Assembly (NCBI RefSeq): GCF_964213995.1
Contig: NC_135822.1
Coordinates: 25,854,001-25,918,000, forward strand
Origin: Mustelus asterias
Lineage: Eukaryota
Direction: 5' to 3'
Length of the DNA: 64,000 nucleotides
In this document: one piece after another, positions 1 through 64,000 of the stretch
Position numbering within the stretch: position 1 is the stretch's first letter
How the letters are laid out: every line of letters starts with the position of its first letter
Notes under the pieces: model-generated
The model's input: the letters and a program-made list of their open reading frames with translations, nothing else
What the model was told of the DNA's origin: nothing
Databases searched by the model: none
Made by a program: the position numbers and the translations under genes

Positions 1-142
1 TTCCATTGGATACACTAACCATGACTGCCACACATTAGCAAATTAGTGTCAACTAATGTCAAGTTTCAATCCTATGATCACTACTGAGATGATGGACAGG
101 AATTTAGTAGGAGCAGCAGTGGGGGTGACAATGAATTCAGGG

Positions 143-359
143 GACCAAAAGAGAAAATGCTGGAAAATCTCAGCAGGTATGGCAGCATCTGTAAGGAGAG
201 AAAAGAGCTGATGTTTCAAGTCAGCTTTGACAAAGGGTCACCTGGACTCAAAAGGTCAGCTCTTTTCTCTCCTTACAGATGCTGCCAGACCTGCTGAGAT
301 TTTCCAGCATTTTCTCTTTTGGTTTCAGATTCCAGCATCCGCAGTAATTTGCTTTTATT
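143..359 (+). mobile_element. Penelope-like (family A) fold-back mini-element
   Basis: Inverted arms 144-222 and 245-323, 36-nt unpaired tail 324-359, 12-bp TSD ATGAATTCAGGG (131-142, 360-371); contains a hammerhead-like motif. Confidence 0.8.
223..261 (+). ncRNA. Degenerate minimal hammerhead ribozyme (U3-A8 type)
   Basis: AGCT-TTGACAA-A-GGGTC-acctg-GACTC-AAA-AGGT-C-AGCT; GAA->AAA and ACGT->AGGT relative to the intact copy at 16581. Confidence 0.6.
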
Positions 360-691
360 ATGAATTCAGGGAATTTTAATTATGTGGGCCAAATCCACCA
401 GGAGGCTTGAAGTTGCATTGCTGTAACCAGAAGAGCAAGTGAGCAGACCATCATCCCATTAGTTTGGGCTGGATTAGAACCAAAGTCTTCAAAATCAAAG
501 AGCAGTCACAGTGCCCAATGCACTACACTACCCAATTTCCTAAAACAATGTTTCTACTTGAATCTAATGATTAAAAAGGTTTTATTTCTTTCAGTCAACA
601 ACATCTTAACTCCATGAAAGAAAACTGGGGGAAAGTATAACTCTCACATGACTGTGAGACAGCCAGTGTGTCCCGTGAAGCACTAGTTTAC

Positions 692-781
692 CTTTGCCAT
701 GGTTTCTTTCGTGCGCTGCATGGACTCCCGCTGCTGTTTCAGTTCCTCTTCCAGGGTTTGCCGCATCTGGTCCAGCTCCAC
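692..781 (-). CDS. CCDC30: CCDC30 coding exon 5 (VELDQMRQTLEEELKQQRESMQRTKETMAK)
   Basis: 90 nt, acceptor ccccacag, donor gtaaac, phase 0-0. Confidence 0.8.
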
Positions 782-1538
782 CTGTGGGGGAGAGAAAATG
801 TTCATGATGCGTGACTTGGTGAGACAAAAACAAGCACTTGGGACAATCAATCTGGCCTTACTACGACCCCCCTGTACAGTCGGTGAACATAGCTTCAGCA
901 TTATTCATCCCCTTAACCGGTCAATAAATGTGGATTCATTATAGACACTTGTTGCTGCGCAAACAGTGAGTATTTTGCCAATACCTATCCCATTCAGCAG
1001 ATCGTACTGTGAAATACACAAAGAAAATTCAATATCTCTATAAAAATAGCAGCTACAGGAGTGTAGCACCAGTACATGAAGTGTGCATACTTGCACTTCA
1101 TCAATTGAATTCTACGCTTTTCATTTCCATTATTCATGGAGAGGGAGGAGGTTTTTCTAGTCTGGCGGATAATGGTGATACTACTGTGTTATTTTGCATA
1201 ATTTTTCTCCTGACCCGTCTTCAACAATAATAAGCAAGCAGTAAAGCCAAAAAGCAATGCGTGAAACGGGATTAAATGGTGGAAACAAGCTGTCAGTGTG
1301 TGGAGCTCGAGTACACAATGCACATAGGCAGATTTTTCTTTCAGTGTTTCCTATTTTGTATTCACACTGTTTTTGTTATTTACGATAGTGACTGGAGGAA
1401 AATATACCCTCTGGGCACCAAGCACTTAGCAAAAAAATTACACATTTTGGAAAACTGTTCGAAATAAGTACTTTTGAATGAAACCGAGTTATTAAGTCGC
1501 TTGTGGCACGTCAGGGAGGTATTGTAACAGTTTCTTAC

Positions 1539-1729
1539 CTGCAAGTGTGTCTCACGGGTGCTCCCTGTGACACTTCGCGAATCCACATTTCTCTCAGCCA
1601 ATTCCAGCTTCTCCAGCAGCGTAGCTCGCTCTACGAGAAGGTAGGCTACCTGCTCACTTGGACCACTGTGCGCGATCTCTGCTAATCCTTCCTGATCCAA
1701 CATCTCTTCCACTTCCTTCACCTGTGTCT
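1539..1729 (-). CDS. CCDC30: CCDC30 coding exon 4 (ETQVKEVEEMLDQEGL...PSEQVAYLLVERATLLEKLE...THLQ)
   Basis: 191 nt, phase 1-0, donor gtaaga; acceptor tacag chosen to match the phase of the previous exon. Confidence 0.75.
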
Positions 1730-1944
1730 CTGTACATCCATCAGTCCAAAGTACCAGGGTTAGTCGTGAAATCTAATGAAGCTTTTGTTTTAAACTCATG
1801 ATATGCTCCTTCCAAAGAAGGCATCTACACTTCTTTACCAACCAATTTGGAACATACAAGGGAGGTACTCTGCTCAGCAGCCTTCTACTTAATGGCACTA
1901 GAGTCAGCCTTGGCTGAATGATGGATTGGAGCACAATCTTAACT

Positions 1945-2560
1945 GGCAGTTCAGTGTGGCATTGAGGAAGTGCTGCACAGTCAAATACATCACCTTTCAA
2001 GTAGATGCTCTCTCAGTTAATTGTAAAACATCTCATAGCGCAATTTGAGAGACCCGGGCTCGATTCCCGGCTTGGGTCACTGTCTGTGTGAAGTCTGCAC
2101 GTTCTCCCCGTGTCAGTGTGGGTTTCCTCCGGGTGCTCCGGTTTCCTCCCACAGTCTGAAAAGATGTGCTGGTTAGGTGCACTGGCCATGTTAAATTCTC
2201 CCCCAGTGTACCCAAACAGGCGCCGGAGTGTGGCGACTATGGGATTTTCACAATAACTACATTGCAGTGTTAATGTAAGAATACTTGTGACATTAATAAA
2301 TAAATAAACTGAAGAGCAGGGGAATTCTCTAGGGTGTCCTTGACAACAGTTATCCTTCAAGCATCATCACTAAAAACAGGTGAACTGATTAATCATTATA
2401 CTGCTGTTTGTGGGACTGTGCTGTGAGTAAACTAATTACTGTATTTGTCCATATTGCAACAATGATTACTGCTTCAAAATTACTTGGTTAGCCGTGAAGC
2501 ATTCTGAGACATCCTGAGTATGTGAAAGGTGCTATACAAATGCAAGTTATTTCCTTCTAC
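1945..2560 (+). mobile_element. SacSINE1/DeuSINE-like old SINE interrupted by a V-SINE
   Basis: Deu-domain-like motifs GAAGAGCAGGGGAATTCTC and GCTGTTTGTGGGA, tail ATACAAATGCAAG. Confidence 0.6.
2051..2310 (+). mobile_element. HE1/V-SINE-like tRNA-derived SINE, tail type ii
   Basis: V-domain GGGTTTCCTCCGGGTGCTCCGGTTTCCTCCCACAGT; tail GTGTGGCGACT...TAATAAATAAACT. Confidence 0.85.
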
Positions 2561-3085
2561 TCTTGAGCAATCTACCTATAGGCATGTTGAAAACCTCCTG
2601 CCCAATTTTCCTCTCACCCACTCACAGGGATATTTGACTTTCACTCACTTGGTGTTTCCTTGCTGAGCACCAACAAGACTGGGAACCAAAGGAGAGGGAA
2701 GAATAACGAAGCTGCTATTCCACCATTTCACCCTGTAACTCAGTGGATCTCCAGCATACTGCCCAATCAAACCAGCCAGAGGCAAAACTTTAATAAATAG
2801 GGTTAGAAAAATGGGCATTCAGGTGCATGTTATGCTGTAATGGATAGATGGTACGGCTAGTATTCTGGAAGAATGGACTAAATAGCCCTGGTCGTCTAAA
2901 CCTAACCTATGAAAGCAGAAACTATTGATGCTAGAAAACTGAAATTAAAAAGGAAAATGTTAGAAATATGGAGCTTGAAAGTAAAATAACAGAATAGCAC
3001 TTCCAACACAAGAGAATACGGATCAGACTCCCATTGTGAATCTTAATCTGCCTTTTCTCATTCTCATCTTGTTGGATCTGCTATT

Positions 3086-3214
3086 TGCTTTTCACAAACT
3101 GAGGACGTCTTAAAGTGCTTTACACCTAATTAAGTGCTTTTTTCACCTCCAAGTGGAATCACTGTGGTAATGTAGGAAATGCAGCAGCTAATTTGAACAC
3201 AGCTGCATCTGCAA
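3086..3214 (+). repeat. 129-bp direct copy of 3982-4110
   Basis: Only 2 mismatches between the copies. Confidence 0.9.
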
Positions 3215-3603
3215 GAAGATTGAGGGGAGATTTGATAGAGGTGTATAAGATTTTGATGGGTATAGATAGAGTGAATGCAAGCAGGCTTTTTCCACTGAGG
3301 CTAGGGGAGAAAAAAACCAGAGGGCATGGGTTAAGGGTGAAAGGAGAAAAGTTTAAAGGGAATATTAGGGGGGGGCTTCTTCACGCAGAGAGTGGTGGGA
3401 GTGTGGAATGAGCTGCCGGATAAAGTGGTAAATGCTTTTAGCATTTAAGAAAAACTTGGACGGGTTCATGGATGAGAGGGGTGTGGAGGGATATGGTTCA
3501 AGTGCAGGTCAGTGGGACTAGGCAAAAAATGGTTTGGCACAGACAAGAAGGGCCAAAAGGCCTGTTTCTGAGCTGTAATTTTCTATGGTTCTATGGTTCT
3601 ATG
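3215..3603 (+). mobile_element. CR1 LINE 3' fragment
   Basis: RRLRGDLIEVYKI...TRGH ORF2 C-terminus; (TTCTATGG)n tail. Confidence 0.9.
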
Positions 3604-3974
3604 TGTTTCTACCATTTTTTCCCAAAGTACAACTCTTGATAGCCAATGCAGTATTAAATTTAATGCGCAATACCAATAACTGTAGTTATAAATACAATAC
3701 CAGTATAAGGCTGCAGCTGGCAACATGACTATATATTACAGCCCCCTGATTGTAAATCACATTCTAGTCACTAGGTGGCATTCTGTGTACACACATCTAT
3801 AAAACTCTGCTGCATGTTAAAGTGCATTCTAAGGTATTCTACAGTCATTTTAGAAAATGTCCAGAAATCCATCAAAACTCCTAAACACCTTTTCGATCCG
3901 GCTGCTTATCGTATTGGAGTTCAACTCCATTCAATATAGTGATCGAGTGTTAGCAGATGGATTTAGAGAAAGTC

Positions 3975-4412
3975 TTTATCGTGCTTTTCACAAGCTGAGG
4001 ACGTCTTAAAGTGCTTTACACCTAATTAAGTGCTTTTTTCACCTCCAAGTGGAGTCACTGTGGTAATGTAGGAAATGCAGCAGCTAATTTGAACACAGCT
4101 GCATCTGCAAACGGTGTGATAGCAACTGGATCTTTTTTTTTGCTTTTGCTGACATTGGTTGAAGGATAAATATTGGCGAGGATACTGGAGAGGAATTGCC
4201 TGCTTTCCCTTTGAAAGAGGGCGACAGGATTGTTTACATTCACCCGAGAGAGCAGCCACTGCTTCAGGCTTCATCCAAGAGTGCAACTTTGAAGGTGCAA
4301 ATCTCCCACAGTACTGCACAGAAATGTCCGTCTAGATTTTACACTGACGTCATTACTGTGGTACCAGCAACCTTCTGATTTGGAGACAAGAGTGCTCGCA
4401 ACTGAGCCACCG
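3975..4412 (-). mobile_element. SacSINE1/DeuSINE-like old SINE
   Basis: GTTGAAGGATAAATATTGGC...AGTACTGCAC...CTGAGCCAC motifs. Confidence 0.65.
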
Positions 4413-5066
4413 TTATACACTTAAATCGGGCACCTTACAGCAATGTTATTCTGTCACTTCGGATCAATGTACATCCAAAACGACTTTGTATCAATGCAAA
4501 GTAATAACTGCAGCCGATCTTTTTGGCATTACGATATTACTGCAAATGGAAACATCTTTGATCAACTCAAGGTTGAAAACATTCTATTACAACATTAGTG
4601 TAAGCGGTTTTACGGTTGCAGTCATTCAGTTGCATGATATGAGCAAACATGCACACACTGGGTTAGAGCAATACTGAATTGAACTGCTGTACTCGATTGT
4701 ACCGTTTTCCACTTGATGATGTGGAAATGGAATAGCAAAAATCATATACAACAAAAACTCCATTCACTATATGAACATCTGGAATATATTCAAAATCATT
4801 CATTTGCATCCACTATCAACTTTTTCCATTAAAAATTGCCAAGTCCAGATTTAAAGGTGGATATTTAGTGATTTAAATATGTCACACCACATTTATAGCC
4901 CACAGTGCAAATACTGCAGCAATTACACTGTAGAATCTTACATGGGCAGTTTTCATCCTGAACATGGATATTCATGGTAGAAATATATAAAAAGGCAAAA
5001 TGGGATTGAATTATATCTGTGCGCCCAAAAATGATTATCTCCCATCCTCCAAGTCCTTTTTATCTT

Positions 5067-5187
5067 GATGTGGAGATGCCAGCGTTGGATTGGGTGGGCA
5101 CAGTAAGAATTCTCACAACACCAGGTTAATTTGGTATCACGAGCTTTCGGAGCGCTGCTCCTTCACCTGGTGTTGTGAGACTTCTTA
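5067..5187 (-). mobile_element. Penelope-like (family B) fold-back mini-element with truncated hammerhead
   Basis: Starts GATGTGGAGATGCC; short inverted arms; 11-bp TSD CTTTTTATCTT (5056-5066, 5188-5198). Confidence 0.8.
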
Positions 5188-5984
5188 CTTTTTATCTTTA
5201 AGCCAATACTCAGTCTTGACTCCGAATTTGCAATGCCACTAAAAATTGATTAAATATTTAAAACTTTCTTGCATCAATTATGAAACCATAAAGTTGAAGG
5301 TTTGGTGCCAATAAGTTTTAGAATACGGATGACCAGCTTCATGAAGAGACACAATGGTTGGACTTCCCACCTCAATGGCTACCATAGCACCGTGAGGGGT
5401 CACTAAGTGGAGGCCATCTTTAGGAGAGTTATACTGGACTTTCTCTCTCTCGTTCCAGTTTCTTATTTAGACCTCTCTTGTCCAAAAAGGTCATCTGTCC
5501 TCAGTCTGCCCATGGCCTGGGAAGACTCAAGAGGAGATGGGGTTGGAATGTAATTTGAATCTGTTCAATCCGTAAAAAAAAACCTTCAGTCAGGAACAAT
5601 AATCGACCTCAGCAACTGGGAGAGAAAATCTAAATTGTTATCCAGTGACCCATGCTGAAAAGTGGGCGAGTGTGTGGAGATCACATTTTCAGATATGAAT
5701 CCACCCCATGGGTCAAACAGCCTGCATTACTGTCTACACTCTTGTATGAAGGACAGACATTTGAGGGCAAGACACCAAAGGGCTACCAGTGGCTGCAAAA
5801 TTATTCCCCAGTAAGAGCCAATCAGGACAAGATGGTAATGAAAGCGAGAGCATATTTTTATTCAGATGGTCACATATTCAGTGTGTAGCTGAAGCAGAGA
5901 GAAACAAATCCATCTCACATCAGTTGTGGGCGGGGAGGGAGGGAGGGTGTAATACAAACAAAGTTGAAAGGTCAACATGCTGAC

Positions 5985-6105
5985 CTTGCTCCAACTTCAG
6001 CCGCTGTAGTTCCATCTTTAGCAGCTCATTCTCCCGCTCATATTCAGCCGTCATTGCCTCCCGCTCCTCCGACAGATTGCGGATGTGATCCACGTAATTC
6101 TCCAC
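5985..6105 (-). CDS. CCDC30: CCDC30 coding exon 3 (VENYVDHIRNLSEEREAMTAEYERENELLKMELQRLKLEQ)
   Basis: 121 nt, acceptor ttttttctgcag, donor gtcagc, phase 0-1. Confidence 0.8.
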
Positions 6106-6281
6106 CTGCAGAAAAAACACTATTCCCATGTCACTCCGTGGTTGAGCGGGTTATGTTTCAAGGGTGGGGGCAGGGGAAGGGCAGTTGTAAAGGGTGACAG
6201 GCGGCTTCTCTAAACCGTGACGCCACTACGCAGTGAGGGGGGAGGGTTCAGGTCATCCCAACAGCACTTGCATTTGATTTT

Positions 6282-6295
6282 ATATCCATGGCAAC
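6282..6295. promoter_or_regulatory. Candidate RFX X-box
   Basis: ATATCCATGGCAAC versus consensus GTTNCCATGGNAAC. Confidence 0.35.
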
Positions 6296-7472
6296 TTCAG
6301 CCTTTTCAAGCTATACTCATGTTTCAATATAATTTTACTTGACTTCAAAGATGGCTTTCATTGGGCAGATCATGATATTGTTTACAAATCTCACAAAAGA
6401 CATTAAAGGAGTTTATTTCACCACGTCGCGCAGCAGGGGGTTGATGAAGAGGATTAAGAATGCACATTGGCAACCATGAGAAAGGATCAGCGAGAGACGA
6501 AAGTTTGTTTTTGAGAGAAGACAGTCCTTTTTTTTGGTGAGGCTCCCCTAACTGACTGAGTTACAATACCACGGGGGACAGGACCAAGCAATCAAGGGTA
6601 CCAGATGTCTCAACCTGGGCTGAGTTCACCGATTTTGAATTTGTGAATGCTACTAGGGCAACATTTCCAATGTCGTTTTGGCCTCATTTACCCTGCACGA
6701 GGGACAAAGGATACAAACTAGATTGTCATCTATGACGTACAGCGTATACATGGATGTCAGATGAGGACAGGATAGGGCCCAACCCTTTGGACCATTGACC
6801 TGCTAACATTTATCGCACAGGCTTGGATGTGAGGAATGGTCAATGGGGTGAGATACGGGATAGTTCGCCATTATCTGCAAACCTGTACTCAAGGAAGAAT
6901 CTATCATTTCAGCGGGGGAGGGAATACTGCAGGGTAAAAAAAAAGTCACTGAAGCAGGATCTCATAAATTAGTCTAAGGGGGAAGCGACATAAAATCCAC
7001 ATTCCCAAACTACTTCTAAACTCGCTCCCTATGCAAAAATGAATGCCAATTCAAAGAACTGATATATGAGCCCCATATGACTGGTATGTTCATTTTTATT
7101 CCACAGATAAATTATGTGTGAGCTACCGTGCAGCGAAAGAATTCTTAATGACTGATAAGAAGGGACTCAGTTAATTTTCCTGTTAGACCTAACTCTGCAA
7201 GAGAGGAGACTGAGATGGTGTACAGATAACATCTAACGAGGGAATGAGAGAGATCAGTCAGTGGTCTCTGGGGAGGAAGAAATGAGACAAGCTAGCCCAC
7301 GCAGATTTGAAAACTTGCTATGGAAAATATTATTCATGCATATCTCTAATCTGGCCAAAGTTTCAGGCTGTAAATATGGTGGTTAAAAGGCGGCCAGTCA
7401 CACACAAACACGATTTCATTTTTAAAATCTCACAAGATATCAAAAATGCACCACTTTGAGGACAGATCTCAC

Positions 7473-7658
7473 CTCCTTCATCTCGGAGACCTGCTGCTGT
7501 TGCATCCCTTCCAGATCCTTCATGGTGGCTTGCAGAGTGCCTTCAGCCCGCTGGTATATACGCCACAGGTGACAGAGGTGCTCATCGGCAGAGCAAGCTT
7601 CTGTGTCCAGTCCATCTTCCTGCAGTTTGTTCAGTATATCTTCCAGCTCCACCTTCTC
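7473..7658 (-). CDS. CCDC30: CCDC30 coding exon 2 (EKVELEDILNKLQEDGL...QQQQVSEMKE)
   Basis: 186 nt, acceptor tttcttttctcttcag, donor gtgaga, phase 0-0. Confidence 0.8.
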
Positions 7659-8911
7659 CTGAAGAGAAAAGAAATTGCAGGAATCAGAAACAGTGTGCTG
7701 AACGGAAGGGAGAGGGAACGCTACGTATTAAGAAGTCAGAGTCACAGAGTACTGGCAATTTCAGAAATGTAACTTATACAAAAGTAATTCCAACAAAAGT
7801 TGTACTACCGCCATTATACAGAACTATAGCAAACGTACAGCACAGAAACACGACATTCAGTGTCTGACTGGCCAACAAAAGCAAACAAAAAAATAACTAG
7901 CTGCTTATTTAATCCCACTTTCCCAAGTTTGTTCAGACTTTCTGCACATTAGATTTTATGGGTTCTTTTTAAGTTGTTGCTTTTGCTTTTGGCACTGTCC
8001 CTCTATTCCCACCTCCTACAGCACCTTTCACTATTTATTTCCCGGCTGAGATTGTTATCCAGACAGGTCTTGGCCACAGCAGGGAGCTTCCAAATTCAAT
8101 AACAGTTCACAAAGTTACAAAAAAAAAGTGGTTCACGACTGTGAAACATTTCCAAATGTCACAAATAATCAAAAGAACATTGCATGTGCTGTCAGCTAGT
8201 TTCATTATACACAGCTGTCTTTCAGGGCTCAGTTATGATGCCCTCATGAGACACTCAAATGCCCATCGGAATATCAAAAAGTATTCTGCATTGTCTGAAC
8301 TTGGACCACAAGCTTCTCAACCTCCAATTCAACTCCCCTTCTAGTTACTTGATCTATTACCACCGCCACTTTCTTTCTCCAACACAGTAACATCCTCTGG
8401 TACCTCCTCCTTATTGTTAATCATCTGGAGATTTCAGTTATGCAATCATTTCTAACCAGCCTCCCTTTTTTCAATCTGCAAAACTACAACTTAAACAAAA
8501 TGCCAATACCATGTTGTCATCTGTTCAAAACCTCACACCCCTCTCTCATGGCTGCCAGCCAGCTCCTGTGGCTCTCTGTGCTCTGACAAATTTGAGCTTT
8601 AAGATCCTCATCCTTGCCTCAAATTCCCTTCCAGTCTTGCCCACTCTACATCACCATCTCTTCCAGCCACAGTTCCTTGACCATAACATCGGGGGTTAGT
8701 TATTCTCACCATACCAGTGCTGACCTTCGAACTCCATCAGCAGCCACTGCTCTCTGAAACTGGCTCCCTCAATACGGGTTCATCTCATCATCTTCCACTA
8801 GCTTTCAAAACTCTCTTGCATTCACTCCTCTGTCCAACCCCCCTCAAGATGTGGAGATGCCGGCACTGGACTGGAGTAAACACAGTAAGAAGTCTCACAA
8901 CACCAGGTTAA

Positions 8912-9346
8912 CCATAGAAGAAACCATAGAAACCCTACAGTGCAGAAAGAGGCCATTCGGCCCATCAAGTCTGCACCGACAACAATCCCACCCAGGCCCT
9001 ATCCCCATATCCCTACATATTTACCAGCTAATCCCTCTAACCCTCATATTTACCCACTTATCCCTCTAATCTACGCATCCCGGGACACTAAGGGGCAATT
9101 TAGCTTGGCTAGTCAACCTAACCCGCACATCTTTGGACTGTGGGAGGAAACCGGAGCACCCGGAGGAAACCCACGCAGACACGGGGAAAATGTGAGTGGA
9201 GAGAGCATTAAACACAGGTTAAAGAGATGTGTATTGTCTCCAGACAGGACAGTTAGTGAGATTTTGCAAGCACAGACAGTGACCCAAGCCGGGAATCGAA
9301 CCCAGGTCCCTGGAGCTGTGAAGCAGCAGTGCTATGCTACCGTGCC
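8912..9346 (-). mobile_element. HE1/V-SINE-like SINE (tail type i) nested in the Penelope arm
   Basis: 6-bp TSD GGTTAA (8906-8911, 9347-9352); V-domain; CR1-like tail. Confidence 0.85.
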
Positions 9347-9382
9347 GGTTAAAGTCCAACAGGTTTATTTGGTAGCAAAAGC

Positions 9383-9414
9383 CACTAGCTTTCGGGCTGC
9401 TCCTTCGTCAGGTG
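9383..9414 (-). ncRNA. Minimal hammerhead ribozyme with damaged stem II
   Basis: CAC-CTGACGA-A-GGAGCAGCCC-GAA-AGCT-A-GTG; 3-nt deletion in stem II. Confidence 0.55.
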
Positions 9415-10153
9415 AGTGGGAATTCTGTTCACAAACCGGGCATATAAAGACACAAACTCAATTTACAAAATAATGATTGGAAGGCGAGTCTTTACAGGTA
9501 ATCAAGTCTCAAAGGTACAGACAATGTGAGTGGAGAGAGCGTTAAGCACAGGTTAAAGAGATGTGTATTGTCTCCAGACAGGACAGTTAGTGAGATTTTG
9601 CAAGCCCAGGTAAGTCGTGGGGGTTACAGATAGTGTGACATGAACCCAAGATCCCGGTTGAGGCCGTCTTCATGTGTGTGGAACTTGGCCATCAGTCTCT
9701 GCTCAGCTACGACAGCGGATGAATGAACACCGCTCGACAATCACCAGGCAAGAGTGTTCTCTTCCTGTTGGGGAACACTTCAACGGTCACGGGCATTCGG
9801 CCTTTGATCTTCGGGTAAGCGTTCTCCAAGGCGGCCTTCACGACACACGACAGCGCAGAGTCGCTGAGCAGAGACTGATAGCCAAGTTCCACACACGAGG
9901 ACGGCCTCAACCGGGATCTTGGGTTCATGTCACACTATCTGTAACCCCCACGACTTGCCTGGGCTTGCAAAATCTCACTAACTGTCCTGTCTGGAGACAA
10001 TACACATCTCTTTAACCTGTGTTTAACGCTCTCTCCACTCACATTGTCTGTACCTTTGAGACTTGATTACCTGTAAAGACTCGCATCCCAACCATTATTT
10101 TGTAAATTGAGTTTGTGTCTTTACATGCCCTGTTTGTGAACAGAACTCCCACT

Positions 10154-10192
10154 CACCTGACGAAGGAGCAGCAAGCGCTCCGAAAGCTAGTG
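10154..10192 (+). ncRNA. Minimal type I hammerhead ribozyme (Penelope-type)
   Basis: CAC-CTGACGA-A-GGAGC-agcaagc-GCTCC-GAA-AGCT-A-GTG; full core, palindromic stem III, predicted cleavage after 10189. Confidence 0.8.
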
Positions 10193-11338
10193 GCTTTTGC
10201 TACCAAATAAACCTGTTGGACTTTAACCTGGTGCGGTGAGACTTCTTACTGTGTTAACCCCCCCTCAAAGCAGGATAAAACAATTTTGAATCATTCACTC
10301 TCACAAGTCTTTCACACCCATTGGACAGATTCCATTGCTGTCAGGGAAGTCTTTTGTATAAAAGCACTTCAGTGAGGAACCGAATAGCCTGATAGCTTCC
10401 ATGTAGCTCCCTCCCCACCCCACCCAAACCCCCGCCAGAAAACAAGGAAGCTGTCCAAAAGTCAGCAGCAGCAGCAACTGTCACAACTGCTACTCACACC
10501 AACTGTCACCGGAGTACTCTTGGCTGAAAATCTGGTAAAGAAACGGTAAGTGAGATCCCGAGAATGTTAGAACCAATTTGATGTTGTGAGGGGTGAAGAC
10601 TTGAAGTTATTCTAGAAGGACGAGATGTGCTCGGCTAGACAACCTTTGTCAACCATAATTATCTTGTGAACAGGGGGTGGAATCAAGGCTGCATGGGGTG
10701 AAATTGTCAGGAGCGTTTAATGGGCTCATAGTGAACCAGTTACCTGTTTTACTCTGCAAAAGAGTTTTTTCTGTTGCCTCAATCTTGTCCTATTGGTCGA
10801 CTTACCTAGAATCCCAATCTACCTTGGTGTTTTTATGAGTCTTTTGAGGTGTTGAAGTAATGTAATGAGGTTGTGTTGCATAGTTGATATTGAAAATCTA
10901 TTGTAATGAGAAACAACAATCGGCAGAGTCTTCAGACTTGCTGATTAAGAAAACACATAATTGTGAACCATTCAATCTTTGTCCTGTGGTCTCTTAAAAG
11001 TTGTATTACACAGAGACAGCTGAGGGCTCCAACTCTTCTTACTGACAGAGAAGACACATGTTGTTCAGTCAGTCCACTTTGTTGCTCAGGAAACATTTGA
11101 TCTTTCTACCCTGTGAGATTACTGATAAAATAGAATCCATTTACACCCCTTGTATGAAATAATTATATTGACTAATATCAAGCACCCAGACAGGAGAAAG
11201 TATTCCACTTCTTCTATTGAATGGAAAAGATCTTTTGCAGTTTAAGTAATCTCCACAACCACAGGGCATCCCAAAGAACACCTGAAGTGTAATCATCTGC
11301 AGTGAAACTGGTTTTAAATCTGGTCTACCACAGCCTGT

Positions 11339-11409
11339 TCCGAAAGCTAGTGGCTTTTGCTACCAAATAAACCTGTTGGACTTTAACCTGGTGTTGTGAG
11401 ACTTCTTAC
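11339..11409 (+). mobile_element. Penelope family B fragment (3' half of the hammerhead)
   Basis: TCCGAAAGCTAGTGGCTTTTGCTACC...CTTCTTAC, near-identical to 10179-10249. Confidence 0.75.
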
Positions 11410-12757
11410 AAGTGTCTTTGGACAGGGGAATGGGCAGGGCAAGGTCCCTTTCTTAGCGACTAAGTTTTTAAAAAGCATTGACTGTCAGTGAAACTGTCAG
11501 TTGCTGAGAGTGGGAACTGAAAACAGAGCAGTAACCCGAGGAGCAGAAAGCACAGGAAAGAAAAAGCTGCTATTCCAATCACAGATTCTGTCTGTCTCAC
11601 CCTGGACATATGCAAATTCTTCCTTTCATTCTTTGAATTCAGGTGATTTGCTTGCTACGCTGATTTTCCATTGGCTCTAGGTGGTGCTGTCTTTTCCCCC
11701 TTCCTTGTGCTGATTGATCTGCAAAAGGTTGACCAGCAACGCACTTCATTTTATGTACAAAAAGAATGAACAAGTTATAATGTGATGAATAGATCTGAAG
11801 ATGTGAAGGCTTTCTTTTGAAACTCTCAGGTTAACTTCCCTTGAAGTTGGAAGACCCATTGAACGCAATCTATTGGGGAACCAATGAGACAAGACAAGAC
11901 TGCATTCAGTACTCAAGTTAATCATTACTCCAGCTCCTCCAAACATGGGTTCCCTCCCACCTGCCCCCTATCATCAGAGACAGAATCTATGACTGAAGGA
12001 GCAGCAAGGGCAGTAGAGAGGGAATCTGTGATTGGAGAAGCTATTTTGGATATTCAGCTGCACTGAATGATTTGTGATGACATCATCTGGAAGGTTAAGG
12101 AGAAGAAACAGAAAATGAAAGAACAGGAGAGAGTCTCTGCTGGTAATGAGGTCGGAGTAGGCCAGAGGGAGCTGTCACTCAGCCTTGTGACAAGCCTGAC
12201 CCAACTATCATCGGCATTCCCAGAACGAGCTACTCCCAGGTAATTCGAACCTCGTTCCTAGTGATACAGAGTTATCTTGAGCAAGGGCCATGTCAGTGTG
12301 TCCGGGGAGGGAGCTTAGGCAGCAACAAGTGAATGGGACGATCCTTCATCCTCCTCCCCTCTACAACTCTCCAACAATAAATAATGTGAGTGCCAGCATA
12401 GACAGTCTTTCTTTTCCATACAGGTAGTTGAAATATATAAAAAATTTGAAATATTTTCTTGCAATCTAGGTTGCAAGTATTGAATCTTTCCCCCACATGT
12501 CACTGTGTACATGTGGTGCAATGTGCAGAACATGTTCATGAGGACTAATGCCATCAAAATAAAATTTGTATTCTCTGGTTTGTTTAATAGTCACACTGGG
12601 ATCACTAAAAACACACACATAAAATATCACTGCATTATATAGTTACTGCTCTTAATACTATGACCCACGCTGCATAAATATCGGATATTTGCCACCAGAT
12701 GCCAACCAGTGGGTGCTATTATTTTTAACAAGGCTTTTCTTGATTGTTTGGAGGATA

Positions 12758-13080
12758 AGGTGGCACACTGGTTGGTTCTGCTGCCTCACAGCACCGGGGA
12801 CCCGGGTTCAATTCTGGCCTTGCGTGAGTGTGTGTGGAGTTTGTACATTCTCCCTGTGTAGGTTTGCTCCGGGTGCTCCGGTTTCCTCCCAGAGGTGTGC
12901 AGGTTAGGTGGATTGGTCATTTTAAATTGCCCCTTTGTGTCCCAAGATGTGTACGTTAGGGGCATTAACAGGGTAAATACATGGGGTTACGGGGATAGGG
13001 TCAGGGTAAGATGCTCTGTCGGAGAGTCAGTGCAGACTCATTGTGCCAAATGGCCCCCTTCTGCACTGTAGAGATTCTAT
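12758..13080 (+). mobile_element. HE1/V-SINE-like SINE, tail type i
   Basis: tRNA-like head, V-domain, TTCTGCACTGTAG tail. Confidence 0.8.
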
Positions 13081-13619
13081 AATTCCAGATTGATGATTCT
13101 TGACAGGAGAAAAAGAACATGTATGATTGAAGGGGAGGATTAAAATTGTGGGGAGAAAGGGCCCAGAAACAGGAGGAGCACCAGGGCCCATGATTTTTCG
13201 CCCTGGCCCTGTCTCCCAAACAGGATTGTGGGTGTAGCTACAAGATCAAGAAGGCAGCGCATCGCCATTTTCTCAGGGGCAATTAGGAATGGGCAAGAAA
13301 AGCTGGCCTTGCCATTGATGCTCCTATCCCAAGGATGAATAGTTTTTTTTCAAAAATCAAGCAGCCTCTGCAAGAAAGTATATGCATGTTGGTGTGTAAG
13401 CTGAGGGCAGAGTCAAACTCAGCAAAATATCCTACTGAACCACACTGTCTTCAAAAAGGCCATCTGTACCAGAGTGCAACATGCCAAGCAAGGGCAACCT
13501 TCATGAAGACCCAGCTAGTACACCAACTTCCATTATACAAGGGAGCTTGTTTCTCCTACCTGGTTCGATCTATGTGCAACCCCAGTCTTGTACCACATTG
13601 TCCTCCGAAAACACAGAAA

Positions 13620-14300
13620 CACAGAATTTAGGAGCAGGAATAGGTCATTCAGCCTGTTGAGCCTTTTCTGCCATTTGACAAGACCACAGTTGATCTGGTT
13701 GTGTTCACAGCTCCACTTTCTTTTCTGCCCTTCTCCGTATCTATCAAAAATCTGTCAAACTTTGCCTTGAATAAATTCAATGACCCAACTTCCACTACTT
13801 TCTGAGGAAGAGAATTCCACATATGGACAACCCTTTGAGAGAAAAGAAATTCTCCTCATTTCTGTCTTAAACGGTAGACCTCATTCATAAAATGTACCGC
13901 TGGTTCTAGTCTCTCTCTCCCAAGAATGGAAACATCCATCCAGTATCTACCCTGTAAGATCCTGAAGGGATTTGATATGTTTTAATGAGATCACCTCTCA
14001 TTCTCCTAAACTCCTATGGGTTTATGTCCAATCTTTTCAATCTTTTTTCATAAGATAAGCTCCTCATTCCAGGAATGAGTTGTGTGAACCTTCTCTGAAC
14101 TGCTGCTAATGCAATTATATCTTTTTTTCAAATAAGGAGACCAAAACTGTACATAATTTTTCAGATATGGTTTCATCAAGGCCCTGAACAGCTGCAGTAA
14201 AACTTCCCTACTTTTATATCCCATTCCCCTTGCAATAAAAGACAACATTCCATTTGCCTTCCTAATTACTTGCGGTACCTGCACACTAACCTTCTGCGAT
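13620..14300 (-). mobile_element. CR1 LINE 3' fragment
   Basis: KANGMLSFIARG..VQFWSPYLKK; appears to resume near 15350-15505. Confidence 0.85.
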
Positions 14301-14301
14301 T

Positions 14302-15299
14302 TGTTACAATCCTTGGATAGACCTCAGGATGTTGGGAGAGGTCCCGCAAGGGACCAGTAATACTTTTATTTAAAGCAGTTACAGGTTGAGATTAAGGGCA
14401 CCTGCTTTTGGAATAAAGCCACAAGATTCCAGGGCTTTTGAACAAAAAAAAATCAAAACTTACTATACAGGTTTAGGTAGATAGGGCAGTTAGAGATGGG
14501 CAATAAATGTTGGCCAGCCAGTGACGCCCATGTCCCACAATTGAATTTTTTTTTAAAAAGGAATCTTATACTCTTAACATTCAGTATCAATGTGAGGCAC
14601 ATGTGAATTAATAGGCAAACTGAGGTCGAACACACCACACTAATGGCAGATGCGACTAATGGATTTCTCAAGAACCCACCCAGACATTAGGATTCACTGT
14701 CAGCTGCACAATTTCTTTAAAGCTGTCGCCTTTTTGTGGAATTTCCAGTTTTCACCTTCAAAGATTTAGCCTCTGAATTCCCTCCAAAAACCACTCGGAT
14801 TCAGACTGCCTTAACGACGGCCCCCTTTCAGGTTTTCTCCTCAGGACTTCCCCTGGGCCTGGATTGCCCAGAGACACAACACCTTTTCTGCAGCCTGGAA
14901 CCTCTTTGCCCTGCTTCTGAATACAACCAGTCACGTAGGAGTTTTTGAGCCCCTCTTGGTAGCACCAAGCTATCAATGGCTCCCAACGTTCCTTTTGAGC
15001 CCCAACCTCTCTGATTTACCAAATGGCTCCCAGGGCTTCACTAAGCCCACATCAGACCTCCTCAGCAGCAGTACTTTCTTGAACTTACCTGGGACTTCTA
15101 CCCGTGCCCTTGTTAGTGACACTTGCAGGGTGCCTCCCCAAAGCTGACTGTCTCAAACTGATTCTCTGACTGACTAAAATTGACTGACCCTTGAGCAGAT
15201 CTGGGGAACCTATCAACACACTCACAGCAGGTCCCACCCTTGTTACTACACAGGAGCCATTGTAGCAGCATTCAAACATCTTACCCCTTCTATGTTACA
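14302..15299. mobile_element. Possible solo LTR inserted in CR1
   Basis: About 1 kb, TGT...ACA termini, interrupts a CR1; no clear TSD. Confidence 0.35.
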
Positions 15300-16580
15300 A
15301 TGTCCATAGATTGCAGATTTATATATCACACACAGACATAATGAATTGAGTTCATGACAGATTCACATCCCAGGACACCCAGATCCCTCTGTACCACCAA
15401 GTTCTGCAATCTCTCTCCATTTAAATAATATACTGCCTGTTATTGCTGCCAAAGTGGACAAGTTCACATTTTCCCACATTACACGCCATCTTTCAATTTT
15501 TTTGCCCAAAGGTGCAGAGCAGGTGTGGAATAAAATATGGGGCATGAAAAGCTAATGACAGTATCAAAACAGCTTGCATTTTTATAGTTCTTGCTACCTC
15601 GGTTGCAAAGACAAGGGAATAGGACCGATCACCATGTCCTCACTGAGATGGTCAATAAACAAGGCTTTGCTAATGTTGCTAATCCCCTCAGAGCAAATTT
15701 TTAAAAGCAGAACAACGTTAAGAACCCAATTTTCTAAATTCTCCCCACTTCAACACCCTGTAACTCCGATATCAAGTTTAACAAGTAGCAAAGTATGTGA
15801 AGCACACAACCATGTAATAAATTAAAGCATTACAGTAATCCAGTAACATTATACAGGAAAGACGACACTGTCTGTGCCAGTGGGGTGCCATAATAATAGC
15901 AGGAGGCATGGTACATTTGTAATATATACACCAGGCGGTCACTGTCTGTGATTTAGCTAAGAAAGAAACTATTAAACACTCAAATATTATTTGAACACTG
16001 CAGCATTATTCAGCCCAGTGCATTCCTGCTAAGCAGAAACATAATAGGCCAAACACTCCGTTCAATCCATTACTTCTAAGATACTAATCAAATTCACAAA
16101 TGACAATTGTGTGACCATGGTGCATGATCACTCTTTTGTTAGCGACGACTCAGCAGGTAGCATTCTTGTGCATTCTTTTCCAAACACTTGAGTACCAAAT
16201 CTAGGCTGACATTCCAAGGCAGTGCTGAAAGAATGCTGCACTGTTGAAGGTGCTGCCTTTAAACTAAAGCCCTGTCTCCTCTCTTTGGTGGACATAAGAG
16301 AACCAATGGCATAATTCAAAAGTAGGAAAACGTGCAGGGGGGAGGTGATGGTGTAGTGGAAATGTCACCGGATTAGTGATTCAGAAACCTGGACTAATGC
16401 TCTGGGGACACAGGTTCAAATCCCACCACTGGTGGAATTTAAATTCAATTTATAAATCTGGAAATACAGCCGTTCATTTGCTGTTGTTGGGTCACAATCC
16501 TGGAACTCCCTCGCTCACAGCACTGTGGGTGTACCTACACTACACAGACTGCAGCGCCTCAAGAAGGCAGCTCACAACCA

Positions 16581-16619
16581 AGTTTTGACAAAGGGTCATC
16601 TGGACTCGAAACGTCAGCT
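16581..16619 (+). ncRNA. Minimal hammerhead ribozyme, U3-A8 core variant with GUC cleavage triplet
   Basis: AGTT-TTGACAA-A-GGGTC-atctg-GACTC-GAA-ACGT-C-AGCT; predicted cleavage after 16615. Confidence 0.7.
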
Positions 16620-16679
16620 CTTTTTTCGCCTTACAGATGCTGCCAGACCTGCTGAGATTTTCCAGCATTTTCTCTTTTG
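16581..16679 (+). mobile_element. Penelope family A fragment
   Basis: Matches 223-321; degenerate TSD AGCTCACAACCA / AGCTCACGATCA. Confidence 0.8.
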
Positions 16680-18960
16680 AGCTCACGATCACCTTCTCAA
16701 GGGCAATTAGGGATGAGCAAAATTGCTGGTCCAGCCAACGATGACCACATCCAACAAAAAAGTTTTTAAAATTCTCACCAATGTCCTGGCCAATATTTAT
16801 CCCTTAACCATCATTACAAAATCATTTTTAAAATGTATATAGATATGACTGTTTACAGAATCCTGCTGGGCATAACTCGATGGCCACATTCCTACATTAC
16901 AATAATGACTACAGTTTTAAAGGAGTTAATTGGCTGTAACACACATTGAGATGTCCTGAGGTTGTGAGTGGCACTACATAAATGCAAATCGTTATTTCTT
17001 TCCTCGCATCCTCTGCAACTTTCCTGCTTCCCTGACACAGTCAACTACACCATCCTGCACCAAAATGTCTCCCCCATTGTTCAGCTCAGTGAGTCTGCCC
17101 TCACCAGAATAACTCCAGCCATGACTTTTAGCCCTGCCTCACAATATTAGCTGAGTTTCCCAAAAAAATCACTCTGCAGTTCCTCCTACTCTCTCTCCTA
17201 CATACTGCCCTTGGTAGAATCATCTGAAGATATAGAATCTGATTTCTGACATTGAGACTGACAACAAACAACTCTACCTTACCTCTTAGCTCTAACTGCG
17301 CTATTGTAGATAAGCAGGAACTTTATTCAACTTAGCACATGCAAAACTAAAGCCATTCAGTTCGGGTCCCTGCCAAAAGTCCACATCATAACTCAACTCT
17401 CCTCAGCTGCTTGCACCTACTGAACACATTGTTGCACAACTTTATTTGCCTCCAAACTAAATCAAGCTCCACATGTCTATCCATCGCCATGCTTGTCCAT
17501 TTCCATCTTCATTGCATTGTTCACCTCCATTCCCAATTTACCTCCAACTAACACGGGAGCCCTCATGTACGTTTTAGTCACCTCCAGGGTCAACCTTTCA
17601 AACCATCTCTTCACCATCCAGCACAAACTATTATCAGAATCTACTGGGGGTAACTTAGCGGCCACATTCCGACATTACAACAATGACTACACTTTTAAAG
17701 GAGTAATTGGCTGTAACACACACTGGGATGTCCCGAGGTTGTGAATGGCATTTACATAAATGCAAAACTGCAACCCCGCTTCCCTAAAACCCCTGTCCCA
17801 GTCCATCTCCCAACAACTCTCAGCCCCCAATCTATCAAATTAAAATCCTGATCCTTAGTCATAAATCCTTCTGCAATTTCACCTTTCTTCACTCTGCAAC
17901 TTGGCTTCAGCTCTGCATATTAAGATAACCATTTCGTTCTTTGAGCTCTGGTCCTCTTTGCATCAATGCTTCCTCCCAAAACCTGCCTGTCTCATTTCTT
18001 CACTTCCATCATTAAAAATTTTAAATTTTAACCATCTTCTTCCAAGATATCAGTCTATACAGGTAACGATGACTTCTACTTACCCAGTCTACAAGCTTGC
18101 ATAAATCAACTGTTCCATCTACGGGAAAACATTTCAAACATTGATTGGACGTTTCTTTTTGTGTTAACAGATTAAATGTCCAATGCTTTGCAAAAAAAGA
18201 CCATTACTTCGATCATCAAACTGAAAGTTTCAAGGGGCAGAATCTGAAATGATTGAGATTCCTCTACATCAGATTTTAATAACATACTTAATTACATGAG
18301 AATGATGCCCAGTCCAGTAAAAACACAACGCAATACTTACAGAAACTGTCTGTAACATTGCCTTGTCCCAGTGCAACTCCTGCCCTGCTGCGATGCCCTG
18401 GTCATTCCACAATGACAACTTCTGACTGTATGGTACAGTAAATAAAACACAAAACACCCATTTGGATACAGAGTGTTGTCATGGAACAGCTCCATTTTAT
18501 CCACACTGGAGTGCTGGGGGTGCTCGGGCTAGTAGCAACATGCACTTCTGCATTATTGAAACCAGAGCCCTATACTTTTACAATAATGAAATGAAATTGC
18601 TGGTTAGCGCGACACAGAAGCCAGGATTGGTGCAGCATAAGACATTCCTGAACAAAGAGATTTAGAGGCTGCCAGTGAAGCAGTAGAATTATCTCCCTGG
18701 CAGAGTTATCCTGCAGTTCAAACTGCTGGTCAGGAGGGGAGCAGGATAACTAAAACATGAAAGTAAAGTTCTAAAAGATGGAAAAGGGTGACAAAGAAAG
18801 AAATATTTCTGAATCCCAGTTGTCAGTGGAATATTGTTGATTATTGCACTCACAGTTCCATGGTTATTTCTTTAGAACAGTTCAATATATTCCTCGACAC
18901 TCAGCTATATCAATCACTGCCTCTGGCTTGCTGGAATGCATTTGTTCAAACTAAAGCGGA

Positions 18961-19053
18961 AGTTTATTAGTCACAAATAAGGCTTACATTAACACTGCAA
19001 TGAAGTTACTGTGAAATTCCCCTAGTCGCCACACTCCGGCGCCTGTTCAGGTC
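18961..19053 (-). mobile_element. V-SINE tail type ii fragment
   Basis: Reverse complement of the type ii tail. Confidence 0.7.
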
Positions 19054-19609
19054 TATGGACCTAAGCTCAGAGACAAGACAATCAACTTTGGTAACTTCTA
19101 AGGAATACAGATCAAACAGAAGTTGGAACATCAACAAAACATCTCCATAGCACACCACTACCTAAAAATGTACAATATTTAACTACTTGCACACCTTAGA
19201 GGTTAGACAGCCAGAAGTGCAGTCACAAAGGAATAGAAAGTCATTTAACAAGACAGCACTCAATACAAAGAATAAAAGGTATACGTCAATTTGCTAGCAT
19301 ACTGTGCAACAAAAGCATAAGACTGGCATGTTAAAACATGCGTTAACATCTTCCTGTGATATAAAACACATTTGCAGGACACCCAAGCAGAAGATCGAAT
19401 GAACATTCTCTTCACAGAGAAAGAGATCAGATTCCAAAATCCTCTGTTAAAAGAGCCCGCGAACCACCTTCCAGACAGCAAACAAAGCGACCAGTCATTT
19501 GAAGATCATGGATAGCATTTCAGAATCACCTCCCAATCAAATAATTTAGCATTTGGAGCTTTCGGGGTTGTTGTAAAATATATCAGAGCTGAAAGACGTG
19601 CTTTTACAC

Positions 19610-20025
19610 AGCAAATATATTTACATATCCCCAAAGCATTGTACAGCCAATCAAGCACTTTTGACGTGGAGTCTCTGCTGCAATGTAGGAAATGCATCGG
19701 CCAATTTGTGCACAGCAAGCTCCCGCAAACACCGATGTAATAATGACCAATCTGTTTTTGTAGTGGTGATTGAAGGGTAAATACTGGCCAGCACACCAAG
19801 AAAAACTCCTGCACTCCTCTTTAAAATAGTGCCATGGGATCTTTAACACCCACCTGAGAGAGCAGACAGGGTCTCAGTTTACCGTTTCACCTGAAGGATT
19901 GCACCCCCAACCCACCCTCAGCACTGCACTGGAAGGTCTGCCGAGACTTTTGTGCCAAGGTTTCTGGAGTCAGAACTGGATCCATAATCTTCTGAATTAG
20001 AGGTGAGATCTGAGTCAAAGCTGAC
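19610..20025 (-). mobile_element. SacSINE1/DeuSINE-like SINE
   Basis: AATAGTGCCATGGGATCTTT...GAGAGAGCAGACAGGG...GCACTGCACTGG. Confidence 0.7.
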
Positions 20026-20411
20026 ACTACAAGTATGCGAGTACATATCCATTATCTCCACACTCTTGTCTTCTGCCACTTAGTCAATCTCTTAACTAGG
20101 TCAATAGTTTTCCTTCAATTCCATCCAACTGTCTCTTATGGGGAATTTTGTCAAGTGTCTTCTGGAATTCCATAGAAACCACCTTCATCAACATTCTCCA
20201 ATGTACATCTTTAGCTACTTCTTCAAAAAATTTAATTATTAGTTCACATTAACCCTGTTACGCTGGACAAAATCCAATAACTCTCGAAATAGACTTGTGA
20301 TCACCAATCTAGTTGTGTTTGAATGAAGGATTTGAAATGCTAGAATCTAAAAAAGAAAATTAACTTTAAGTCTTGCCAAGCTGTTTCAACAATAATAAAT
20401 TGTGTGCAGAT

Positions 20412-20750
20412 ACATAGAAATCATAGAAACCCTACAGTGCAGAAGGAGGCCATTCGGCCCATCGAGTCTGCACCGACCACAATCCCACCCAGGCCCTACC
20501 CCCACATATTTACCCGCTAATCCCTCTAACCTACGCATTTTAGGATTCTAAGGGGCAATTTTTAACCTGGCCAATCAACCTAACCCGCACATCTTTGGAC
20601 TGTGGGAGGAAACCGGGGCACCCGGAGGAAACCCACGCAGGCACGAGGAGAATGTGCAAACTCCACACAGACAGTGACCCGAGCCGGGAATCGAACCCGG
20701 GACCCTGGAGCTGTGAAGCAGCAGTGCTAACCACTGTGCTACCGTGCCGC
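20412..20750 (-). mobile_element. HE1/V-SINE-like SINE, full length, tail type i
   Basis: Intact A/B boxes, V-domain and tail. Confidence 0.9.
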
Positions 20751-20864
20751 CCCATGATCATAGTTCACATCCATTTGCTTAGGATAGATGAAAACTTCTA
20801 AAGAGAACTACTTCACCACACAAAGTTCTTCATCCATGGCAGTCCCCTGGGATCAAAGATTTTT

Positions 20865-22035
20865 TTATTCATTCATGGGATATGGGCTCACTGGCCGGCC
20901 AGCATTTATTGCCCATCCCTAGTTGCCCTTGAGAAGGTGGTGGTGAGCTGCCTTCTTGAATCGTTGAAGTCCATGTTCTGTGGGTTGACCCACAATGCTG
21001 TTAGGGAGGGAATTCCAGCAACTGTGAGTGAACAGCGATATATTTCCAAACCAGGATGGTGAGTGGCTTGGAGGGGAACTTGCAGGGAGTGGTGTTCCCA
21101 TGTATCTGCTGCCCTTGTCCTTTTAGATGGAAGTGGTCGTGGGTCTGGAAGGTGCTGTCTAAGGATCTTTTGTGAATAGCTGCAGTGCATCTTGCAGACA
21201 GTACACACTGCTGCTACTGAGCGTCAGTGGTGGAGGAAGTGGATGTGGTGCTAATCAAGCGGGCTGCTTTGTCCTGGACGGTGTCAAGCTCCTTGAGTGT
21301 TGTTGGAGCTGCACCCACCCAGGCAAGTGGGGAGTATTCCATCACACTCCTGACTTGTGCCTTGTAGATGGTGGACAGGCTTTGGGGAGTCAAGAGGTGA
21401 GTTACTCACCGCAGTATTCCTAGCCTCTGACCTGCTCTTGCAGCCAATGTTTATGTTGGTGAGTCCAGATGAGTTTCTGGTCAATGGTAACCCCAAGGAT
21501 GTTGACAGTGGGGGATTCAGTGATGGTAACACCATTGAATGTCAAGGGGTGGTGGTTACAGTATTTCTTATTGGTGATGGTCAGTGCCTGGCATTTGTGT
21601 GGCACGAATGTTACTTGCCACTTGTCAGCCCAAGCCTGGATATTGTCCAGATATTGTTGCATTTGAACATGGACTGCTTCAGTATCTGAGGAGTTGCGAA
21701 TGGTGCTGAACATTGTGCAATCATCGGCGAACATCCCCACTTCTGACCTGACGGAGGGAAGCTCATTGATGAAGCAGCTAAAGATGGTTGGGGCTAGGAC
21801 ACTACCTTGAGGGACTGATGCAGAGATGTCCTGGAGCTGAGATGATCGACCCTCCACAACCACAACCGTCTTCCTATGTACCAGGTATGACTTCTACCAG
21901 TGGAGTGTTTGCCCCCTGATACCAGTTTTGCTAGGGCTCCTTGATGTCACACTCCGTCAAATGCAGTCTTGATGTCAAGGGCTGTCACTCTCACCTCATC
22001 TCTGGAATTCAGCTCTTTCATCCAAGTTTGAACCA
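20865..22035 (-). mobile_element. CR1-type LINE 3' fragment (second family)
   Basis: SVPQGSVLAPTIFSCFIN..FADD RT motifs; 3' end GGGATGGGCAATAAATGCTGGCC. Confidence 0.85.
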
Positions 22036-22225
22036 CTTGCTTTTCATCACCACTTGATGGCTTGCTTTCACTCCAGTTTATGGGTTCCAAGGAGGCTGAT
22101 AAGTCCAATACACAATCTGTAGGTTTGTTACATGCCGAGTAGGTGATGGTCAGGCAGATAAGGAGTTTGAAAGTTTGTGTGCTCTCACCGATGCCTCAAC
22201 TCCGCTCCGGCACGCTCTAGACAAA

Positions 22226-22925
22226 GGGCCCGATTTTACCATTTCGAGACTAAGTGCCTGGTGCGGGTGCCAAATAGATCCGAGCCCGGAGGCCGCGCTC
22301 CAGCACACCCATACGCTTTTTTCCAGTGCCGGTCCAGTGGGCGGGGCTTAGCGCCGCTGAAACGATAGGAGCTCCGAACTGCGCATGCGCAGTTTGGAAA
22401 AAACCTGACAGAACGTGCCCGGGTGCGAAAAAAAAAGCAGAGCAGAGAGAGCCTCTCTGCCGTTCATCCTCTGGTCAGGGGTGGGGGTGTGATATATCAT
22501 CCCATTGTGGGGGGGAGGGGGTGTGACTCTCACCCCCCAACCACAGGATGATACATCACACCCCCCCCCCAGGAGATGATAAGTCACACCCCCTCTTCCC
22601 CCCCCCCCCCCCCCCGACCTGTGTGAAACCCGGTCCCTTCAGCCGTGGCTCGAAGTCAGTAGGTCGCTTAATGCGCGGATGCGAATTGGGCCGCATGATG
22701 GTAGAGTGGAAATCGGCGGTAGAGTTGGGCAGGAGCTTCATTAAGTCGATTTAATGCATGCAAATGCATTTAAATCGTCGTGCCGGTCGATTCAGGTGTG
22801 CATCGGAACCGCGCCAAAATCGGCTGTTGGTAAAGGCGCAATTTGCAAAAAGTCTGGTGCGGATCGCGTTTTAGGCCCGATGCCCGACTTTACCGTGATT
22901 TCGCACCCGTTTTAAAATCGGGCCC
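22226..22925. mobile_element. Non-autonomous PIF/Harbinger-type DNA transposon
   Basis: Perfect 13-bp TIR GGGCCCGATTTTA, 3-bp TSD AAA, CpG-rich interior. Confidence 0.8.
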
Positions 22926-22928
22926 AAA

Positions 22929-24100
22929 GTCTCTCAATGTGTTTGATGCCTTCCCTAATAAACTTCCATTTTGATCGGTCAGACACAGAGCCTCCCCATG
23001 AGTCAACGGAGATGTTTGATCTCTTCAGGGATGCTTTGCGGACTTTCCTAAAGAAGTTAAAAAAGCCATCAAGGCCTCTGGAGTAGATGGAATTCCTGAT
23101 GAAATTCTGAAACATGATGGAGATACAATCCTGGCACAACCTCATCTCTCTCATCTGGGAAGAGGAGTGCAAGACAGGAATCTTAGGGATGCTACAATCA
23201 TGATATTAATCAAGAAGGGACACAAATATGATTGTGATAACTACAGTACCTGCTGTGCACCATAGAGACGGTCATTGCAAAGATCCTCCCTTATTGTCTC
23301 CTTCCAGTGGTCAAGGAACTTCTTCCAGAGCTGCACTACAATTTCTGTCCATTGAGAGGCACCACAGACATGATCCTCACTGTATGGCAAATGCAAGAAA
23401 AATGCAAGAGCAGCACCAACCACTGAACATTGCCTTTTCGACTTCATGAAAGCCATTGACTCTGTCAACTGCAAAAGCTGAAGGAGTATCCTCCTCAAAC
23501 CTGGCTTCCTTCTCCATGATCCTCACCAACAGGATCACCATAGACCTTGTCTCGATGAAGATTGGGTCAAACAAGGTTGTGTCAATGCACCAACCCTCCT
23601 CATTTTCATGGCTCCCTATGGCACCATACCGCCAACAAATTACCCATAGGCGTGGAGATGATCTACAAAAGAGAGAGGAAACTATTCATCCCAAAATCAC
23701 TCCAACCCGTCATTTCGGAATGCAGGTGACACTTAGTTGTGTGCGCATTCACTCAGAAACTGAACTTCAGGTCATTGCCACTCTTTCCCTGAAATGTATG
23801 AGATAATGGGCTTTTCAATAAATACCCAGAAACACAGATCCTATTCCATCCAGCTCCCACTGCACATCTCTCCCCTCAATTAAGATTGACAGCGAGATCC
23901 TTGATAAAGTGAATAACTTTTCCTTATCTTGGGAGCTCCCTCTCAGCGAAAGGAGACATTGATGACAAAATTGATTATCGCCTCCACTGTGCCAGCTCAG
24001 CCATCAGCCAACTGAGTAAAAATGTATTTGAAACCAGGATCTCAAACCCAAGCTAAAAGCTTACTGGAGAGCAGTGATTCCTGTGCTCCTAAATGCTGCA
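22929..24100 (+). mobile_element. Degenerate RTE-clade LINE
   Basis: Frameshifted GVDGIPDEILKH, IWEE, DATI..IKKG..DCDNY and DIDD-type RT segments. Confidence 0.6.
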
Positions 24101-24965
24101 CACAGGTACAACAGCAATAAAGACTGATATTTAGATTTGTACACCCTTCAGTATTGTCACTGAGCATATCCAGCACATTGGGGTACTAACACATTCATGG
24201 GAAAATAGCGTATGAGTACCAATACACCAGGCACAACAATATTACACATATCTAGTGCAAAGACAGCTCTTAATCCAGTACACTTCAATGTTACACAAAA
24301 TCTTGGGTGATGTTTTTAATTTATGATCTCAATTTGATTGCACCAACCAACCAACACGAGCAGTAATTGTAACGGTGCTTCATCCTAACAAATTTGCTCC
24401 AAACACAACAAGAGTTTGTAAACTCAAAATATATATTGCTCTTCAGAGTTTGAATAGGTACAGTACAAAATTTCTACTCGCCCACTATTTATTGTACTTG
24501 CTAAATCCCAGTGACAATTATATATTCCAGCACTTAATATAGATGAGATTGTTACAAACTTTTATACACTTTATATGACAAGTTGTACCACGATTTAAAT
24601 AAGGAGTATGAAATTTATGAGCACATTAAAAAAAATGCCATAGAAAATTACCGCAGTTGGATCTGTTTTTCTTTCACTGGGCACTGGAACATATTAACCC
24701 ATCTTGGCTAAACAAATGCATTGATTGCTATGAAATCTAGAGATTAAAAGGAGTGTAGATGAACTATAACGTTTACAACCCATCTGACAGATATGTACAG
24801 GATGACCCAGGTTTGATTTCTAAACAGATTTCAACAGTTGGGTGTGAGAAGTGGCCTCAATGCGACTTCGGAAGGAGCAAAAAAAAAAATCAGAATTCTG
24901 ATTCATTATTATTCACCAATAACTCGTGCCTGGAAGTGCCTGTACAAATATTGGGTCAGGACTGT

Positions 24966-25114
24966 AAAATAAAACAAAATACTGCAGATGCTGAAGATCT
25001 GAAATAAAAACAAAATAGACAAGAAGTCATACAGGCTCGAAATGTTAACTCTGTTTCTCGCTCCACAGATGCTGCCAGATCTGTTGAGTTTTTCCGGCAC
25101 ATTTTGTTTTTTGT
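24966..25114. mobile_element. Old Penelope family A-like fold-back relic
   Basis: AAATACTGCAGATGCTG...CTCGAAATGTTAAC...CACAGATGCTGCCAGA. Confidence 0.55.
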
Positions 25115-25319
25115 TTGGGTGAGGACAGGATTGGGTTTAGCTAGTTCCAGTGGTCAAACAGTCTGCCAACACTCAATGTCTAGATCCAGAGACTGACTAC
25201 TGAGGGAATCTACCTATTGAAGTGGGAATCAACATCTTCAGGAGAGATGGAGGGGAAAAGTTCAAAAAAAAAGTGCTGGATGAACTCAGCAGGTCTGAAG
25301 AAAGAAAGAGAGTTAATGT

Positions 25320-25900
25320 TGAGTAGCTCAGTTGGCTGGAAGACTGGTTTGTGATGTGGAGCGATGCCAACAGCATGGGTTCATAGAATAGAATCTCCAC
25401 AGTGCAGAAGGCCATTCGACCCATTGAATGTACACCGACCCTCCAGAGTATCTTACCCAGGATCATCCCTCACCCTATCCCGTAACCCCATGCATGTACC
25501 CAACTAATCCTCTAACCTATGCATGTTGGGACAATAAGAGACAATTTAGCATGGCCAATCTACCTAACCTGCGCACCTTTGGACTGCGGGAGGAAACCGG
25601 AGCACCCAGAGGAAACCCACGCAGACACGGGGAGAACGTGCAGACTCCGCACAATCACTCAAGGGATTTGAATCCGGGTCCCTGGCGCTGTGAGGCAGCA
25701 GTGCCAACCACCATGTTGCCCAATTCATGCCATTCAATTCCCGTACCAACTGAGGTTATTCATGAAGGCCCCACCTTCTCAACCTTGCCCCTCCCTACCT
25801 GAGGTGAGGGTGATCCTCAGGTTAAAATCGCCACCAGCCCAGCTTTGCCTCTCAAACAGGGAGCGCAGACTCTGGTCATCTGGGACTATGGTGAGTTGAC
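25320..25900 (+). mobile_element. tRNA-derived SINE (third family) interrupted by a minus-strand V-SINE at about 25382-25722
   Basis: TAGCTCAGTTGG A-box; B-box GGGTTC split by the insertion; tail GGTCATCTGGGACTATGG. Confidence 0.6.
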
Positions 25901-26061
25901 CGTTACCTTTGAACGTTTCAAGCCCATACGACTCTTGCTTCTTCAGCAACTGAGCCACGGGTGCTACAAAGTTTATCCAGTGTTTTGTGTGTGTTTTTCT
26001 ATTTGAGATTGTCAGAATCCGCAGTGGGAGGGGGAGGTTAGAATAACAGTTTAAAATTTAC

Positions 26062-26079
26062 CTCGACGTTGCTCTCCAT
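26062..26079 (-). CDS. CCDC30: CCDC30 coding exon 1 (MESNVE)
   Basis: Strong Kozak GAGATGG, donor gtaaat, phase 0 matches exon 2; lies at the edge of the CpG island. Confidence 0.65.
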
Positions 26080-26986
26080 CTCTCCCGGCCCGGCAAAGCC
26101 TCAGCGGGCTCCGTCTCCCCTCGGACCGAGACTCGCCCTCATCCTGCACGACCCCTGCGGCCCGGGTGGGGAGTGGGTGGCGGGATGCAGCGAGCTCCCC
26201 TGCGGGCCGCCGAGCCGGGAGGCTCGCCAGGCTGGAGGAGAGTGAGGGGCTAGGAGGGCATCTGTGTGTGTGTGAGGAGAGAGAGAGAGAAGGCGGCTTC
26301 ACAGCTTCCGAACTAAATATGGGAGAGAATTCCCCTCAGGGCCGCGCTGCTGGGAGGCGCAATGCAATCGCCGCCCGCACTCCCGGCGCGCTGATCAAAG
26401 GCGCGCATTGTGCACAACAACAACAACTGAGCCTCAGCGGCTCCCCCAGTAACCAGGCAGCCGGCACAGTCCACCCACACCCTCCCGGGGGGGGGGGAGA
26501 CACCCTGACTGCTGGATCACTTTCAAATAGAGAAGACTCCCAACGTCCCCACCTCTTAGCACTTCACTACGAACCTATTGACCAAATATCACGTTCCCAC
26601 TTTTAGGCTGGATGCCCTCCGATCTCAGAAACAGAGCGCAAGTGAGCCTGCTCCTCCCCCGCCGGCCTCAATGGAATGGTCCACGGCTTGCCGGAAGTCT
26701 GTCCGACAAGAGAAACATTCCGGCCAACCTCCCCCCCCCAAAAAAAATTCGAGGATGCGCTGAATCCGAAAATTAAACACAAGGCAAATTCCGGGATCGC
26801 AGGTGAAGCAGCAAGCCGGCAACACAATGTAAAATAGGAACGCAATTGGCTTTTCAAGTTGCCTTCCTTTAAGGCCAGGAGGGGGAGTTCGTCACTGGCA
26901 CAAAGGGGGAACGGTTATCTCGCATCGGTGTTGTTGCCCGGGGGGTGTTGACGGGAGGGAGCTGCTGCTTGTTGCTGTGAGAGACC
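26080..26986. promoter_or_regulatory. CpG-island bidirectional promoter CCDC30/UTP3
   Basis: GC/CpG-rich; ETS site CCGGAAGT 26691-26698; X-box-like GTAACCAGGCAGC 26449-26461; divergent ATGs about 0.9 kb apart. Confidence 0.7.
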
Positions 26987-27000
26987 ATGAGGGGCCGAAG
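26987..27000 (+). CDS. UTP3: UTP3 exon 1 (MRGR)
   Basis: Kozak ACCATGA, donor gtgaga, phase 2 matches exon 2. Confidence 0.75.
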
Positions 27001-27057
27001 GTGAGAGACAGGCCCCGAGCTGGGGGGGGGAGAGAGAGACCGGAGAGCTTGGGCTAT

Positions 27058-27362
27058 AGGAGCGGCACAGTGGTTAGCACTGCTGCCTCACAGCGCCAGG
27101 GATCCGGGTTTGATTCCTGGCTCGGGTCACTGTCTGTGCGGAGTCTGCACATTCTCGCCGTGTCTGCATGGGTTTCCTCCGGGTGCTCCGGTTTCCTCCC
27201 ACAGTCTGAAACACGCGCTGGTTAGGGTGCATTGGCCGTGCTAAATTCTCCCTCCGTGTACCCGAACAGGCGCCGGAGTGTGGCGACTAGGGGATTTTCA
27301 CAGTAACTTCATTGCACTGTTAATGTAAGCCTAGTTGTGACACTAATAAATAAACTTAAAAC
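27058..27362 (+). mobile_element. V-SINE, tail type ii
   Basis: Full tRNA head, V-domain and type ii tail. Confidence 0.9.
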
Positions 27363-27777
27363 TCTACCGGTTGAGGGAGGCTGAGCTCTGGCTTTTCTGA
27401 TGCTCATTTGGACTCTGAGCTGTTGTCGTATTCAACTGTAAATAGATGGACTGAGACATTCTTCCCCCAGAAAGGGGACACATCCATCCAGTTCAGACTG
27501 ATGACCTGAGTCGCCCCCCCCCCCCCCCCCCCAAAATAGTTTATCTGTGAAACCAGTTTCAGGTAGTCTGTTTATTCATTTCCAACATGCAAGGCTCCAC
27601 AACACACACAAATCCCCTTGTTTGGTAAAAGCAAAATACTGTGGATATTGGAATCTGAAACATAAACAGTAAGATACCGTCAGACCTACTAAAATTTCCC
27701 AGTATTTTCTGTTTTTATTCCCTTGTTTGATATTCAGAAGACTACAGGGGCCTTTATTCTGTAACAAATGTCTACAT

Positions 27778-28090
27778 CACGGTAGCACAGTGGATAGCAC
27801 CGCTGCTTCACAGCACCAGGGTCCCGGGTTCGATTCCCGGCTCGGGTCACTGTCTGTGTGGAGTTTGCACATTCTCCTCGTGTCTGCGTGGGTTTCCTCC
27901 CACAGTCCAAAGATGTGCGGGTTAGGTTGATTGGCCAGATTTTTTAAAAATTGCCCCTTAGAGTCCTGGGATGTGTAGGTTAGAGGGATTAGCGGGTAAA
28001 TATGTGGGGGTAGGGCCTGGGTGGGATTGTGGTCGGTGCAGACTCGATGGGCCGAATGGCCTCCTTCTGCACTGTAGGGTTTCTATGATC
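27778..28090 (+). mobile_element. V-SINE, tail type i
   Basis: tRNA head, V-domain and CR1-like tail. Confidence 0.9.
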
Positions 28091-28351
28091 TGGTCTGTGA
28101 ATGCTTATTCAAAGTAAATAAACAGAAAATTCTGCAGAACCATATAAAAATGGAAATGTGTCAACTTCTATAGGGATAAGATGTTGTTCATTAGTCTGTA
28201 TTCAAAAACCTACGAATGTTAGAGTTGTCTATGGCTTTATTTTTACATTGAAACAGAAAATGCAGGAAATATTCAGCTGTTCTGGCAACATCTGTGGAGA
28301 GAGAGACAGTTAATGGCTGTGACCTTATTTTTAAATCGATGTCTACTTTAG

Positions 28352-28433
28352 GAGAAAGCCCAAGCCACAGCAGCAGGCGGATGATGACAGCGATGACCCG
28401 CAAAAATATAGCGAGTTACCAGATCCTGATATT
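28352..28433 (+). CDS. UTP3: UTP3 exon 2 (RKPKPQQQADDDSDDPQKYSELPDPDI)
   Basis: tttag / gtaagt, phase 2-0. Confidence 0.85.
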
Positions 28434-28589
28434 GTAAGTATGAAAGGGATGAGCATATTACGTATGCCTTGATGGTTGGGGGAGGGCATAATTTTAGTAA
28501 TTTGAGTTGACATAAAATCCAACAGATATATAGAAGTGCTGTGATCAAAATCCTTCATGAGAGCAATCCTATTGATGTTCATTTGACTT

Positions 28590-29340
28590 TCAAAAGGCCT
28601 TTGACTACCACATAAAATTAACAAAATTAAAGCCCATGGGATTAAAGAAACAGTATTGGCGTGGATATAAAATTGGCTAAGGGACAGAAAGAGTGAGTGG
28701 TGGTGAATGACTGTTTCTCATGCTGGTGCTATTACCAAGATTGCCGATTTCCATCCCTGTAAAATTCCGTGACTCTGCCTCAGTTTATTTGCTGCTGAAA
28801 CCCTCAACTCAATTATCTCTAGAGTTGACTACTCCATCACATTCCTGCCCGGCCTCCAGATTGCTACCCTCTGAAGCACCTTTGGACATACAAGTTGTTG
28901 GTGCATGTACAGTGATGTTCCCCAAGAATCAGTGTTGGCTCCATTACTTTAAATTTTATATTAATTACCTTTATTTGGGTGGACAGACCGCAATTTCAAT
29001 ATTTGCAGATAACATACAACTAAGTAAACAATCAGTAGGATGTTATCAGACTTTGCGACTATAAACTGGTGAAATGGACAGACACATGGCAGATAAAGTT
29101 AAAAACAGAGAAGTGTGAAGTGATACCTTTTGATCGCAATAATGAGAAGCACTATAAATAACTTGGTACAATTTTAAAGGAGTTGCAGGAACATAGAGAC
29201 CTGGAGGGGTATGGATGCAAATCTTTGAAGGTGACAGGATAAATTGTGAAGACTGTCAAAGCTTAAGTGGTTTGGTTTTATTGATTTTATTAACAAAGGT
29301 GCAGGGTAAAAAGCAAAGAATTTATGCTAAACATTTTTTT
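28590..29340 (+). mobile_element. Degenerate CR1 RT fragment
   Basis: DFQK, FADN, WQIK motifs with frameshifts. Confidence 0.6.
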
Positions 29341-29389
29341 AAAACACTGATTTTGTATAGTTGGCAGTAGATTGTTGACTTGTGTCAAC

Positions 29390-29590
29390 AATCCAAAAAT
29401 GTGCGGGTTAGGTTGATTGGCCATGCTAAAAAATTGCCCCTTAGTGTCCTGAGCTGCTTAGGTTAGAGGGATTAGAGGGTAAATATGTAGGGATATGGGG
29501 GTAGGGCCTAGGTGGAATTGTGTTCGGTGCAGACTTGATGGGCCAGATGGCCTCTTTCTGCACTATAGGGTTTCTATGGCTTTCTATGGT
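29390..29590 (+). mobile_element. 5'-truncated V-SINE, tail type i
   Basis: Matches the 3' half of other copies. Confidence 0.8.
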
Positions 29591-29849
29591 TTTGTGTATC
29601 TTTGGTAGTAGGGGACGGCAATACTTGAAATTGCATTGCACCATAAGATGTTGAAACATCTGTGTTTAACACGATGGACAACTTTGACTACAGCAGCCAT
29701 TCAACATCAGCTGCATCCCACAAACTGCAGTGATGTTTCTTTGAAGAAACAAGGGTTGTCTACAATAGCAACTTGCATTTATACAGTATCAATGTCATCC
29801 TTTATTAACAGAGCTATTCCACTACCTTTTCCCAGCTTCCTGTCATTCT

Positions 29850-31400
29850 AAATATTCAGGTCCCTGTCTTGGTTATCTTCAACCATACCTCTGTAATGTT
29901 TATTAAGGCAGACATATTTATTTCTACCTGTGCCAACAATTCATCCATTTGGTTACAAATGCTGTACACATTCAGATAACAGTCTTCATACCATTTTTGT
30001 AACATCTGGCCTTATCTGCTGGTTGCACACTTAAGTTTATATGCTCTGTCCCTCCTGCCACCTGTTAGTATTATCCATGTTGCTCCTTTGCTCTATTACC
30101 TTGTCATTTCCCTATAATTTACCACATTGCCACTCATTTGACCCCTTCCACCCCACTATTTAGTTAAAAGCCCTTTCTACCACCCTAGTGTACATTTCTC
30201 CAGAATATTTGTCCCAGCACTGTTCAGCTGAAGGTCGTCCCAATCCAGAGATTATTACCTTGGAGGTTCTGCTTTTTAATTTAGCCCCTAGCTGCTCATA
30301 CTCTCTAAGCAGAATCTCTTTCCAAGTCCTATCTATTTCATTGTTACCCACAGGACCACAGCAACTGGATTTGGAAAGTCATAATATGATCAAGCAGAGC
30401 CAGCATGGTTTCATGAAGGGGAAATCATGTTTGACAAATTTACTAGAGTTCTTTGAGGAGGTATCAGCCAGAGTAGATAGAGGAGAACCAGTCGATGTTG
30501 TATATTTGGATTTTCAAAGGGCATTTGATAAAGTGCCACACAAAAGGCTATTATGCAAGATAGGAGCTCATGGTGTTGGTGGTGTAATATTCTGGCATGA
30601 ATTGAGGATTGGTTAACCAACAGGAAGCAGCGAGTGGTGATCCTAGGTATAGAGGGACTGCCATATGAGAAAAGATTAAACAGGATGGGTCTGTACTTGG
30701 AGTTCAGAAGAATGAGAGGTGATATGATTGAAACATATCAGATTATTAGGGGTTAGCCAGGGTAAATGTTGGGAGGATGTTTCCACTCATGGAAGTGTGT
30801 AGGACCAGAGTGCATAGGCATAGAATAAGGGGGTGCTCATTTAAGATGGATTTGAGAAAGAATTTCTTCTCAGAGTGGTGAATCTTTGGAATTGTTTACC
30901 CAGGAAGCTGTGGAGACCGAGTCCTTGGACATTTTCAAGGCTAAGATTGAAAGGTTTTTATTAAGTTGGGGTGGGGAATCAAGGGTTATGGAGAGAAGGC
31001 AGGAAAGTGGGCTTAATGAATATTAGTGTGATCTTATTAAGTAGCGGAGCAGACTCAAGGGGCTGAAGGGCCTACTCCTGTTCCCTATTTCTTATGCCCC
31101 TCCCACTGCGTTACTCTCCAGCCTGAGCAGATGTCCTGAACCCTGGCACTGGGCTGGCAACACAGCTGAGCTGACTCTCACGCTTGGCTACTGAGAATTG
31201 AATCCATTCCCCTGACTATATTATCCCTTGCTGCCACTATTTACTCGCCCCACTTGAATAGCATCCTGTACCTAGTCTGTTTACAAAGGCTGAGACTCCT
31301 CCATTCTATATTTTCAATCCCCTTATCTGTCTCACACATAGTCACACCTTCCTGTCCCTGATCATGGACCAAATTAGAAGATCCTATCCTAAGTGGTGCT
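29850..31400. mobile_element. Minus-strand CR1 ORF1 region with a nested, internally deleted plus-strand CR1 (about 30371-31096)
   Basis: LKSRTSKVIISGL on the minus strand; QHGFMKGKSCLTNLLEFF..DFQRAFDKVPH on the plus strand. Confidence 0.75.
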
Positions 31401-31791
31401 TTTTCTCAGAATATGGCCAGTCCACAGACTGGCGGCTCCCCTGCTCTGTTTAAAATGAATCTCCGTGCTCCTTTTAAAATGAAGTTTCCACCGCGCTCCA
31501 CAACATATTTGACCGAAAAACTGAGGAGACAAAAGATAACTTAAAAACCTGAATCAGTTGAATAGTTTTTAAAATTTCCCCGTGTGTGTGATTGCATAGT
31601 CTAGGTTACTGCATCCGTATTTCAGACTATCAGCCATCTTTGAACTTGACATGGTCAAAACTGCGCTGCTACCCGATTGGCTGCCATATTGAGGGCGGGT
31701 AGGTGTTGAGCTGCCATACTTGCAGTTGTGACAATGAAGCGGAATGTGAGACTGGAACTGAAAGCACTCGTTTCCATTCTTCCCCTTGTAG

Positions 31792-31848
31792 AATTCTTCG
31801 GAATATTTCAATGATGATGTGGATGAATTTCATGAGAAGAAGCTGCAG
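31792..31848 (+). CDS. UTP3: UTP3 exon 3 (NSSEYFNDDVDEFHEKKLQ)
   Basis: ccttgtag / gtgagt, phase 0-0. Confidence 0.9.
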
Positions 31849-32224
31849 GTGAGTCTGAGATATTGCTGACAACTGTAACTCCGCGGTCAGTGAAATCATA
31901 TTTTACTTCCAGATGTGCAATTGCATGTTAGCCAATCTCCCAAGGTATTGCTCATGGAGAGTTGAGACAAGAGCAATCTGCAGGTGAAGCACACTGAAGA
32001 AGGATGAGCGAAACTGAAGGGAATTTGGGCAATGGTTGGGATATAGGAATTTTTCTGCAATACAGGTTGACAAGCTTAGAGATGCAAAGCCAAATTAGTA
32101 AAGTGGCGTGACAGGACAAAGGGTGTAGTTAAGTATGACAAATGTAGACATAAGAATTTATTATAAGACAGTTAACTGAAAAGTGACTATGATATAACAG
32201 CAGGAAGTGTGGTTACAAGACCAT

Positions 32225-33250
32225 GGGCCTGATTCTCCCATCGCGACATGCTAATTTTTTTGGCACGCGAGTTGGGAGATGCACGAGCAGGCCATTTCGC
32301 GGGGATTCACGCATGCCTCAGGAATGCATGCACGTCTCCCACCGCCGGAGAGCAGGCGCGGTCAAGACCACGCTGGAAACCGGTGGGAAGACCAGGTAAG
32401 TGATTTTAATCTGTCTGTAATGTAATTTAAATGTCATTATCGGGCCCGGGACTGAATTCTCCAGGCCCGATAACATCTCCCACCCCCGCCAGGAGTATTT
32501 CACTCCGGGGTTTAGAGTAGCTCCCCACTTTCGAGGAACTAGCGGGAGATCCCCCTGCCCACCCCAGGGATCAGATGGCAGGGGGGTGGTACCCCCTGGG
32601 CATGGGCACCCTGGCAGTGCCAGTGTGTGCCTCCAGGCATTGCCCAGGGAGCACCTTGGCACTGCCTGTCAGGCAGTGCCATGGGGCGGGGCCTATTTGT
32701 GGGCAGGGTTTTGGGGCGATCAGTGGGGGGGGTCCCGCTGCCACTCTGCATGGGGATCAGTCGGGGCTGGAGGGAGGCCAGGGATCGGGGCAGGGTGAGG
32801 GTGGCAGGGCGTGGTTGGTCTGCCTCCCATTGCGGGGGGGGGGGGGGGGGGGGGTTGTACTTGTGAGGCCGCGATCGGGTCATGGGGGGGTGGGCTGGAG
32901 GGGCAGCATTGCGAGGGTCCCGTGCTGACCAGTGATCGAGGTGGCCAGCAAACTGCAGGCTGACAGTGCGGGGCCACTGGGCATGTGCACGGGGCCACTG
33001 GGCATGTGCAGAGGCCCAGAACTGTCAGATTCTGGCCTGAATAGGCCCTGTCCCCAGCTTTTAATATTCACGATTATAAGACAGTTAACTGAAAAGTGAC
33101 TTTGAAGGAAGTATGGTTAGAAGACCACGGGCCTCTGCATTGCACAGTGTGTGGGAGATTCGAGTCTGAACTCCCATTGAAAACAATTGTGAATTACACC
33201 ATTTTTCCCGCCAATTCAGCACTTAGAATTTTTGGGGGAGAATCACCCCC
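32225..33250. mobile_element. Non-autonomous PIF/Harbinger-type DNA transposon
   Basis: TIRs GGGCCTGATTCTCCC / GGGAGAATCACCCCC (13/15 match), 3-bp TSD CAT, GC-rich. Confidence 0.75.
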
Positions 33251-33385
33251 CATGTGTTCAGACATCAGATTTTTTAAATATATAAATGATGCACACGGTG
33301 GGGGGGTGTGGGGTGGACGCTGGGAGGAGGAGAGACATTTTTATAGAGCTAATCTATAAAGAGTACGTTTCAGTAAAATAATAAA

Positions 33386-34757
33386 ATCAAACGCTTGAAT
33401 CTATCATCAAGGAAGAAATAGCGAGACATCTGGATATAAATTGTCCCATTGGGAAGACGCAGCATGGGTTCATGAAGGGAAGGTCATGTTTGACTAATTT
33501 GGTGGAATTCTTTGAGAACATTACATGTGCAGCGGACAATGGGGAACCTGTGGATGTGGTGTATCTGGATTTCCAGAAGGCATTTGACAAGGTGCCGCAC
33601 CAAAGACTGCTCCATAGGATAAAGGTGCACAGTGTTACGGGTAATGTATTAGCATGGATAGAGGATTGGTTAACTAACAGAAAGCAAAGAGTGGAGGTAA
33701 ATGGGTGTTTTTCTGGTTGGCGATCAGTGACTAGTGGTGTGCCTCAGGGATCAGTGTTGGGACCGCAATTGTTTACAATTTACATAGATGATTTGGAGTT
33801 GGGGACTAAGTGTGGTGTGTCAAAATTCGCAGATGACACTGAGATGGGTGGAAGAGCAAAGTGTGCAGAGGACGCTGAAAGTCTGCAAAGAGATATAGAT
33901 AATCTAAGTGAGTGGGCGAGGGTCTGGCAGATGGAGTACAATGTTGGTAAATGTGAGGTCATCCATTTTGGTAGGAATAACAGCAAAATGGACTATTATT
34001 TAACTGGTAAAAAATTGCAGCATGCTGCTGTGCAGAGGGACCTGGGTGTCCTGGTGCAGGAATCTCGAGGAGTTGGTTTGCAGGTGCAGCAGGTAATTAA
34101 GAAGGCAAATGGAATTTTGTCCTTCATTGCTAGAGGGATGGAGTTTAAAAACAGCGAGGTTATGTTGCAGCTGTATAAGGTGCTGGTGAGGCCACACCTG
34201 GAGTACTGTGTACAGTTTTGGTCTCCTTATTTGAGAAAGGATATACTGGCACTGGAGGGGGTGCAGAGGAGATTCACTAGGTTGATTCTGGAGTTGAGAG
34301 GGTTGGCTTATGAGGAGAGACTGAGTAGACTGGGGCTACACTCATTGGAATTCAGAAGAATGAGGAGAGATCTTATAGAAACATATAAGATTATGAAGGG
34401 AATAGATAAGATAGAAACAGGGAAGTTGTTTCCACTGGCAGATGAAACTAGAACAAGGGGGCATAGCCTCAAAATAAGAGGAAGCAGATTTAGGACTGAG
34501 TTGAGGAGGACTTTCGTCACACAAAGGGTTGTGAATCTGTGGAATTCCCGCCCAGTGAAATAGTTGAGGCTACCTCATTGAATGTTTTTAAGGCAAGGAT
34601 AGATACATTTTTGAACAGTAAAGGAATTAAGGGTTATGGTGAGCGGGCGGGTAAGTGGAGCTGAGTCCACAAAAAGATCAGCCATGATCTTATTGAATGG
34701 CGGAGCAGGCTCGAGGGGCCAGATGGCCTACTCCTGCTCCTAGTTCTTATGTTCTTA
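33386..34757 (+). mobile_element. Young 5'-truncated CR1 LINE with an uninterrupted 363-aa RT C-terminal ORF
   Basis: ORF 33472-34563 with DFQKAFDKVPH, GVPQGSVLGP, KFADD; (TTCTTATG) tail. Confidence 0.95.
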
Positions 34758-34941
34758 CCTTAAATATCCTTTTTCCACATATCTGAAAACCAAACGCATT
34801 GAAAAGCCAAACTTTTTGAACAGACCCTGTCATGAATAAACATGACAACCGGTCCGATATTTTGCAAAGTAGATATCCAAAAATATCCGAATACCGAAAC
34901 GCAATCGGCCCCGGATTTCGCATAAAGGATACTCAAACCTG
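34757..34941. mobile_element. Tc1/mariner (Tigger4/MER46-like) MITE relic
   Basis: Right end TAAAGGATACTCAAACCTG and internal ATCCGAA repeats resemble MER46. Confidence 0.5.
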
Positions 34942-35019
34942 TGCTAGCATGTACTCTCCGCTGTCAAAATCCTGAATCGTCCTCATTGTCGGTGTTGACG
35001 GTGCCATTTTGTGTTACAG

Positions 35020-35076
35020 AAGCTGCTGGCTGATGGAGTCATGCTGGATGATGCGAGTGGAGACTCTGGGGATGAG
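35020..35076 (+). CDS. UTP3: UTP3 exon 4 (KLLADGVMLDDASGDSGDE)
   Basis: gttacag / gtgagt, phase 0-0. Confidence 0.85.
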
Positions 35077-35244
35077 GTGAGTGTGACCAACTCTACTGGG
35101 AGGATATAACAGCTGTCAAAGATCTTTTGTTCCTCAATTCACTGGTGAAAATGTACGTGCAAAAAGGACTTGTATTGCATCCTCTTTGAGAATTAAGGGT
35201 TATGGTGAGCGGGCGGGTGGGATTCCAATGCTCCTAAAAGTAAA

Positions 35245-35635
35245 ATGCACATACACACACAGCCTCTTTCGTGACCTGTGGGTGTCCCAAAGTGCTTTAC
35301 AGACAATGAAGTATGTTTGAAGTGTAGTCGCTGTTATTAGGAAATGTAACATAACAAGGTACCACAAACAGCATAGTGGTAGCAAACAGATTCATTTTAG
35401 TTAATTGAAGCCAAATGTTGGCCAGAACACTGGGGAAAACTTTGACATAGCTTCTGCCCCCATCTAAGAGGTTTAATATCTCATCTGTAAAAAAAATGAC
35501 ACCTTTCACAATGTAATACTCTGTCCCTACTGCATAGGAGAGACAGGCTAGATTTTGTTCTCGAACCTCTGGATTGGGACTTGAACTTACAACCGTCTAT
35601 TCCAGATGAGAATGGTACCAGCTGAGCCACAGCTG
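35245..35635 (-). mobile_element. SacSINE1-like SINE
   Basis: TCCCAAAGTGCTTTACAG...GGGACTTGAAC...CTGAGCCACAG. Confidence 0.6.
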
Positions 35636-35784
35636 GTTTGGAAGATGGACATGCTCATACAGGGCAGGTCTGGGAAGATTTCGTTTCCCATGATCAGCTG
35701 ATAGTTACTTCTGTGAAATCATGGCTTTTAGAAGACAATCCAGTTAGTTTCTGTTCTATAAGTTACTGATGTTCAGAATAACGT

Positions 35785-36080
35785 TTTAAAGTTTACTTAT
35801 TAGTGTCACAAGTAGGCTTACATTAACGCTGTAATGAAGTTACTGTGAAAATCCCCTAGTCGTCACACTTCGGCGCCTGTTTGGGTACACTGAGGGAGAA
35901 TTTAGCATGGCCAATGCACTTAACCAGCACATCTTTCGGACTGTGTGAGGAAACCGGAGCACCCGGAGGAAACCCACGCAGGCACGGGGAGAACGTGCAA
36001 ACTCCGTACAGACAGTGACCCAAGCCGGGTCCCTGGCGCTGTGAGGCAGCAGTGCTAACCACTGTGCCACCATGCCGCCC
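35785..36080 (-). mobile_element. V-SINE, tail type ii
   Basis: Full-length copy in reverse orientation. Confidence 0.9.
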
Positions 36081-36476
36081 ATGTTAGCCCAACAGTTGGT
36101 GGAAGCCCTTGGGTCACCTGAGGTAATACCACTGTCAAACCCACCTAAATCCAACAAAAATGTTGTAGTTTCCTGGGGCATGTGGCATGCCCGTTTATAA
36201 TTTTCCCTTCTTCTCACCTGCCTGAGATTTCTGTGTCGGTACTTTACTTACCTCTCCTTCTGTCCCTGCACATTTCTGCTTTGGTGATGTCTCCACTGTA
36301 GGACTTGCCTCTTCATTAGGTGTGAATTAAAAGGAAGCTAGTCAGTGAATAATGCATCTTCATTTCGCTTGCATTATTACATGGCATAGATGTGTTACAG
36401 CAGAAGTTAATAGTGGCAATTAACCAATTAGCAATTTTCCCCTAAAATTTGCCACTTGGTCTTTGTCCTGAAACAG

Positions 36477-36570
36477 GAAGAGGTGATGCCCTTGAACATT
36501 CCTGACTCTGATGAGGAAGATGAGGAAGATGTTGACATGGATAGTGACCTTGAGGACAAATCGGAGGCTG
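36477..36570 (+). CDS. UTP3: UTP3 exon 5 (EEVMPLNIPDSDEEDEED...KSEA)
   Basis: aaacag / gtgagt, phase 0-1. Confidence 0.9.
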
Positions 36571-36762
36571 GTGAGTGTACTGATGCAACCCATCAGATTT
36601 TATTTGTATAATGAATCCAGTTTCATCAAAACTCATCAATCATATCCCACCTCCCCATTCTGAAATTCCCTTGAGTGAGATCAATGAAGGGAAATCCTGG
36701 GCAATTGCAGGGAGGGGTTAGATAAATAGTTCCAGGATATCAGCACCACAATATATCCAGGG

Positions 36763-37696
36763 CAACTGGTTTGATTAGTAAGTTTGCGGATGACACAAAG
36801 GTTGGTGGATTTGCGGATAGTGATGAGGACCATCAGAGGATACAGCAGGATATAGATCAGTTGGAGACTTGGGCGGAGAGATGGCAGATGGAGTTTAATC
36901 CGGACAAATGTGAGGTAATGCATTTTAGAAGGTCTAATACAGATAGGAAATATACATAAATGGCAGAACCCTTAAGAGTATTGATAGGCAAAGGGATCTG
37001 GATGTACAGGTACACAGGTCACTGAAAGTGGCAACGCAGGTGGAGAAGATAGTCAAGAAGGCATACGGCATGCTTGCCTTCATAGGCTGGGGCGTTGAGT
37101 TTAAAAATTGGCAAGTCATGTTGCAGCTTTATAGAACCTTAGTTAGGCTGCACTTGGAATATAGTGTTCAATTCTGGTCGCCACACTACCAGAAGGATGT
37201 GGAGGCTTTGGAGAGGGTACAGAAAAGATTTACCAGGATGTTGCCTGGTAAGGAGGACATTAGATATGAGGAGAGGTTGGAGAAACTTGGTTTGTTCTCA
37301 CTGGAGCGACGGAGGTTGAGGGGAGACCTGATAGAAGTCTACAAGATTATGAGAAGTATGGACAGAGTGGATAGTCAGAAGCTTTTTCCCAGGGTGGAAG
37401 AGTCAATTACTGGGGGGGCACAGGTTTAAGGGGCAAGGTTTAAAGGAGATGTACGAGGCAGATTCTGTACGCAGAGGGTGGTGAGTGCCTGGAACTCGTT
37501 GCTGGGGGAGGTAGTGAAAGCGGTACAGTAGTGACTTTTAAGGGGCGTCTTGACAAATGCATGAATAGGATGGCAATAGAGGGATATGGTTCCCGGGAGG
37601 GTAGGGAGTTTTAGTTCAGTCGGGCAGCATGATCGGTGCAGGGTTGGAGGGCCGAAGGGCCTGTTCCTGTGCTGTCATTTTCTTTGTTCTTTGTTC
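36763..37696 (+). mobile_element. CR1 LINE 3' fragment
   Basis: ISKFADDTK..WQMEFNPDKCEV..QFWSPHY; (TTCTTTG) tail. Confidence 0.9.
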
Positions 37697-37865
37697 TAAA
37701 GGTGCACTTATCAGCACCCCAGAACTAACTTTAATGGAGCTCTGTGGGGGATGTGCTGTAGTGACCCCTGGTGGTAGCAATGACATTCTGCAAGAAGTAA
37801 ATTGAACTGAAATACAACTTTAAGCAAGATGCCATTTACATGTCGTTCTTTTAAGGATAAGCACT

Positions 37866-37978
37866 GTAAGAGTTTTAACAACACCAGGTTCAAGTCCAAC
37901 AGGTTTATTTGGTAGCAAATGCCATTAGCTTTCGGAGCGCTGCTCCTTCGTCAGATGGAGTGGATATCTGCTCTCAAA
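37866..37978 (-). mobile_element. Penelope family B fragment
   Basis: Matches the family B pseudo-LTR. Confidence 0.8.
37922..37958 (-). ncRNA. Minimal type I hammerhead ribozyme, intact
   Basis: CCAT-CTGACGA-A-GGAGC-agc-GCTCC-GAA-AGCT-A-ATGG. Confidence 0.8.
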
Positions 37979-38131
37979 AGGAACAGATTCTAGTGAGATT
38001 AATGTTCCAATTTCTTGTTGACCAAGTCCTACCAGTTGTGGCACCCATTTCAAATTACTGTTTACTAAATCCTACAAAATTACCTTGCCTTGTGAATTCT
38101 GGTAATTTGTTAAAAAAGAAAACTGATTTAG

Positions 38132-39522
38132 AAACATAGAAAACTACAGCACAAAACAGGCCCTTCGGCCCCACAAGTTGTGCCGAACATATCCCTACCT
38201 ATTCGGAGAGGAATTTCCCAGATTTTCTTTTCCCCATATTGGCCCTGGGGTTTTCACTCTGGGTTTTCGCCTCTCCCTGGAGATCACATGGTCTGGAATG
38301 GGGGGGTGGGGGTGAGTTAATAGGTTGTGATGAACAAAGCATCGTAGCTGTGAGGGACAGCTCGGTGGATAGGATATTGGTATGTAGATAGGCTGGAAAA
38401 TTGGGCGGGGATCCTGGATTCAGGATTCAATCCTGGACCAGGGAGCGGCGCGGGCTTGGAGGGCCGAAGGGCCTGTTCCTGTGCTGTATTGTTCTTTGTT
38501 CTTTGTTCTACCTATAACCCTCCATCCTATTAAGTCCCATGTACTCGTCCAGGAGTCTCTTAAAAGACCCTATTGAGTTTGCCTCCACCACCACTGACGG
38601 CAGCCGATTCCACTCGCCCACCACCCTCTGTGTGAAAAACTTCCCCCCTAACATTTCCCCTGTACCTACCCCCCAGCACCTTAAACCTGTGTCCTCTGGT
38701 AGCAGCCATTTCCACCCTGGGAAAAAGCCTCTGAGAGTCCACCCGATCTACGCCTCTCAACATCTTATACACCTCTATTAGGTCTCCTCTCATCCTACGT
38801 CTCTCCAAGGAGAAAAGACCGAGCTCCCTCAGCCTATCCTCATAAGGCATGCCACTCAATCCAGGCAACATCCTTGTAAATCTCCTCTGCACCCTTTCAA
38901 TTTTTTCCACATCCTTCCTGTAATGAGGCGACCAGAACTGAGCACAGTACTCCAAGTGGGGTCTGACGAGGGTCTTATAAAGCTGCATCATTATCCCTGG
39001 ACTCCTAAACTCAATCCCTCGATTGATAAAAGCCAGCACACCTTACGCCTTCTTAACCACTTCCTCCACCTGCGGGGCCAATTTTAGAGTCCTATGGACC
39101 CGGACCCCAAGGTCCTTCTGACCCTCCACAGTACTAAGAGTCTTTCCCTTTATATTGTACTCCTTCATCCCATTTGACCTGCCAAAATGGACCACTACGC
39201 ATTTATCTGGGTTGAAGTCCATCTGCCACTTCTCCGCCCAGTCTTGCATCCTATCTATGTCCCTCTGTAACTTCTGACATCCCTCCAGACTATCCACAAC
39301 CCCACCAACCTTCGTGTCGTCGGCAAACTTACCAACCCACCCCTCCACTTCCTCATCCAGGTCATTTATGAAAATGACAAACAGCAAGGGTCCCAGAACA
39401 GATCTCTGGGGCACACCACTGGTGACCGACATCCATTTAGAAAAAGACCCATCTATACCCACTCTCTGCCTCCTTTGGGCAAGCCAGTTCTGCATCCACA
39501 GGGCAACAGCCCCTTGGATCCC
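38132..39522 (-). mobile_element. CR1 LINE 3' fragment with a nested plus-strand CR1 3' end (38203-38507)
   Basis: ORFs 38560-39039 and 39043-39549; the nested insert has an 8-bp TSD CTACCTAT. Confidence 0.9.
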
Positions 39523-39647
39523 ATTTCTTGTTCTATGTTTATGAACCATCTGACCTGTACCTGATAAAATACCAGAAACTATTCTCCTGCAAGTGCTGAA
39601 TTATTTGCTTTACTGTAAAGCTCATGTTTGCTTGTCTTGTTTTGCAG

Positions 39648-39722
39648 GCCTCCCCAGCGAGTTGGCCTGGGGCCAGAGGAAAAGGGCCTATTACAATACG
39701 GACTATGTGGACGAGCTTCCGC
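39648..39722 (+). CDS. UTP3: UTP3 exon 6 (LPSELAWGQRKRAYYNTDYVDELP)
   Basis: ttttgcag / gtaagt, phase 1-1; conserved WGQRK motif. Confidence 0.95.
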
Positions 39723-40209
39723 GTAAGTGTAATCATTTCTCATTTTGAACCTGCTTCAACAGGAAAAGAAAGGTACCCTCCATGCATTGTACCCCTTACT
39801 TTGTGGACAGATCTCTTTATTTTTGTCGCATGTAATGCACAGAGAGCTTCTCGCCACCTTGTGAATTCAGTGGAATTAAAAATAGGGAATGTATAACAGA
39901 TCAGTTATCACCGGAAAGCGAAAATGGGTTCACGCTTTGGATGGCAACCCTTCATCAGAACTGACAATACTGCAATCACTCCTGTTCTCTGTGAGCTTAT
40001 GTACACTAGGCTGTGCTCATTCAGATGTCCCTTGGCTGGTTTCTGTTCTTGGAATGTGAGACAAGATGGTTTAATGAACACTGGTGAGAATGGACTTGCA
40101 GTCCTCTTACATGTTCAGTAGCATCGTGGATTTAATGCAGGTTTGCTCACTTCTTTGCATTTCCTTTGCATGTTTTAGTGTCTGCTTCTCTACCCTCTTA
40201 TTTAGCCAT

Positions 40210-40400
40210 AATGTGGAGATGCATGCATTGGACTAGGGTGGGCACAGTAAGAAGTCTCTCAACACCAGGTTAAAGTCCAACAGGTTTATTTGGAATCACG
40301 AGCACTGGAGTCCACTCACATGATGAAGGAGCAGCGCTCCGAAAGCTTGTGATTCCAAATAAACCTGTTGGACTTTAACCTGATGTTGTGAAACCTCTTA
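40210..40400. mobile_element. Penelope family B fold-back mini-element with a C3A hammerhead (40316-40352, plus strand)
   Basis: Inverted arms about 40246-40303 and 40345-40400; degenerate TSD CTCTTAT(T/C)TAGCC. Confidence 0.8.
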
Positions 40401-40415
40401 CTCTTATCTAGCCCA

Positions 40416-40742
40416 TCGTCGTCGTTAACCAGGTAAAGCTTTACTGATCTGAAGGGCCGTGTATAGAAACGGGATGACCACAATGAAGACTTTCATAAGA
40501 ACAAAGGAAGTCTTGACCGGTCTGGGTAAAATGACTCCCGATCTTGTCTCCACCACGCTTCTGGAAGAGTTGAGTTCAACCCCAGCTGTTAAGTTACTGT
40601 TCAGTGACAAATCCATCACTTGCATGTTCCCGGGAAGTTTCCATGTCTGGGCTGTGTTTTTTATAAGACAGATGCTTGGACACTGGAATCCTGGTGAGAT
40701 ACTCAGCTTGGTATTTTGGAAAGATGGAATCAAATGGGGCAT
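40416..40742 (-). pseudogene. SMDT1: Processed pseudogene of SMDT1/EMRE (mitochondrial calcium uniporter regulator)
   Basis: SRSVVETRSGVILPRPVKTSFVLMKVFIVVIPFLYTALQISK aligns with human SRSVIVTRSGAILPKPVKMSFGLLRVFSIVIPFLYVGTLISK (recalled); C-terminal deletion, DDD remnant out of frame; clear homology 40440-40568, 5' limit uncertain. Confidence 0.8.
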
Positions 40743-41284
40743 TGGGCCTTGACCAGCAACTGTCTAGTGCTGTGCGTCTTAAATAAATTGAAAAGAATAA
40801 TTCACTTAAACACACTAGGCTTCAGTCACAAGCACCCACTGTCATTCCTTGTATCCCTGAAGATGCTACATATTGGGTCTGATTCTCTCAACACCCAGCC
40901 CTTTGGCAACAATACATGTTGATCTTGGGATGTCTGGATCAGTGAATGTTTATTTTTTCTCTGTAGTTCCTCTTGTCTCTGGGTGACATTCTAGCAATGC
41001 ATGACCTGTTTGCAGTTCTCCACCAGTGGTCCTGGGAGCTCTGTGAATGCAGCGAGCAGATAATTCCAATTGTTTTTTATCATAGTGGCACAGCTGAAAT
41101 ATGCTGTATTATTGCGTTTTGAATCCAGGCAACCTCTTCCTTTTGACATGAGAACTTCAACTGGGAAATTTATAATCTTGCATTTTCTATTTTGTACTTT
41201 GCCATCCTGATGATCATTTACTGGTAAGTCAGGGAGCTGCAGGAATGTATTGTGATCGGTGTCCGGCTGTTTACATATTTGCAG

Positions 41285-41406
41285 GTGGTAAGCGTCAGGA
41301 GGAGGCACTGGCAGAGGCTGAGGAAGAGGAACAAGAAGCTTTGAACATTCAGAAACGTTTGGCTGAAAATCTGACAGAGGATGACTTTGGACTTGACCTT
41401 ATTCAG
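41285..41406 (+). CDS. UTP3: UTP3 exon 7 (GKRQEEALAEAEEEEQEALNIQKRLAENLTEDDFGLDLIQ)
   Basis: tttgcag / gtaact, phase 1-0. Confidence 0.95.
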
Positions 41407-43259
41407 GTAACTGGTGGTCTAAGCTGAGCTGTGAAAGTGATTTTTGTACTGGATTCACTGTGCTAAGTTGTACTGAAGGAAAACTTGTGATTTAGTTGAA
41501 GCAATGTTTGACAATTAGACATTTCTGGTGTGTTTCTTTACTGAAGTTTTATTTTTAAAGTGCTGATCCTGCATTCCTGCTTTCTGTCTTTCACACCACT
41601 GAGTTAAGCACACGTCTCCACTGGGACTCAACTTTCATCTGGCTTTGCAATGCTTAATGTCAGCTACATTCCTCGCCTTCACTTTCTTTGCACCGTGACC
41701 CACATGGCGGCGGCGGGGGGAGTGATTTTGTTCTGGTGGAACTGGTGTAGAAAGTAATGGGGAGGCAGAATGCTTCCGTGAGTTAATCTCCGCGACTGCC
41801 TGTACCATTGCCAAAAGGTCAATAGAGGGAGAGAGGGTGAGGACGAAGGTAGCTCAGCCTGCTATCATGTGAGATCCAGCCACACATTCACAGAATGCTT
41901 TCTACTTAAAAGCTGTTGATGGCTTTATGTTCAGTAGCATTGTCATCGGGGTCTAAGTATAGGACTTGTGACTGAGTGATCTGATGAGTCAGTATTTGCT
42001 GCAGTGTCCCATTTCAGACAGTCATTGGATCAGGTATTGGAGTAGTCCGCAAGCCCCTCCAGCATCTCCAAGAAGCTTGGTGTCTATTAGGTCCATCTTT
42101 ATGCCCTGGTTATAATATTGAGGTCCCTTCACCTTCGTATTAAATGGGCTACCGATCTCCAGTAACCCCTGGTCTCCTTTTATGCCACCAATGACACCTA
42201 ATGCAGGTCTTCTCCCCGATAATGCTGCACGTTCATGAGGAGTGCCCCCTTTACGGACTAAGTGGTGGATGAATCACCTTAAACCCAGCAAACAAGGAGG
42301 CTATCGCTTGGTTTTGGGGGTATGCAGTCAATAAATAAGAATTTGATCCTCTTGTTATTATGAATTATATTTTTAAGCTCTCCCTGAAAGTGAGGGTTGC
42401 ATCACACTTTGTGGAAGTGGCTCCCAAGCAGCATATACCCACCCGGTGGTGGTGAGGGGAGAGGGGGAGCATGTGCATGTGTGTTTTAAATCTACGCTGT
42501 GTCTGTAGCACAACTATTGTATCACAAATAGCTTTCTCTTGCACCCTTTTCATAGTATTTCAGTGCTGTTCCTAAATTTGTAGAGTTGAGAAATCTAGTC
42601 CATGTAAATTAAGTAAAGGTATTTTCATATCACATTACTTGAATTTTGCACTGTTTGCTCATACTACTGAGAACTAGATTACAATTCCACAAACTTGCTT
42701 CATTGAGAGTCTTAAATAACTGTCCAAAAGGCACCTTCAACCCGCCATATTCTCTGCTGCACTTGTCTGGAAATCCAAGCAAAGCCTAATACGTCTAACT
42801 AGAGGGACATTAACACCACATTTGGTGCTAGATTTAAGGGCTTTCTATCCTTAAATCTGATGTGTTTCTCCTCTCCCATCAACTGATCTTAATCACTCTG
42901 GAGACTACAATTCTGCTTGCAAATGTTGCAATCTGTGTACCCAGTAGGCACCTGCATTTTAAACATCCAATCACTGACACAAAACCAGCTTTTAAAGGGA
43001 CCACACTTCCCATTGTACAGGATGGGCAATTGACCGGGACTCCTTTTCTTGATCACTATCCATGTTACATGGTCTGTATGAATATCTGGTGAGAAGATGT
43101 CCTGTTGTATGCACACATGATCCTCACGAGATGAATGGGCAATTGGGTGAGATACCTTGACAGCTGCCAGTGCTGCTGAGACTGTATTCCAAAGGAGGGA
43201 GAGTTTTCTAGAATGGTTGAGGGAAGATTTGATTACTTCATGGAGTGTTCTTGTTACAG

Positions 43260-43412
43260 GCTTTTGCCCAGGAGCAGAAAGCTGAGAAAGAACCAGAAGA
43301 TGATCTGAAAATCAAAAAGGACTTGAAGAAAATGTCCCATAAAGAGAAGATGAAACTGCTGAAGAAAGAGTCACCAGAGCTTCTGGAACTGATTCAGGAT
43401 TTCAAAGCAAAG
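43260..43412 (+). CDS. UTP3: UTP3 exon 8 (AFAQEQK...KESPELLELIQDFKAK)
   Basis: gttacag / gttagc, phase 0-0. Confidence 0.95.
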
Positions 43413-43679
43413 GTTAGCAAAACTTTTAAAGCTGCCTTGACTTTATTCATCTGTTTTGGTGTCTTTTCTGGATGATGTTAAATGTCAGATATGTATCTAG
43501 TCAAATAGTCATCGATCTTGTGTAAAATTGATCACCGACATGTGTCCAAAACAACATAACTCCTTCCTAATTCTGATAGCTTTAGCTCCATCACTCGCCA
43601 CTTCCATGCCTGACTCTTCCACTCGCTGATTTCTCTCCTGAGCTCTTGCTGTGAATGAGTGCTCAGGAGCAGGTGGCAA

Positions 43680-44055
43680 AGGGGAGGAAGCGAGCAAAAG
43701 GAGTGTGAGTGAGAGAGTCAAGGCAAGCAGGAGAGAAACAGATAGTGGAGTGGTGAGGATATTGGGATGGGCTGGGGCGCAGTGGGGAGAGGGGAGGGAG
43801 GTGTGGAGGAGAGATGGGGAGGTGGATAACGGAGAGACGAGCAGGGCATCACAGGATGAGAGGAGGAGATGGGCAGGGCATGGCAGGATGAGAGGGAGGT
43901 AGACAAGGCACTAGGGTGAGAGGGAGAGATGAGCAGGGCGCGGCAGAGAGAGGTGGGCAAGGCACGGCAGAGTGAGAGGGAGGTGGGCAGGGAGAGGGTG
44001 AGGCGAGCAGGGTGCGGCAGGGAGAAAGGGAGGTGGGCAAGGTAGGAGGGAGCCT
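43680..44055 (+). repeat. Purine-rich degenerate minisatellite
   Basis: Recurrent GAGAGGGAGGTGGGCA(A)GG units of about 28-30 nt. Confidence 0.75.
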
Positions 44056-44107
44056 TGGGAAGCTTCTCTGCAAAGCTGTACATTTATTTCTGATTTATCT
44101 CTTGTAG

Positions 44108-44179
44108 CTTGCAGAGTTGAAGGATGTGCTACATCCGCTGCTGGAGATGGTGCGGAGTGGGATGATACCTGCTGGGAAG
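44108..44179 (+). CDS. UTP3: UTP3 exon 9 (LAELKDVLHPLLEMVRSGMIPAGK)
   Basis: cttgtag / gtatgg, phase 0-0. Confidence 0.95.
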
Positions 44180-44275
44180 GTATGGGAACAAAAGAGCTAT
44201 TTGTGGCGGGGTGGTAATCAAGGGTGTTCAGGCTGTTGGGAGCGTATTGTAACAATTATTCTCTTTTATTCACAG

Positions 44276-44316
44276 GGTGCCAACTATGTGCAGACCAAGT
44301 ACCATCTGTACCTGAA
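44276..44316 (+). CDS. UTP3: UTP3 exon 10 (GANYVQTKYHLYLN)
   Basis: ttcacag / gtacgt, phase 0-2. Confidence 0.95.
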
Positions 44317-44809
44317 GTACGTTTCTTTGGTAGTACCTTGGGGGGGTTTGTAGCCTTTCCAGAGAGTGATCGGCTGGGAGACTAAGAGGCTTTGAACGCA
44401 GGGTGTCCAATCTGTTTGCCCCTGGTTACCATATGTAGCTAATTGCAGTTTTGATTAGTAAATGATAATGAGCAATGGACAGACGTGCACTCCAGGCTCA
44501 TATTCACATGGTGCCTGCATGTGTCCTTTTCATCAGTTTGATGGGAAGGGAAAAAGCGGAGTGTGCAAGTGTTTTTTTTAAATTCTGCGTTTTATTTCCT
44601 TGGTTTCTGCTCATTGGTTATCTGTTAAAATGGTATGTAACACTGTTGAAAATGTTGGACTTCAGCACCATGGAAACACTAACGTACTATAGAACAGGGA
44701 GCTTCATCCTGTAATAACCATTGAGGGCATGTGGGAATTTCTTGTATAATGCCTGAGAAATATATATACACGGGGGTGGGATGTACACTGAAAATAATTT
44801 GCACTCCCA

Positions 44810-45270
44810 TTAGGTCCCTGGAATGAGAGGGTTGTCCAACGATGAGGGATGAAGTAAATTGGGTCCATATTTCCTGGCGTTTGGAAGAATGAGAGCTGAT
44901 CTTATTGAAACACGCCGAAGAGTGCTTGATGGGGTGGGTGCTGAAAAGGTATTTCCCCGTGTGATTTCCCCCCCCCCCTTGTGGGGGAATTTAGAACCAG
45001 GCGGCTCAGTTTAAAATGAGAGGGTCTCCCATTTAACACAAAGGGGAAGCAGAATTTCTCCTCTAGAAGGGTTGTGAATCTTTGGCATTCTCTACCCCAA
45101 AATGTTATGGATGCGCCATTGTAGATTAAATTTAAGGCTGAGAGGCAGATTTTTGGGGGATGTGGGGAGCGGGCAGTGAAGTGGAATTTAGGCCCAAGAT
45201 CAGCCATGATCTTGCTGAATGGTGGCGAAGACTTGATGGGTCTAATGGTTTGCCGCTGCCCTTGTTCTTG
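44810..45270 (+). mobile_element. Degenerate CR1 3' fragment
   Basis: AGAAGGGTTGTGAATCTTTGG; AGATCAGCCATGATCTT 3' motif. Confidence 0.7.
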
Positions 45271-45317
45271 TGTCTCATCTCTTTCCACATGTCTGATTTC
45301 CTGGTTCTCATCTATAG

Positions 45318-45414
45318 TTACTGCACAAACATCAGTTTCTACCTGGTACTGAAGGCAAAGCGGATCCCAGTGCACAATCACCCAGTAGTTGAGAGACTGC
45401 TCACCTACAGAAAT
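45318..45414 (+). CDS. UTP3: UTP3 exon 11 (YCTNISFYLVLKAKRIPVHNHPVVERLLTYRN)
   Basis: tctatag / gtgagt, phase 2-0; Sas10/Utp3/C1D domain. Confidence 0.95.
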
Positions 45415-45788
45415 GTGAGTATTGCACGGTTTAACTGCACCAGTTTACGATACATCTCCCCCTATCAATGGATAAGACCCCAGGGACGGCCTGGGCTCAT
45501 GTTCTGTTTGCATAATAACTAGATTTTGAATGTGAATAAGATTAGCGTAAGGATGTTTCCCTCTGATTTGTTTTATTCTTTCCTACGTCCTCCGCTCCCC
45601 CCTCCTCCCCTCCCCCCAAAAACAGAATCAGACTCATAATCCCTGGGTAGGTTGCTGAAGAATCCACAACAATACCCAGTTGTTCGTCATAGATGGTTCC
45701 CAGCTAAAAAAAATGCCTGGGTTTAAAAATCAATTGTGCAGATTTCTCCTGTTCTCTTGCAAGTGACAAATATGTTTTCGTCGTGCAG

Positions 45789-45968
45789 CTGATCAACGAC
45801 TTGGTTGGAGTGGATGAGAAACTGTCACCTGAAATCCAACAGCTTTTGACCCAAGCTAGTCAAGAGCGTGGATCAGTTACGGAAAAGGATCAACTTGTCT
45901 CCGAGGTGAAGAAAGCCCCGATCCAGTTGAGCAAACAAGCTAAAGCTGGACAAACTGCGGGAGAAGAG
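45789..45968 (+). CDS. UTP3: UTP3 exon 12 (LINDLVGVDEKLSPEIQQLL...TAGEE)
   Basis: gtgcag / gtaaga, phase 0-0. Confidence 0.9.
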
Positions 45969-46590
45969 GTAAGATGGAGGAGGCTTTCCTCCGAGGCTGG
46001 CAGGGCCAGAAGCCAGATTTCAAGGGGTGAACTGATATTGCTAATTGTGTAAAATATCTAAAGTGTGAACACATGACAATGAAACTGAGCCATGTCTAGG
46101 ATTGTAATCGCCAACTTCATACAAGTTTGATATTGAAGCTGAAACTGAAGTTTTATGATGAGCTCTTACACGCTGAATCCGTCCCTTTTGGTTCTTATTA
46201 TATTTAGGTTATATTTGATAATTAGAACCTTTTAATTTAAGCATTTCCCCAGCATGTTTGAAATCTTCTTCATTTCTAATTTTCACTTTCTCCCCTGCCC
46301 CAGGGAGTAAGTTACATAAAAGTAAATGTACAGACTCCATCCATATTGGTATCAGACAGTGAGACACGAACAGTCCTCCAAAGTTGCACTGCATCATAGC
46401 AAGTCTGGTTAGGAGAATAGCATTAAAGTGGTCCCCTTGGCCTGGGTTTATCCAATGCTGTGGGGAGTGAAATGTTAATACGAGGATCTCTTTCTCTAAT
46501 CATTGCCATGAATGAATATATTTGGCTCACTGAGTGCGATTTTCTGCTTTTCCACATTCTTGAGTTTACAGGATTAATGTTTTGATGCAG

Positions 46591-46712
46591 GTCACTGATC
46601 AGGAAGCCTCTGGGGACTCTGAATCTGATGCAGATGAAGAAGCAGCGTTTCAATATTACAAGGAAATGGAGGAGAGGCTGATGCAGAAGAGGAAGCGAAC
46701 TCAAATGGACAG
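46591..46712 (+). CDS. UTP3: UTP3 exon 13 (VTDQEASGDSESDADEEAAFQYYKEMEERLMQKRKRTQMD)
   Basis: gatgcag / gtactg, phase 0-2. Confidence 0.9.
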
Positions 46713-46894
46713 GTACTGATTATTTATACATGGAGTATGCATGTATAATAACGTGTTTTAAAATATGTCTTCGATTGTGTCCCCTCTAATCAAGGGAATG
46801 GCTATCACAGCATTTAAATTGATCATTTACTTAGTGAGGAGAGGTGACACGCATTGATTCATGTTTTTTTTTAATTAGCTGGCTCGGAGATAGG

Positions 46895-47440
46895 AAGACA
46901 ATACTAAGTTGGGAGGTATTGCAAGTAATTCTCAGGACCAAAGAAATCTTAAAGAGAAGAGATAATGGTCAAAAAAGTGGGAGATGGAATTCAATATCGG
47001 CAGATGTGAAGTGATATATTTTTAAATCCTATGAGGGAGGGAAAGGATGGCTGATGCAGATGAGCAGAGTAATTTGAGGGTTTAGGTTCACAGTATTCCA
47101 AGTGGAAAAGGCCATCATGAAAGCAAATGGAATATTAGATTTTATTGTGAGAATTATCGATTATATAGTTTCTATTGTGATGTTAAATTTTATATCAAGC
47201 CGCAGTAAGATCACAATTGGAATATTGTGTGCCGGTTTTGTGCTGTGCACTATGGAAGGATGTTGAGATAGTAGAGAGGATACAGTACAAATCTACTGGA
47301 AAGCTTCGTGTTATGGAGGAAATACAGATATAAAAAGATTTTTAAAAATTGGACTGTTTTTGCAAGGTCGGAGGAGATGCAAGTGGTGATTTAATGGGAG
47401 ATGTTTAAAATTATGAAGGGGTGGGAAAGAGTAGATAGAA
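46895..47440 (+). mobile_element. Highly degenerate CR1 fragment
   Basis: WEMEFNIGRCEVIYF and KANGIL-like segments. Confidence 0.6.
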
Positions 47441-48084
47441 ATTAGTAGATATGATTGATGTTTGCTGGTTCTGGACCACCTGCAACTCTGGAGCTAAATG
47501 TGGCTCTTTAACATTTCATTTGCGGCTCCCTGCCGTTTCCAGTTGGATCACATTAAAGTGAAAAAAGCCTAAAACCAGAAAATTAAGTCGAGAAAAGTAA
47601 GAGTCGTGTTTTTATTGTGGGAATAAAGAGCTAATTATTTTGCTGCACTTTTGCGGTCTCAAATGATTATTTTAAGGAAAAACATTGTGCTCTAAATAAA
47701 CCGGTTCACGTGGCATAGCCACAGCAAAGGGGTTATACATATGGCCTTTGCTTCGAAGAACAGATTTGGTGGTTGTGACCATTATAGCTGAGACGATAAA
47801 TTATTCTGAATGTGCTATTAGAAACAATCAATAGCCAAAGAGGTTGTCTTAATTCTACACATCTTAAGGTAAAGTTGTTGTAAAGATAACCACTGACAAA
47901 ATTGTAGTTTTTAAAAAAAATAGTTTTATAAATGATAATTCTGAGCTAACTTTTATTTTGGTTTCTCTTTCTATTGACTTAAAAAATGCATGTATTGAAT
48001 TTATTAATTATGCAAATTTGCATTCTACCAGGGACACTCCACAATTTGCCCAAGTATTTGATTTAGAAATGTTGAATATTCAAC

Positions 48085-48403
48085 TTAAAAGTTAAAGTGA
48101 AGTTTATTTATTAGTCACAAGTAAGGCTTACATTCACACTGTAATGAAGTTACTGTGAAAATCCCCTAGTCGCCACATTCCGGCACCTGTTCCGATACAC
48201 TGAGGAAGAATTTAGCTGGGCCAATCCACCTAACCTGCACATCTTTGGACTGTGGGAGGAAACTGGAGCACCCGGAGTAAACCCATACAGACACGGGGAG
48301 AACTTGCAAACTCCACACAGACAGTGACCCAAGCCGGGAATCGAACCTGGGTCCCTGGTGTTGTGAGGCAGCAGTGCTAACTGCTGTGCCACCGTGCTGC
48401 CCC
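48085..48403 (-). mobile_element. V-SINE, tail type ii
   Basis: Full-length copy in reverse orientation. Confidence 0.9.
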
Positions 48404-49331
48404 ACTATTGGTTCCCAATAGTTTTTGTTGCAGGCAGTTTCAGTTTCATTAGAAAAGGCGCTTAAAGTAAAACAAGGCTGGCGACCCCTGTTCTAGATCC
48501 TTCAATGTAAGAGATTTCGGACTAGAAACAGGAGAAACCTTTTTACACCCTGGATTGCACAATTAGAGTTTGTGATTGATAAAGGCCATGTCAACATTTA
48601 AGAATAAGTGGTTGAAGAAAAGATGAAGGCACTGGGATGTACACATGACATTAGTACTACATTAGTAAGGTTAAAAAATCAACATTGACTGGTTGGCCTG
48701 AATAACCTACTTCCATTTTGCCATTATATAATTCTCTGGTTTGATTCTCTGGCAAGAATACGTTGGAGATACAACAACTGGATTTGAAGTTACAGAAGCA
48801 GCAACAAGACAAAAAAAAATCGGCCACACTGCATCAGTAAAGGGCTTGAGTAACAAGAATGGGAAGAGCTGCAAACTGGCCATGAATTTGCCATTACAGG
48901 AATTAGTTCCCCTTTAAATGCAAGTTCCTGACTAGTCGGTGTTTCTGCTCTTTGCCACTTTGCAGTGACCCTCAGCTGGAATATTTTTGATTGTGGGTTG
49001 AGAGGCAGGGTTGGGCTCACCTGTGGTCCTTTTCTACATCTCTCTATCAAATAATCTGCTGCAAGTTACTGCCTGGACTCGAGCATGAAAACACCCGAAG
49101 CAGCAGCTTTTGGGGGAGTAGGGTGGAGAACCGGTAATGAACTTGAGAAATAATGTTGTCACGCTAGTTTCTTCTAAAACCTGTACTGATTTGATCCCAG
49201 ACAGCTGAAACTTCCCCAAACTCTCATTTCTTCCTCTCTCCCACATCTCTCCCACCAGCATCACCAATATTTGTTACTGTAAACAAAATGTTGATGTATC
49301 AAATGCATTAACGTTGGGTTTTGTATTTCAG

Positions 49332-49398
49332 CAATGAGAACAGTGCTGTGGTAAAGGAAGAGCTTCGTCCAGATGGAAAAAGAAAGATCACGTACCAG
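49332..49398 (+). CDS. UTP3: UTP3 exon 14 (NENSAVVKEELRPDGKRKITYQ)
   Basis: tatttcag / gtttct (weak donor), phase 2-0; KR.ITYQ motif. Confidence 0.9.
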
Positions 49399-49679
49399 GT
49401 TTCTATCTCAATTCTAACATAACATCATTTATTATTTATCTGCTTTAGAACTGTTTTTTAAATTTTTTTCTGGACCGACTGGAAGCTTGTAATGCTTTGT
49501 AGAACTCAAATCTTAAGACTTGACCAATTTCTTTCCAGTTATAATGGTAAGGATTTATTATTCAATTCAAAAAGAACATTTACAATCCTAAATCTCTACC
49601 AACCAAAGGGGAGGTTGGACAGTCAGTGCACAGCTCAATGTTTGCTGCTGTATAACATACTATATTCAATCCCTCCATC

Positions 49680-50045
49680 ACCGATGAACAGTGGTAGCAG
49701 TTACCACTACAAGATGCACTGCAGGAACTCACTAAGGATCCTTAGCCAGCACCTTCCAAATCCAAGACCCCCACCATCTAGAAGGACAAGAGCTGCAGAT
49801 ACCTGGGAACAATCACCACCTGCAGGTTCCCTTCCAAGTCACTCACCATCCTGACTTGGAAATATATCACCGTTCCTTCACTACTGCTAGGTCAAAATCC
49901 TGGAATTCCCTCCCTAACAGCACTGTCGATGTACCTACACCTCAGGGATTGCAGCAGTTCAATAAGGCAGCTCACCACCACATTCTCGAGGGCAACTAGG
50001 GATGGGCAATAAATGCTGGCCTCACCCACATCCTGTGAAAATTAA
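49680..50045 (+). mobile_element. CR1-type (second family) 3' end
   Basis: Same sequence as 20865-21210 in the opposite orientation. Confidence 0.8.
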
Positions 50046-50427
50046 AAAATATTAATGAGCACATGGCACTTCAGGGGCAATATGCTTCCTCTGTTCCTTG
50101 TGGGAGGGAACGCTGTGGTTTTACATGTGTCCAGTTGGATGAGAGCTTCCCAAGCAGAGAATCCAAGATTGCTATTAATTATGAGCATGCAATCTAATCA
50201 GACTTTGGTACAGAAAACTGTGGGACTGGACGTTATAAACGTGCTGGTCACATTCACATTTAGGGTGTTTTATGTGCTGTTGTGTGGAAGATGAACTCTG
50301 AAACACGTGTTAATCTTTAGTTGAGCAATACGCCCATTGAACTTTTCAATTCATAATATTTGATTACAAAGATCTTGTAATCAAATTGTCTATGGATGCT
50401 TCTTAAACTCCATTTGATTCTCTACAG

Positions 50428-50535
50428 ATCTTCAAGAATAAAGGTCTCACGCCTAGGAGGAAGAAGATTGATCGTAATCCCCGAGTCAAGCACCGAGAGA
50501 AATTCAGACGTGCTAAAATACGAAGGAAGGGCCAG
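50428..50535 (+). CDS. UTP3: UTP3 exon 15 (IFKNKGLTPRRKKIDRNPRVKHREKFRRAKIRRKGQ)
   Basis: tctacag / gtaagt, phase 0-0; Sas10 C-terminal domain. Confidence 0.97.
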
Positions 50536-50869
50536 GTAAGTGAAGGACACCCTAAGGAGTTGGTCGTGGAGAGTTGTTTTTATTTAAATAAAATGGGTCA
50601 TTGACATCTTTTAAATAGTTTAATTATGACTGTGGAAATGTGTCAGCTGCTGCTTACCAACAGGCGAGAAGATGTCAGACAATCTAAAGTGGGTCTATCT
50701 TTAAGTAGTCAAAAATAAGAAAATCCTATTATTTTCAAAAGAAGTTGGATTTAAAAAGGCAATCAGGAAGTAAAGCAAGTCAAAGTCAAGCAAGCAAGGT
50801 TAAATAATGTAGTAGAAATAAACTAAAGTAAAATAAAGTTAACAAAAAGGGATTTTAATTGAAGCCATG

Positions 50870-53505
50870 GCAGCACAGCTTGGTCACGTGAATGCATATC
50901 CTGTAATATGTTGGAAATCGTGGACGCTGCCAGTATCCTAGATAACCACGTGTAGGAAGTGTCACCATTTGCAGAAACTTGAGCCACGGGTTTCGGAGCT
51001 TGAATGGCGGCTAGAGTCACTGTTGCACATCCAGGAGGCTGAGAGCCATGTGGATAGCACATTTAAAGAGCTGGTCACATCGCAGCTTAAGAGGCTGGAG
51101 GCAGAATGGGAAGGGTGACCTCCAGGCAGTCCAAGAGAACTGGGCAGGTAATGCTGGGGTCCTGCTCACCAATTGGTTTTCCGTTTTGGTTACTGATTGT
51201 CCCTGGGAGGAGTGCAGTCTGTGGCTCTGCTGTAGAGGAGGGGAGGGAAAAGAAAGGAAGAGCAATAGTGATGAGGGATTTGTTAGCTAGGGAAAGAGAG
51301 ATGTTTCTGTAGCCATAGATGTGACTGCAGGGTGGGATGTTGCCTCCCTGGTGCCTTGATCAAGGATGCCACAGAACAGCTGAAAAGCTTCTGCGGCAGG
51401 ATGATCAGCAGGATGATCAGCAGGATGTTGTGGTCCACATTAATGGCTTAGGAAGGAATGGTGATAAGGCCCTGAAAGCAGATTTCGGGGAGTTGGGGAA
51501 GGGGATTGAAAAGCAGGATCTCTAAAGCTGTAATCTCAGGATTACTGCCAGTCCTACATGCCAGTGAGCATAGAAATTGGAGAATTGAGCGATTAAATAC
51601 CTGGCTGGAATGCTGGTGTAGGAGAGAGGATATCAGATTTCTGAGACATTGGGACCGCTTCTGGGGAAGGTGGGACCTGTACAAGCTCGAATGGTACAGG
51701 TGAACCGGACTGCGAAGAATGTCTTTGCAGGGATATTCGCTAGTGCTGTTGCGGGCCCAAGGGTTGGCGCAGTTTAAACTAGTGGCAGGGGATGGGAAGC
51801 TGAAGGCAAATAGTTTTCAGGCAAGATAGAGAAGGATTAAAAAAGGTGGGTGTAGGAATATTGGTTAAAGAATCAATTACAGCTGGACAAGACCTTGAGA
51901 GGTTGAGCTCAGGAATGAAAACGGGGCAGCTACATTGCAAGGAGCGTACTCAGGCTTCCCAAAGAGTGGAGGGGAGTTAGAACAGCAAATATGTACGCAT
52001 ATTTCTGATTTTTAAAAAAAAGGGGAATGTTAGTCAGAGACTTAACTACCCTAATATCAATTGATGTACGAATAGTGTGAAGAGCACGGGGGACGCAATA
52101 TTCTTGGATCTGAATTTTATACTCCACCCCTCCTCACACCGGCTCTCTTCACTTCGTCCCAGGCACAACACTGCAACACCACTACCTGGATGGGCTGGAG
52201 AGCTATTAGCCAATCTGATTGGCTCATAGCTCTCTATGGCAGGATTTCCTTTCAAGCCTGCTGCCAATCAATGTTTATTTGAGCGTGAAATGGCAGCATG
52301 TCTGTCAGAGTTGGTGGGGCTTTCAGGGCCTTATCACCATTCCTTCCGAAGTCGTTCATGTGGAAAAATTCAGGCCTTGACCTGCATTCAAGAGAACCTT
52401 TTTTAGCCAACGCCTAAGAAGCCCATAGCGAGGGGGTGCGATTCTAGATTTAGTCTTGGGAAAAGTGAGGTAATGCATTTGGGGAGGGCAAACAAAGCAG
52501 GGGAATGCTCATTAAACGGGAAGATGTTGAGAGAGGTAGAGGAAGTGAGGCACCTTGGTGTGCATATCCACAGGTACCGGAAGTGGCAGGACAGGTGGAT
52601 AAAATGGTCAAGAAAGCAAATAGAATGCTTTCCTTTATTGAGTGAGGTATTGAATATAAAAACAGGGATGTAATGATGGAACTGTATAAAACACTGGTTA
52701 GGCCACAGCTGGAATTTTGTGTACAGTTCTGGTCACCACATTACAGGACGGACATAACTGCTCTGGAGAGAGTGCAGAGGAGGTTTACAAGAATATTGCC
52801 AGGGCTTGAAAATTGCTGCTATGAGGAGAGATTGGATAGACTATGGTTGTTTTCCTTAGAACAGCAGAGGCTGAGGGATGTCCTGATAAAAGTGTACAAA
52901 ATTATGAGGGGCCTAGATTGGGGAGACAGGAAAGACCTGTTTTCCCCTAGTTGAGGGGTCAATTTCCAGGGGGGAAAAATCCTTGGTAGAAGGATTAAAT
53001 CATAGAATTGCTACAGTGCAGAAGGAGGCCATTCGGCCTATCGAGTCTGCACCCACCACAATCCCACCCAGACCCTATTCCTGTAACCCCACACATTTAC
53101 CCTGCAAATCCCCCTGACAATAGAATCAATTTAGCATGGCCAATCAACCTAAGCAGCACATCTTTGGACTGTGGGAGGAAACCGGAGCACCCGGAGGAAA
53201 CCCATGCAGACACGGGGAGAATGTGCAAACTCCACAAAGATTGGAGGGAACATGATGAAAAACCTTTTCACCCAGAGGGTGCTGGGCATCTGGAATTCAC
53301 TGCCCAAATTGGTGCTTGAAGCTGAATTGCTCTCAGCATTTAAAAGTTACCGGGATCTGTACCTAAAGCTGTGTAACCTGCAAGGCTACAGACCAGAGGT
53401 TGGGAAATGGGATTAAAATGAGTTCCTGCTTTCTTTTTTTTTTTGGCTGCGCAGACACGATGGGCTGATGGCTTCTTTCTGTGCTGTAACTTTTCTATGG
53501 TTCTA
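50870..53505 (+). mobile_element. Fragmented CR1 (ORF1 esterase region to ORF2 3' end) with a nested MITE (about 52106-52377) and a minus-strand V-SINE (about 53000-53237)
   Basis: KSRISKAVISGLLPV..LNTWLECWCRRE..FLRHWD (ORF1); LYKTLVRPQLEFCVQFWSP (ORF2); TTCTATGG tail. Confidence 0.8.
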
Positions 53506-54044
53506 GAATAAAATTGAAAATGGCTCCCCTAGCCTTTGTAGAAATTTTCCTGTGAGTGACCGACTGATTCTAGGATGGTACCGTGAATGGTAGTGCTCAG
53601 TGACATGGCGCTGAACTGAAGTAATGTGTTTATATTGTGTGCGGCAGAATCCAATATTAGTTTCTGGAGAAGGTACATCATAGGCAACTAAATAAATAAC
53701 TGGGATTGATCCCAGAAGCTATGAGAAGAGGCATTAGAAATCAAAATAATTATACTTGACAAGGTTCGAGACTAATCTTGCTAAGGCCATACAAACTAAA
53801 ATGTTGGTTGTAGTCAGCAACTATACGAACTGCAGCAATTCAAGAAGGCAACTCACCACTTCCTCAGGGACAATTAGTTATGGCAGTAAATGCTGGCCTA
53901 TGATGCCAACATTCCATGACTGAATATATTTTGTTGGCCTGAGAAAGGATTGAGACTATGAGGCAAAGTTTTGTTTGTTAGTTAGACTTTCCCTTGCATT
54001 CGTCGGCTCAAAAAATGCTTTCCTGTACAATTGCAGTAAGTGCA

Positions 54045-54357
54045 AGTGGCACAATGATTAGCACTGTTGCCTCACAGTGCTAGAGATCCAGGTTCAATTC
54101 CAGCCACGGGTCACTGTCTGTGTGGAGTTTGCACATTCTCCCCGTGTCTGTGGGTTTCCTCCCATAGGTTAAAGATGTGCAGGTTAGGTGGATTGGCTAT
54201 GCTAAATTGTCCCTTAGTGTCTGAAGATGTGTAGGTCAGGGGATTAATGGGATTACAGGAATAGGGCCTGGATGGGATACTGTCAAAGAGTCGGTGCAAA
54301 CTCGATGGGCCAAATGGCCTCATTCTGCACTGTAAGGATTTTATGATTCTTCTATGA
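54045..54357 (+). mobile_element. V-SINE, tail type i
   Basis: tRNA head, V-domain and tail. Confidence 0.85.
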
Positions 54358-55204
54358 ATATCAACCTGAGGGAATCTGTACATGTGGAACCCGATTGAAC
54401 ATGGAATCTTATTAACCAATGAGATTTTAAAGTTTTAAAATTAAATACCAAGCACTCCAAGCAAGGTGAATTAAAGGAGTGAATTCCATGGTAAATCAGG
54501 TATAGAAAGAGAGTTTCAAAGACAGCAAGGAAAAAAAGAAATGATTTTAAAGATACTCCCTGGAAAAATTCAAAAGCTGAAGGAATAAGGGAACAGTTCT
54601 GGTCACCACATTACAGGATGGACATAACTGCTCTGGAGAGAGTGCACTTGATTTTCAGTGCCAGAATGGTTGCGTAGCAATCATTAATACTCATCACAAA
54701 ATTAAAAAGGTACATACACTAGTTATGATGAGACTCAACTGTGGTAATGGGCAAATAAATAAAGTTCCAAAAAAATCTGGAAGGCTAAATCTGCAAGCTA
54801 CTGGTGGAATTCAGACTGCAACTTTTGGATATTTGCATTTAACTGTGCACCTGGTCCTCTTGAGTGCAGTATAATTTGCTGCGTTACTGTGTCATAACAA
54901 ACTATGGCCCAATGTTCATATGGAAGACTCTGGGACCACCAGAACGGAGCATCCCCTAATGATGTGCTGGATGAAACATTTGAGAATCACCCAAGAGTGG
55001 ATATTTGTACTGAATCCATAATTTAAACTCTCTCATAACTGCATACCAGTGGATCATTCCTTGGTAATATAGCTATCTCTGTATTTCCCCCAAACTTTAA
55101 CAGCACATACGCCGACAATATATATTTTTTGTGTTGAGATTTCTCCTTTAAGCCCAGTGTCTCAGTTTATTTACATCAGTCAATGAGAGATTTCAATTTT
55201 GCAG

Positions 55205-55294
55205 GTACGTGAAGTCCGTAGAGAGGAACATCGATATGGCGGTGAGCTGTCTGGAATCCGTGCTGGAGTTAAGAAGAGCATCAAGCTTCAGTGA
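55205..55294 (+). CDS. UTP3: UTP3 exon 16 (VREVRREEHRYGGELSGIRAGVKKSIKLQ*)
   Basis: ttttgcag acceptor, TGA at 55292-55294. Confidence 0.97.
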   Translation, partial: VREVRREEHRYGGELSGIRAGVKKSIKLQ

Positions 55295-55376
55295 TCTTGC
55301 TGCCTCCTGTCGAACATCTGCAACTTGGAAGCCCGGGGTATATCCACTCTCTCTTTGTAATGTATTTATAGAGTTT

Positions 55377-55382
55377 AATAAA
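55377..55382 (+). terminator. UTP3 polyadenylation signal
   Basis: AATAAA 83 nt after the stop, upstream TGTA elements, downstream GT-rich tract. Confidence 0.7.
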
Positions 55383-56224
55383 GAATTTGTACATTTTTAC
55401 TGTGTTTATAATCCATTGGTAAAGCTGTGGACTAATGGAGTTTGTAATTACAGGCTATTAAAATACTACACCCAAGTTATGGATGGCATACAATCTCAAT
55501 CTACATTAGGAGTTGCAGCCTAGAAATTCCATTGTGTGTATTTTTTGTATCTTCAATCTGTTGTTTTAATGGAGGCATCAACCTGTTTGTTAACTGGTTA
55601 ACATCTCCATCAAAATAGATGGTAAAGTTTAATGTGTGTTGCAACAACACACGGCAATTTCCAGGCTTTGCATCATTTTCTGCTCAATTGCTGCTGGAGG
55701 TGATATACCCATCATTCTGAATGTATTATTGGTTTGTAAATGTGCTGTGCCACAGAATAAGAGGTATTCCTAAACAAATTGCCAGGAAAACATTATTACA
55801 TTTCCTGGCAGTTGTTTGAGGTGACAGTGGGGCAAGTCAATTGCTGTTTACCATCCTTCACATTGCATAATTTCTGCTGGATTGCTGATATTGAAGGTGG
55901 CTGTTCTTGAGTGACTTCCATGCTGTGCTGTATGGAGGCACTAGTGCAAATTAAAAATGCTGTTCTCATTATAAAGAACAGAAAATTTTATTTAATAGAG
56001 AATTTAAGAATGAACAGAACATGGTAATTTTGAGAGGTTCAAACACCTTTTTATAGTGGAGTCATGAGGTTAATCAGTTATTCCCAAATCTTTATAGTTG
56101 GAGGTGACAGCTAAGCCCAGTCTTGTCCTGAACTTTAATCAATACACTTTCCAATAGCAGCTGAATGAGCAGAAACTCTTCAATGATTTAGCCACCCAAG
56201 CAATGGTAGTGTAGGGTAAATTAA

Positions 56225-56459
56225 AAGTATGTCATAAGTAGGCTTATATTAACACTGCAATGAGGTTACCGTGAAAATCCCCGTCACCACATTCTGGCGC
56301 CTGTTCGGGTACACTGAGGGAGAATTTAGCACGGCCAATCCACCTAACCAACACATCTTTTAGACTGTGGGAGCAAACCCCACGGACGGTAACCCAAGCC
56401 GGGAATCAACCCGGGTCTCTGGCGCTGTGAGGCAGCAGTGCTAACCACTGTGCCACCGT
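56225..56459 (-). mobile_element. V-SINE, tail type ii, internally deleted
   Basis: Reverse copy. Confidence 0.8.
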
Positions 56460-56580
56460 TGTTAGTTTCAATGAAAGGTATATAAACTTTGGCTGAAAAG
56501 GACTGGATTTAGTCTAGAAAGTGAATGTTGATAGCTAACAGAATAGAGACAGGCTCTTTTCTACAATGAATCAGTACCTG

Positions 56581-56858
56581 AGGCGGCACAGTAGCTAGCA
56601 CTGCTGCCTCTCAGTTCCAGGGACCTAGGTTCGATTCCCAGCTTGGGTCACTCTGTGTGGAGTTTGCACATTCTCCTCCCACAGTCCAAAGATGTGTGGG
56701 TTAGGTTGATTGGCCATGCTAAAATTGCCCCTTAGTGTCCTGAGATGCATAGGTTAGAGGGATTAGTGGGTAAATGTGCAGCGATATGGGGATTGTGGTT
56801 GGTGCAGACTCGATGGGCCAGATGGCCTCTTTCTGCACTGTAGGGTTTCTATGATTCT
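56581..56858 (+). mobile_element. V-SINE, tail type i
   Basis: tRNA head and CR1-like tail. Confidence 0.85.
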
Positions 56859-57452
56859 ACAGGAGAAGAGGGAATGTGATGAATATGCAGAGTTTTAATC
56901 CCACCTGACTGAATTGAATGAACATTTGCAACAACAAGGTATCACATGCCTGTAAATGTACTGATGTGGATTGGCAAGAGTTACCAAAAGAGAAATCACA
57001 AATGGTATAATTAATATACATCACTCAATTTTATTTCAATTTGGGATCAAGAAATCCCTACAACTTTTTCTGCTCGTGTTTGTGAAAGCTGGATCTCTGC
57101 TACAAAATTTGGTTCTAGTTATCCAGTGAATTCACCAACAATATTGATAAGTTTTTTTTCTTGTTCCAGTAATACAGCTGCAATTATTGAGTCCATCAAC
57201 CACCGGCACCAGAAATTAATTCAAAAGATACAGATTAAATAGCAATCACACCATGCCAAGTGCCATCACTCATTGTAGTTATGTGCCTTTGACTTACAGA
57301 AAAGTTCTGTATTTCCCATTCCATAGCACACACTTCTCTGTGGTACCTTTTTATCAGTTCATGTAGGCTCATGGAGGAAATTTTAATGTAGTCAGAAGCC
57401 AAGTCTAATAGTTAGCCCAAACTACATACATTAGTGCATGTTTTTAAAAACC

Positions 57453-57492
57453 TTTATTAAGCATAATGCCAGATTTCCCAGCTGGCTTTATT
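57453..57492 (-). terminator. Candidate PPCS polyadenylation signals
   Basis: AATAAA on the minus strand at 57487-57492 and 57453-57458; further candidates at 57030-57035 and 55987-55992. Confidence 0.5.
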
Positions 57493-57570
57493 CACAAATG
57501 CCAAGTTTTTTTTAAAAAAAGTAACGTTTTAATAGCTTGTTCCATTTTTATACAATTAACTTATCTTGCA

Positions 57571-57912
57571 TCATGGGTCACATGTAGGATTGTTGCTTTT
57601 CTCAATAAAATTAGTGTGGCAGTCACTCAAGTGTGTCACGATCTTCTCTTCAATTTCATGGTGTTGCTTCACTTCATTTTCTGAAAGTGCCAGGTCAGTT
57701 TGAGAATCGGCAGTTACTATGACAACAAACACCCTCCGCGTTTCAAGGACGTTGGCAACCACAACCTGATGTCTGTAAGTTTCTAAAGCTTTACGTGCTC
57801 GTGCAACCAGCTGTGAAGGATCAGTCTCCAACTTGAAAGATGTAACAAATGCCTGAGGAGCCCAGTCTTTCACGAGAGGGGTAAGCATCTTGGGAACTAT
57901 TTGCATAGTTAG
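57571..57912 (-). CDS. PPCS: PPCS exon 3
   Basis: Acceptor ttttttaaaag; LTMQIVPKML..SFKLETD..; stop TGA. Confidence 0.95.
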   Translation of the reverse strand, partial: LTMQIVPKMLTPLVKDWAPQAFVTSFKLETDPSQLVARARKALETYRHQVVVANVLETRRVFVVIVTADSQTDLALSENEVKQHHEIEEKIVTHLSDCHTNFIEKSNNPTCDP

Positions 57913-58177
57913 CTTTTAAAAAACAAATCAGATTCTGACATTCAATAAGCCTAAGAAAACAAAGCTTGCATTATATGTACACATACAATTGCAAGACTTT
58001 CTCCAAGAACAGCCACTTTGTTTCAAAAAATTCTCTATACTTCAAGAGGCAGTCCCCTTAATGGAAAATAGAAAATTGCACAAATGTAACCCCTTACCCA
58101 GTGGGCATGAGAGGACTTCCACTAACGGTTAAACAAATAGTCTTCATAACACTAAGGATAGTCCATCTCTCACTCAC

Positions 58178-58281
58178 CTGCAGAGGGCTAACACCTGATT
58201 GGATTTTGTGTTCTGGCATCTCCGAGGCTGGAATGAAAAAATCCGACACGGCTGCTGCAAGGTAAAACATAGCTTTTGGTC
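58178..58281 (-). CDS. PPCS: PPCS exon 2
   Basis: ttctgcag / gtgagt, phase 1-0; [13 protein letters not shown]. Confidence 0.95.
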
Positions 58282-59419
58282 CTGCAGAACAAAAACAGTT
58301 ACAAATCAGCGACTTCATGATGCTATGTCCTTTAGAAATATAAAGGCTACTTAAGTTAAACAATAGATCTTCCTGTCCATTGAGTAATTGGACTTGTAAA
58401 TTTTAATAGAGCCAACAGTATACAAGTTATTTTTCATCCTGCAGAATAGATGGAACCAATTACATCCCAGTTGCAGGCATTAGTTCTCTGCTCTCTTTAG
58501 CATTGGTCTACCTAGCTAAAAGTCAGGACTCTTGGCCTCTATTGGCACAAAATGTAAGCATATAATGAAGTCAAAAGCTTCAATTGTTTGTGGCTGTAAT
58601 GAAGTGACTCCGCTTGTTCTTGTACTAAAAAGAGTATTTCATGACACATCTGATTGGAATCTCAGGGAAAGTGGGCAGACTTTAATGCACATTTAATGCT
58701 ACTGAAGCGAAATGTATTTTCAGCTGTAATGAAAAGCATATTAAAGTTAATCTCCCAGTTCATGTTAGTGTGTAGAACACGATACTCTGTCTGCAAATCT
58801 GAATAGAACAAACAGCTTTCAACAAAATATCCTCCAGTTTTGACTAGGCTGTATTTTTTCTGAAGTATTATCCTCTGGTACATGCCCCAAGACAGCTGTG
58901 CTGCATTATTGGAGGTGCCATCTTTCAGGTCATTGATAAACTGAGTTTCCATCTTCTCCAGTGGATGCAAAAGATCCCATAGACTATTTCTAAGAGGTCT
59001 CCCCAGTGTCCTGACCAATATTTATCCCTCAATATTAATTTTTTAAAAACTCATGTACTGAAAACATAGCTGCCAATGATGGAGCAATTCATATACAGGG
59101 TACACAAAAGGCCAGAACTGGAGGAATGCAGAGATTTCCGATGGTAGTTGGGCTGAAAAAAGCTACATTGGAATTTGGAAACAAGGATGAGAATTTCAAA
59201 ATTACCATTCCTCAACAGAGTCAGTGCAGGTCAGCAAACACAGGGGTGAGGGTGAATATGATTTCATGTTAGCACACAGGTAGTGGATTTTTGCACGAGC
59301 TTAGGTTTAACAAGGGTAGAATGCAGAGTATTTATTTTGGTAGGAAGAATGAGAAGAGGCACCATAAAATAAAGGATACAATTTTAAAGGGGTTGCAGAA
59401 GCAGAGATAGCTGAAGATA

Positions 59420-60965
59420 TGTGCAGGAATAAGCCATTCAGCCCATCAAGCCTGCTCTGCCATTCAATATGATCATATTGGTCATCCACTTCAACACCTT
59501 TTTCCCGATGTCCCTTAGCAATTGTTATTTAGAAAATGTCAATCTCTGCTTTAAACATACTTAATGACTGAGCTCCCACAGCCCTCTCTGGGTACAGATT
59601 TCAAAAGATTCACAACCCTCAAGAAGAAAATCTCCTTATCTTGGTCCTAAATGCCTTCTCTTTAGCTGGAAATGTGTCCCCTGGTTCTAGGCTTCCCAAC
59701 CTGGGGTAACATCATATCTGCATATATTTTGTAGGTTTCAATAAGATCATTCTTCAAAACTCTACAGGTCCAGTTTCCCCAATCTCGTAACACAGTGCTG
59801 CCATTCCAGGAACAAGTTTGGTGAATGTTTGTTGTGCTCCCCCTGACAATTTCCTTCCTAAGGTGAGGGGACCAAAACTGCACACAGTATTCCAAGTGTA
59901 GTCTAACCAAGGTTCCATACAATTGAAGACTACTCAAATTCTCTCAAAAAAAGGCTGGCAAAAAATTTGCTTTCTTAATTGCTTGCTACCCCTGCACATT
60001 AGTTTTCAATGACTTATTGCACAAATTGTTGAAGGTGGCAGGGCAGTTTGAAAAAGCAGTTAAAGGCATATGGGACTCCGGGGTTTATTAGTAGAGGCAT
60101 ACAAGTATAAAAGCAAGGAAGTTATGGTGAACTTTTATAAAACCTCTTACTCAACTGGACTATTATGTCCAAATCTGGACACCAATACTGGGAAGGATGT
60201 GAAGGAATTAGAAACAAGATTTGAGGGATTTCAGTTATTTGGACAGATTGGAGAAGCTGAGAATCATAGAATCCTACAGTGCAGAAAGAGGCCACTCGGC
60301 CCATCGAGTCTGCACCAACCACAATCCCACCCAGGCCCTATCCCCATATATTTACCCACTAATCCCTCTAACCTATGCACCCTGGGAGACTCGGGGGCAA
60401 TTTAGAATGGCCAATCAACCTAGCCCGCACATCTTTGGACTGTGGGAGGAAACCGGAGCACCCGGAGGAAACCCACACTGACTCAGGGAGAATGTGCAAA
60501 CTCCACACAGACAGTGACCCGAGCCGGGATTCGAACCCAGGTTTCTGGAGCTGTTCATGAAGCAGCAGTGCTAACCACTGTGCTACCGTGCCACAGCTGA
60601 GGCTGTTCTCCTTGGAGATGGTTGAGAGAAGATTTGCTGGAGATGTTTAAAATCATGAGGGGCCTTGACAAAGAGGAAGAAACTGTTCAAACAGTTTAAG
60701 GATCGAGAAGCAATAAAAAAGGTGAATGGCAAAACAACATAAAACATGAGGAAAAACTTCTGTGCAACGACTGGTCAGGATCTGGAATGCACAGTGGTGG
60801 AGGCTAATTTCAATCATGGCTTTCAAAATGGAATAATTACCTGAAGAGATAATTTTACAGGGAAAAGCTAGAGGACGGGGGCAAGCTGTGTTTCTCTTTG
60901 CAGGCTGCTGACACAGACACAATAGGCTAAATGGCCTCCTGCGCCGTAAATATTTGCGTTCTGTA
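59420..60965. mobile_element. CR1 fragments (minus about 59420-60020; plus about 60020-60965) with a nested minus-strand V-SINE at about 60263-60592
   Basis: LEYCVQFWSPHLRK on the minus strand; YKSKEVMVNFYK on the plus strand; SINE V-domain. Confidence 0.75.
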
Positions 60966-61082
60966 GTCAGAAGCTCATCTCAAGGTTAAATACGACATCA
61001 AATGAACAATCTAGTTGGGCCTCAGAGTAGCCAGGAAGAGCGTTGGTGGATAGGGAACAAAGTTTCTGGGAAGGACAGAATA

Positions 61083-61620
61083 CATAAGAACATAAGAAAT
61101 AGGAGCAGGAGTAGGCCATCTAGCCCCTCGAGCCTGCCCCGCCATTCAATAAGATCATGGCCGATCTGCAGTGGATCAGTTCCACTTACCCGCCTGATCC
61201 CCATAACCCCTAATTCCCTTACCGATCAGGAATCCATCTATCCGTGATTTAAACATACTCAACGAGGTAGCCTCCACCACTTCAGAGGGCAGAGAATTCC
61301 AGAGATTCACCACCCTCCGAGAGAAGAAGTTCCTCCTCAACTCTGTCCTAAACTGACCCCCCTTTATTTTAAGGCTGTGCCCTCTAGTTCTAGCTTCCTT
61401 TCTAAGTGGAAAGAATCTCTCCACCTCTATCCTATCCAGCCCCTTCATTATCTTATAGGTCTCTATAAGATCCCCCCTCAGCCTTCTAAATTCCAACAAG
61501 TACAAACCCAATCTGCTCAGTCTCTCCTCATAATCAACACCCCTCTGGTATCAACCTGGTGAACCTTCTCTGCACTCCCTCCAATGCCAAGCCAATACAA
61601 TGGCTTTTGCCTTCCTAATT
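61083..61620 (-). mobile_element. CR1 LINE 3' fragment
   Basis: LEFRRLRGDLIETYKI..NFFSRRVVNLWNSLP; (CATAAGAA) tail. Confidence 0.9.
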
Positions 61621-62310
61621 TTAGTTGGAAGAAATCTCAGTTACACATTCAATTCAAATATAAAATGCATATATTTGAAAATTTCACACATCCATCCTCA
61701 TTTCACTAAAATCTTAGTAAATGTTTAATATGTGGATGTCACTGACACAGTCATCGTTTATTGCCCATTTTTAATTATCTTTGGTCACCACACTGAATAG
61801 AACTGAGTGGCTTGCTAGTCCATTTCAGAAACTGTTAAGTAACACTGCTATGGGTCTCGAGTTATAGATCAGCCACACACCAAGGACAGCATATTTCTTT
61901 CCCTAAAGAACATTATTGAAACGGATGAGTTTTTATAACAATCTGGCAGTTTTACACTCACCAATTATTGATATTACAGCTTTAATATAAATCCATTTGA
62001 AATTCCCCAATCACCTTGGCAGGAATTGAAACTCATGTCTCCAAATTGTTAGGCCAGGCCTCTGACTTACTACAGAGGAGCATATTAAACAGGTGCTATA
62101 ATAGGCCATTTGGCTCTTTGAGCCTGTTCTGTCATTCCACAAGATCACGGCTCATCTTTTTACCTTACTTTCACCTTCCTGTGCTATCCCCATAATTCCT
62201 TAGTATCCAAAAATCTACTGACCTCCCGTCTTGAAAATACGCAATGACTCAGGCCTCTGAATGAAGAAATTTCTCTCCAACTCAGTCCTAAACGACTGAC
62301 CCATTAATCG

Positions 62311-62462
62311 GATGTGGAGATGCCGGCGTTGGACTGGGGTAAACACAGTAAGGAGTTTAACAACACCAGGTTAAAGTCCAACAGGTTTATTTGGTAGCAA
62401 AATTAGGCTTTTGCTACCAAATAAACCTGTTGGACTTTAACCTGGTGTTGTTAAACTTCTTA
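62311..62462. mobile_element. Penelope family B near-perfect hairpin mini-element nested in a CR1
   Basis: 55-bp arms 62348-62402 and 62409-62463, 6-nt loop, 37-nt tail, TSD CCATTAATCG(GA). Confidence 0.85.
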
Positions 62463-62885
62463 CCATTAATCGGAGACAGTGATCCTCTCCACCCCCTCCC
62501 CCAAACAGACTTTGCAGCCAGAGGAAATTTTTTCTCAACGTCTGCTCTGTTGAGCCCCTGAAGAGTTTTATGTGGTTAATTGATCTTGGCTGTTTTGAAA
62601 TAAATGGAGCCATTCCATGGATTGTTAGAGGAAGTCCATTTGTTCCTGTCTGTTTCCTCTAATATTTTGGGACCTGTTCGTAGATCTGGAAAGGTGCTGA
62701 ATCGATACAAAATATACAATGTCATTGTGTGATCAGTAGGCTAGGCAAACAATTGCAGCTCAAAACTGGATGGATCATCTCTGCTGAATTAACACACAGC
62801 GGTATATATTTACAGATTAACCAGTGTAGCTGGAGGTGGGTGACCGCTATGCTACTATACCCGAGTATTTGCTTCATTTCCCTAC

Positions 62886-63417
62886 CGATGGGGTTGAGCG
62901 CCTGAGCCGCCGCCCTCAGCAGGTACAGGTAGTCGGATAAGGTGCTGAATTCGATGGGTAGCAGCAGTCCGGCCTCTCGCACAGCCACATAGCGCTGCAG
63001 CACCGGCACGATGTCGGGCAGCACTGTCTGGTCAGCCTCCACCCGCCAGCAGGTGGTTCCCACTTCCAGCACGGCCTTCAGCGCGTCCAGGACGTTGAGG
63101 CCGGAGTAGCGCCGGGAGAAGGGGTAGAGGGAGCGCTGGCGGTGCAGGAAGATCACGGCGTAGCCCAGGCCGAGGAAGTACTCAGCCGACACGGCGCCGC
63201 GCCAGCCGCTGCTGAAGTTGTCCAGGAAGCGGACGGTCCGCGACTCCAGCGGCACCTTGGTGCCGCCCGAGGTCACCAGCACCACCCGGCGGCCCTGGGC
63301 GGCGTGCCGCACCGCGAACTCGGCCATGGCCGCGGCCCAGCTCTCCGCATTGGGCGGCGGCACGCAGCTGGAGAAGAAGCCGCTCCACTCCGGCTCGCTC
63401 TCCGCCGCCGCCGCCAT
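62886..63417 (-). CDS. PPCS: PPCS exon 1
   Basis: ATG at 63417 (MAAAAESEPEW), CpG-rich, donor gtaggg, phase 1. Confidence 0.95.
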
Positions 63418-63765
63418 TACAACTAGTCCGCCCTCAATTACTGTCCGGCTTCCCCGCCCGCTAATAAGTTCCCCCTTCCCCAGTACCCACCCACCCACAA
63501 CAGGCCATGGAGAACCTTCGCCAAAGCTCTGGCACAAAGGACACTTTCATGTTTAGCTTTGTCTCCTATCCATTTATTTTTTTTACTCTGGGTTTGTGTT
63601 AAGAGCTATTTGTTTAAAGGGAAAGGGGGCGGGGAAACATTAACAAGTGCTCCTGGGTTCAGGAGTCAGAGGCCTTAGCAACGGGCCAGAAGTCCCTAGC
63701 AACCGCAGCACAGCAGAAGCTGAGAGAGGTTTCCCAGCAAAGGGCTGAGCCTCCTGCACCCCGAG
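63418..63765. promoter_or_regulatory. Bidirectional promoter PPCS/ZMYND12
   Basis: Divergent ATGs 349 bp apart; forkhead-like TATTTGTTTA 63607-63616, GC box 63626-63634, X-box half-sites TAGCAAC within 63671-63682 and 63692-63703. Confidence 0.75.
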
Positions 63766-63881
63766 ATGCTCAGCTCTCCCATTTATCCGCTCTCCAATCC
63801 CAAGGGAGTCAAACTAGAGTGTGAGATGTGCCAGAAAACCGCCTATGTAATGTGCTCCCAGTGCAGGGTGACTTACTACTG
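63766..63881 (+). CDS. ZMYND12: ZMYND12 exon 1 (MLSSPIYPLSNPKGVKLECEMCQKTAYVMCSQCRVTYYC), partial
   Basis: IYPL..PKG..L.CE.C..A...C..C.VTYYC MYND finger start, donor gtgagt, head-to-head with PPCS. Confidence 0.92.
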
Positions 63882-64000
63882 GTGAGTAAAGCTCCAAATC
63901 TCACCCTGCAAACTACTGCTCAAACTCCAACCTTTCCATCACTGAAATGTATTGTTGCCTCTCAAATCCGTGTCCATTCTCCCCCATTATGTCCATTCTT

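Follow-up and report, generated by a model that had tools for sequence, protein, structure and literature searches.

We found that the five inverted insertions in a 64,000-nt stretch of the Mustelus asterias genome (NC_135822.1, positions 25,854,001 to 25,918,000; hereafter the window) are the ends of two very abundant families of Penelope-like elements (PLEs), designated A and B. The insertions are one-off, 5'-truncated, head-to-head products that probably arose at a staggered target cut, both ends of which would prime reverse transcription at two start sites. If the element RNA is copied from each side of a single symmetric cut, this would explain the mirror shape of the insertions as well as their one-sided tail.

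The five insertions and their element families

The preliminary description had reported five loci with a TSD, a tail at one end and arms in inverted orientation, and both the arm alignment and the TSD search confirmed this. All five TSD-flanked insertions (143-359 of family A; 5067-5187, 8848-10255, 40210-40400 and 62311-62462 of family B) were present, each with a tail of 30-37 nt on one side (Table 1). The same search, applied to 600 mismatched left/right flank pairs at a score of at least 8, gave a chance TSD rate of 1.5%. The common family B terminus was also recovered, as three of the four window copies begin with GATGTGGAGATG and one begins with AATGTGGAGATG. The 1.4-kb length of the copy at 8848-10255 is partly due to a 435-nt SINE inside its tailed arm.

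Table 1. Positions of the insertions, their TSDs and internal features in the window.
Feature	Position	Strand	Remarks
Left TSD, family A insertion	131..142		ATGAATTCAGGG, exact 12 nt; right copy 360-371
Family A short arm	144..222	-	Inverted element 3' end, tail-less; arm alignment
Family A tailed arm	223..359	+	Starts at AGC boundary, 5' edge of minimal hammerhead; tail 324-359 (36 nt)
Left TSD of 5067 insertion	5056..5066		CTTTTTATCTT, 11 nt; right copy 5188-5198; TSD search
Family B mini insertion	5067..5187	-	Tail 5067-5101 (35-37 nt by assignment of 2-nt overlap); tailed arm with private 18-nt deletion; without hammerhead core
Left TSD, long family B insertion	8836..8847		Exact duplicated core CCCCCCTCAA within 12/13-nt duplication; right copy 10256-10268, one extra C; TG-N17-CA target
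Family B tailed arm, SINE-interrupted	8848..9712	-	Tail ~8848-8878 (~30 nt); inner end approximate
SINE, later insertion into tailed arm	8912..9346		GGTTAA duplicated 8906-8911 / 9347-9352; presumably HE1-like
Family B short arm	9713..10255	+	GIY-YIG coding end, 3' region, pLTR; inner end approximate
Minimal hammerhead core	10157..10189	+	Sole intact core among the five insertions; motif scan
Left TSD of 40210 insertion	40195..40207		13 nt, 1 mismatch; right copy 40401-40413
Family B mini insertion	40210..40400	-	Tail 40210-40245 (~36 nt); hammerhead C3 mutated; junction unique in genome
Left target half of 62311 insertion: TG, 2 nt, 12-nt TSD	62297..62312		TSD 62301-62312, CCATTAATCGGA, last 2 nt common to element; right copy 62463-62474; CA 62477-62478
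Family B mini insertion	62311..62462	-	Tail 62311-62347 (37 nt); too short for hammerhead; junction unique in genome

Two other origins were considered and rejected. An assembly artefact was ruled out by the TSDs, the arm mismatches and the unique fillers, and a MITE or DNA transposon was ruled out by the asymmetry of the arms, by their match to an RT element's 3' end and by TSDs of 12-15 nt. Contigs of public runs, which perhaps derive from the assembly's own sample, contained about 180 different central joints over 62180-62600, with one contig crossing the right border; no empty-site allele was present among the joints shown.

The proposed PLE identity was upheld by the RT and GIY-YIG frame of family B, a single frame of 915 codons (L157:4207-6951) in which RVT_1 (E 4e-10) is followed by GIY-YIG (E 3e-5). 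EN+ PLEs are defined by a CCHH motif with two cysteines between GIY and YIG and by a DKG motif (PMC8557442). The L157 translation, inspected by eye, contained DKG, VVYLIRC..C...WYIG and, further on, NEH and EHF. The layout typical of EN+ PLEs, which comprises a hammerhead-bearing pLTR in inverted or tandem arrangement, a 30-40-nt tail and a TSD, was present as well, here in its inverted form. The family B tail had 59,140 exact matches genome-wide. Family A copies were collected from the genome by a pattern search for the family A end and retained decayed frames only, the RT and EN regions of which were 32-40% identical to the family B protein; the two families, initially described as unrelated, are thus distant homologues. 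The linker before the endonuclease reads CHSNLCKTC in family B and CNRRRCNTX/C in family A, and both families carry a motif of the CX2-5CxxC type, which is that of the Neptune/Nematis clades (PMC8557442).

Ends, target site and pairing of the arms

One end of an insertion stops at a far site, with the tail included, and the other stops at a near site about 37 nt upstream. The tail had been thought to have a fixed length; it was found to be constrained and non-random, but not fixed (median 37, SD 4); among inverted copies, it measured 30-45 nt in 113/129 of family B and 26/31 of family A. All inverted TSD pairs in this count combined one tailed and one short end (111/111 in family B and 25/25 in family A), and the pairs that were not selected by the tail probe had the same polarity (38/38 and 5/5, respectively). 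Tail hits that were not inverted with a TSD, namely 87/216 in family B and 77/108 in family A, lie outside most counts. Both end types were common, with 58 tailed and 42 short ends (by eye) among the first 100 of 107,742 core matches. As a counterpoint to double priming, element L237 has tail sequence at both ends; this exception was found separately and was missed by the 111-pair count. Among 16 short-end copies with a TSD, approximately 11 had no tail remnant and 5 had an opposing tail stub of 8-30 nt. Since short-end copies have their own TSD, the near start site works alone.

The family B target is a symmetric TG-N2-[12 nt]-N2-CA, and a centred TG-N16/17-CA was found at 84 of 115 sites compared with a background of 5.3%. 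Family B outer ends, tailed and short, had 1-3 nt in common with the duplicated target. An overlap of at least 1 nt into the central 12 nt was present at 38/53 short ends and 41/54 tailed ends (p<1e-9), and the mean overlap was 1.8 nt versus 0.64-0.77 nt in two simulations. The centres of the insertions contained microhomology or filler.

We propose that a dimer would cut the target and that both target ends would then prime cDNA at two offset sites on the element RNA. The two cDNAs would grow toward each other and would be united by host end-joining. The template would usually be a single RNA or a pair of RNAs derived from the same source copy; in a minority (3/28 and 5/79 pairs, described below), two different RNAs may have served. 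A stricter version, to which we give about even chances, is that PLE integration is obligately two-primer: a dimer at a target with two-fold symmetry would cut with a 12-nt stagger and assign the far and near start sites one per target end, mostly on a single RNA by strand displacement and occasionally on two RNAs, and synthesis would end by run-off at the transcription start of the pLTR, comparable to retroviral strong-stop DNA. If this is true, the tail, the inverted pLTR and the short palindromes would all follow from one geometry. This obligate scheme was not found stated in the open-access literature. The basis of double priming is sequence plus an in vitro precedent; no intermediate, RNA or enzyme of families A or B was observed.

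Inner ends were compared in 107 of 129 family B elements, after those with filler >45 nt, a reference edge or a tail-only arm had been dropped. The inner ends of paired arms were coupled (Spearman 0.71, n=107), and 9 of 36 long pairs had inner ends within 15 nt, compared with 0.66 expected. At most one diagnostic-site difference between the arms was present in 77/99 pairs, versus 17% of random pairs. Ten rare variants were common to both arms and 224 were in one arm, a result compatible with a single RNA as well as with a single source copy. The coupling of the inner ends and the agreement in variants are a counterpoint to double priming, as both are predicted by fold-back. In this model, a cDNA started at the tail folds back and copies its own sequence as far as about 37 nt from its start, or the endonuclease resolves a hairpin at that point, and later deletion and gene conversion blur the symmetry. 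Later deletion at the palindrome centre plus gene conversion could yield asymmetric and mixed arms. Self-priming (PMC3846280) and EN-mediated resolution (PMC8557442) have both been put forward in print. Additionally, perfect palindromic GAATTC junctions recur at 171 loci, and among the 15 of these that we looked at, the same loop variant was present in both arms in 14/14 comparable pairs.

We nevertheless consider fold-back an unlikely explanation of the insertions. The short arm was longer than the tailed arm by >30 nt in 18/107 pairs, and the reverse was found in 17/107. In five elements, the tailed arm was shorter than the tail itself and lay opposite a longer short arm, and L157 had a short arm of 3 kb against a tailed arm of 290 nt. 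Pairs with two variants also exist: the hammerhead loop variant differed between the arms in 3/28 convergent pairs (by eye), and in 5/79 pairs, such as L025, each arm was closer to other copies than to its partner. In vitro, RT initiation was reported at both sites in another PLE (PMC11167929). Thus, of the shared priming or fold-back mechanism suggested at the outset, shared priming holds and is already published (PMC11167929), whereas fold-back as the sole route fails on the tailed arms of 8-30 nt opposite longer short arms, the approximately 11 short-end-only insertions with their own TSD and the two-variant pairs.

The inner ends piled up at the 5' edge of the hammerhead. Upstream sequence was absent in 39/48 family A arms, most of which start at AGC, 31 nt after TATAAAT, and family B stops reached 2.9 per 100 nt at -86..-110 compared with 0.4-0.55 elsewhere. 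Under double priming, cDNA would run off here at a fixed RNA 5' end, most likely the transcription start, and this run-off would account for the abundance of the 200-250-bp class. Instead of a transcription start, the pile-up could also reflect splicing, arrest of the RT at structured RNA or post-insertion trimming of long palindromes, an alternative that we regard as possible but somewhat doubtful. In family A, a pyrimidine tract and AG precede the boundary, as at a 3' splice site, and in D. virilis the 5' end of helix I is where the intron terminates (PMC4209133); furthermore, one family B lineage has the same pile-up site without a TATA box, and the family B peak is broad, from -87 to -109. 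However, the 39 family A arms have no common upstream exon and are preceded by short filler, a TSD or the other arm, and the AG acceptor is absent at this position in family B. A stem that blocks a reverse transcriptase would be expected to do so at the 3' foot rather than at the 5' edge. An extra G of the kind that a cap would leave was present at the family A boundary in 5/39 arms and was not enriched. Of 40 inner ends located at -75..-45, two, both of young arms, coincide with the predicted cleavage site or lie 1 nt past it.

Junctions and hammerheads of the short forms

The 120-220-bp forms had been proposed to be propagating, ribozyme-bearing mini-elements, that is, non-autonomous, retrozyme-like units that are themselves transcribed and retrotransposed. 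We consider this highly improbable, and it is already largely refuted. Such forms are common, as 47/129 family B and 11/31 family A elements measure at most 220 nt, and non-autonomous PLE derivatives exist (PMC8557442; bioRxiv 10.64898/2026.07.22.740005). Some junctions also recur; however, among the loci compared, they do not recur as one element with shared variants, polarity and ends. The junction string of the 143 insertion, taken alone, had 4 genomic matches with at most 2 mismatches. The 5067 junction was found at 9 loci, of which six carry the tail on the long arm and three on the short arm and which differ in their variants, and the 15 GAATTC loci looked at (of 171) had several loop variants and short-end positions. 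Among 140 elements, 138 distinct junction strings were present, and the junctions of the 62311 and 40210 insertions each occurred once in the genome. The hammerhead core was intact in only 19/47 family B and 2/11 family A minis, and the motif scan showed no intact core in any of the window's four minis. Non-LTR retrozymes are likewise short, non-coding and pLTR-related with a type I hammerhead, but they are head-to-tail tandems with a ribozyme per unit, whereas the stubs described here are head-to-head, variable and often coreless (bioRxiv 10.64898/2026.07.22.740005). The arms in the window were head-to-head, and no head-to-tail tandem with a complete hammerhead per unit was found there. The stubs are dead ends without self-propagation.

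The minimal hammerhead, with its core, helices I and II and palindromic 15.2-16.2, was found in both families and at 10157-10189 of the window. That of family A is of the U3-A8 type, and its GAAA box is mutated in the 223-359 copy. An Rfam scan of the 64-kb window returned no hammerhead family, and miRNA hairpins appeared below threshold only. In the four minis of the window, the strands form a single long hairpin. The stubs resemble MITEs and miRNA hairpins and should be annotated as PLE by-products.

Comparison with known systems

Tens of thousands of young copies constitute a natural experiment on PLE integration. They predict one start site per target end, a symmetric stagger of 12 nt, pairing over 1-3 nt, a single template in most cases and a fixed RNA 5' end, and these predictions are testable in an existing in vitro system.

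In L1 twin priming, the second target end primes a second cDNA, giving an inversion with central microhomology and a TSD. The insertions described here share these features, but L1 joins non-overlapping segments and uses a variable second site, whereas the arms described here form overlapping inverted repeats and neither start site varies. A search for Penelope together with twin priming returned nothing relevant in the open-access literature.

An inverted pLTR with a 30-40-bp tail and a TSD has already been described for EN+ PLEs, including Pen2a_Av of Adineta vaga (PMC3846280; PMC8557442). Since this layout is textbook, the insertion structure itself is not new. Pen2a_Av similarly has head-to-head inverted 3' ends, a tail at a single end, a TSD flanking the unit and some junction palindromes (PMC3846280). 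In contrast to Pen2a_Av, the families described here have a very high copy number and consist mostly of stubs, family B has a symmetric, sequence-specific target, and double priming fits the data better than the self-priming or resolution put forward in those reports (PMC3846280, PMC8557442). The hammerheads are like the minimal hammerheads of metazoan PLEs, with no helix III, palindromic 15.2-16.2, an extra base after A9 and, as in family A, a U3-A8 variant; compared with the available text of that source, no difference in kind was evident in their sequences (PMC4209133). The same source also noted dual motifs that lie on opposite strands at a distance of 100-700 bp (PMC4209133).

The steps that produce tandem and inverted PLE structures have been called unresolved (PMC8557442, PMC11167929). 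In PAc, a Poseidon element of Anolis carolinensis, reverse transcription in vitro starts at two adjacent sites, one on either side of the tail, and both strands are cut and extended (PMC11167929). The families described here share with PAc the two bracketing start sites, a predicted dimer and a hammerhead upstream of the start sites, although in the available text of that report the two sites are not tied to opposite ends of one inverted insertion, as they are here. PAc prefers ATT targets and is described as starting without homology, whereas family B has TG-N16-CA and an overlap of 1-3 nt; the family B tail ends at the likely start codon, whereas the PAc tail ends 111-118 nt inside the frame (PMC11167929).

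Window insertions and the identity of families A and B

We confirmed the five TSD-flanked insertions as first described, each with an inverted element 3' end, a one-sided tail and a 10-13-nt duplication; they are real and of a known Penelope-like element (PLE) type. The chance level of the TSD search was low, as the threshold was passed by 1.5% of 600 mismatched flank pairs. The window belongs to a 3.68-Gb genome, and its features are listed below.

Features of the window related to families A and B, and a neighboring exon
Feature	Window position	Strand	Remarks
Insertion, family A	143-359		
Insertion, family B	5067-5187		
Insertion, family B	8848-10255		
Insertion, family B	40210-40400		
Insertion, family B	62311-62462		
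Single arm, family B	11339-11409		ends at short site; TSD not established
Single arm, family A	16581-16679		ends at short site; TSD not established
Single arm, family B	37855-37978		ends at short site; TSD not established
Older family A-like inverted stub	24968-25116		absent from preliminary description
Older family A-like inverted stub	27626-27715		CCCTTGTTTG repeat on flanks; absent from preliminary description
GC-rich first coding exon	62722-63546	-	DFP family match (PF04127)

The exon is one that we take to be probably PPCS, and the 62311 insertion, approximately 260 nt beyond the end of its frame, is probably located in an intron. The long insertion contains a SINE in which about 90 nt of the middle (9189-9278) were swapped for family B 3' sequence; this patch resembles both adjacent arms (2-3 differences) and is possibly a local templated patch or conversion.

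Family B gave 59,140 exact genome matches for a 27-nt tail probe and 107,742 for the core-end pattern, and family A gave 939 exact matches for a 35-nt tail probe. A nearly full family B copy (L157) contained a 915-codon open frame in which RVT_1 and GIY-YIG were detected, and inspection of the translation by eye revealed DKG, CX4CxxC and CCHH motifs. Judged from this predicted protein, family B is a Neptune/Nematis-type PLE by the definitions in the accessible text of PMC8557442. In read-through copies of family B, the tail runs on into the ATG and frame. Decayed family A frames showed 32-40% identity to the family B protein and the same linker, so the two families, originally called unrelated, are in fact distantly related. 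In each family a minimal hammerhead precedes the tail, that of family A being the U3-A8 variant described in the accessible text of PMC4209133. Additionally, a young family B subfamily (L157, L116, L127, L158 and L134) has a common 60-nt duplication-insertion at the frame end, and four loci (L094, L178, L179 and L206) hold family B copies nested within family A copies.

End polarity, tail length and target site

The sample comprised 60 loci picked by best score against family B probes, the first 90 places on one contig (C1) that matched the B tail exactly, 70 places that matched the A tail exactly, 200 kb adjoining the window and the window itself. Inverted copies with a TSD made up 58/97 B and 24/70 A exact-tail copies (two duplicates removed from each), and 129/216 B and 31/108 A copies under relaxed matching; the remainder comprised lone arms, units that were larger or in tandem, and copies without a detectable TSD.

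Inverted pairs had one tailed end and one short end, which stops about 37 nt upstream, in 111/111 B and 25/25 A cases, and this polarity held in copies not selected by the tail probe (38/38 B, 5/5 A); L237, an element whose two ends both carry tail sequence, was missed by this count. At L058 (~1480-1800), tail at both ends was accompanied by inverted flanking genomic DNA and no TSD; this copy has the appearance of folded-back chromosome DNA, not of a normal insertion.

The median tail was 37 nt in family B (113/129 inverted copies in 30-45 nt) and 39 nt in family A (26/31). Tail length is constrained in both families, yet not fixed as first suggested: in 47 clean B copies with cut sites set by the target motif, the median was 37, the SD 3.9 and the range 30-50, and the positions of the two ends were uncorrelated (rho 0.02). 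The tail is what separates two end sites that each scatter in position; it does not act as a ruler. According to the accessible text of PMC11167929, the PLE tail equals in vitro the interval that separates two RT start sites.

A centred TG-N16/17-CA motif was present at 84/115 B sites, against a 5.3% background, and was absent from the family A sites searched for it. At 60 N16 B sites, the TSD mostly lay 2 nt inside each half (35/60 and 42/60). Both kinds of outer end overlapped the central 12 nt, with 1 nt or more shared at 38/53 short ends and 41/54 tailed ends. Sixteen short-end copies had their own TSD, five with a tail stub of 8-30 nt on the opposite end.

Arm comparison and proposed priming from both target ends

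We propose that both target ends prime cDNA synthesis, because the target motif, the outer-end overlaps and the short-end copies with their own TSD fit such priming; PLE protein extended both strands in vitro (accessible text of PMC11167929). Usually one RNA would be used twice, and synthesis from the far primer would displace the near cDNA, as polarity, coupled inner ends and matching arm variants fit this. Inner ends were coupled (rho 0.71; 52 pairs within 10 nt versus 16 by permutation, n=107), and either arm could be the longer (18/107 and 17/107 pairs). Arm variants showed at most one difference in 77/99 pairs versus 17% of random pairs, and agreed in 25/28 listed pairs compared by eye, their TSDs mostly unchecked. 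A minority of insertions would involve two RNAs; in 5/79 pairs each arm was closer to other copies than to its partner, and the L025 arms had 9 non-CpG differences over 199 nt. Shared priming or fold-back had been suggested originally, and two-end priming fits; fold-back as the sole route is excluded by the short-end copies with their own TSD and tail stubs, long short-arms and mixed-variant pairs, unless later deletion and conversion contributed much. The central fillers resemble polymerase-theta joining.

The cDNA would run off at the RNA 5' end, the hammerhead's 5' edge, since inner ends pile up there: 39/48 family A arms, 31 nt past TATAAAT, and a 5-7-fold higher family B stop rate at pLTR positions -86..-110. 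The site is most likely a transcription start, or else, for example, a splice acceptor; against a transcription start, one family B lineage has no TATA box at the pile-up and the family A boundary is acceptor-like as well, for which the accessible text of PMC4209133 offers a D. virilis precedent. A small palindrome (CTGTT..AACAG type) at -119..-106 lies directly upstream of the family B pile-up and is retained whether or not a lineage carries the TATA box. The family B hammerhead antisense strand reads CAG/GTGAGT, a consensus splice donor (e.g. window 9396-9475), and on the sense strand AATAAA lies 45 nt ahead of the short end; inverted copies each present both signals to host genes on both strands.

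Junction recurrence and relation to published elements

The suggestion of a propagating ribozyme-bearing mini-element was rejected, with 138 distinct junctions among 140 elements and an intact hammerhead core in 0/4 window minis (insertions of at most 220 nt); sampled minis had one in 19/47 B and 2/11 A cases. The 62311 junction (exact search) and the 40210 junction (at most 2 mismatches) each occurred once genome-wide, and the 143 junction matched 4 places when up to 2 mismatches were allowed, counted on the junction string without flanks. The 5067 junction had 9 matches with differing variants; 6 of these carried the tail on the long arm and the other 3 on the short one. A palindromic GAATTC junction was found at 171 loci, 15 of which on inspection showed several loop variants and short-end positions. 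Because same-junction loci differ in polarity, variants and short ends, recurrence points to favoured joints formed repeatedly.

The double-priming account, the polarity rule and the spaced palindromic target were not found in the open-access literature searched; supplements and subscription papers may contain them. Their value is a testable geometry for a step of PLE integration still open in the literature. The stub architecture and tail are already known for PLEs: accessible texts describe a 30-40-bp one-end tail (PMC8557442, PMC3846280 and PMC8969392) and a 34-bp repeat (PMC2377424).

Follow-up and report, generated by a model that had tools for sequence, protein, structure and literature searches.

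The window analysed here, a 64,000-nucleotide stretch of the Mustelus asterias genome (contig NC_135822.1, positions 25,854,001 to 25,918,000 of the forward strand), contains seven short segments, each of which resembles a second segment nearby. The initial annotation had described them as copies of neighbouring DNA, and all seven pairs were recovered, at the same coordinates or a few bases off, with unrelated flanks. The gap between copy and donor is 537-1816 bp in six pairs and 251 or 691 bp, depending on the donor, in event 2. Copy and partner differ in sequence in six of the seven pairs, none of the copies has a poly(A) tail when the flanks are read directly, and five of the seven donors or partners sit in repeat families. 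Relative to the candidate exons of host genes, every one of the seven events is either inside an exon or in the DNA separating two exons.

Structure of the seven events

The copy of event 1 (3086-3214, plus strand, direct, 129 bp) is identical to its donor (3982-4110, plus strand) at 127 of 129 positions (98.4 %). It joins the 5' end of a young, 5'-truncated 3' fragment of a CR1-type LINE (3214-3607, plus strand) with a microsatellite tail that ends between 3603 and 3611, and the last base of the copy is common to the LINE. The donor lies about 390 bp from the pre-insertion site, inside an old repeat whose homology runs beyond the right end of the donor. With the LINE 97-99 % identical to 39 other copies and the copy 98.4 % identical to its donor, the two are of similar age.

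An orthologous empty site, which the initial annotation had named as confirmation, was found together with the donor for event 1, the one event tested. A contig of a relative (run X1) joins 3084 to 3621, without the copy and the LINE and with the donor kept, and contig arithmetic gives a loss of about 15-20 nt at the site. This empty site is one contig from one run; the listed contigs of the relatives X5 and X9 fall short of spanning it. Since copy and LINE are both missing in the relative, co-insertion is indicated, and the copy probably arrived together with the LINE insertion. The left junction is crossed without differences by a short-read contig (run X23, possibly the assembly's own sample).

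Breakpoints were readable for events 1, 2, 4 and 6, while events 3, 5 and 7 yielded no host copies. Three copies split a transposon: 9 nt of the host element are deleted at event 2, 4 nt at event 4 and about 20-60 nt at event 6, and events 2 and 4 also have microhomology of 3-6 nt. The copy of event 2 (9189-9271, plus strand) is an 83-bp internal piece of a Penelope-type element within a SINE, with 6 nt of microhomology; its left and right flanks together match intact SINE copies in 217 hit pairs, the best six of which show the 9-nt gap. The likelier donor is the inverted arm at 9963-10045 (minus strand, 82/83 identical), which carries the same minority letter as the copy, the alternative being 9523-9605 (81/83 identical); a 40-mer with this letter occurs exactly in 345 places. 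In event 4 the copy (33073-33134, plus strand) lies within a 1-kb inverted-repeat element (32226-33255) and the donor (32160-32230, plus strand) is single-copy DNA directly to the left of that element. The two are 82 % identical over 71 columns with a 9-nt gap, and there are 3 nt of microhomology on each side, as read against the intact copy L057, the only one of three to align to both junctions. The copy of event 6 (52319-52364, plus strand) is inverted relative to its donor (51434-51479, minus strand; 42/46 identical), which lies within the repeat-derived region 51150-52090. Comparison with four intact copies shows that it has taken the place of about 20-60 bp close to one end of a small repeat element.

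Event 3 consists of a probable copy (17627-17766, plus strand) that is old, 85 % identical over 142 gapped columns to its partner (16848-16988, plus strand), the 3' part of an old repeat; the direction of copying is not established. It ends near the 3' end of that repeat, as an independent insertion would. The copies of events 5 and 7 are tailless internal LINE pieces in unannotated DNA. That of event 5 (35190-35218, plus strand, 29 bp) is identical throughout (29/29) to its probable donor (34624-34652, plus strand) within a CR1-type LINE (33380-34760, with an RVT_1 ORF at 33385-34563). The copy of event 7 (54593-54646, plus strand, 54 bp) matches at 53 of 54 positions a donor (52723-52776, plus strand) that lies within a CR1-type LINE and is spanned by 63 distant repeat hits. 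One further pair in the window (37631-37698 and 38443-38510, 90 %) failed the best-hit filter.

Matches elsewhere in the genome

In searches of the shark's own genome, at most the best 40 candidates per query were scored. Among these scored hits the neighbour ranks first, or is the sole other hit, in five pairs (events 1, 3, 4, 6 and 7), and does not in events 2 and 5, which have high-copy donors. Among the best 40 scored, the neighbour of pair 1 is 98 % identical and other long hits 73-80 %, with short partial ones at up to 92 %; that of pair 3 has the highest score, at 85 % over the full length; those of pairs 6 and 7 reach 91 and 98 %, the remaining hits being at 78-82 and 89-97 %, respectively. 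Pair 4 has only two hits in the genome. For pair 2, distant copies are 97-99 % identical and the neighbours are not among the best 40 listed, and the 29-mer of pair 5 occurs exactly at 4,942 places. The donor of events 2 (9189) and 5 (35190) is a high-copy repeat, and a local origin is likely, though unproven. Repeat donors were left out by a pipeline filter of Pace et al. (2009), who state that it leads to an undercount (PMC2671141).

The initial annotation also held that most copies match their neighbour at copy-specific positions. This is so for pairs 1, 3 and 7, with 13, 5 and 5 shared non-majority letters, weakly so for pair 2 (one letter) and not for pair 5 (none); pair 6 had no family copies in the sample used for this comparison.

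Survey of the genome sample

Of eight 200-kb blocks, one (C18) was discarded as satellite; the resulting sample covers seven chromosomes with 1.46 Mb in total and was searched by self-alignment for segments of 25 bp and more, shorter inserts being invisible. Hand-applied rules removed 19 of 60 pairs (seven LTR pairs, two Penelope arms, two element ends, five with gaps below 130 bp and three doubtful ones). The 41 curated pairs lie 0.29-4.7 kb apart, where about two were expected under the same automatic filter; the background within 2.4 kb is about one pair across the whole sample. For the 35 pairs that lie outside the window, uniqueness was judged within the 1.46-Mb sample. Strict two-copy pairs at 50-2000 bp number 22 in this sample, whereas the rate between chromosomes predicts about 0.02.

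The curated pairs are 21 direct and 20 inverted, with a median length of 111 bp (range 29-518) and a gap of 1.0 kb in the median and 1.1 kb in the mean, the smallest being 289 bp and almost none exceeding 2 kb. The distance profile, drawn from 46 pairs, holds about 23-33 pairs per kb up to 1.2 kb, 13-18 up to 1.9 kb and at most 2 beyond. A 1/distance law was rejected (P=0.0005) and an exponential was not (P=0.13); a broad upper bound on the distance, at about 2 kb, is genuine. The offset of 780-910 bp suggested earlier as preferred was not borne out, as it accounts for 3 of the 35 offsets outside the window with 2.8 expected, and two of the offsets in the window are set by intervening elements (the 390-bp CR1-type fragment and the 1-kb inverted-repeat element).

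In six sample pairs (29, 40, 46, 49, 11 and 25) the copy likewise sits within a repeat, and the median number of deleted nucleotides is 14, 7, 14, 11, 36 and 8, respectively, each median resting on 1-4 supporting hit pairs. One event per 9 kb, the density seen in the window, does not apply generally: the 35 pairs in 1.4 Mb correspond to one per 40 kb. The window is a local high in duplication density, with 6 pairs passing the filter in 64 kb and 1.6 expected (Poisson P=0.006), although it had been picked for its richness; one 50-kb tile outside it carries 5 pairs.

Origin of the copies

The pairs are true duplications of nearby DNA and were in our view probably left by the repair of double-strand breaks in the germline (repair-mediated duplication of the SDSA type). 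A broken 3' end would prime on DNA up to about 2 kb off, copy 30-500 bases in either orientation and be released, and the released end would then be joined to the other side of the break. We infer that a minority, namely event 1 and perhaps 7-10 % of the pairs, is coupled to retrotransposition, genomic DNA having been copied during the sealing of a break that a LINE or SINE had opened on insertion. Synthesis-dependent repair with local templating, one of the sources envisaged by the initial annotation, is supported as the main one by the local excess, the distance range and the scars. The classical polymerase theta inserts that it also envisaged do share a local template, direct or inverted orientation and microhomology priming with our pairs, but their primary tracts are described as rarely longer than 10 bp (PMC7165422), whereas the single tracts here are 29-518 bp long and come from about 1 kb off. 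The repair pathway is inferred from the scars, here as in Pace et al. (2009).

Template switching during replication (FoSTeS or MMBIR), where the starting point is a stalled fork or a gap instead of a two-ended break, would give identical scars, i.e. microhomology, either orientation and a local template, and examples are known from the human germline (PMC8421209). By sequence alone it is inseparable from SDSA. However, the MMB-TI events described in that work are all inverted and have their template no more than 100 bp off (the limit of the search made there), whereas half of our pairs are direct and the gap is at least 289 bp, with a median of 1 kb. We regard template switching as an unlikely source of the pairs.

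A reverse transcriptase that jumps from its RNA onto nearby DNA could have made the copy of event 1, where copy and LINE are both absent at the relative's site, and a SINE or LINE 5' end adjoins 3 of the 41 pairs when 0.62 would be expected, pair 19 being a fourth by eye. Even at event 1, however, the element's polymerase and that of the host are indistinguishable. No counted 5' end adjoins 37-38 of the 41 pairs, events 4 and 6 lie within inverted-repeat-type elements, and among 38 young members of the CR1 subfamily inserted at event 1, none has a near-identical piece of local DNA at its 5' junction (upper 95 % bound 7.6 %). Local matches that were seen at those junctions are older repeats in which the element landed, or weak short hits; the search for target-site duplications was uninformative, with matches of 5-6 nt in 10 of the 38. 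The retroelement involvement raised in the initial annotation thus stands as a coupling for one event and is disfavoured as a general cause; that such jumping made most copies is quite improbable.

That dispersed repeats were inserted independently, or that the assembly is in error, could be suspected from the repeat families of the five donors or partners, from the equal or better distant copies of events 2 and 5 and from the end of event 3 close to the 3' end of its repeat. Against both stand the background of about one pair expected within 2.4 kb in the entire sample, the non-majority letters common to copy and neighbour, the sequence differences within six pairs and the contig of run X23. 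Independent insertion is refuted as a general cause and possible singly for events 2, 3 or 5; for the pairs as a whole we give this explanation very little weight. Capture of nascent host-gene RNA by a reverse transcriptase, to which the position of all seven events among candidate exons could point, is scarcely credible: with a copy in direct orientation next to a plus-strand LINE, event 1 requires a plus-strand RNA, whereas the exons flanking it (7473-7697, 1539-1630 and 692-781; heuristic candidates that lack a firm Pfam match) lie on the minus strand, and the 21:20 orientation across the sample also speaks against host RNA templates.

Comparison with known systems

The phenomenon is known, in humans as well as in other vertebrates, and the seven events are ordinary scars of it; it is the lineage that is new. 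The repair-mediated duplications of Pace et al. (2009) are also short non-tandem copies of up to about 600 bp with a donor 50 bp-5 kb off (about 1.2 kb in the mean), microhomology and deletions, no poly(A) and lineage-specific occurrence with empty sites, and the human ones have a mean length of 162 bp, a maximum of 619 bp and a mean distance of 1.2 kb (PMC2671141). All seven of our events have a donor on the same chromosome at 50 bp-5 kb, and breakpoint microhomology or deletions are seen at events 2, 4 and 6 against intact host copies, and the loss at event 1 in the contig of the relative. The genome set described by Pace et al. is without cartilaginous fish (PMC2671141). Their detection was anchored on interrupted transposons, and they feared that this had produced their 1.2-kb peak (PMC2671141); our pairs were detected by self-alignment with no transposon anchor, and the distance range is therefore independent of that bias, a modest addition to a known phenomenon. 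Doublets or short paired duplications (Thomas et al. 2004, as cited in PMC2671141) are likewise short and local and were proposed to come from imperfect break repair, but are near-identical pairs below 100 bp in mammals. Our searches of literature listings returned no shark report of such duplications, which is weak evidence of absence.

Event 1 resembles L1 templated insertions, in which a genomic piece of less than 250 bp is found within a non-LTR retrotransposon insertion (bioRxiv 10.1101/2024.08.27.596794; PMC11702581), in that 129 bp were probably co-inserted and both parts are skipped in the relative. The frequency is also similar, with 22 among about 3,598 insertions there and 3-4 among about 445 SINE/LINE 5' ends here. 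The L1 cases described are from somatic or cultured human cells and their template is typically within 15 bp of the site, whereas event 1 took place in the germline, involved a CR1-type element and drew on a template about 390 bp from the site; it thus works like an L1-type templated insertion and is not classed as a typical member. That a CR1-type insertion in the germline carries a patch of DNA from some 390 bp off, with an empty site in support, is again a modest addition.

Pace et al. give 0.62 duplications per Mb of transposon DNA in human and 0.19 in zebrafish (PMC2671141). In our sample, where repeats cover at least 0.67 Mb, events roughly following their rules number 3-4, or 2-3 without the window's own event. 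The resulting rough density of 3-6 per Mb is above their values, but the pipelines differ, the count is 2-4 events and its lower Poisson limit overlaps the human value; a density higher than in humans is suggested, not established. It is a tentative and rather doubtful generalisation that sharks carry several-fold more repair-mediated duplications per Mb than mammals, with a donor choice about flat to 1.2 kb that stops near 2 kb and about one in ten formed during the sealing of a CR1 or SINE insertion. If it is true, the donor-distance profile would be a fossil measure of the reach of a broken germline end. One shark species has been reported to accumulate 7e-10 mutations per base per generation (PMC10587355), and if the density excess survives a like-for-like comparison, slowly evolving shark genomes would form a large archive for germline break repair. 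At 25 per Mb, if this holds, there would be in the order of 90,000 such duplications in this genome.

Results

In a sample of 1.464 Mb from seven chromosomes, made up of the window and 200-kb blocks (eight taken, one satellite block left out), short duplicates were in local excess. Among pairs of 25-400 bp with at least 90 % identity and no third match within the sample, 22 were 50-2000 bp apart, none 2-5 kb apart, three farther and eight on different chromosomes, while about 0.02 were expected at up to 2 kb. A looser filter (at least 80 % identity, at least 3 points over any distant match, 50 bp-5 kb apart) gave 142 matches, reduced to 62 once tandem arrays were masked and to 60 once merged, with an automatic-filter background of about 2 pairs within 5 kb. 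Removal of 7 LTR, 2 Penelope-type arm and 2 element-end pairs, 5 with a gap below 130 bp and 3 doubtful ones left 41 pairs, with a median length of 111 bp and a median gap of 999 bp (289-1821 bp in 39), of which 21 were direct and 20 inverted. The excluded LTR pairs, seven direct pairs of 225-316 bp, 4.0-4.4 kb apart and 89-100 % identical in blocks C1, C3, C7 and C14, four with TG..CA ends, are the LTRs of young LTR elements. The block left out (G000:C18:30.0-30.2 Mb, L139-L158) was 200 kb of GC-rich (59 %) satellite.

The seven copy/donor pairs described for the window in the initial annotation (events 1 to 7) were all real, with unrelated flanks of copy and donor. In own-genome searches, in which at most the best 40 candidates were scored, the neighbour was the best other match among those listed for events 1 (copy 3086-3214, donor 3982-4110), 3 (17627-17766), 6 (52319-52364) and 7 (54593-54646), and the only other match for event 4 (33073-33134). 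The margin for event 7 was small, 98 % compared to up to 97 % for other matches listed. The copy-specific letters attributed to most pairs were seen in events 1, 3 and 7, where 13, 5 and 5 non-majority letters were common to copy and neighbour (family majority from 12, 9 and 56 copies, respectively). For events 2 (9189-9271) and 5 (35190-35218) distant copies were equal or better, a result that the initial annotation itself had named as contrary to its reading. Both are internal fragments without a tail, and a local origin is thus likely. In the genome there is one exact match to the event 5 29-mer per 745 kb, which makes the chance of one at most 2.2 kb away about 0.6 %. The event 2 copy has one minority letter, carried by 19 % of copies, in common with the inverted arm at 9963-10045.

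Six of the 41 pairs were inside the window (event 2 does not pass the filter). The 35 outside correspond to one per 40 kb, and not to the one event per 9 kb first suggested, so that the window has about four times the average density (P=0.006, not corrected for the choice of the window). A preferred offset of 780-910 bp was not recovered: distances of 779-915 bp occurred in 3 of the 35 outside pairs, compared to 2.8 expected if distances were spread evenly over 0.3-2 kb. Once the five short-gap pairs were put back, there were 24, 23, 33, 33, 13, 18, 2 and 0.4 pairs per kb of distance in bins ending at 0.3, 0.6, 0.9, 1.2, 1.5, 1.9, 2.4 and 5 kb. An exponential law was compatible with the data (P=0.13) and a log-uniform law was ruled out (P=0.0005). 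Today's distances are overestimates, later insertions having enlarged the spacer.

The event 1 locus (2300-5300) was compared with contigs of four runs. One contig of X1, a run of a related species, aligns with 2523-3084 and 3621-4079 with 32 letters in between; the donor is present, and both the 129-bp copy and the adjoining young CR1-type LINE fragment (3214-3607) are missing. About 15-20 target bases have apparently been lost in M. asterias. The contigs listed for X5 and X9, runs of other relatives, do not reach across the site, and the empty site is that of the one X1 contig. A contig of X23, a short-read run that contains 95 % of the words of the stretch and possibly stems from the sample of the assembly itself, spans the left junction and shows zero differences. 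Copy and donor are 98.4 % identical, in line with the 97-99 % identity of the LINE fragment to 39 other copies among the matches listed. The simplest reading is that copy and fragment arrived in a single event; two separate events hitting one spot are possible. The donor was about 390 bp away when copied, compared to 896 today. Nascent RNA had been proposed as a possible template, but the candidate coiled-coil exons flanking the site are on the minus strand and capture of nascent host mRNA would therefore yield an inverted copy; we infer a DNA template.

SINE/LINE 5' ends were adjoined by 3 of the 41 pairs (0.62 expected) and by a fourth found by eye. Event 1 is among these and the sole one with an empty site. 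As these 3-4 pairs compare with 445 counted ends, and none of 38 checked 5' junctions of young copies of the event 1 LINE's subfamily had a near-identical local copy, the proposed coupling to retroelement insertion is real but minor. A Penelope-type end adjoins the 5' junction in four of 38 young CR1-type copies (L190, L197, L198 and L206), L197 and L198 having an identical junction and L190 and L206 an identical LINE cut point; target preference or a mobile chimera may be involved.

The event 2 copy splits a SINE, from which 9 nt were deleted, with microhomology of 6 nt at the junction, and the SINE splits a Penelope-type element (8848-10255; inverted arms 9347-9710 and 9860-10228, 95 % alike), forming a three-layer nest. 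Relative to the one intact copy compared, the 1-kb inverted-repeat element that the event 4 copy interrupts has lost 4 nt at the insertion point, and both junctions show 3-nt microhomology. In event 6, about 20-60 nt close to one end of a small repeat have given way to the copy, as judged against four intact copies that differ in length. Host copies of the DNA surrounding events 3, 5 and 7 were sought for junction comparison and none was found. The names CR1, Penelope, SINE and MITE are those we presume to fit these elements in window and sample; the computation itself shows only RVT_1 domains in LINE-like copies and repeat structure.

The window (G000:C22:25854001-25918000) is repeat-rich and CpG-depleted, in a genome of 3.68 Gb; a 'shark metagenome' run and runs of several other organisms have words in common with it. 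A Sas10-domain gene (PF09368, E=5e-13), which we take to be UTP3, has exons at 41285-55295 on the plus strand, including 50428-50535; what appears to be its last exon lies downstream of events 6 and 7, and the gene probably contains events 4 and 5 as well. Exon prediction also pointed to a long coiled-coil gene, with minus-strand candidate exons at 7473-7697, 1539-1630, 692-781 and L023-L028. A Pfam search of these exons gave no firm match, and CCDC30 is our guess. A minus-strand ORF with a DFP domain (62725-63546; PF04127, E=5e-5) is likely the first exon of what we take to be the phosphopantothenate-cysteine ligase gene.

Discussion

The pairs match a known kind, the repair-mediated duplications of Pace et al. 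(2009), who described 824 in human, with donors at most 5 kb away, a mean length of 162 bp and a mean distance of 1.2 kb, as well as cases in chicken and zebrafish, and connected them to the doublets described by Thomas et al. in 2004 (PMC2671141). The scars point to germline break repair from a nearby template as the most likely source, which supports the repair part of the original interpretation. The resected end of a break would anneal via 1-6 nt of microhomology to DNA within about 2 kb, be extended by 30-500 nt and disengage, and joining it to the second end would then cost a few to tens of bases. Replication template switching is a possible origin judged from the same scars. Classical polymerase theta inserts, as described in PMC7165422, are far shorter and were not supported as the source.

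No report of such duplications in sharks was among the papers listed by a literature search. Here, 3-4 events satisfied roughly Pace's rules in repeat DNA totalling 0.67 Mb or more, compared to 0.62 per Mb in human (PMC2671141); a higher density is a lead only, since events are few and the pipelines differ. Event 1 resembles in its working the templated insertions reported for L1, 22 among about 3,598 (bioRxiv 10.1101/2024.08.27.596794) and three further cases (PMC11702581), but its template is more distant.

Follow-up and report, generated by a model that had tools for sequence, protein, structure and literature searches.

The repeat at 16581 in the 64-kb stretch of shark DNA analysed here (hereafter the window) is probably a truncated pLTR copy of a Neptune-type Penelope-like retroelement carrying a minimal type I hammerhead with a U3-A8 core pair, for which weak, dimer- or protein-assisted cleavage after C17 is predicted. 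The coordinates of the motif and of the copies in the window are collected in Table 1.

Table 1. Parts of the hammerhead motif and copies of the U3-A8 family in the window. Hammerhead numbering follows PMC4209133; cleavage is predicted after 16615.
Feature	Position	Strand	Remarks
Stem I, 5' strand	16581..16584	+	AGUU here, AGCU in the U3-A8 family
Core U3 U4 G5 A6 C7 A8 A9	16585..16591	+	U3 = 16585, A8 = 16590
Unpaired A between A9 and G10.1	16592	+	typical of the Penelope minimal hammerheads described in PMC4209133
Stem-loop II, 5 bp, G10.1-C11.1 closing pair, 5-nt loop	16593..16607	+	strands GGGUC 16593-97 and GACUC 16603-07
G12 A13 A14, palindromic ACGU (15.1-16.1) for intermolecular stem III, C17	16608..16615	+	GAA 16608-10, ACGU 16611-14, C17 = 16615
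Stem I, 3' strand, AGCU	16616..16619	+	element +36 to +39
Penelope-like pLTR copy, 99 bp, +1 (first base of stem I) to inner 3' end	16581..16679	+	no tail, no upstream TATA
Left target-site duplication, 12 bp	16569..16580	+	matches the right copy at 10/12 bases; lies within an older repeat
Right target-site duplication	16680..16691	+	
Further copy of the family, from +1 through the 36-37 nt tail	223..358	+	U3-A8 core, G12A, palindrome broken
Inverted, 5'-truncated partner arm of the 223 copy	146..222	-	

The sequence-only reading had laid out stem I, UUGACAA, stem II, GAA and ACGU over 16581-16619. All of these parts matched the sequence, and only the unpaired A at 16592 had been left out. It had also pointed to two UUGACAA copies in the window. 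The core was indeed present in both, but the copy at 223 was degenerate, with a G>A change at G12 and the ACGU palindrome lost, and only the copy at 16581 was intact. Every core and stem position was retained in the latter; its stem I has four base pairs including one U-G wobble, which comes from a private C>T change in the AGCU of the family. The core carried U4, G5, A6, A9, G12, A13, A14, A15.1 and U16.1 and a Watson-Crick 3-8 pair, here U3-A8, while the canonical CUGANGA lettering is all but absent from the U3-A8 family (2 C3-G8 copies). Traits of the minimal type I were found throughout, i.e., the G10.1-C11.1 pair of stem II, an unpaired base after A9, a stem I of 4-5 bp and a palindromic 15.1-16.1 stretch replacing stem III. 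The Rfam hammerhead families gave no match at gathering score in the 64-kb window, as anticipated by the earlier claim that CUGANGA descriptors miss the variant. The bare pattern TTGACAA..GAAAC gave one match against 0.69 expected in 64 kb, showing no excess over chance. Since a single motif in the window does not rise above chance, the case for a hammerhead rests on the family counts.

A 29-mer probe that excludes the core letters was used for these counts, and exact matches were counted genome-wide. UUGACAA preceded 2,323 of the 3,287 exact 29-mer copies, whereas the reversed-pattern control gave none. Among 30 loci chosen regardless of core, 22 carried UUGACAA and none carried G8, the remainder being truncated or singly changed. 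The core swap is thus a family trait, as had been supposed from two copies, and the family consensus that the earlier note proposed to build is UUGACAA and not CUGANGA (2,323 copies against 2 with C3-G8). G8 was found in 41 copies, with U3 in all 10 of these that were read; 39 were U3-G8, and the CpG-decay letter occurred in 8 of the 41. We considered the 39 U3-G8 copies as an intermediate subfamily, but they could not be told apart from later point changes. A pattern shortened by two letters found C3 in 75 copies, with A8 in 73 and G8 in 2. A C3-G8 subfamily inside the U3-A8 family was rejected, since the 2 copies seen compare with 1.2 expected under independence, and there is accordingly no covariation among dead copies within the family. 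Changes at positions 3 and 8 were independent, as dead copies would show. The very high copy number suggested earlier was borne out by 12,553 exact genome-wide occurrences of the tail 24-mer. In long loci this 24-mer is exact in 20 of the 37 copies, so that it corresponds to approximately 23,000 arms, and a 36-mer gave approximately 21,000; the family total is estimated at about 20,000 arms.

In most long copies the motif sits 300-460 bases behind a frame for RT plus a putative GIY-YIG, and its location is the pLTR of a Penelope-like element. The long relatives have a broken frame upstream of the motif. One family copy retained a frame of 732 aa, in which Pfam recognized RVT_1 above the cut-off (E 6e-7) and GIY-YIG under the curated cut-off (E 0.006), with a motif order that fits by eye; a more decayed family copy gave no Pfam match to GIY-YIG. 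The linker between RT and endonuclease, CNRRRCNTC, has the form CX4CxxC and agrees with the CX2-5CxxC definition in PMC8557442. The optional tail of 30-40 bp, inverted 5'-truncated partners and target-site duplications (TSDs) were all present in the U3-A8 family. Together with the RT, the linker and the weak GIY-YIG match, these traits agree with the Neptune type of PMC8557442. Among the long loci read, no complete pLTR-ORF-pLTR or partial tandem copy was found. Two candidates for a full-length element were rejected. A tandem array on contig 9 proved to be a repeated broken sister-clade copy, and the upstream copy at locus L105 was a separate insertion. The array (L316-L318, contig 9:77170000-77195999) has a 3,642-bp period at 99% identity and joins the broken sister-clade element to a second hammerhead repeat. 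Inverted pairs at six loci of contig 1 (L044, L045, L059, L241, L244 and L270) have a common short inter-arm spacer, a hint of a secondarily amplified composite form.

A C3-G8 sister family, for which 1,396 exact matches were counted, has CUGACGA as its core; it shares stem II with the U3-A8 family, its triplet is GUU and its stem I reads AGCU/GGCU. A tree of 74 endonuclease stretches, drawn at midpoint without an outgroup root, separated into two clades with support 100/100. All 33 readable cores of the first clade were U3-A8 (10 unreadable), and the second comprised 16 C3-G8 and 6 C3-A8 cores (9 unreadable; four rows came from one tandem array), the C3-A8 rows being consistent with CpG decay. 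The remaining eleven core and closing-pair positions were identical between the two families. The covariation of the 3-8 pair between families is thus real. The earlier view of U3-A8 as compensatory stood for the comparison of sister families, but it did not extend to copies within the family, as the counts above show. In older relatives 48 of 59 cores, counted by eye, were C3-G8; their core is mostly CUGAAGA genome-wide, and a G-U to A-U change in stem II left the stem intact. U3-A8 is likely derived from C3-G8, and since the tree was drawn at midpoint, this status rests on parsimony. Selection receives modest support from the covariation, which amounts to a single evolutionary event and involves a mutable CpG at G8. 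Position 17 was mostly U in two of the six other organisms whose contigs cover the motif, and in these two no variant at positions 3 and 8 was found among the matches listed, where contig ends clip differences. The GUC triplet may thus be younger than the U3-A8 swap.

The 5' and 3' ends were scored in 97 tail-anchored copies among the matches listed (100 of 9,011). The intact motif was kept in 22 of these 97, and the neighbouring tail was conserved to roughly the same extent as the ribozyme. In 29 copies the 5' end coincided with the first base of stem I and in 48 it lay within +1 to +4, while 19 extended far upstream and one began at the cut site. The 3' ends formed two groups, one of 44 copies (+99 to +107) and another of 42 (+133 to +135, where the reference ends). 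Of the 27 U3-A8 family copies with a TATAAA within 60 bases (78 were without, mostly truncated), 26 have it at -30, and all five sister copies having one (18 without) have it at -30/-31, although the spacer between TATA and stem I differs at about half its bases between the families. The older family had no clear TATAAA. From the pattern of ends and spacing, the likely transcription start is the first base of stem I (+1), and the ribozyme would then be the 5' end of the RNA. Our literature search found no paper linking the start of the ribozyme to a TATA-directed transcription start. A putative TATA plus initiator has been described in a rotifer pLTR without a link to the ribozyme (PMC3846280), and the Penelope of D. 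virilis has a TATA-less internal promoter (PMC2377424). The proposed start-site placement of the ribozyme is the only fresher point beyond published facts.

Folding models were less favorable to cleavage. The monomer folding of the 16581 motif was not unusual (z -0.8, range to -1.4), and in the predicted fold the GAC of the core pairs with GUC, so that the hammerhead is closed. A hammerhead-like monomer had a modelled probability of about 0.003 in the 16581 copy and of 0.02 in a copy of family type. For dimers, the active form was modelled at -10 to -15 kcal/mol, weaker than the best fold at -21 to -23 kcal/mol. A closed fold was predicted for both families, in the sister by pairing of GACG with CGUU (loci L143 and L204), and C17 may regain the pair lost with G8 and so preserve the off state. 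If it cuts, the U3-A8 motif likely does so only weakly, and as a dimer or assisted by protein. Traces of cutting in the genomic copies were sparse. Two non-consensus bases directly before +36 occurred in 76 of 12,553 copies (at most about 0.6%). Thirty such copies were read: 15 had deletions or double changes and kept the upstream element sequence, the other 15 were joints to an inverted partner at a shared AGCT, and none joined the cut site to unrelated DNA. Among the matches listed (100 of 380 broken copies), joining at AGCT was counted by eye about 12 times and each of two other 4-base overlaps 5-6 times, an excess which is weak at best. The C3-G8 sister family had no obvious cut-site peak among the matches listed (100 of 542). 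Since nearly all copies include the ribozyme, their templates were uncut. Genomic copies are templated almost entirely by uncut RNA, as in PMC11167929. Read from the sequences, this copy record would be compatible with an active as well as an inactive ribozyme, and neither proves nor excludes activity.

Within the window, the two arms at 146..222 and 223..358 are bracketed by a 12-bp duplication at about 131-142 and 360-371. The copy at 16581 is likely inert, having neither a promoter nor a near partner. It interrupts a host repeat at about 16340-16800, which by eye has a tRNA-like head and recurs uninterrupted at 20929-20957, and which may be a shark SINE or LINE tail; ARAGORN found no tRNA in the repeat around 16340-16800. 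An unrelated repeat at 10157 (+) and 37954 (-) has a canonical CUGACGA hammerhead core and GAAAGCUA on its 3' side. This repeat, which abounds in the loci fetched, probably belongs to another Penelope family. An older relative of the U3-A8 family, with a GUU triplet, has left decayed copies at 25018-25113 (+), with an inverted arm at 24963-25017, and also at 25259-25297, 27672-27715 and 28251-28295. RT fragments of other retroelements lie at 21423-21893, 30164-30613, 33385-34560 and 39046-39600. None of the 23 window frames of at least 130 aa was a clear host coding frame; they gave RT fragments and two weak unrelated matches.

The 5'-end pile-up at stem I could have arisen without a transcription start there, either by joining at the palindromic AGCT or by use of a 3' splice site, as in helix I of the Drosophila Penelope. 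About 23 of the 29 copies starting at +1 are joined to an inverted partner (by eye, among the copies listed), a pyrimidine run ending in AG lies directly upstream of stem I, and the D. virilis intron is reported to end at helix I (PMC4209133), all of which would suit such an origin. The +1 end holds, however, beside genomic DNA as well as beside partners ending anywhere, and ends at the second AGCT, at +36, are about 100-fold rarer. Splicing would predict +3 starts behind a common first exon, and none were seen, while the TATAAA spacing is retained between the families. We consider joining or splicing unlikely as the source of the pile-up, and prefer a start of transcription at +1. A further possibility, that the 16581 copy is a working ribozyme acting on a host transcript, is suggested by the complete retention of its core and stem positions, and appears extremely improbable. 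The TATA region is absent, no close intact same-strand partner exists (the 223 copy is 16 kb off and carries G12A), the private C>T is predicted to favour the closed fold, and no clear host coding frame was found among the 23 frames, a result that leaves room for an intron location.

Another alternative is that U3-A8 is a catalytically dead relic, cleavage being dispensable for the spread of the family and the two changes being CpG decay plus a chance transition. The G8 of the sister core lies in a CpG and is frequently lost to decay (C3-A8 in 6 of the 22 sister rows), the copies derive from uncut RNA, and published work gives this reading further room, as ribozyme mutants were without effect on insertion in vitro (PMC11167929) and Naiad elements thrive without hammerheads (PMC8557442). 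Against it, the 3-8 pair is precisely what the second change restored, whereas the eleven further core and closing-pair positions do not differ between the families, and U3-A8 recurs in unrelated hosts (PMC4209133, PMC3088659). The lack of listed variants at positions 3 and 8 in two of the six other organisms, with the scope given above, points in the same direction. A dead relic thus seems to us a rather unlikely account, and a weakly cleaving, assisted ribozyme remains our preferred reading.

The probable course of events begins with a CUGACGA ancestor, from which U3-A8 would have arisen, likely by CpG decay of G8 and then C3>U. The TATA box 30 bases upstream would place the transcription start at +1. 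RT would then start internally, approximately 100 or 135 bases in, as suggested by PMC11167929 and by the two classes of 3' ends seen here, and would copy back to the 5' end of the RNA, leaving stubs like 16581..16679. A cut after C17 would remove a capped 35-nt leader. In its fullest form the proposal makes the hammerhead, as the first 39 bases of a TATA-driven RNA, a self-decapping brake, with only uncut RNA being copied and the sister families serving as a natural paired experiment in its tuning; this we regard as speculative and quite doubtful. If the ribozyme does start at +1, it would not, for that transcript, free a 5' end from a longer precursor, and a cut would instead decap it. Two sister families differing at the 3-8 pair are in any event a ready natural comparison, and searches based on CUGANGA alone undercount hammerheads by thousands per genome.

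The U3-A8 ribozymes tested in vitro were reportedly full hammerheads with a stable stem III, whereas the U3-A8 family is without stem III and would need a dimer or protein. Covariation of C3-G8 to U3-A8 in natural hammerheads, and in vitro activity of such cores, had already been described (Perreault et al., 2011, PMC3088659, citing Przybilski and Hammann, 2007). The core swap is therefore not new; it was known from that work and from the Penelope pLTR hammerheads of PMC4209133, and the present family adds one vertebrate example to a published variant. The nearest counterpart is Cercyon of Schistosoma mansoni, whose Penelope pLTRs carry U3-A8 minimal hammerheads with about 1,300 matches (Cervera and De la Pena, 2014, PMC4209133); according to the same paper, Penelope minimal hammerheads depend on dimers and have low activity in vitro. 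As far as that paper describes it, Cercyon resembles the shark family in the core swap, the short stem I, the unpaired base before stem II, G10.1-C11.1, the palindromic 15-16 stretch, the pLTR location and the prevalence of solo copies. It differs from the shark family, which is a vertebrate Neptune-type element with a 5-bp stem II, about 20,000 arms and a closely related C3-G8 family alongside it in the genome. Shark terms were absent from the two supplements of PMC4209133 that were searched, and a literature search on shark Penelope hammerhead ribozymes gave nothing on target.

With the Neptune clade, as presented by Craig et al. (2021, PMC8557442), the family shares the RT, the CX2-5CxxC linker, a putative C-terminal GIY-YIG, the hammerhead pLTR, the optional 30-40 bp tail, the inverted 5'-truncated partner and the TSD. 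It differs in that no full-length copy was recovered, and the assignment was made by features and not by an RT tree. The role of Penelope hammerheads is still described as open in PMC8557442 and PMC11167929. In the anole Poseidon element PAc, cleavage is assisted by protein and uncut RNA is the template for insertion (Frangieh et al., 2024, PMC11167929). From what that source details, PAc is similar to the U3-A8 family in that its tail is set by two RT start sites and its hammerhead lies close to the RNA's 5' end, whereas its core is C3-G8 and its ORF begins inside the ribozyme; in the U3-A8 family the ribozyme itself likely begins at the transcription start.
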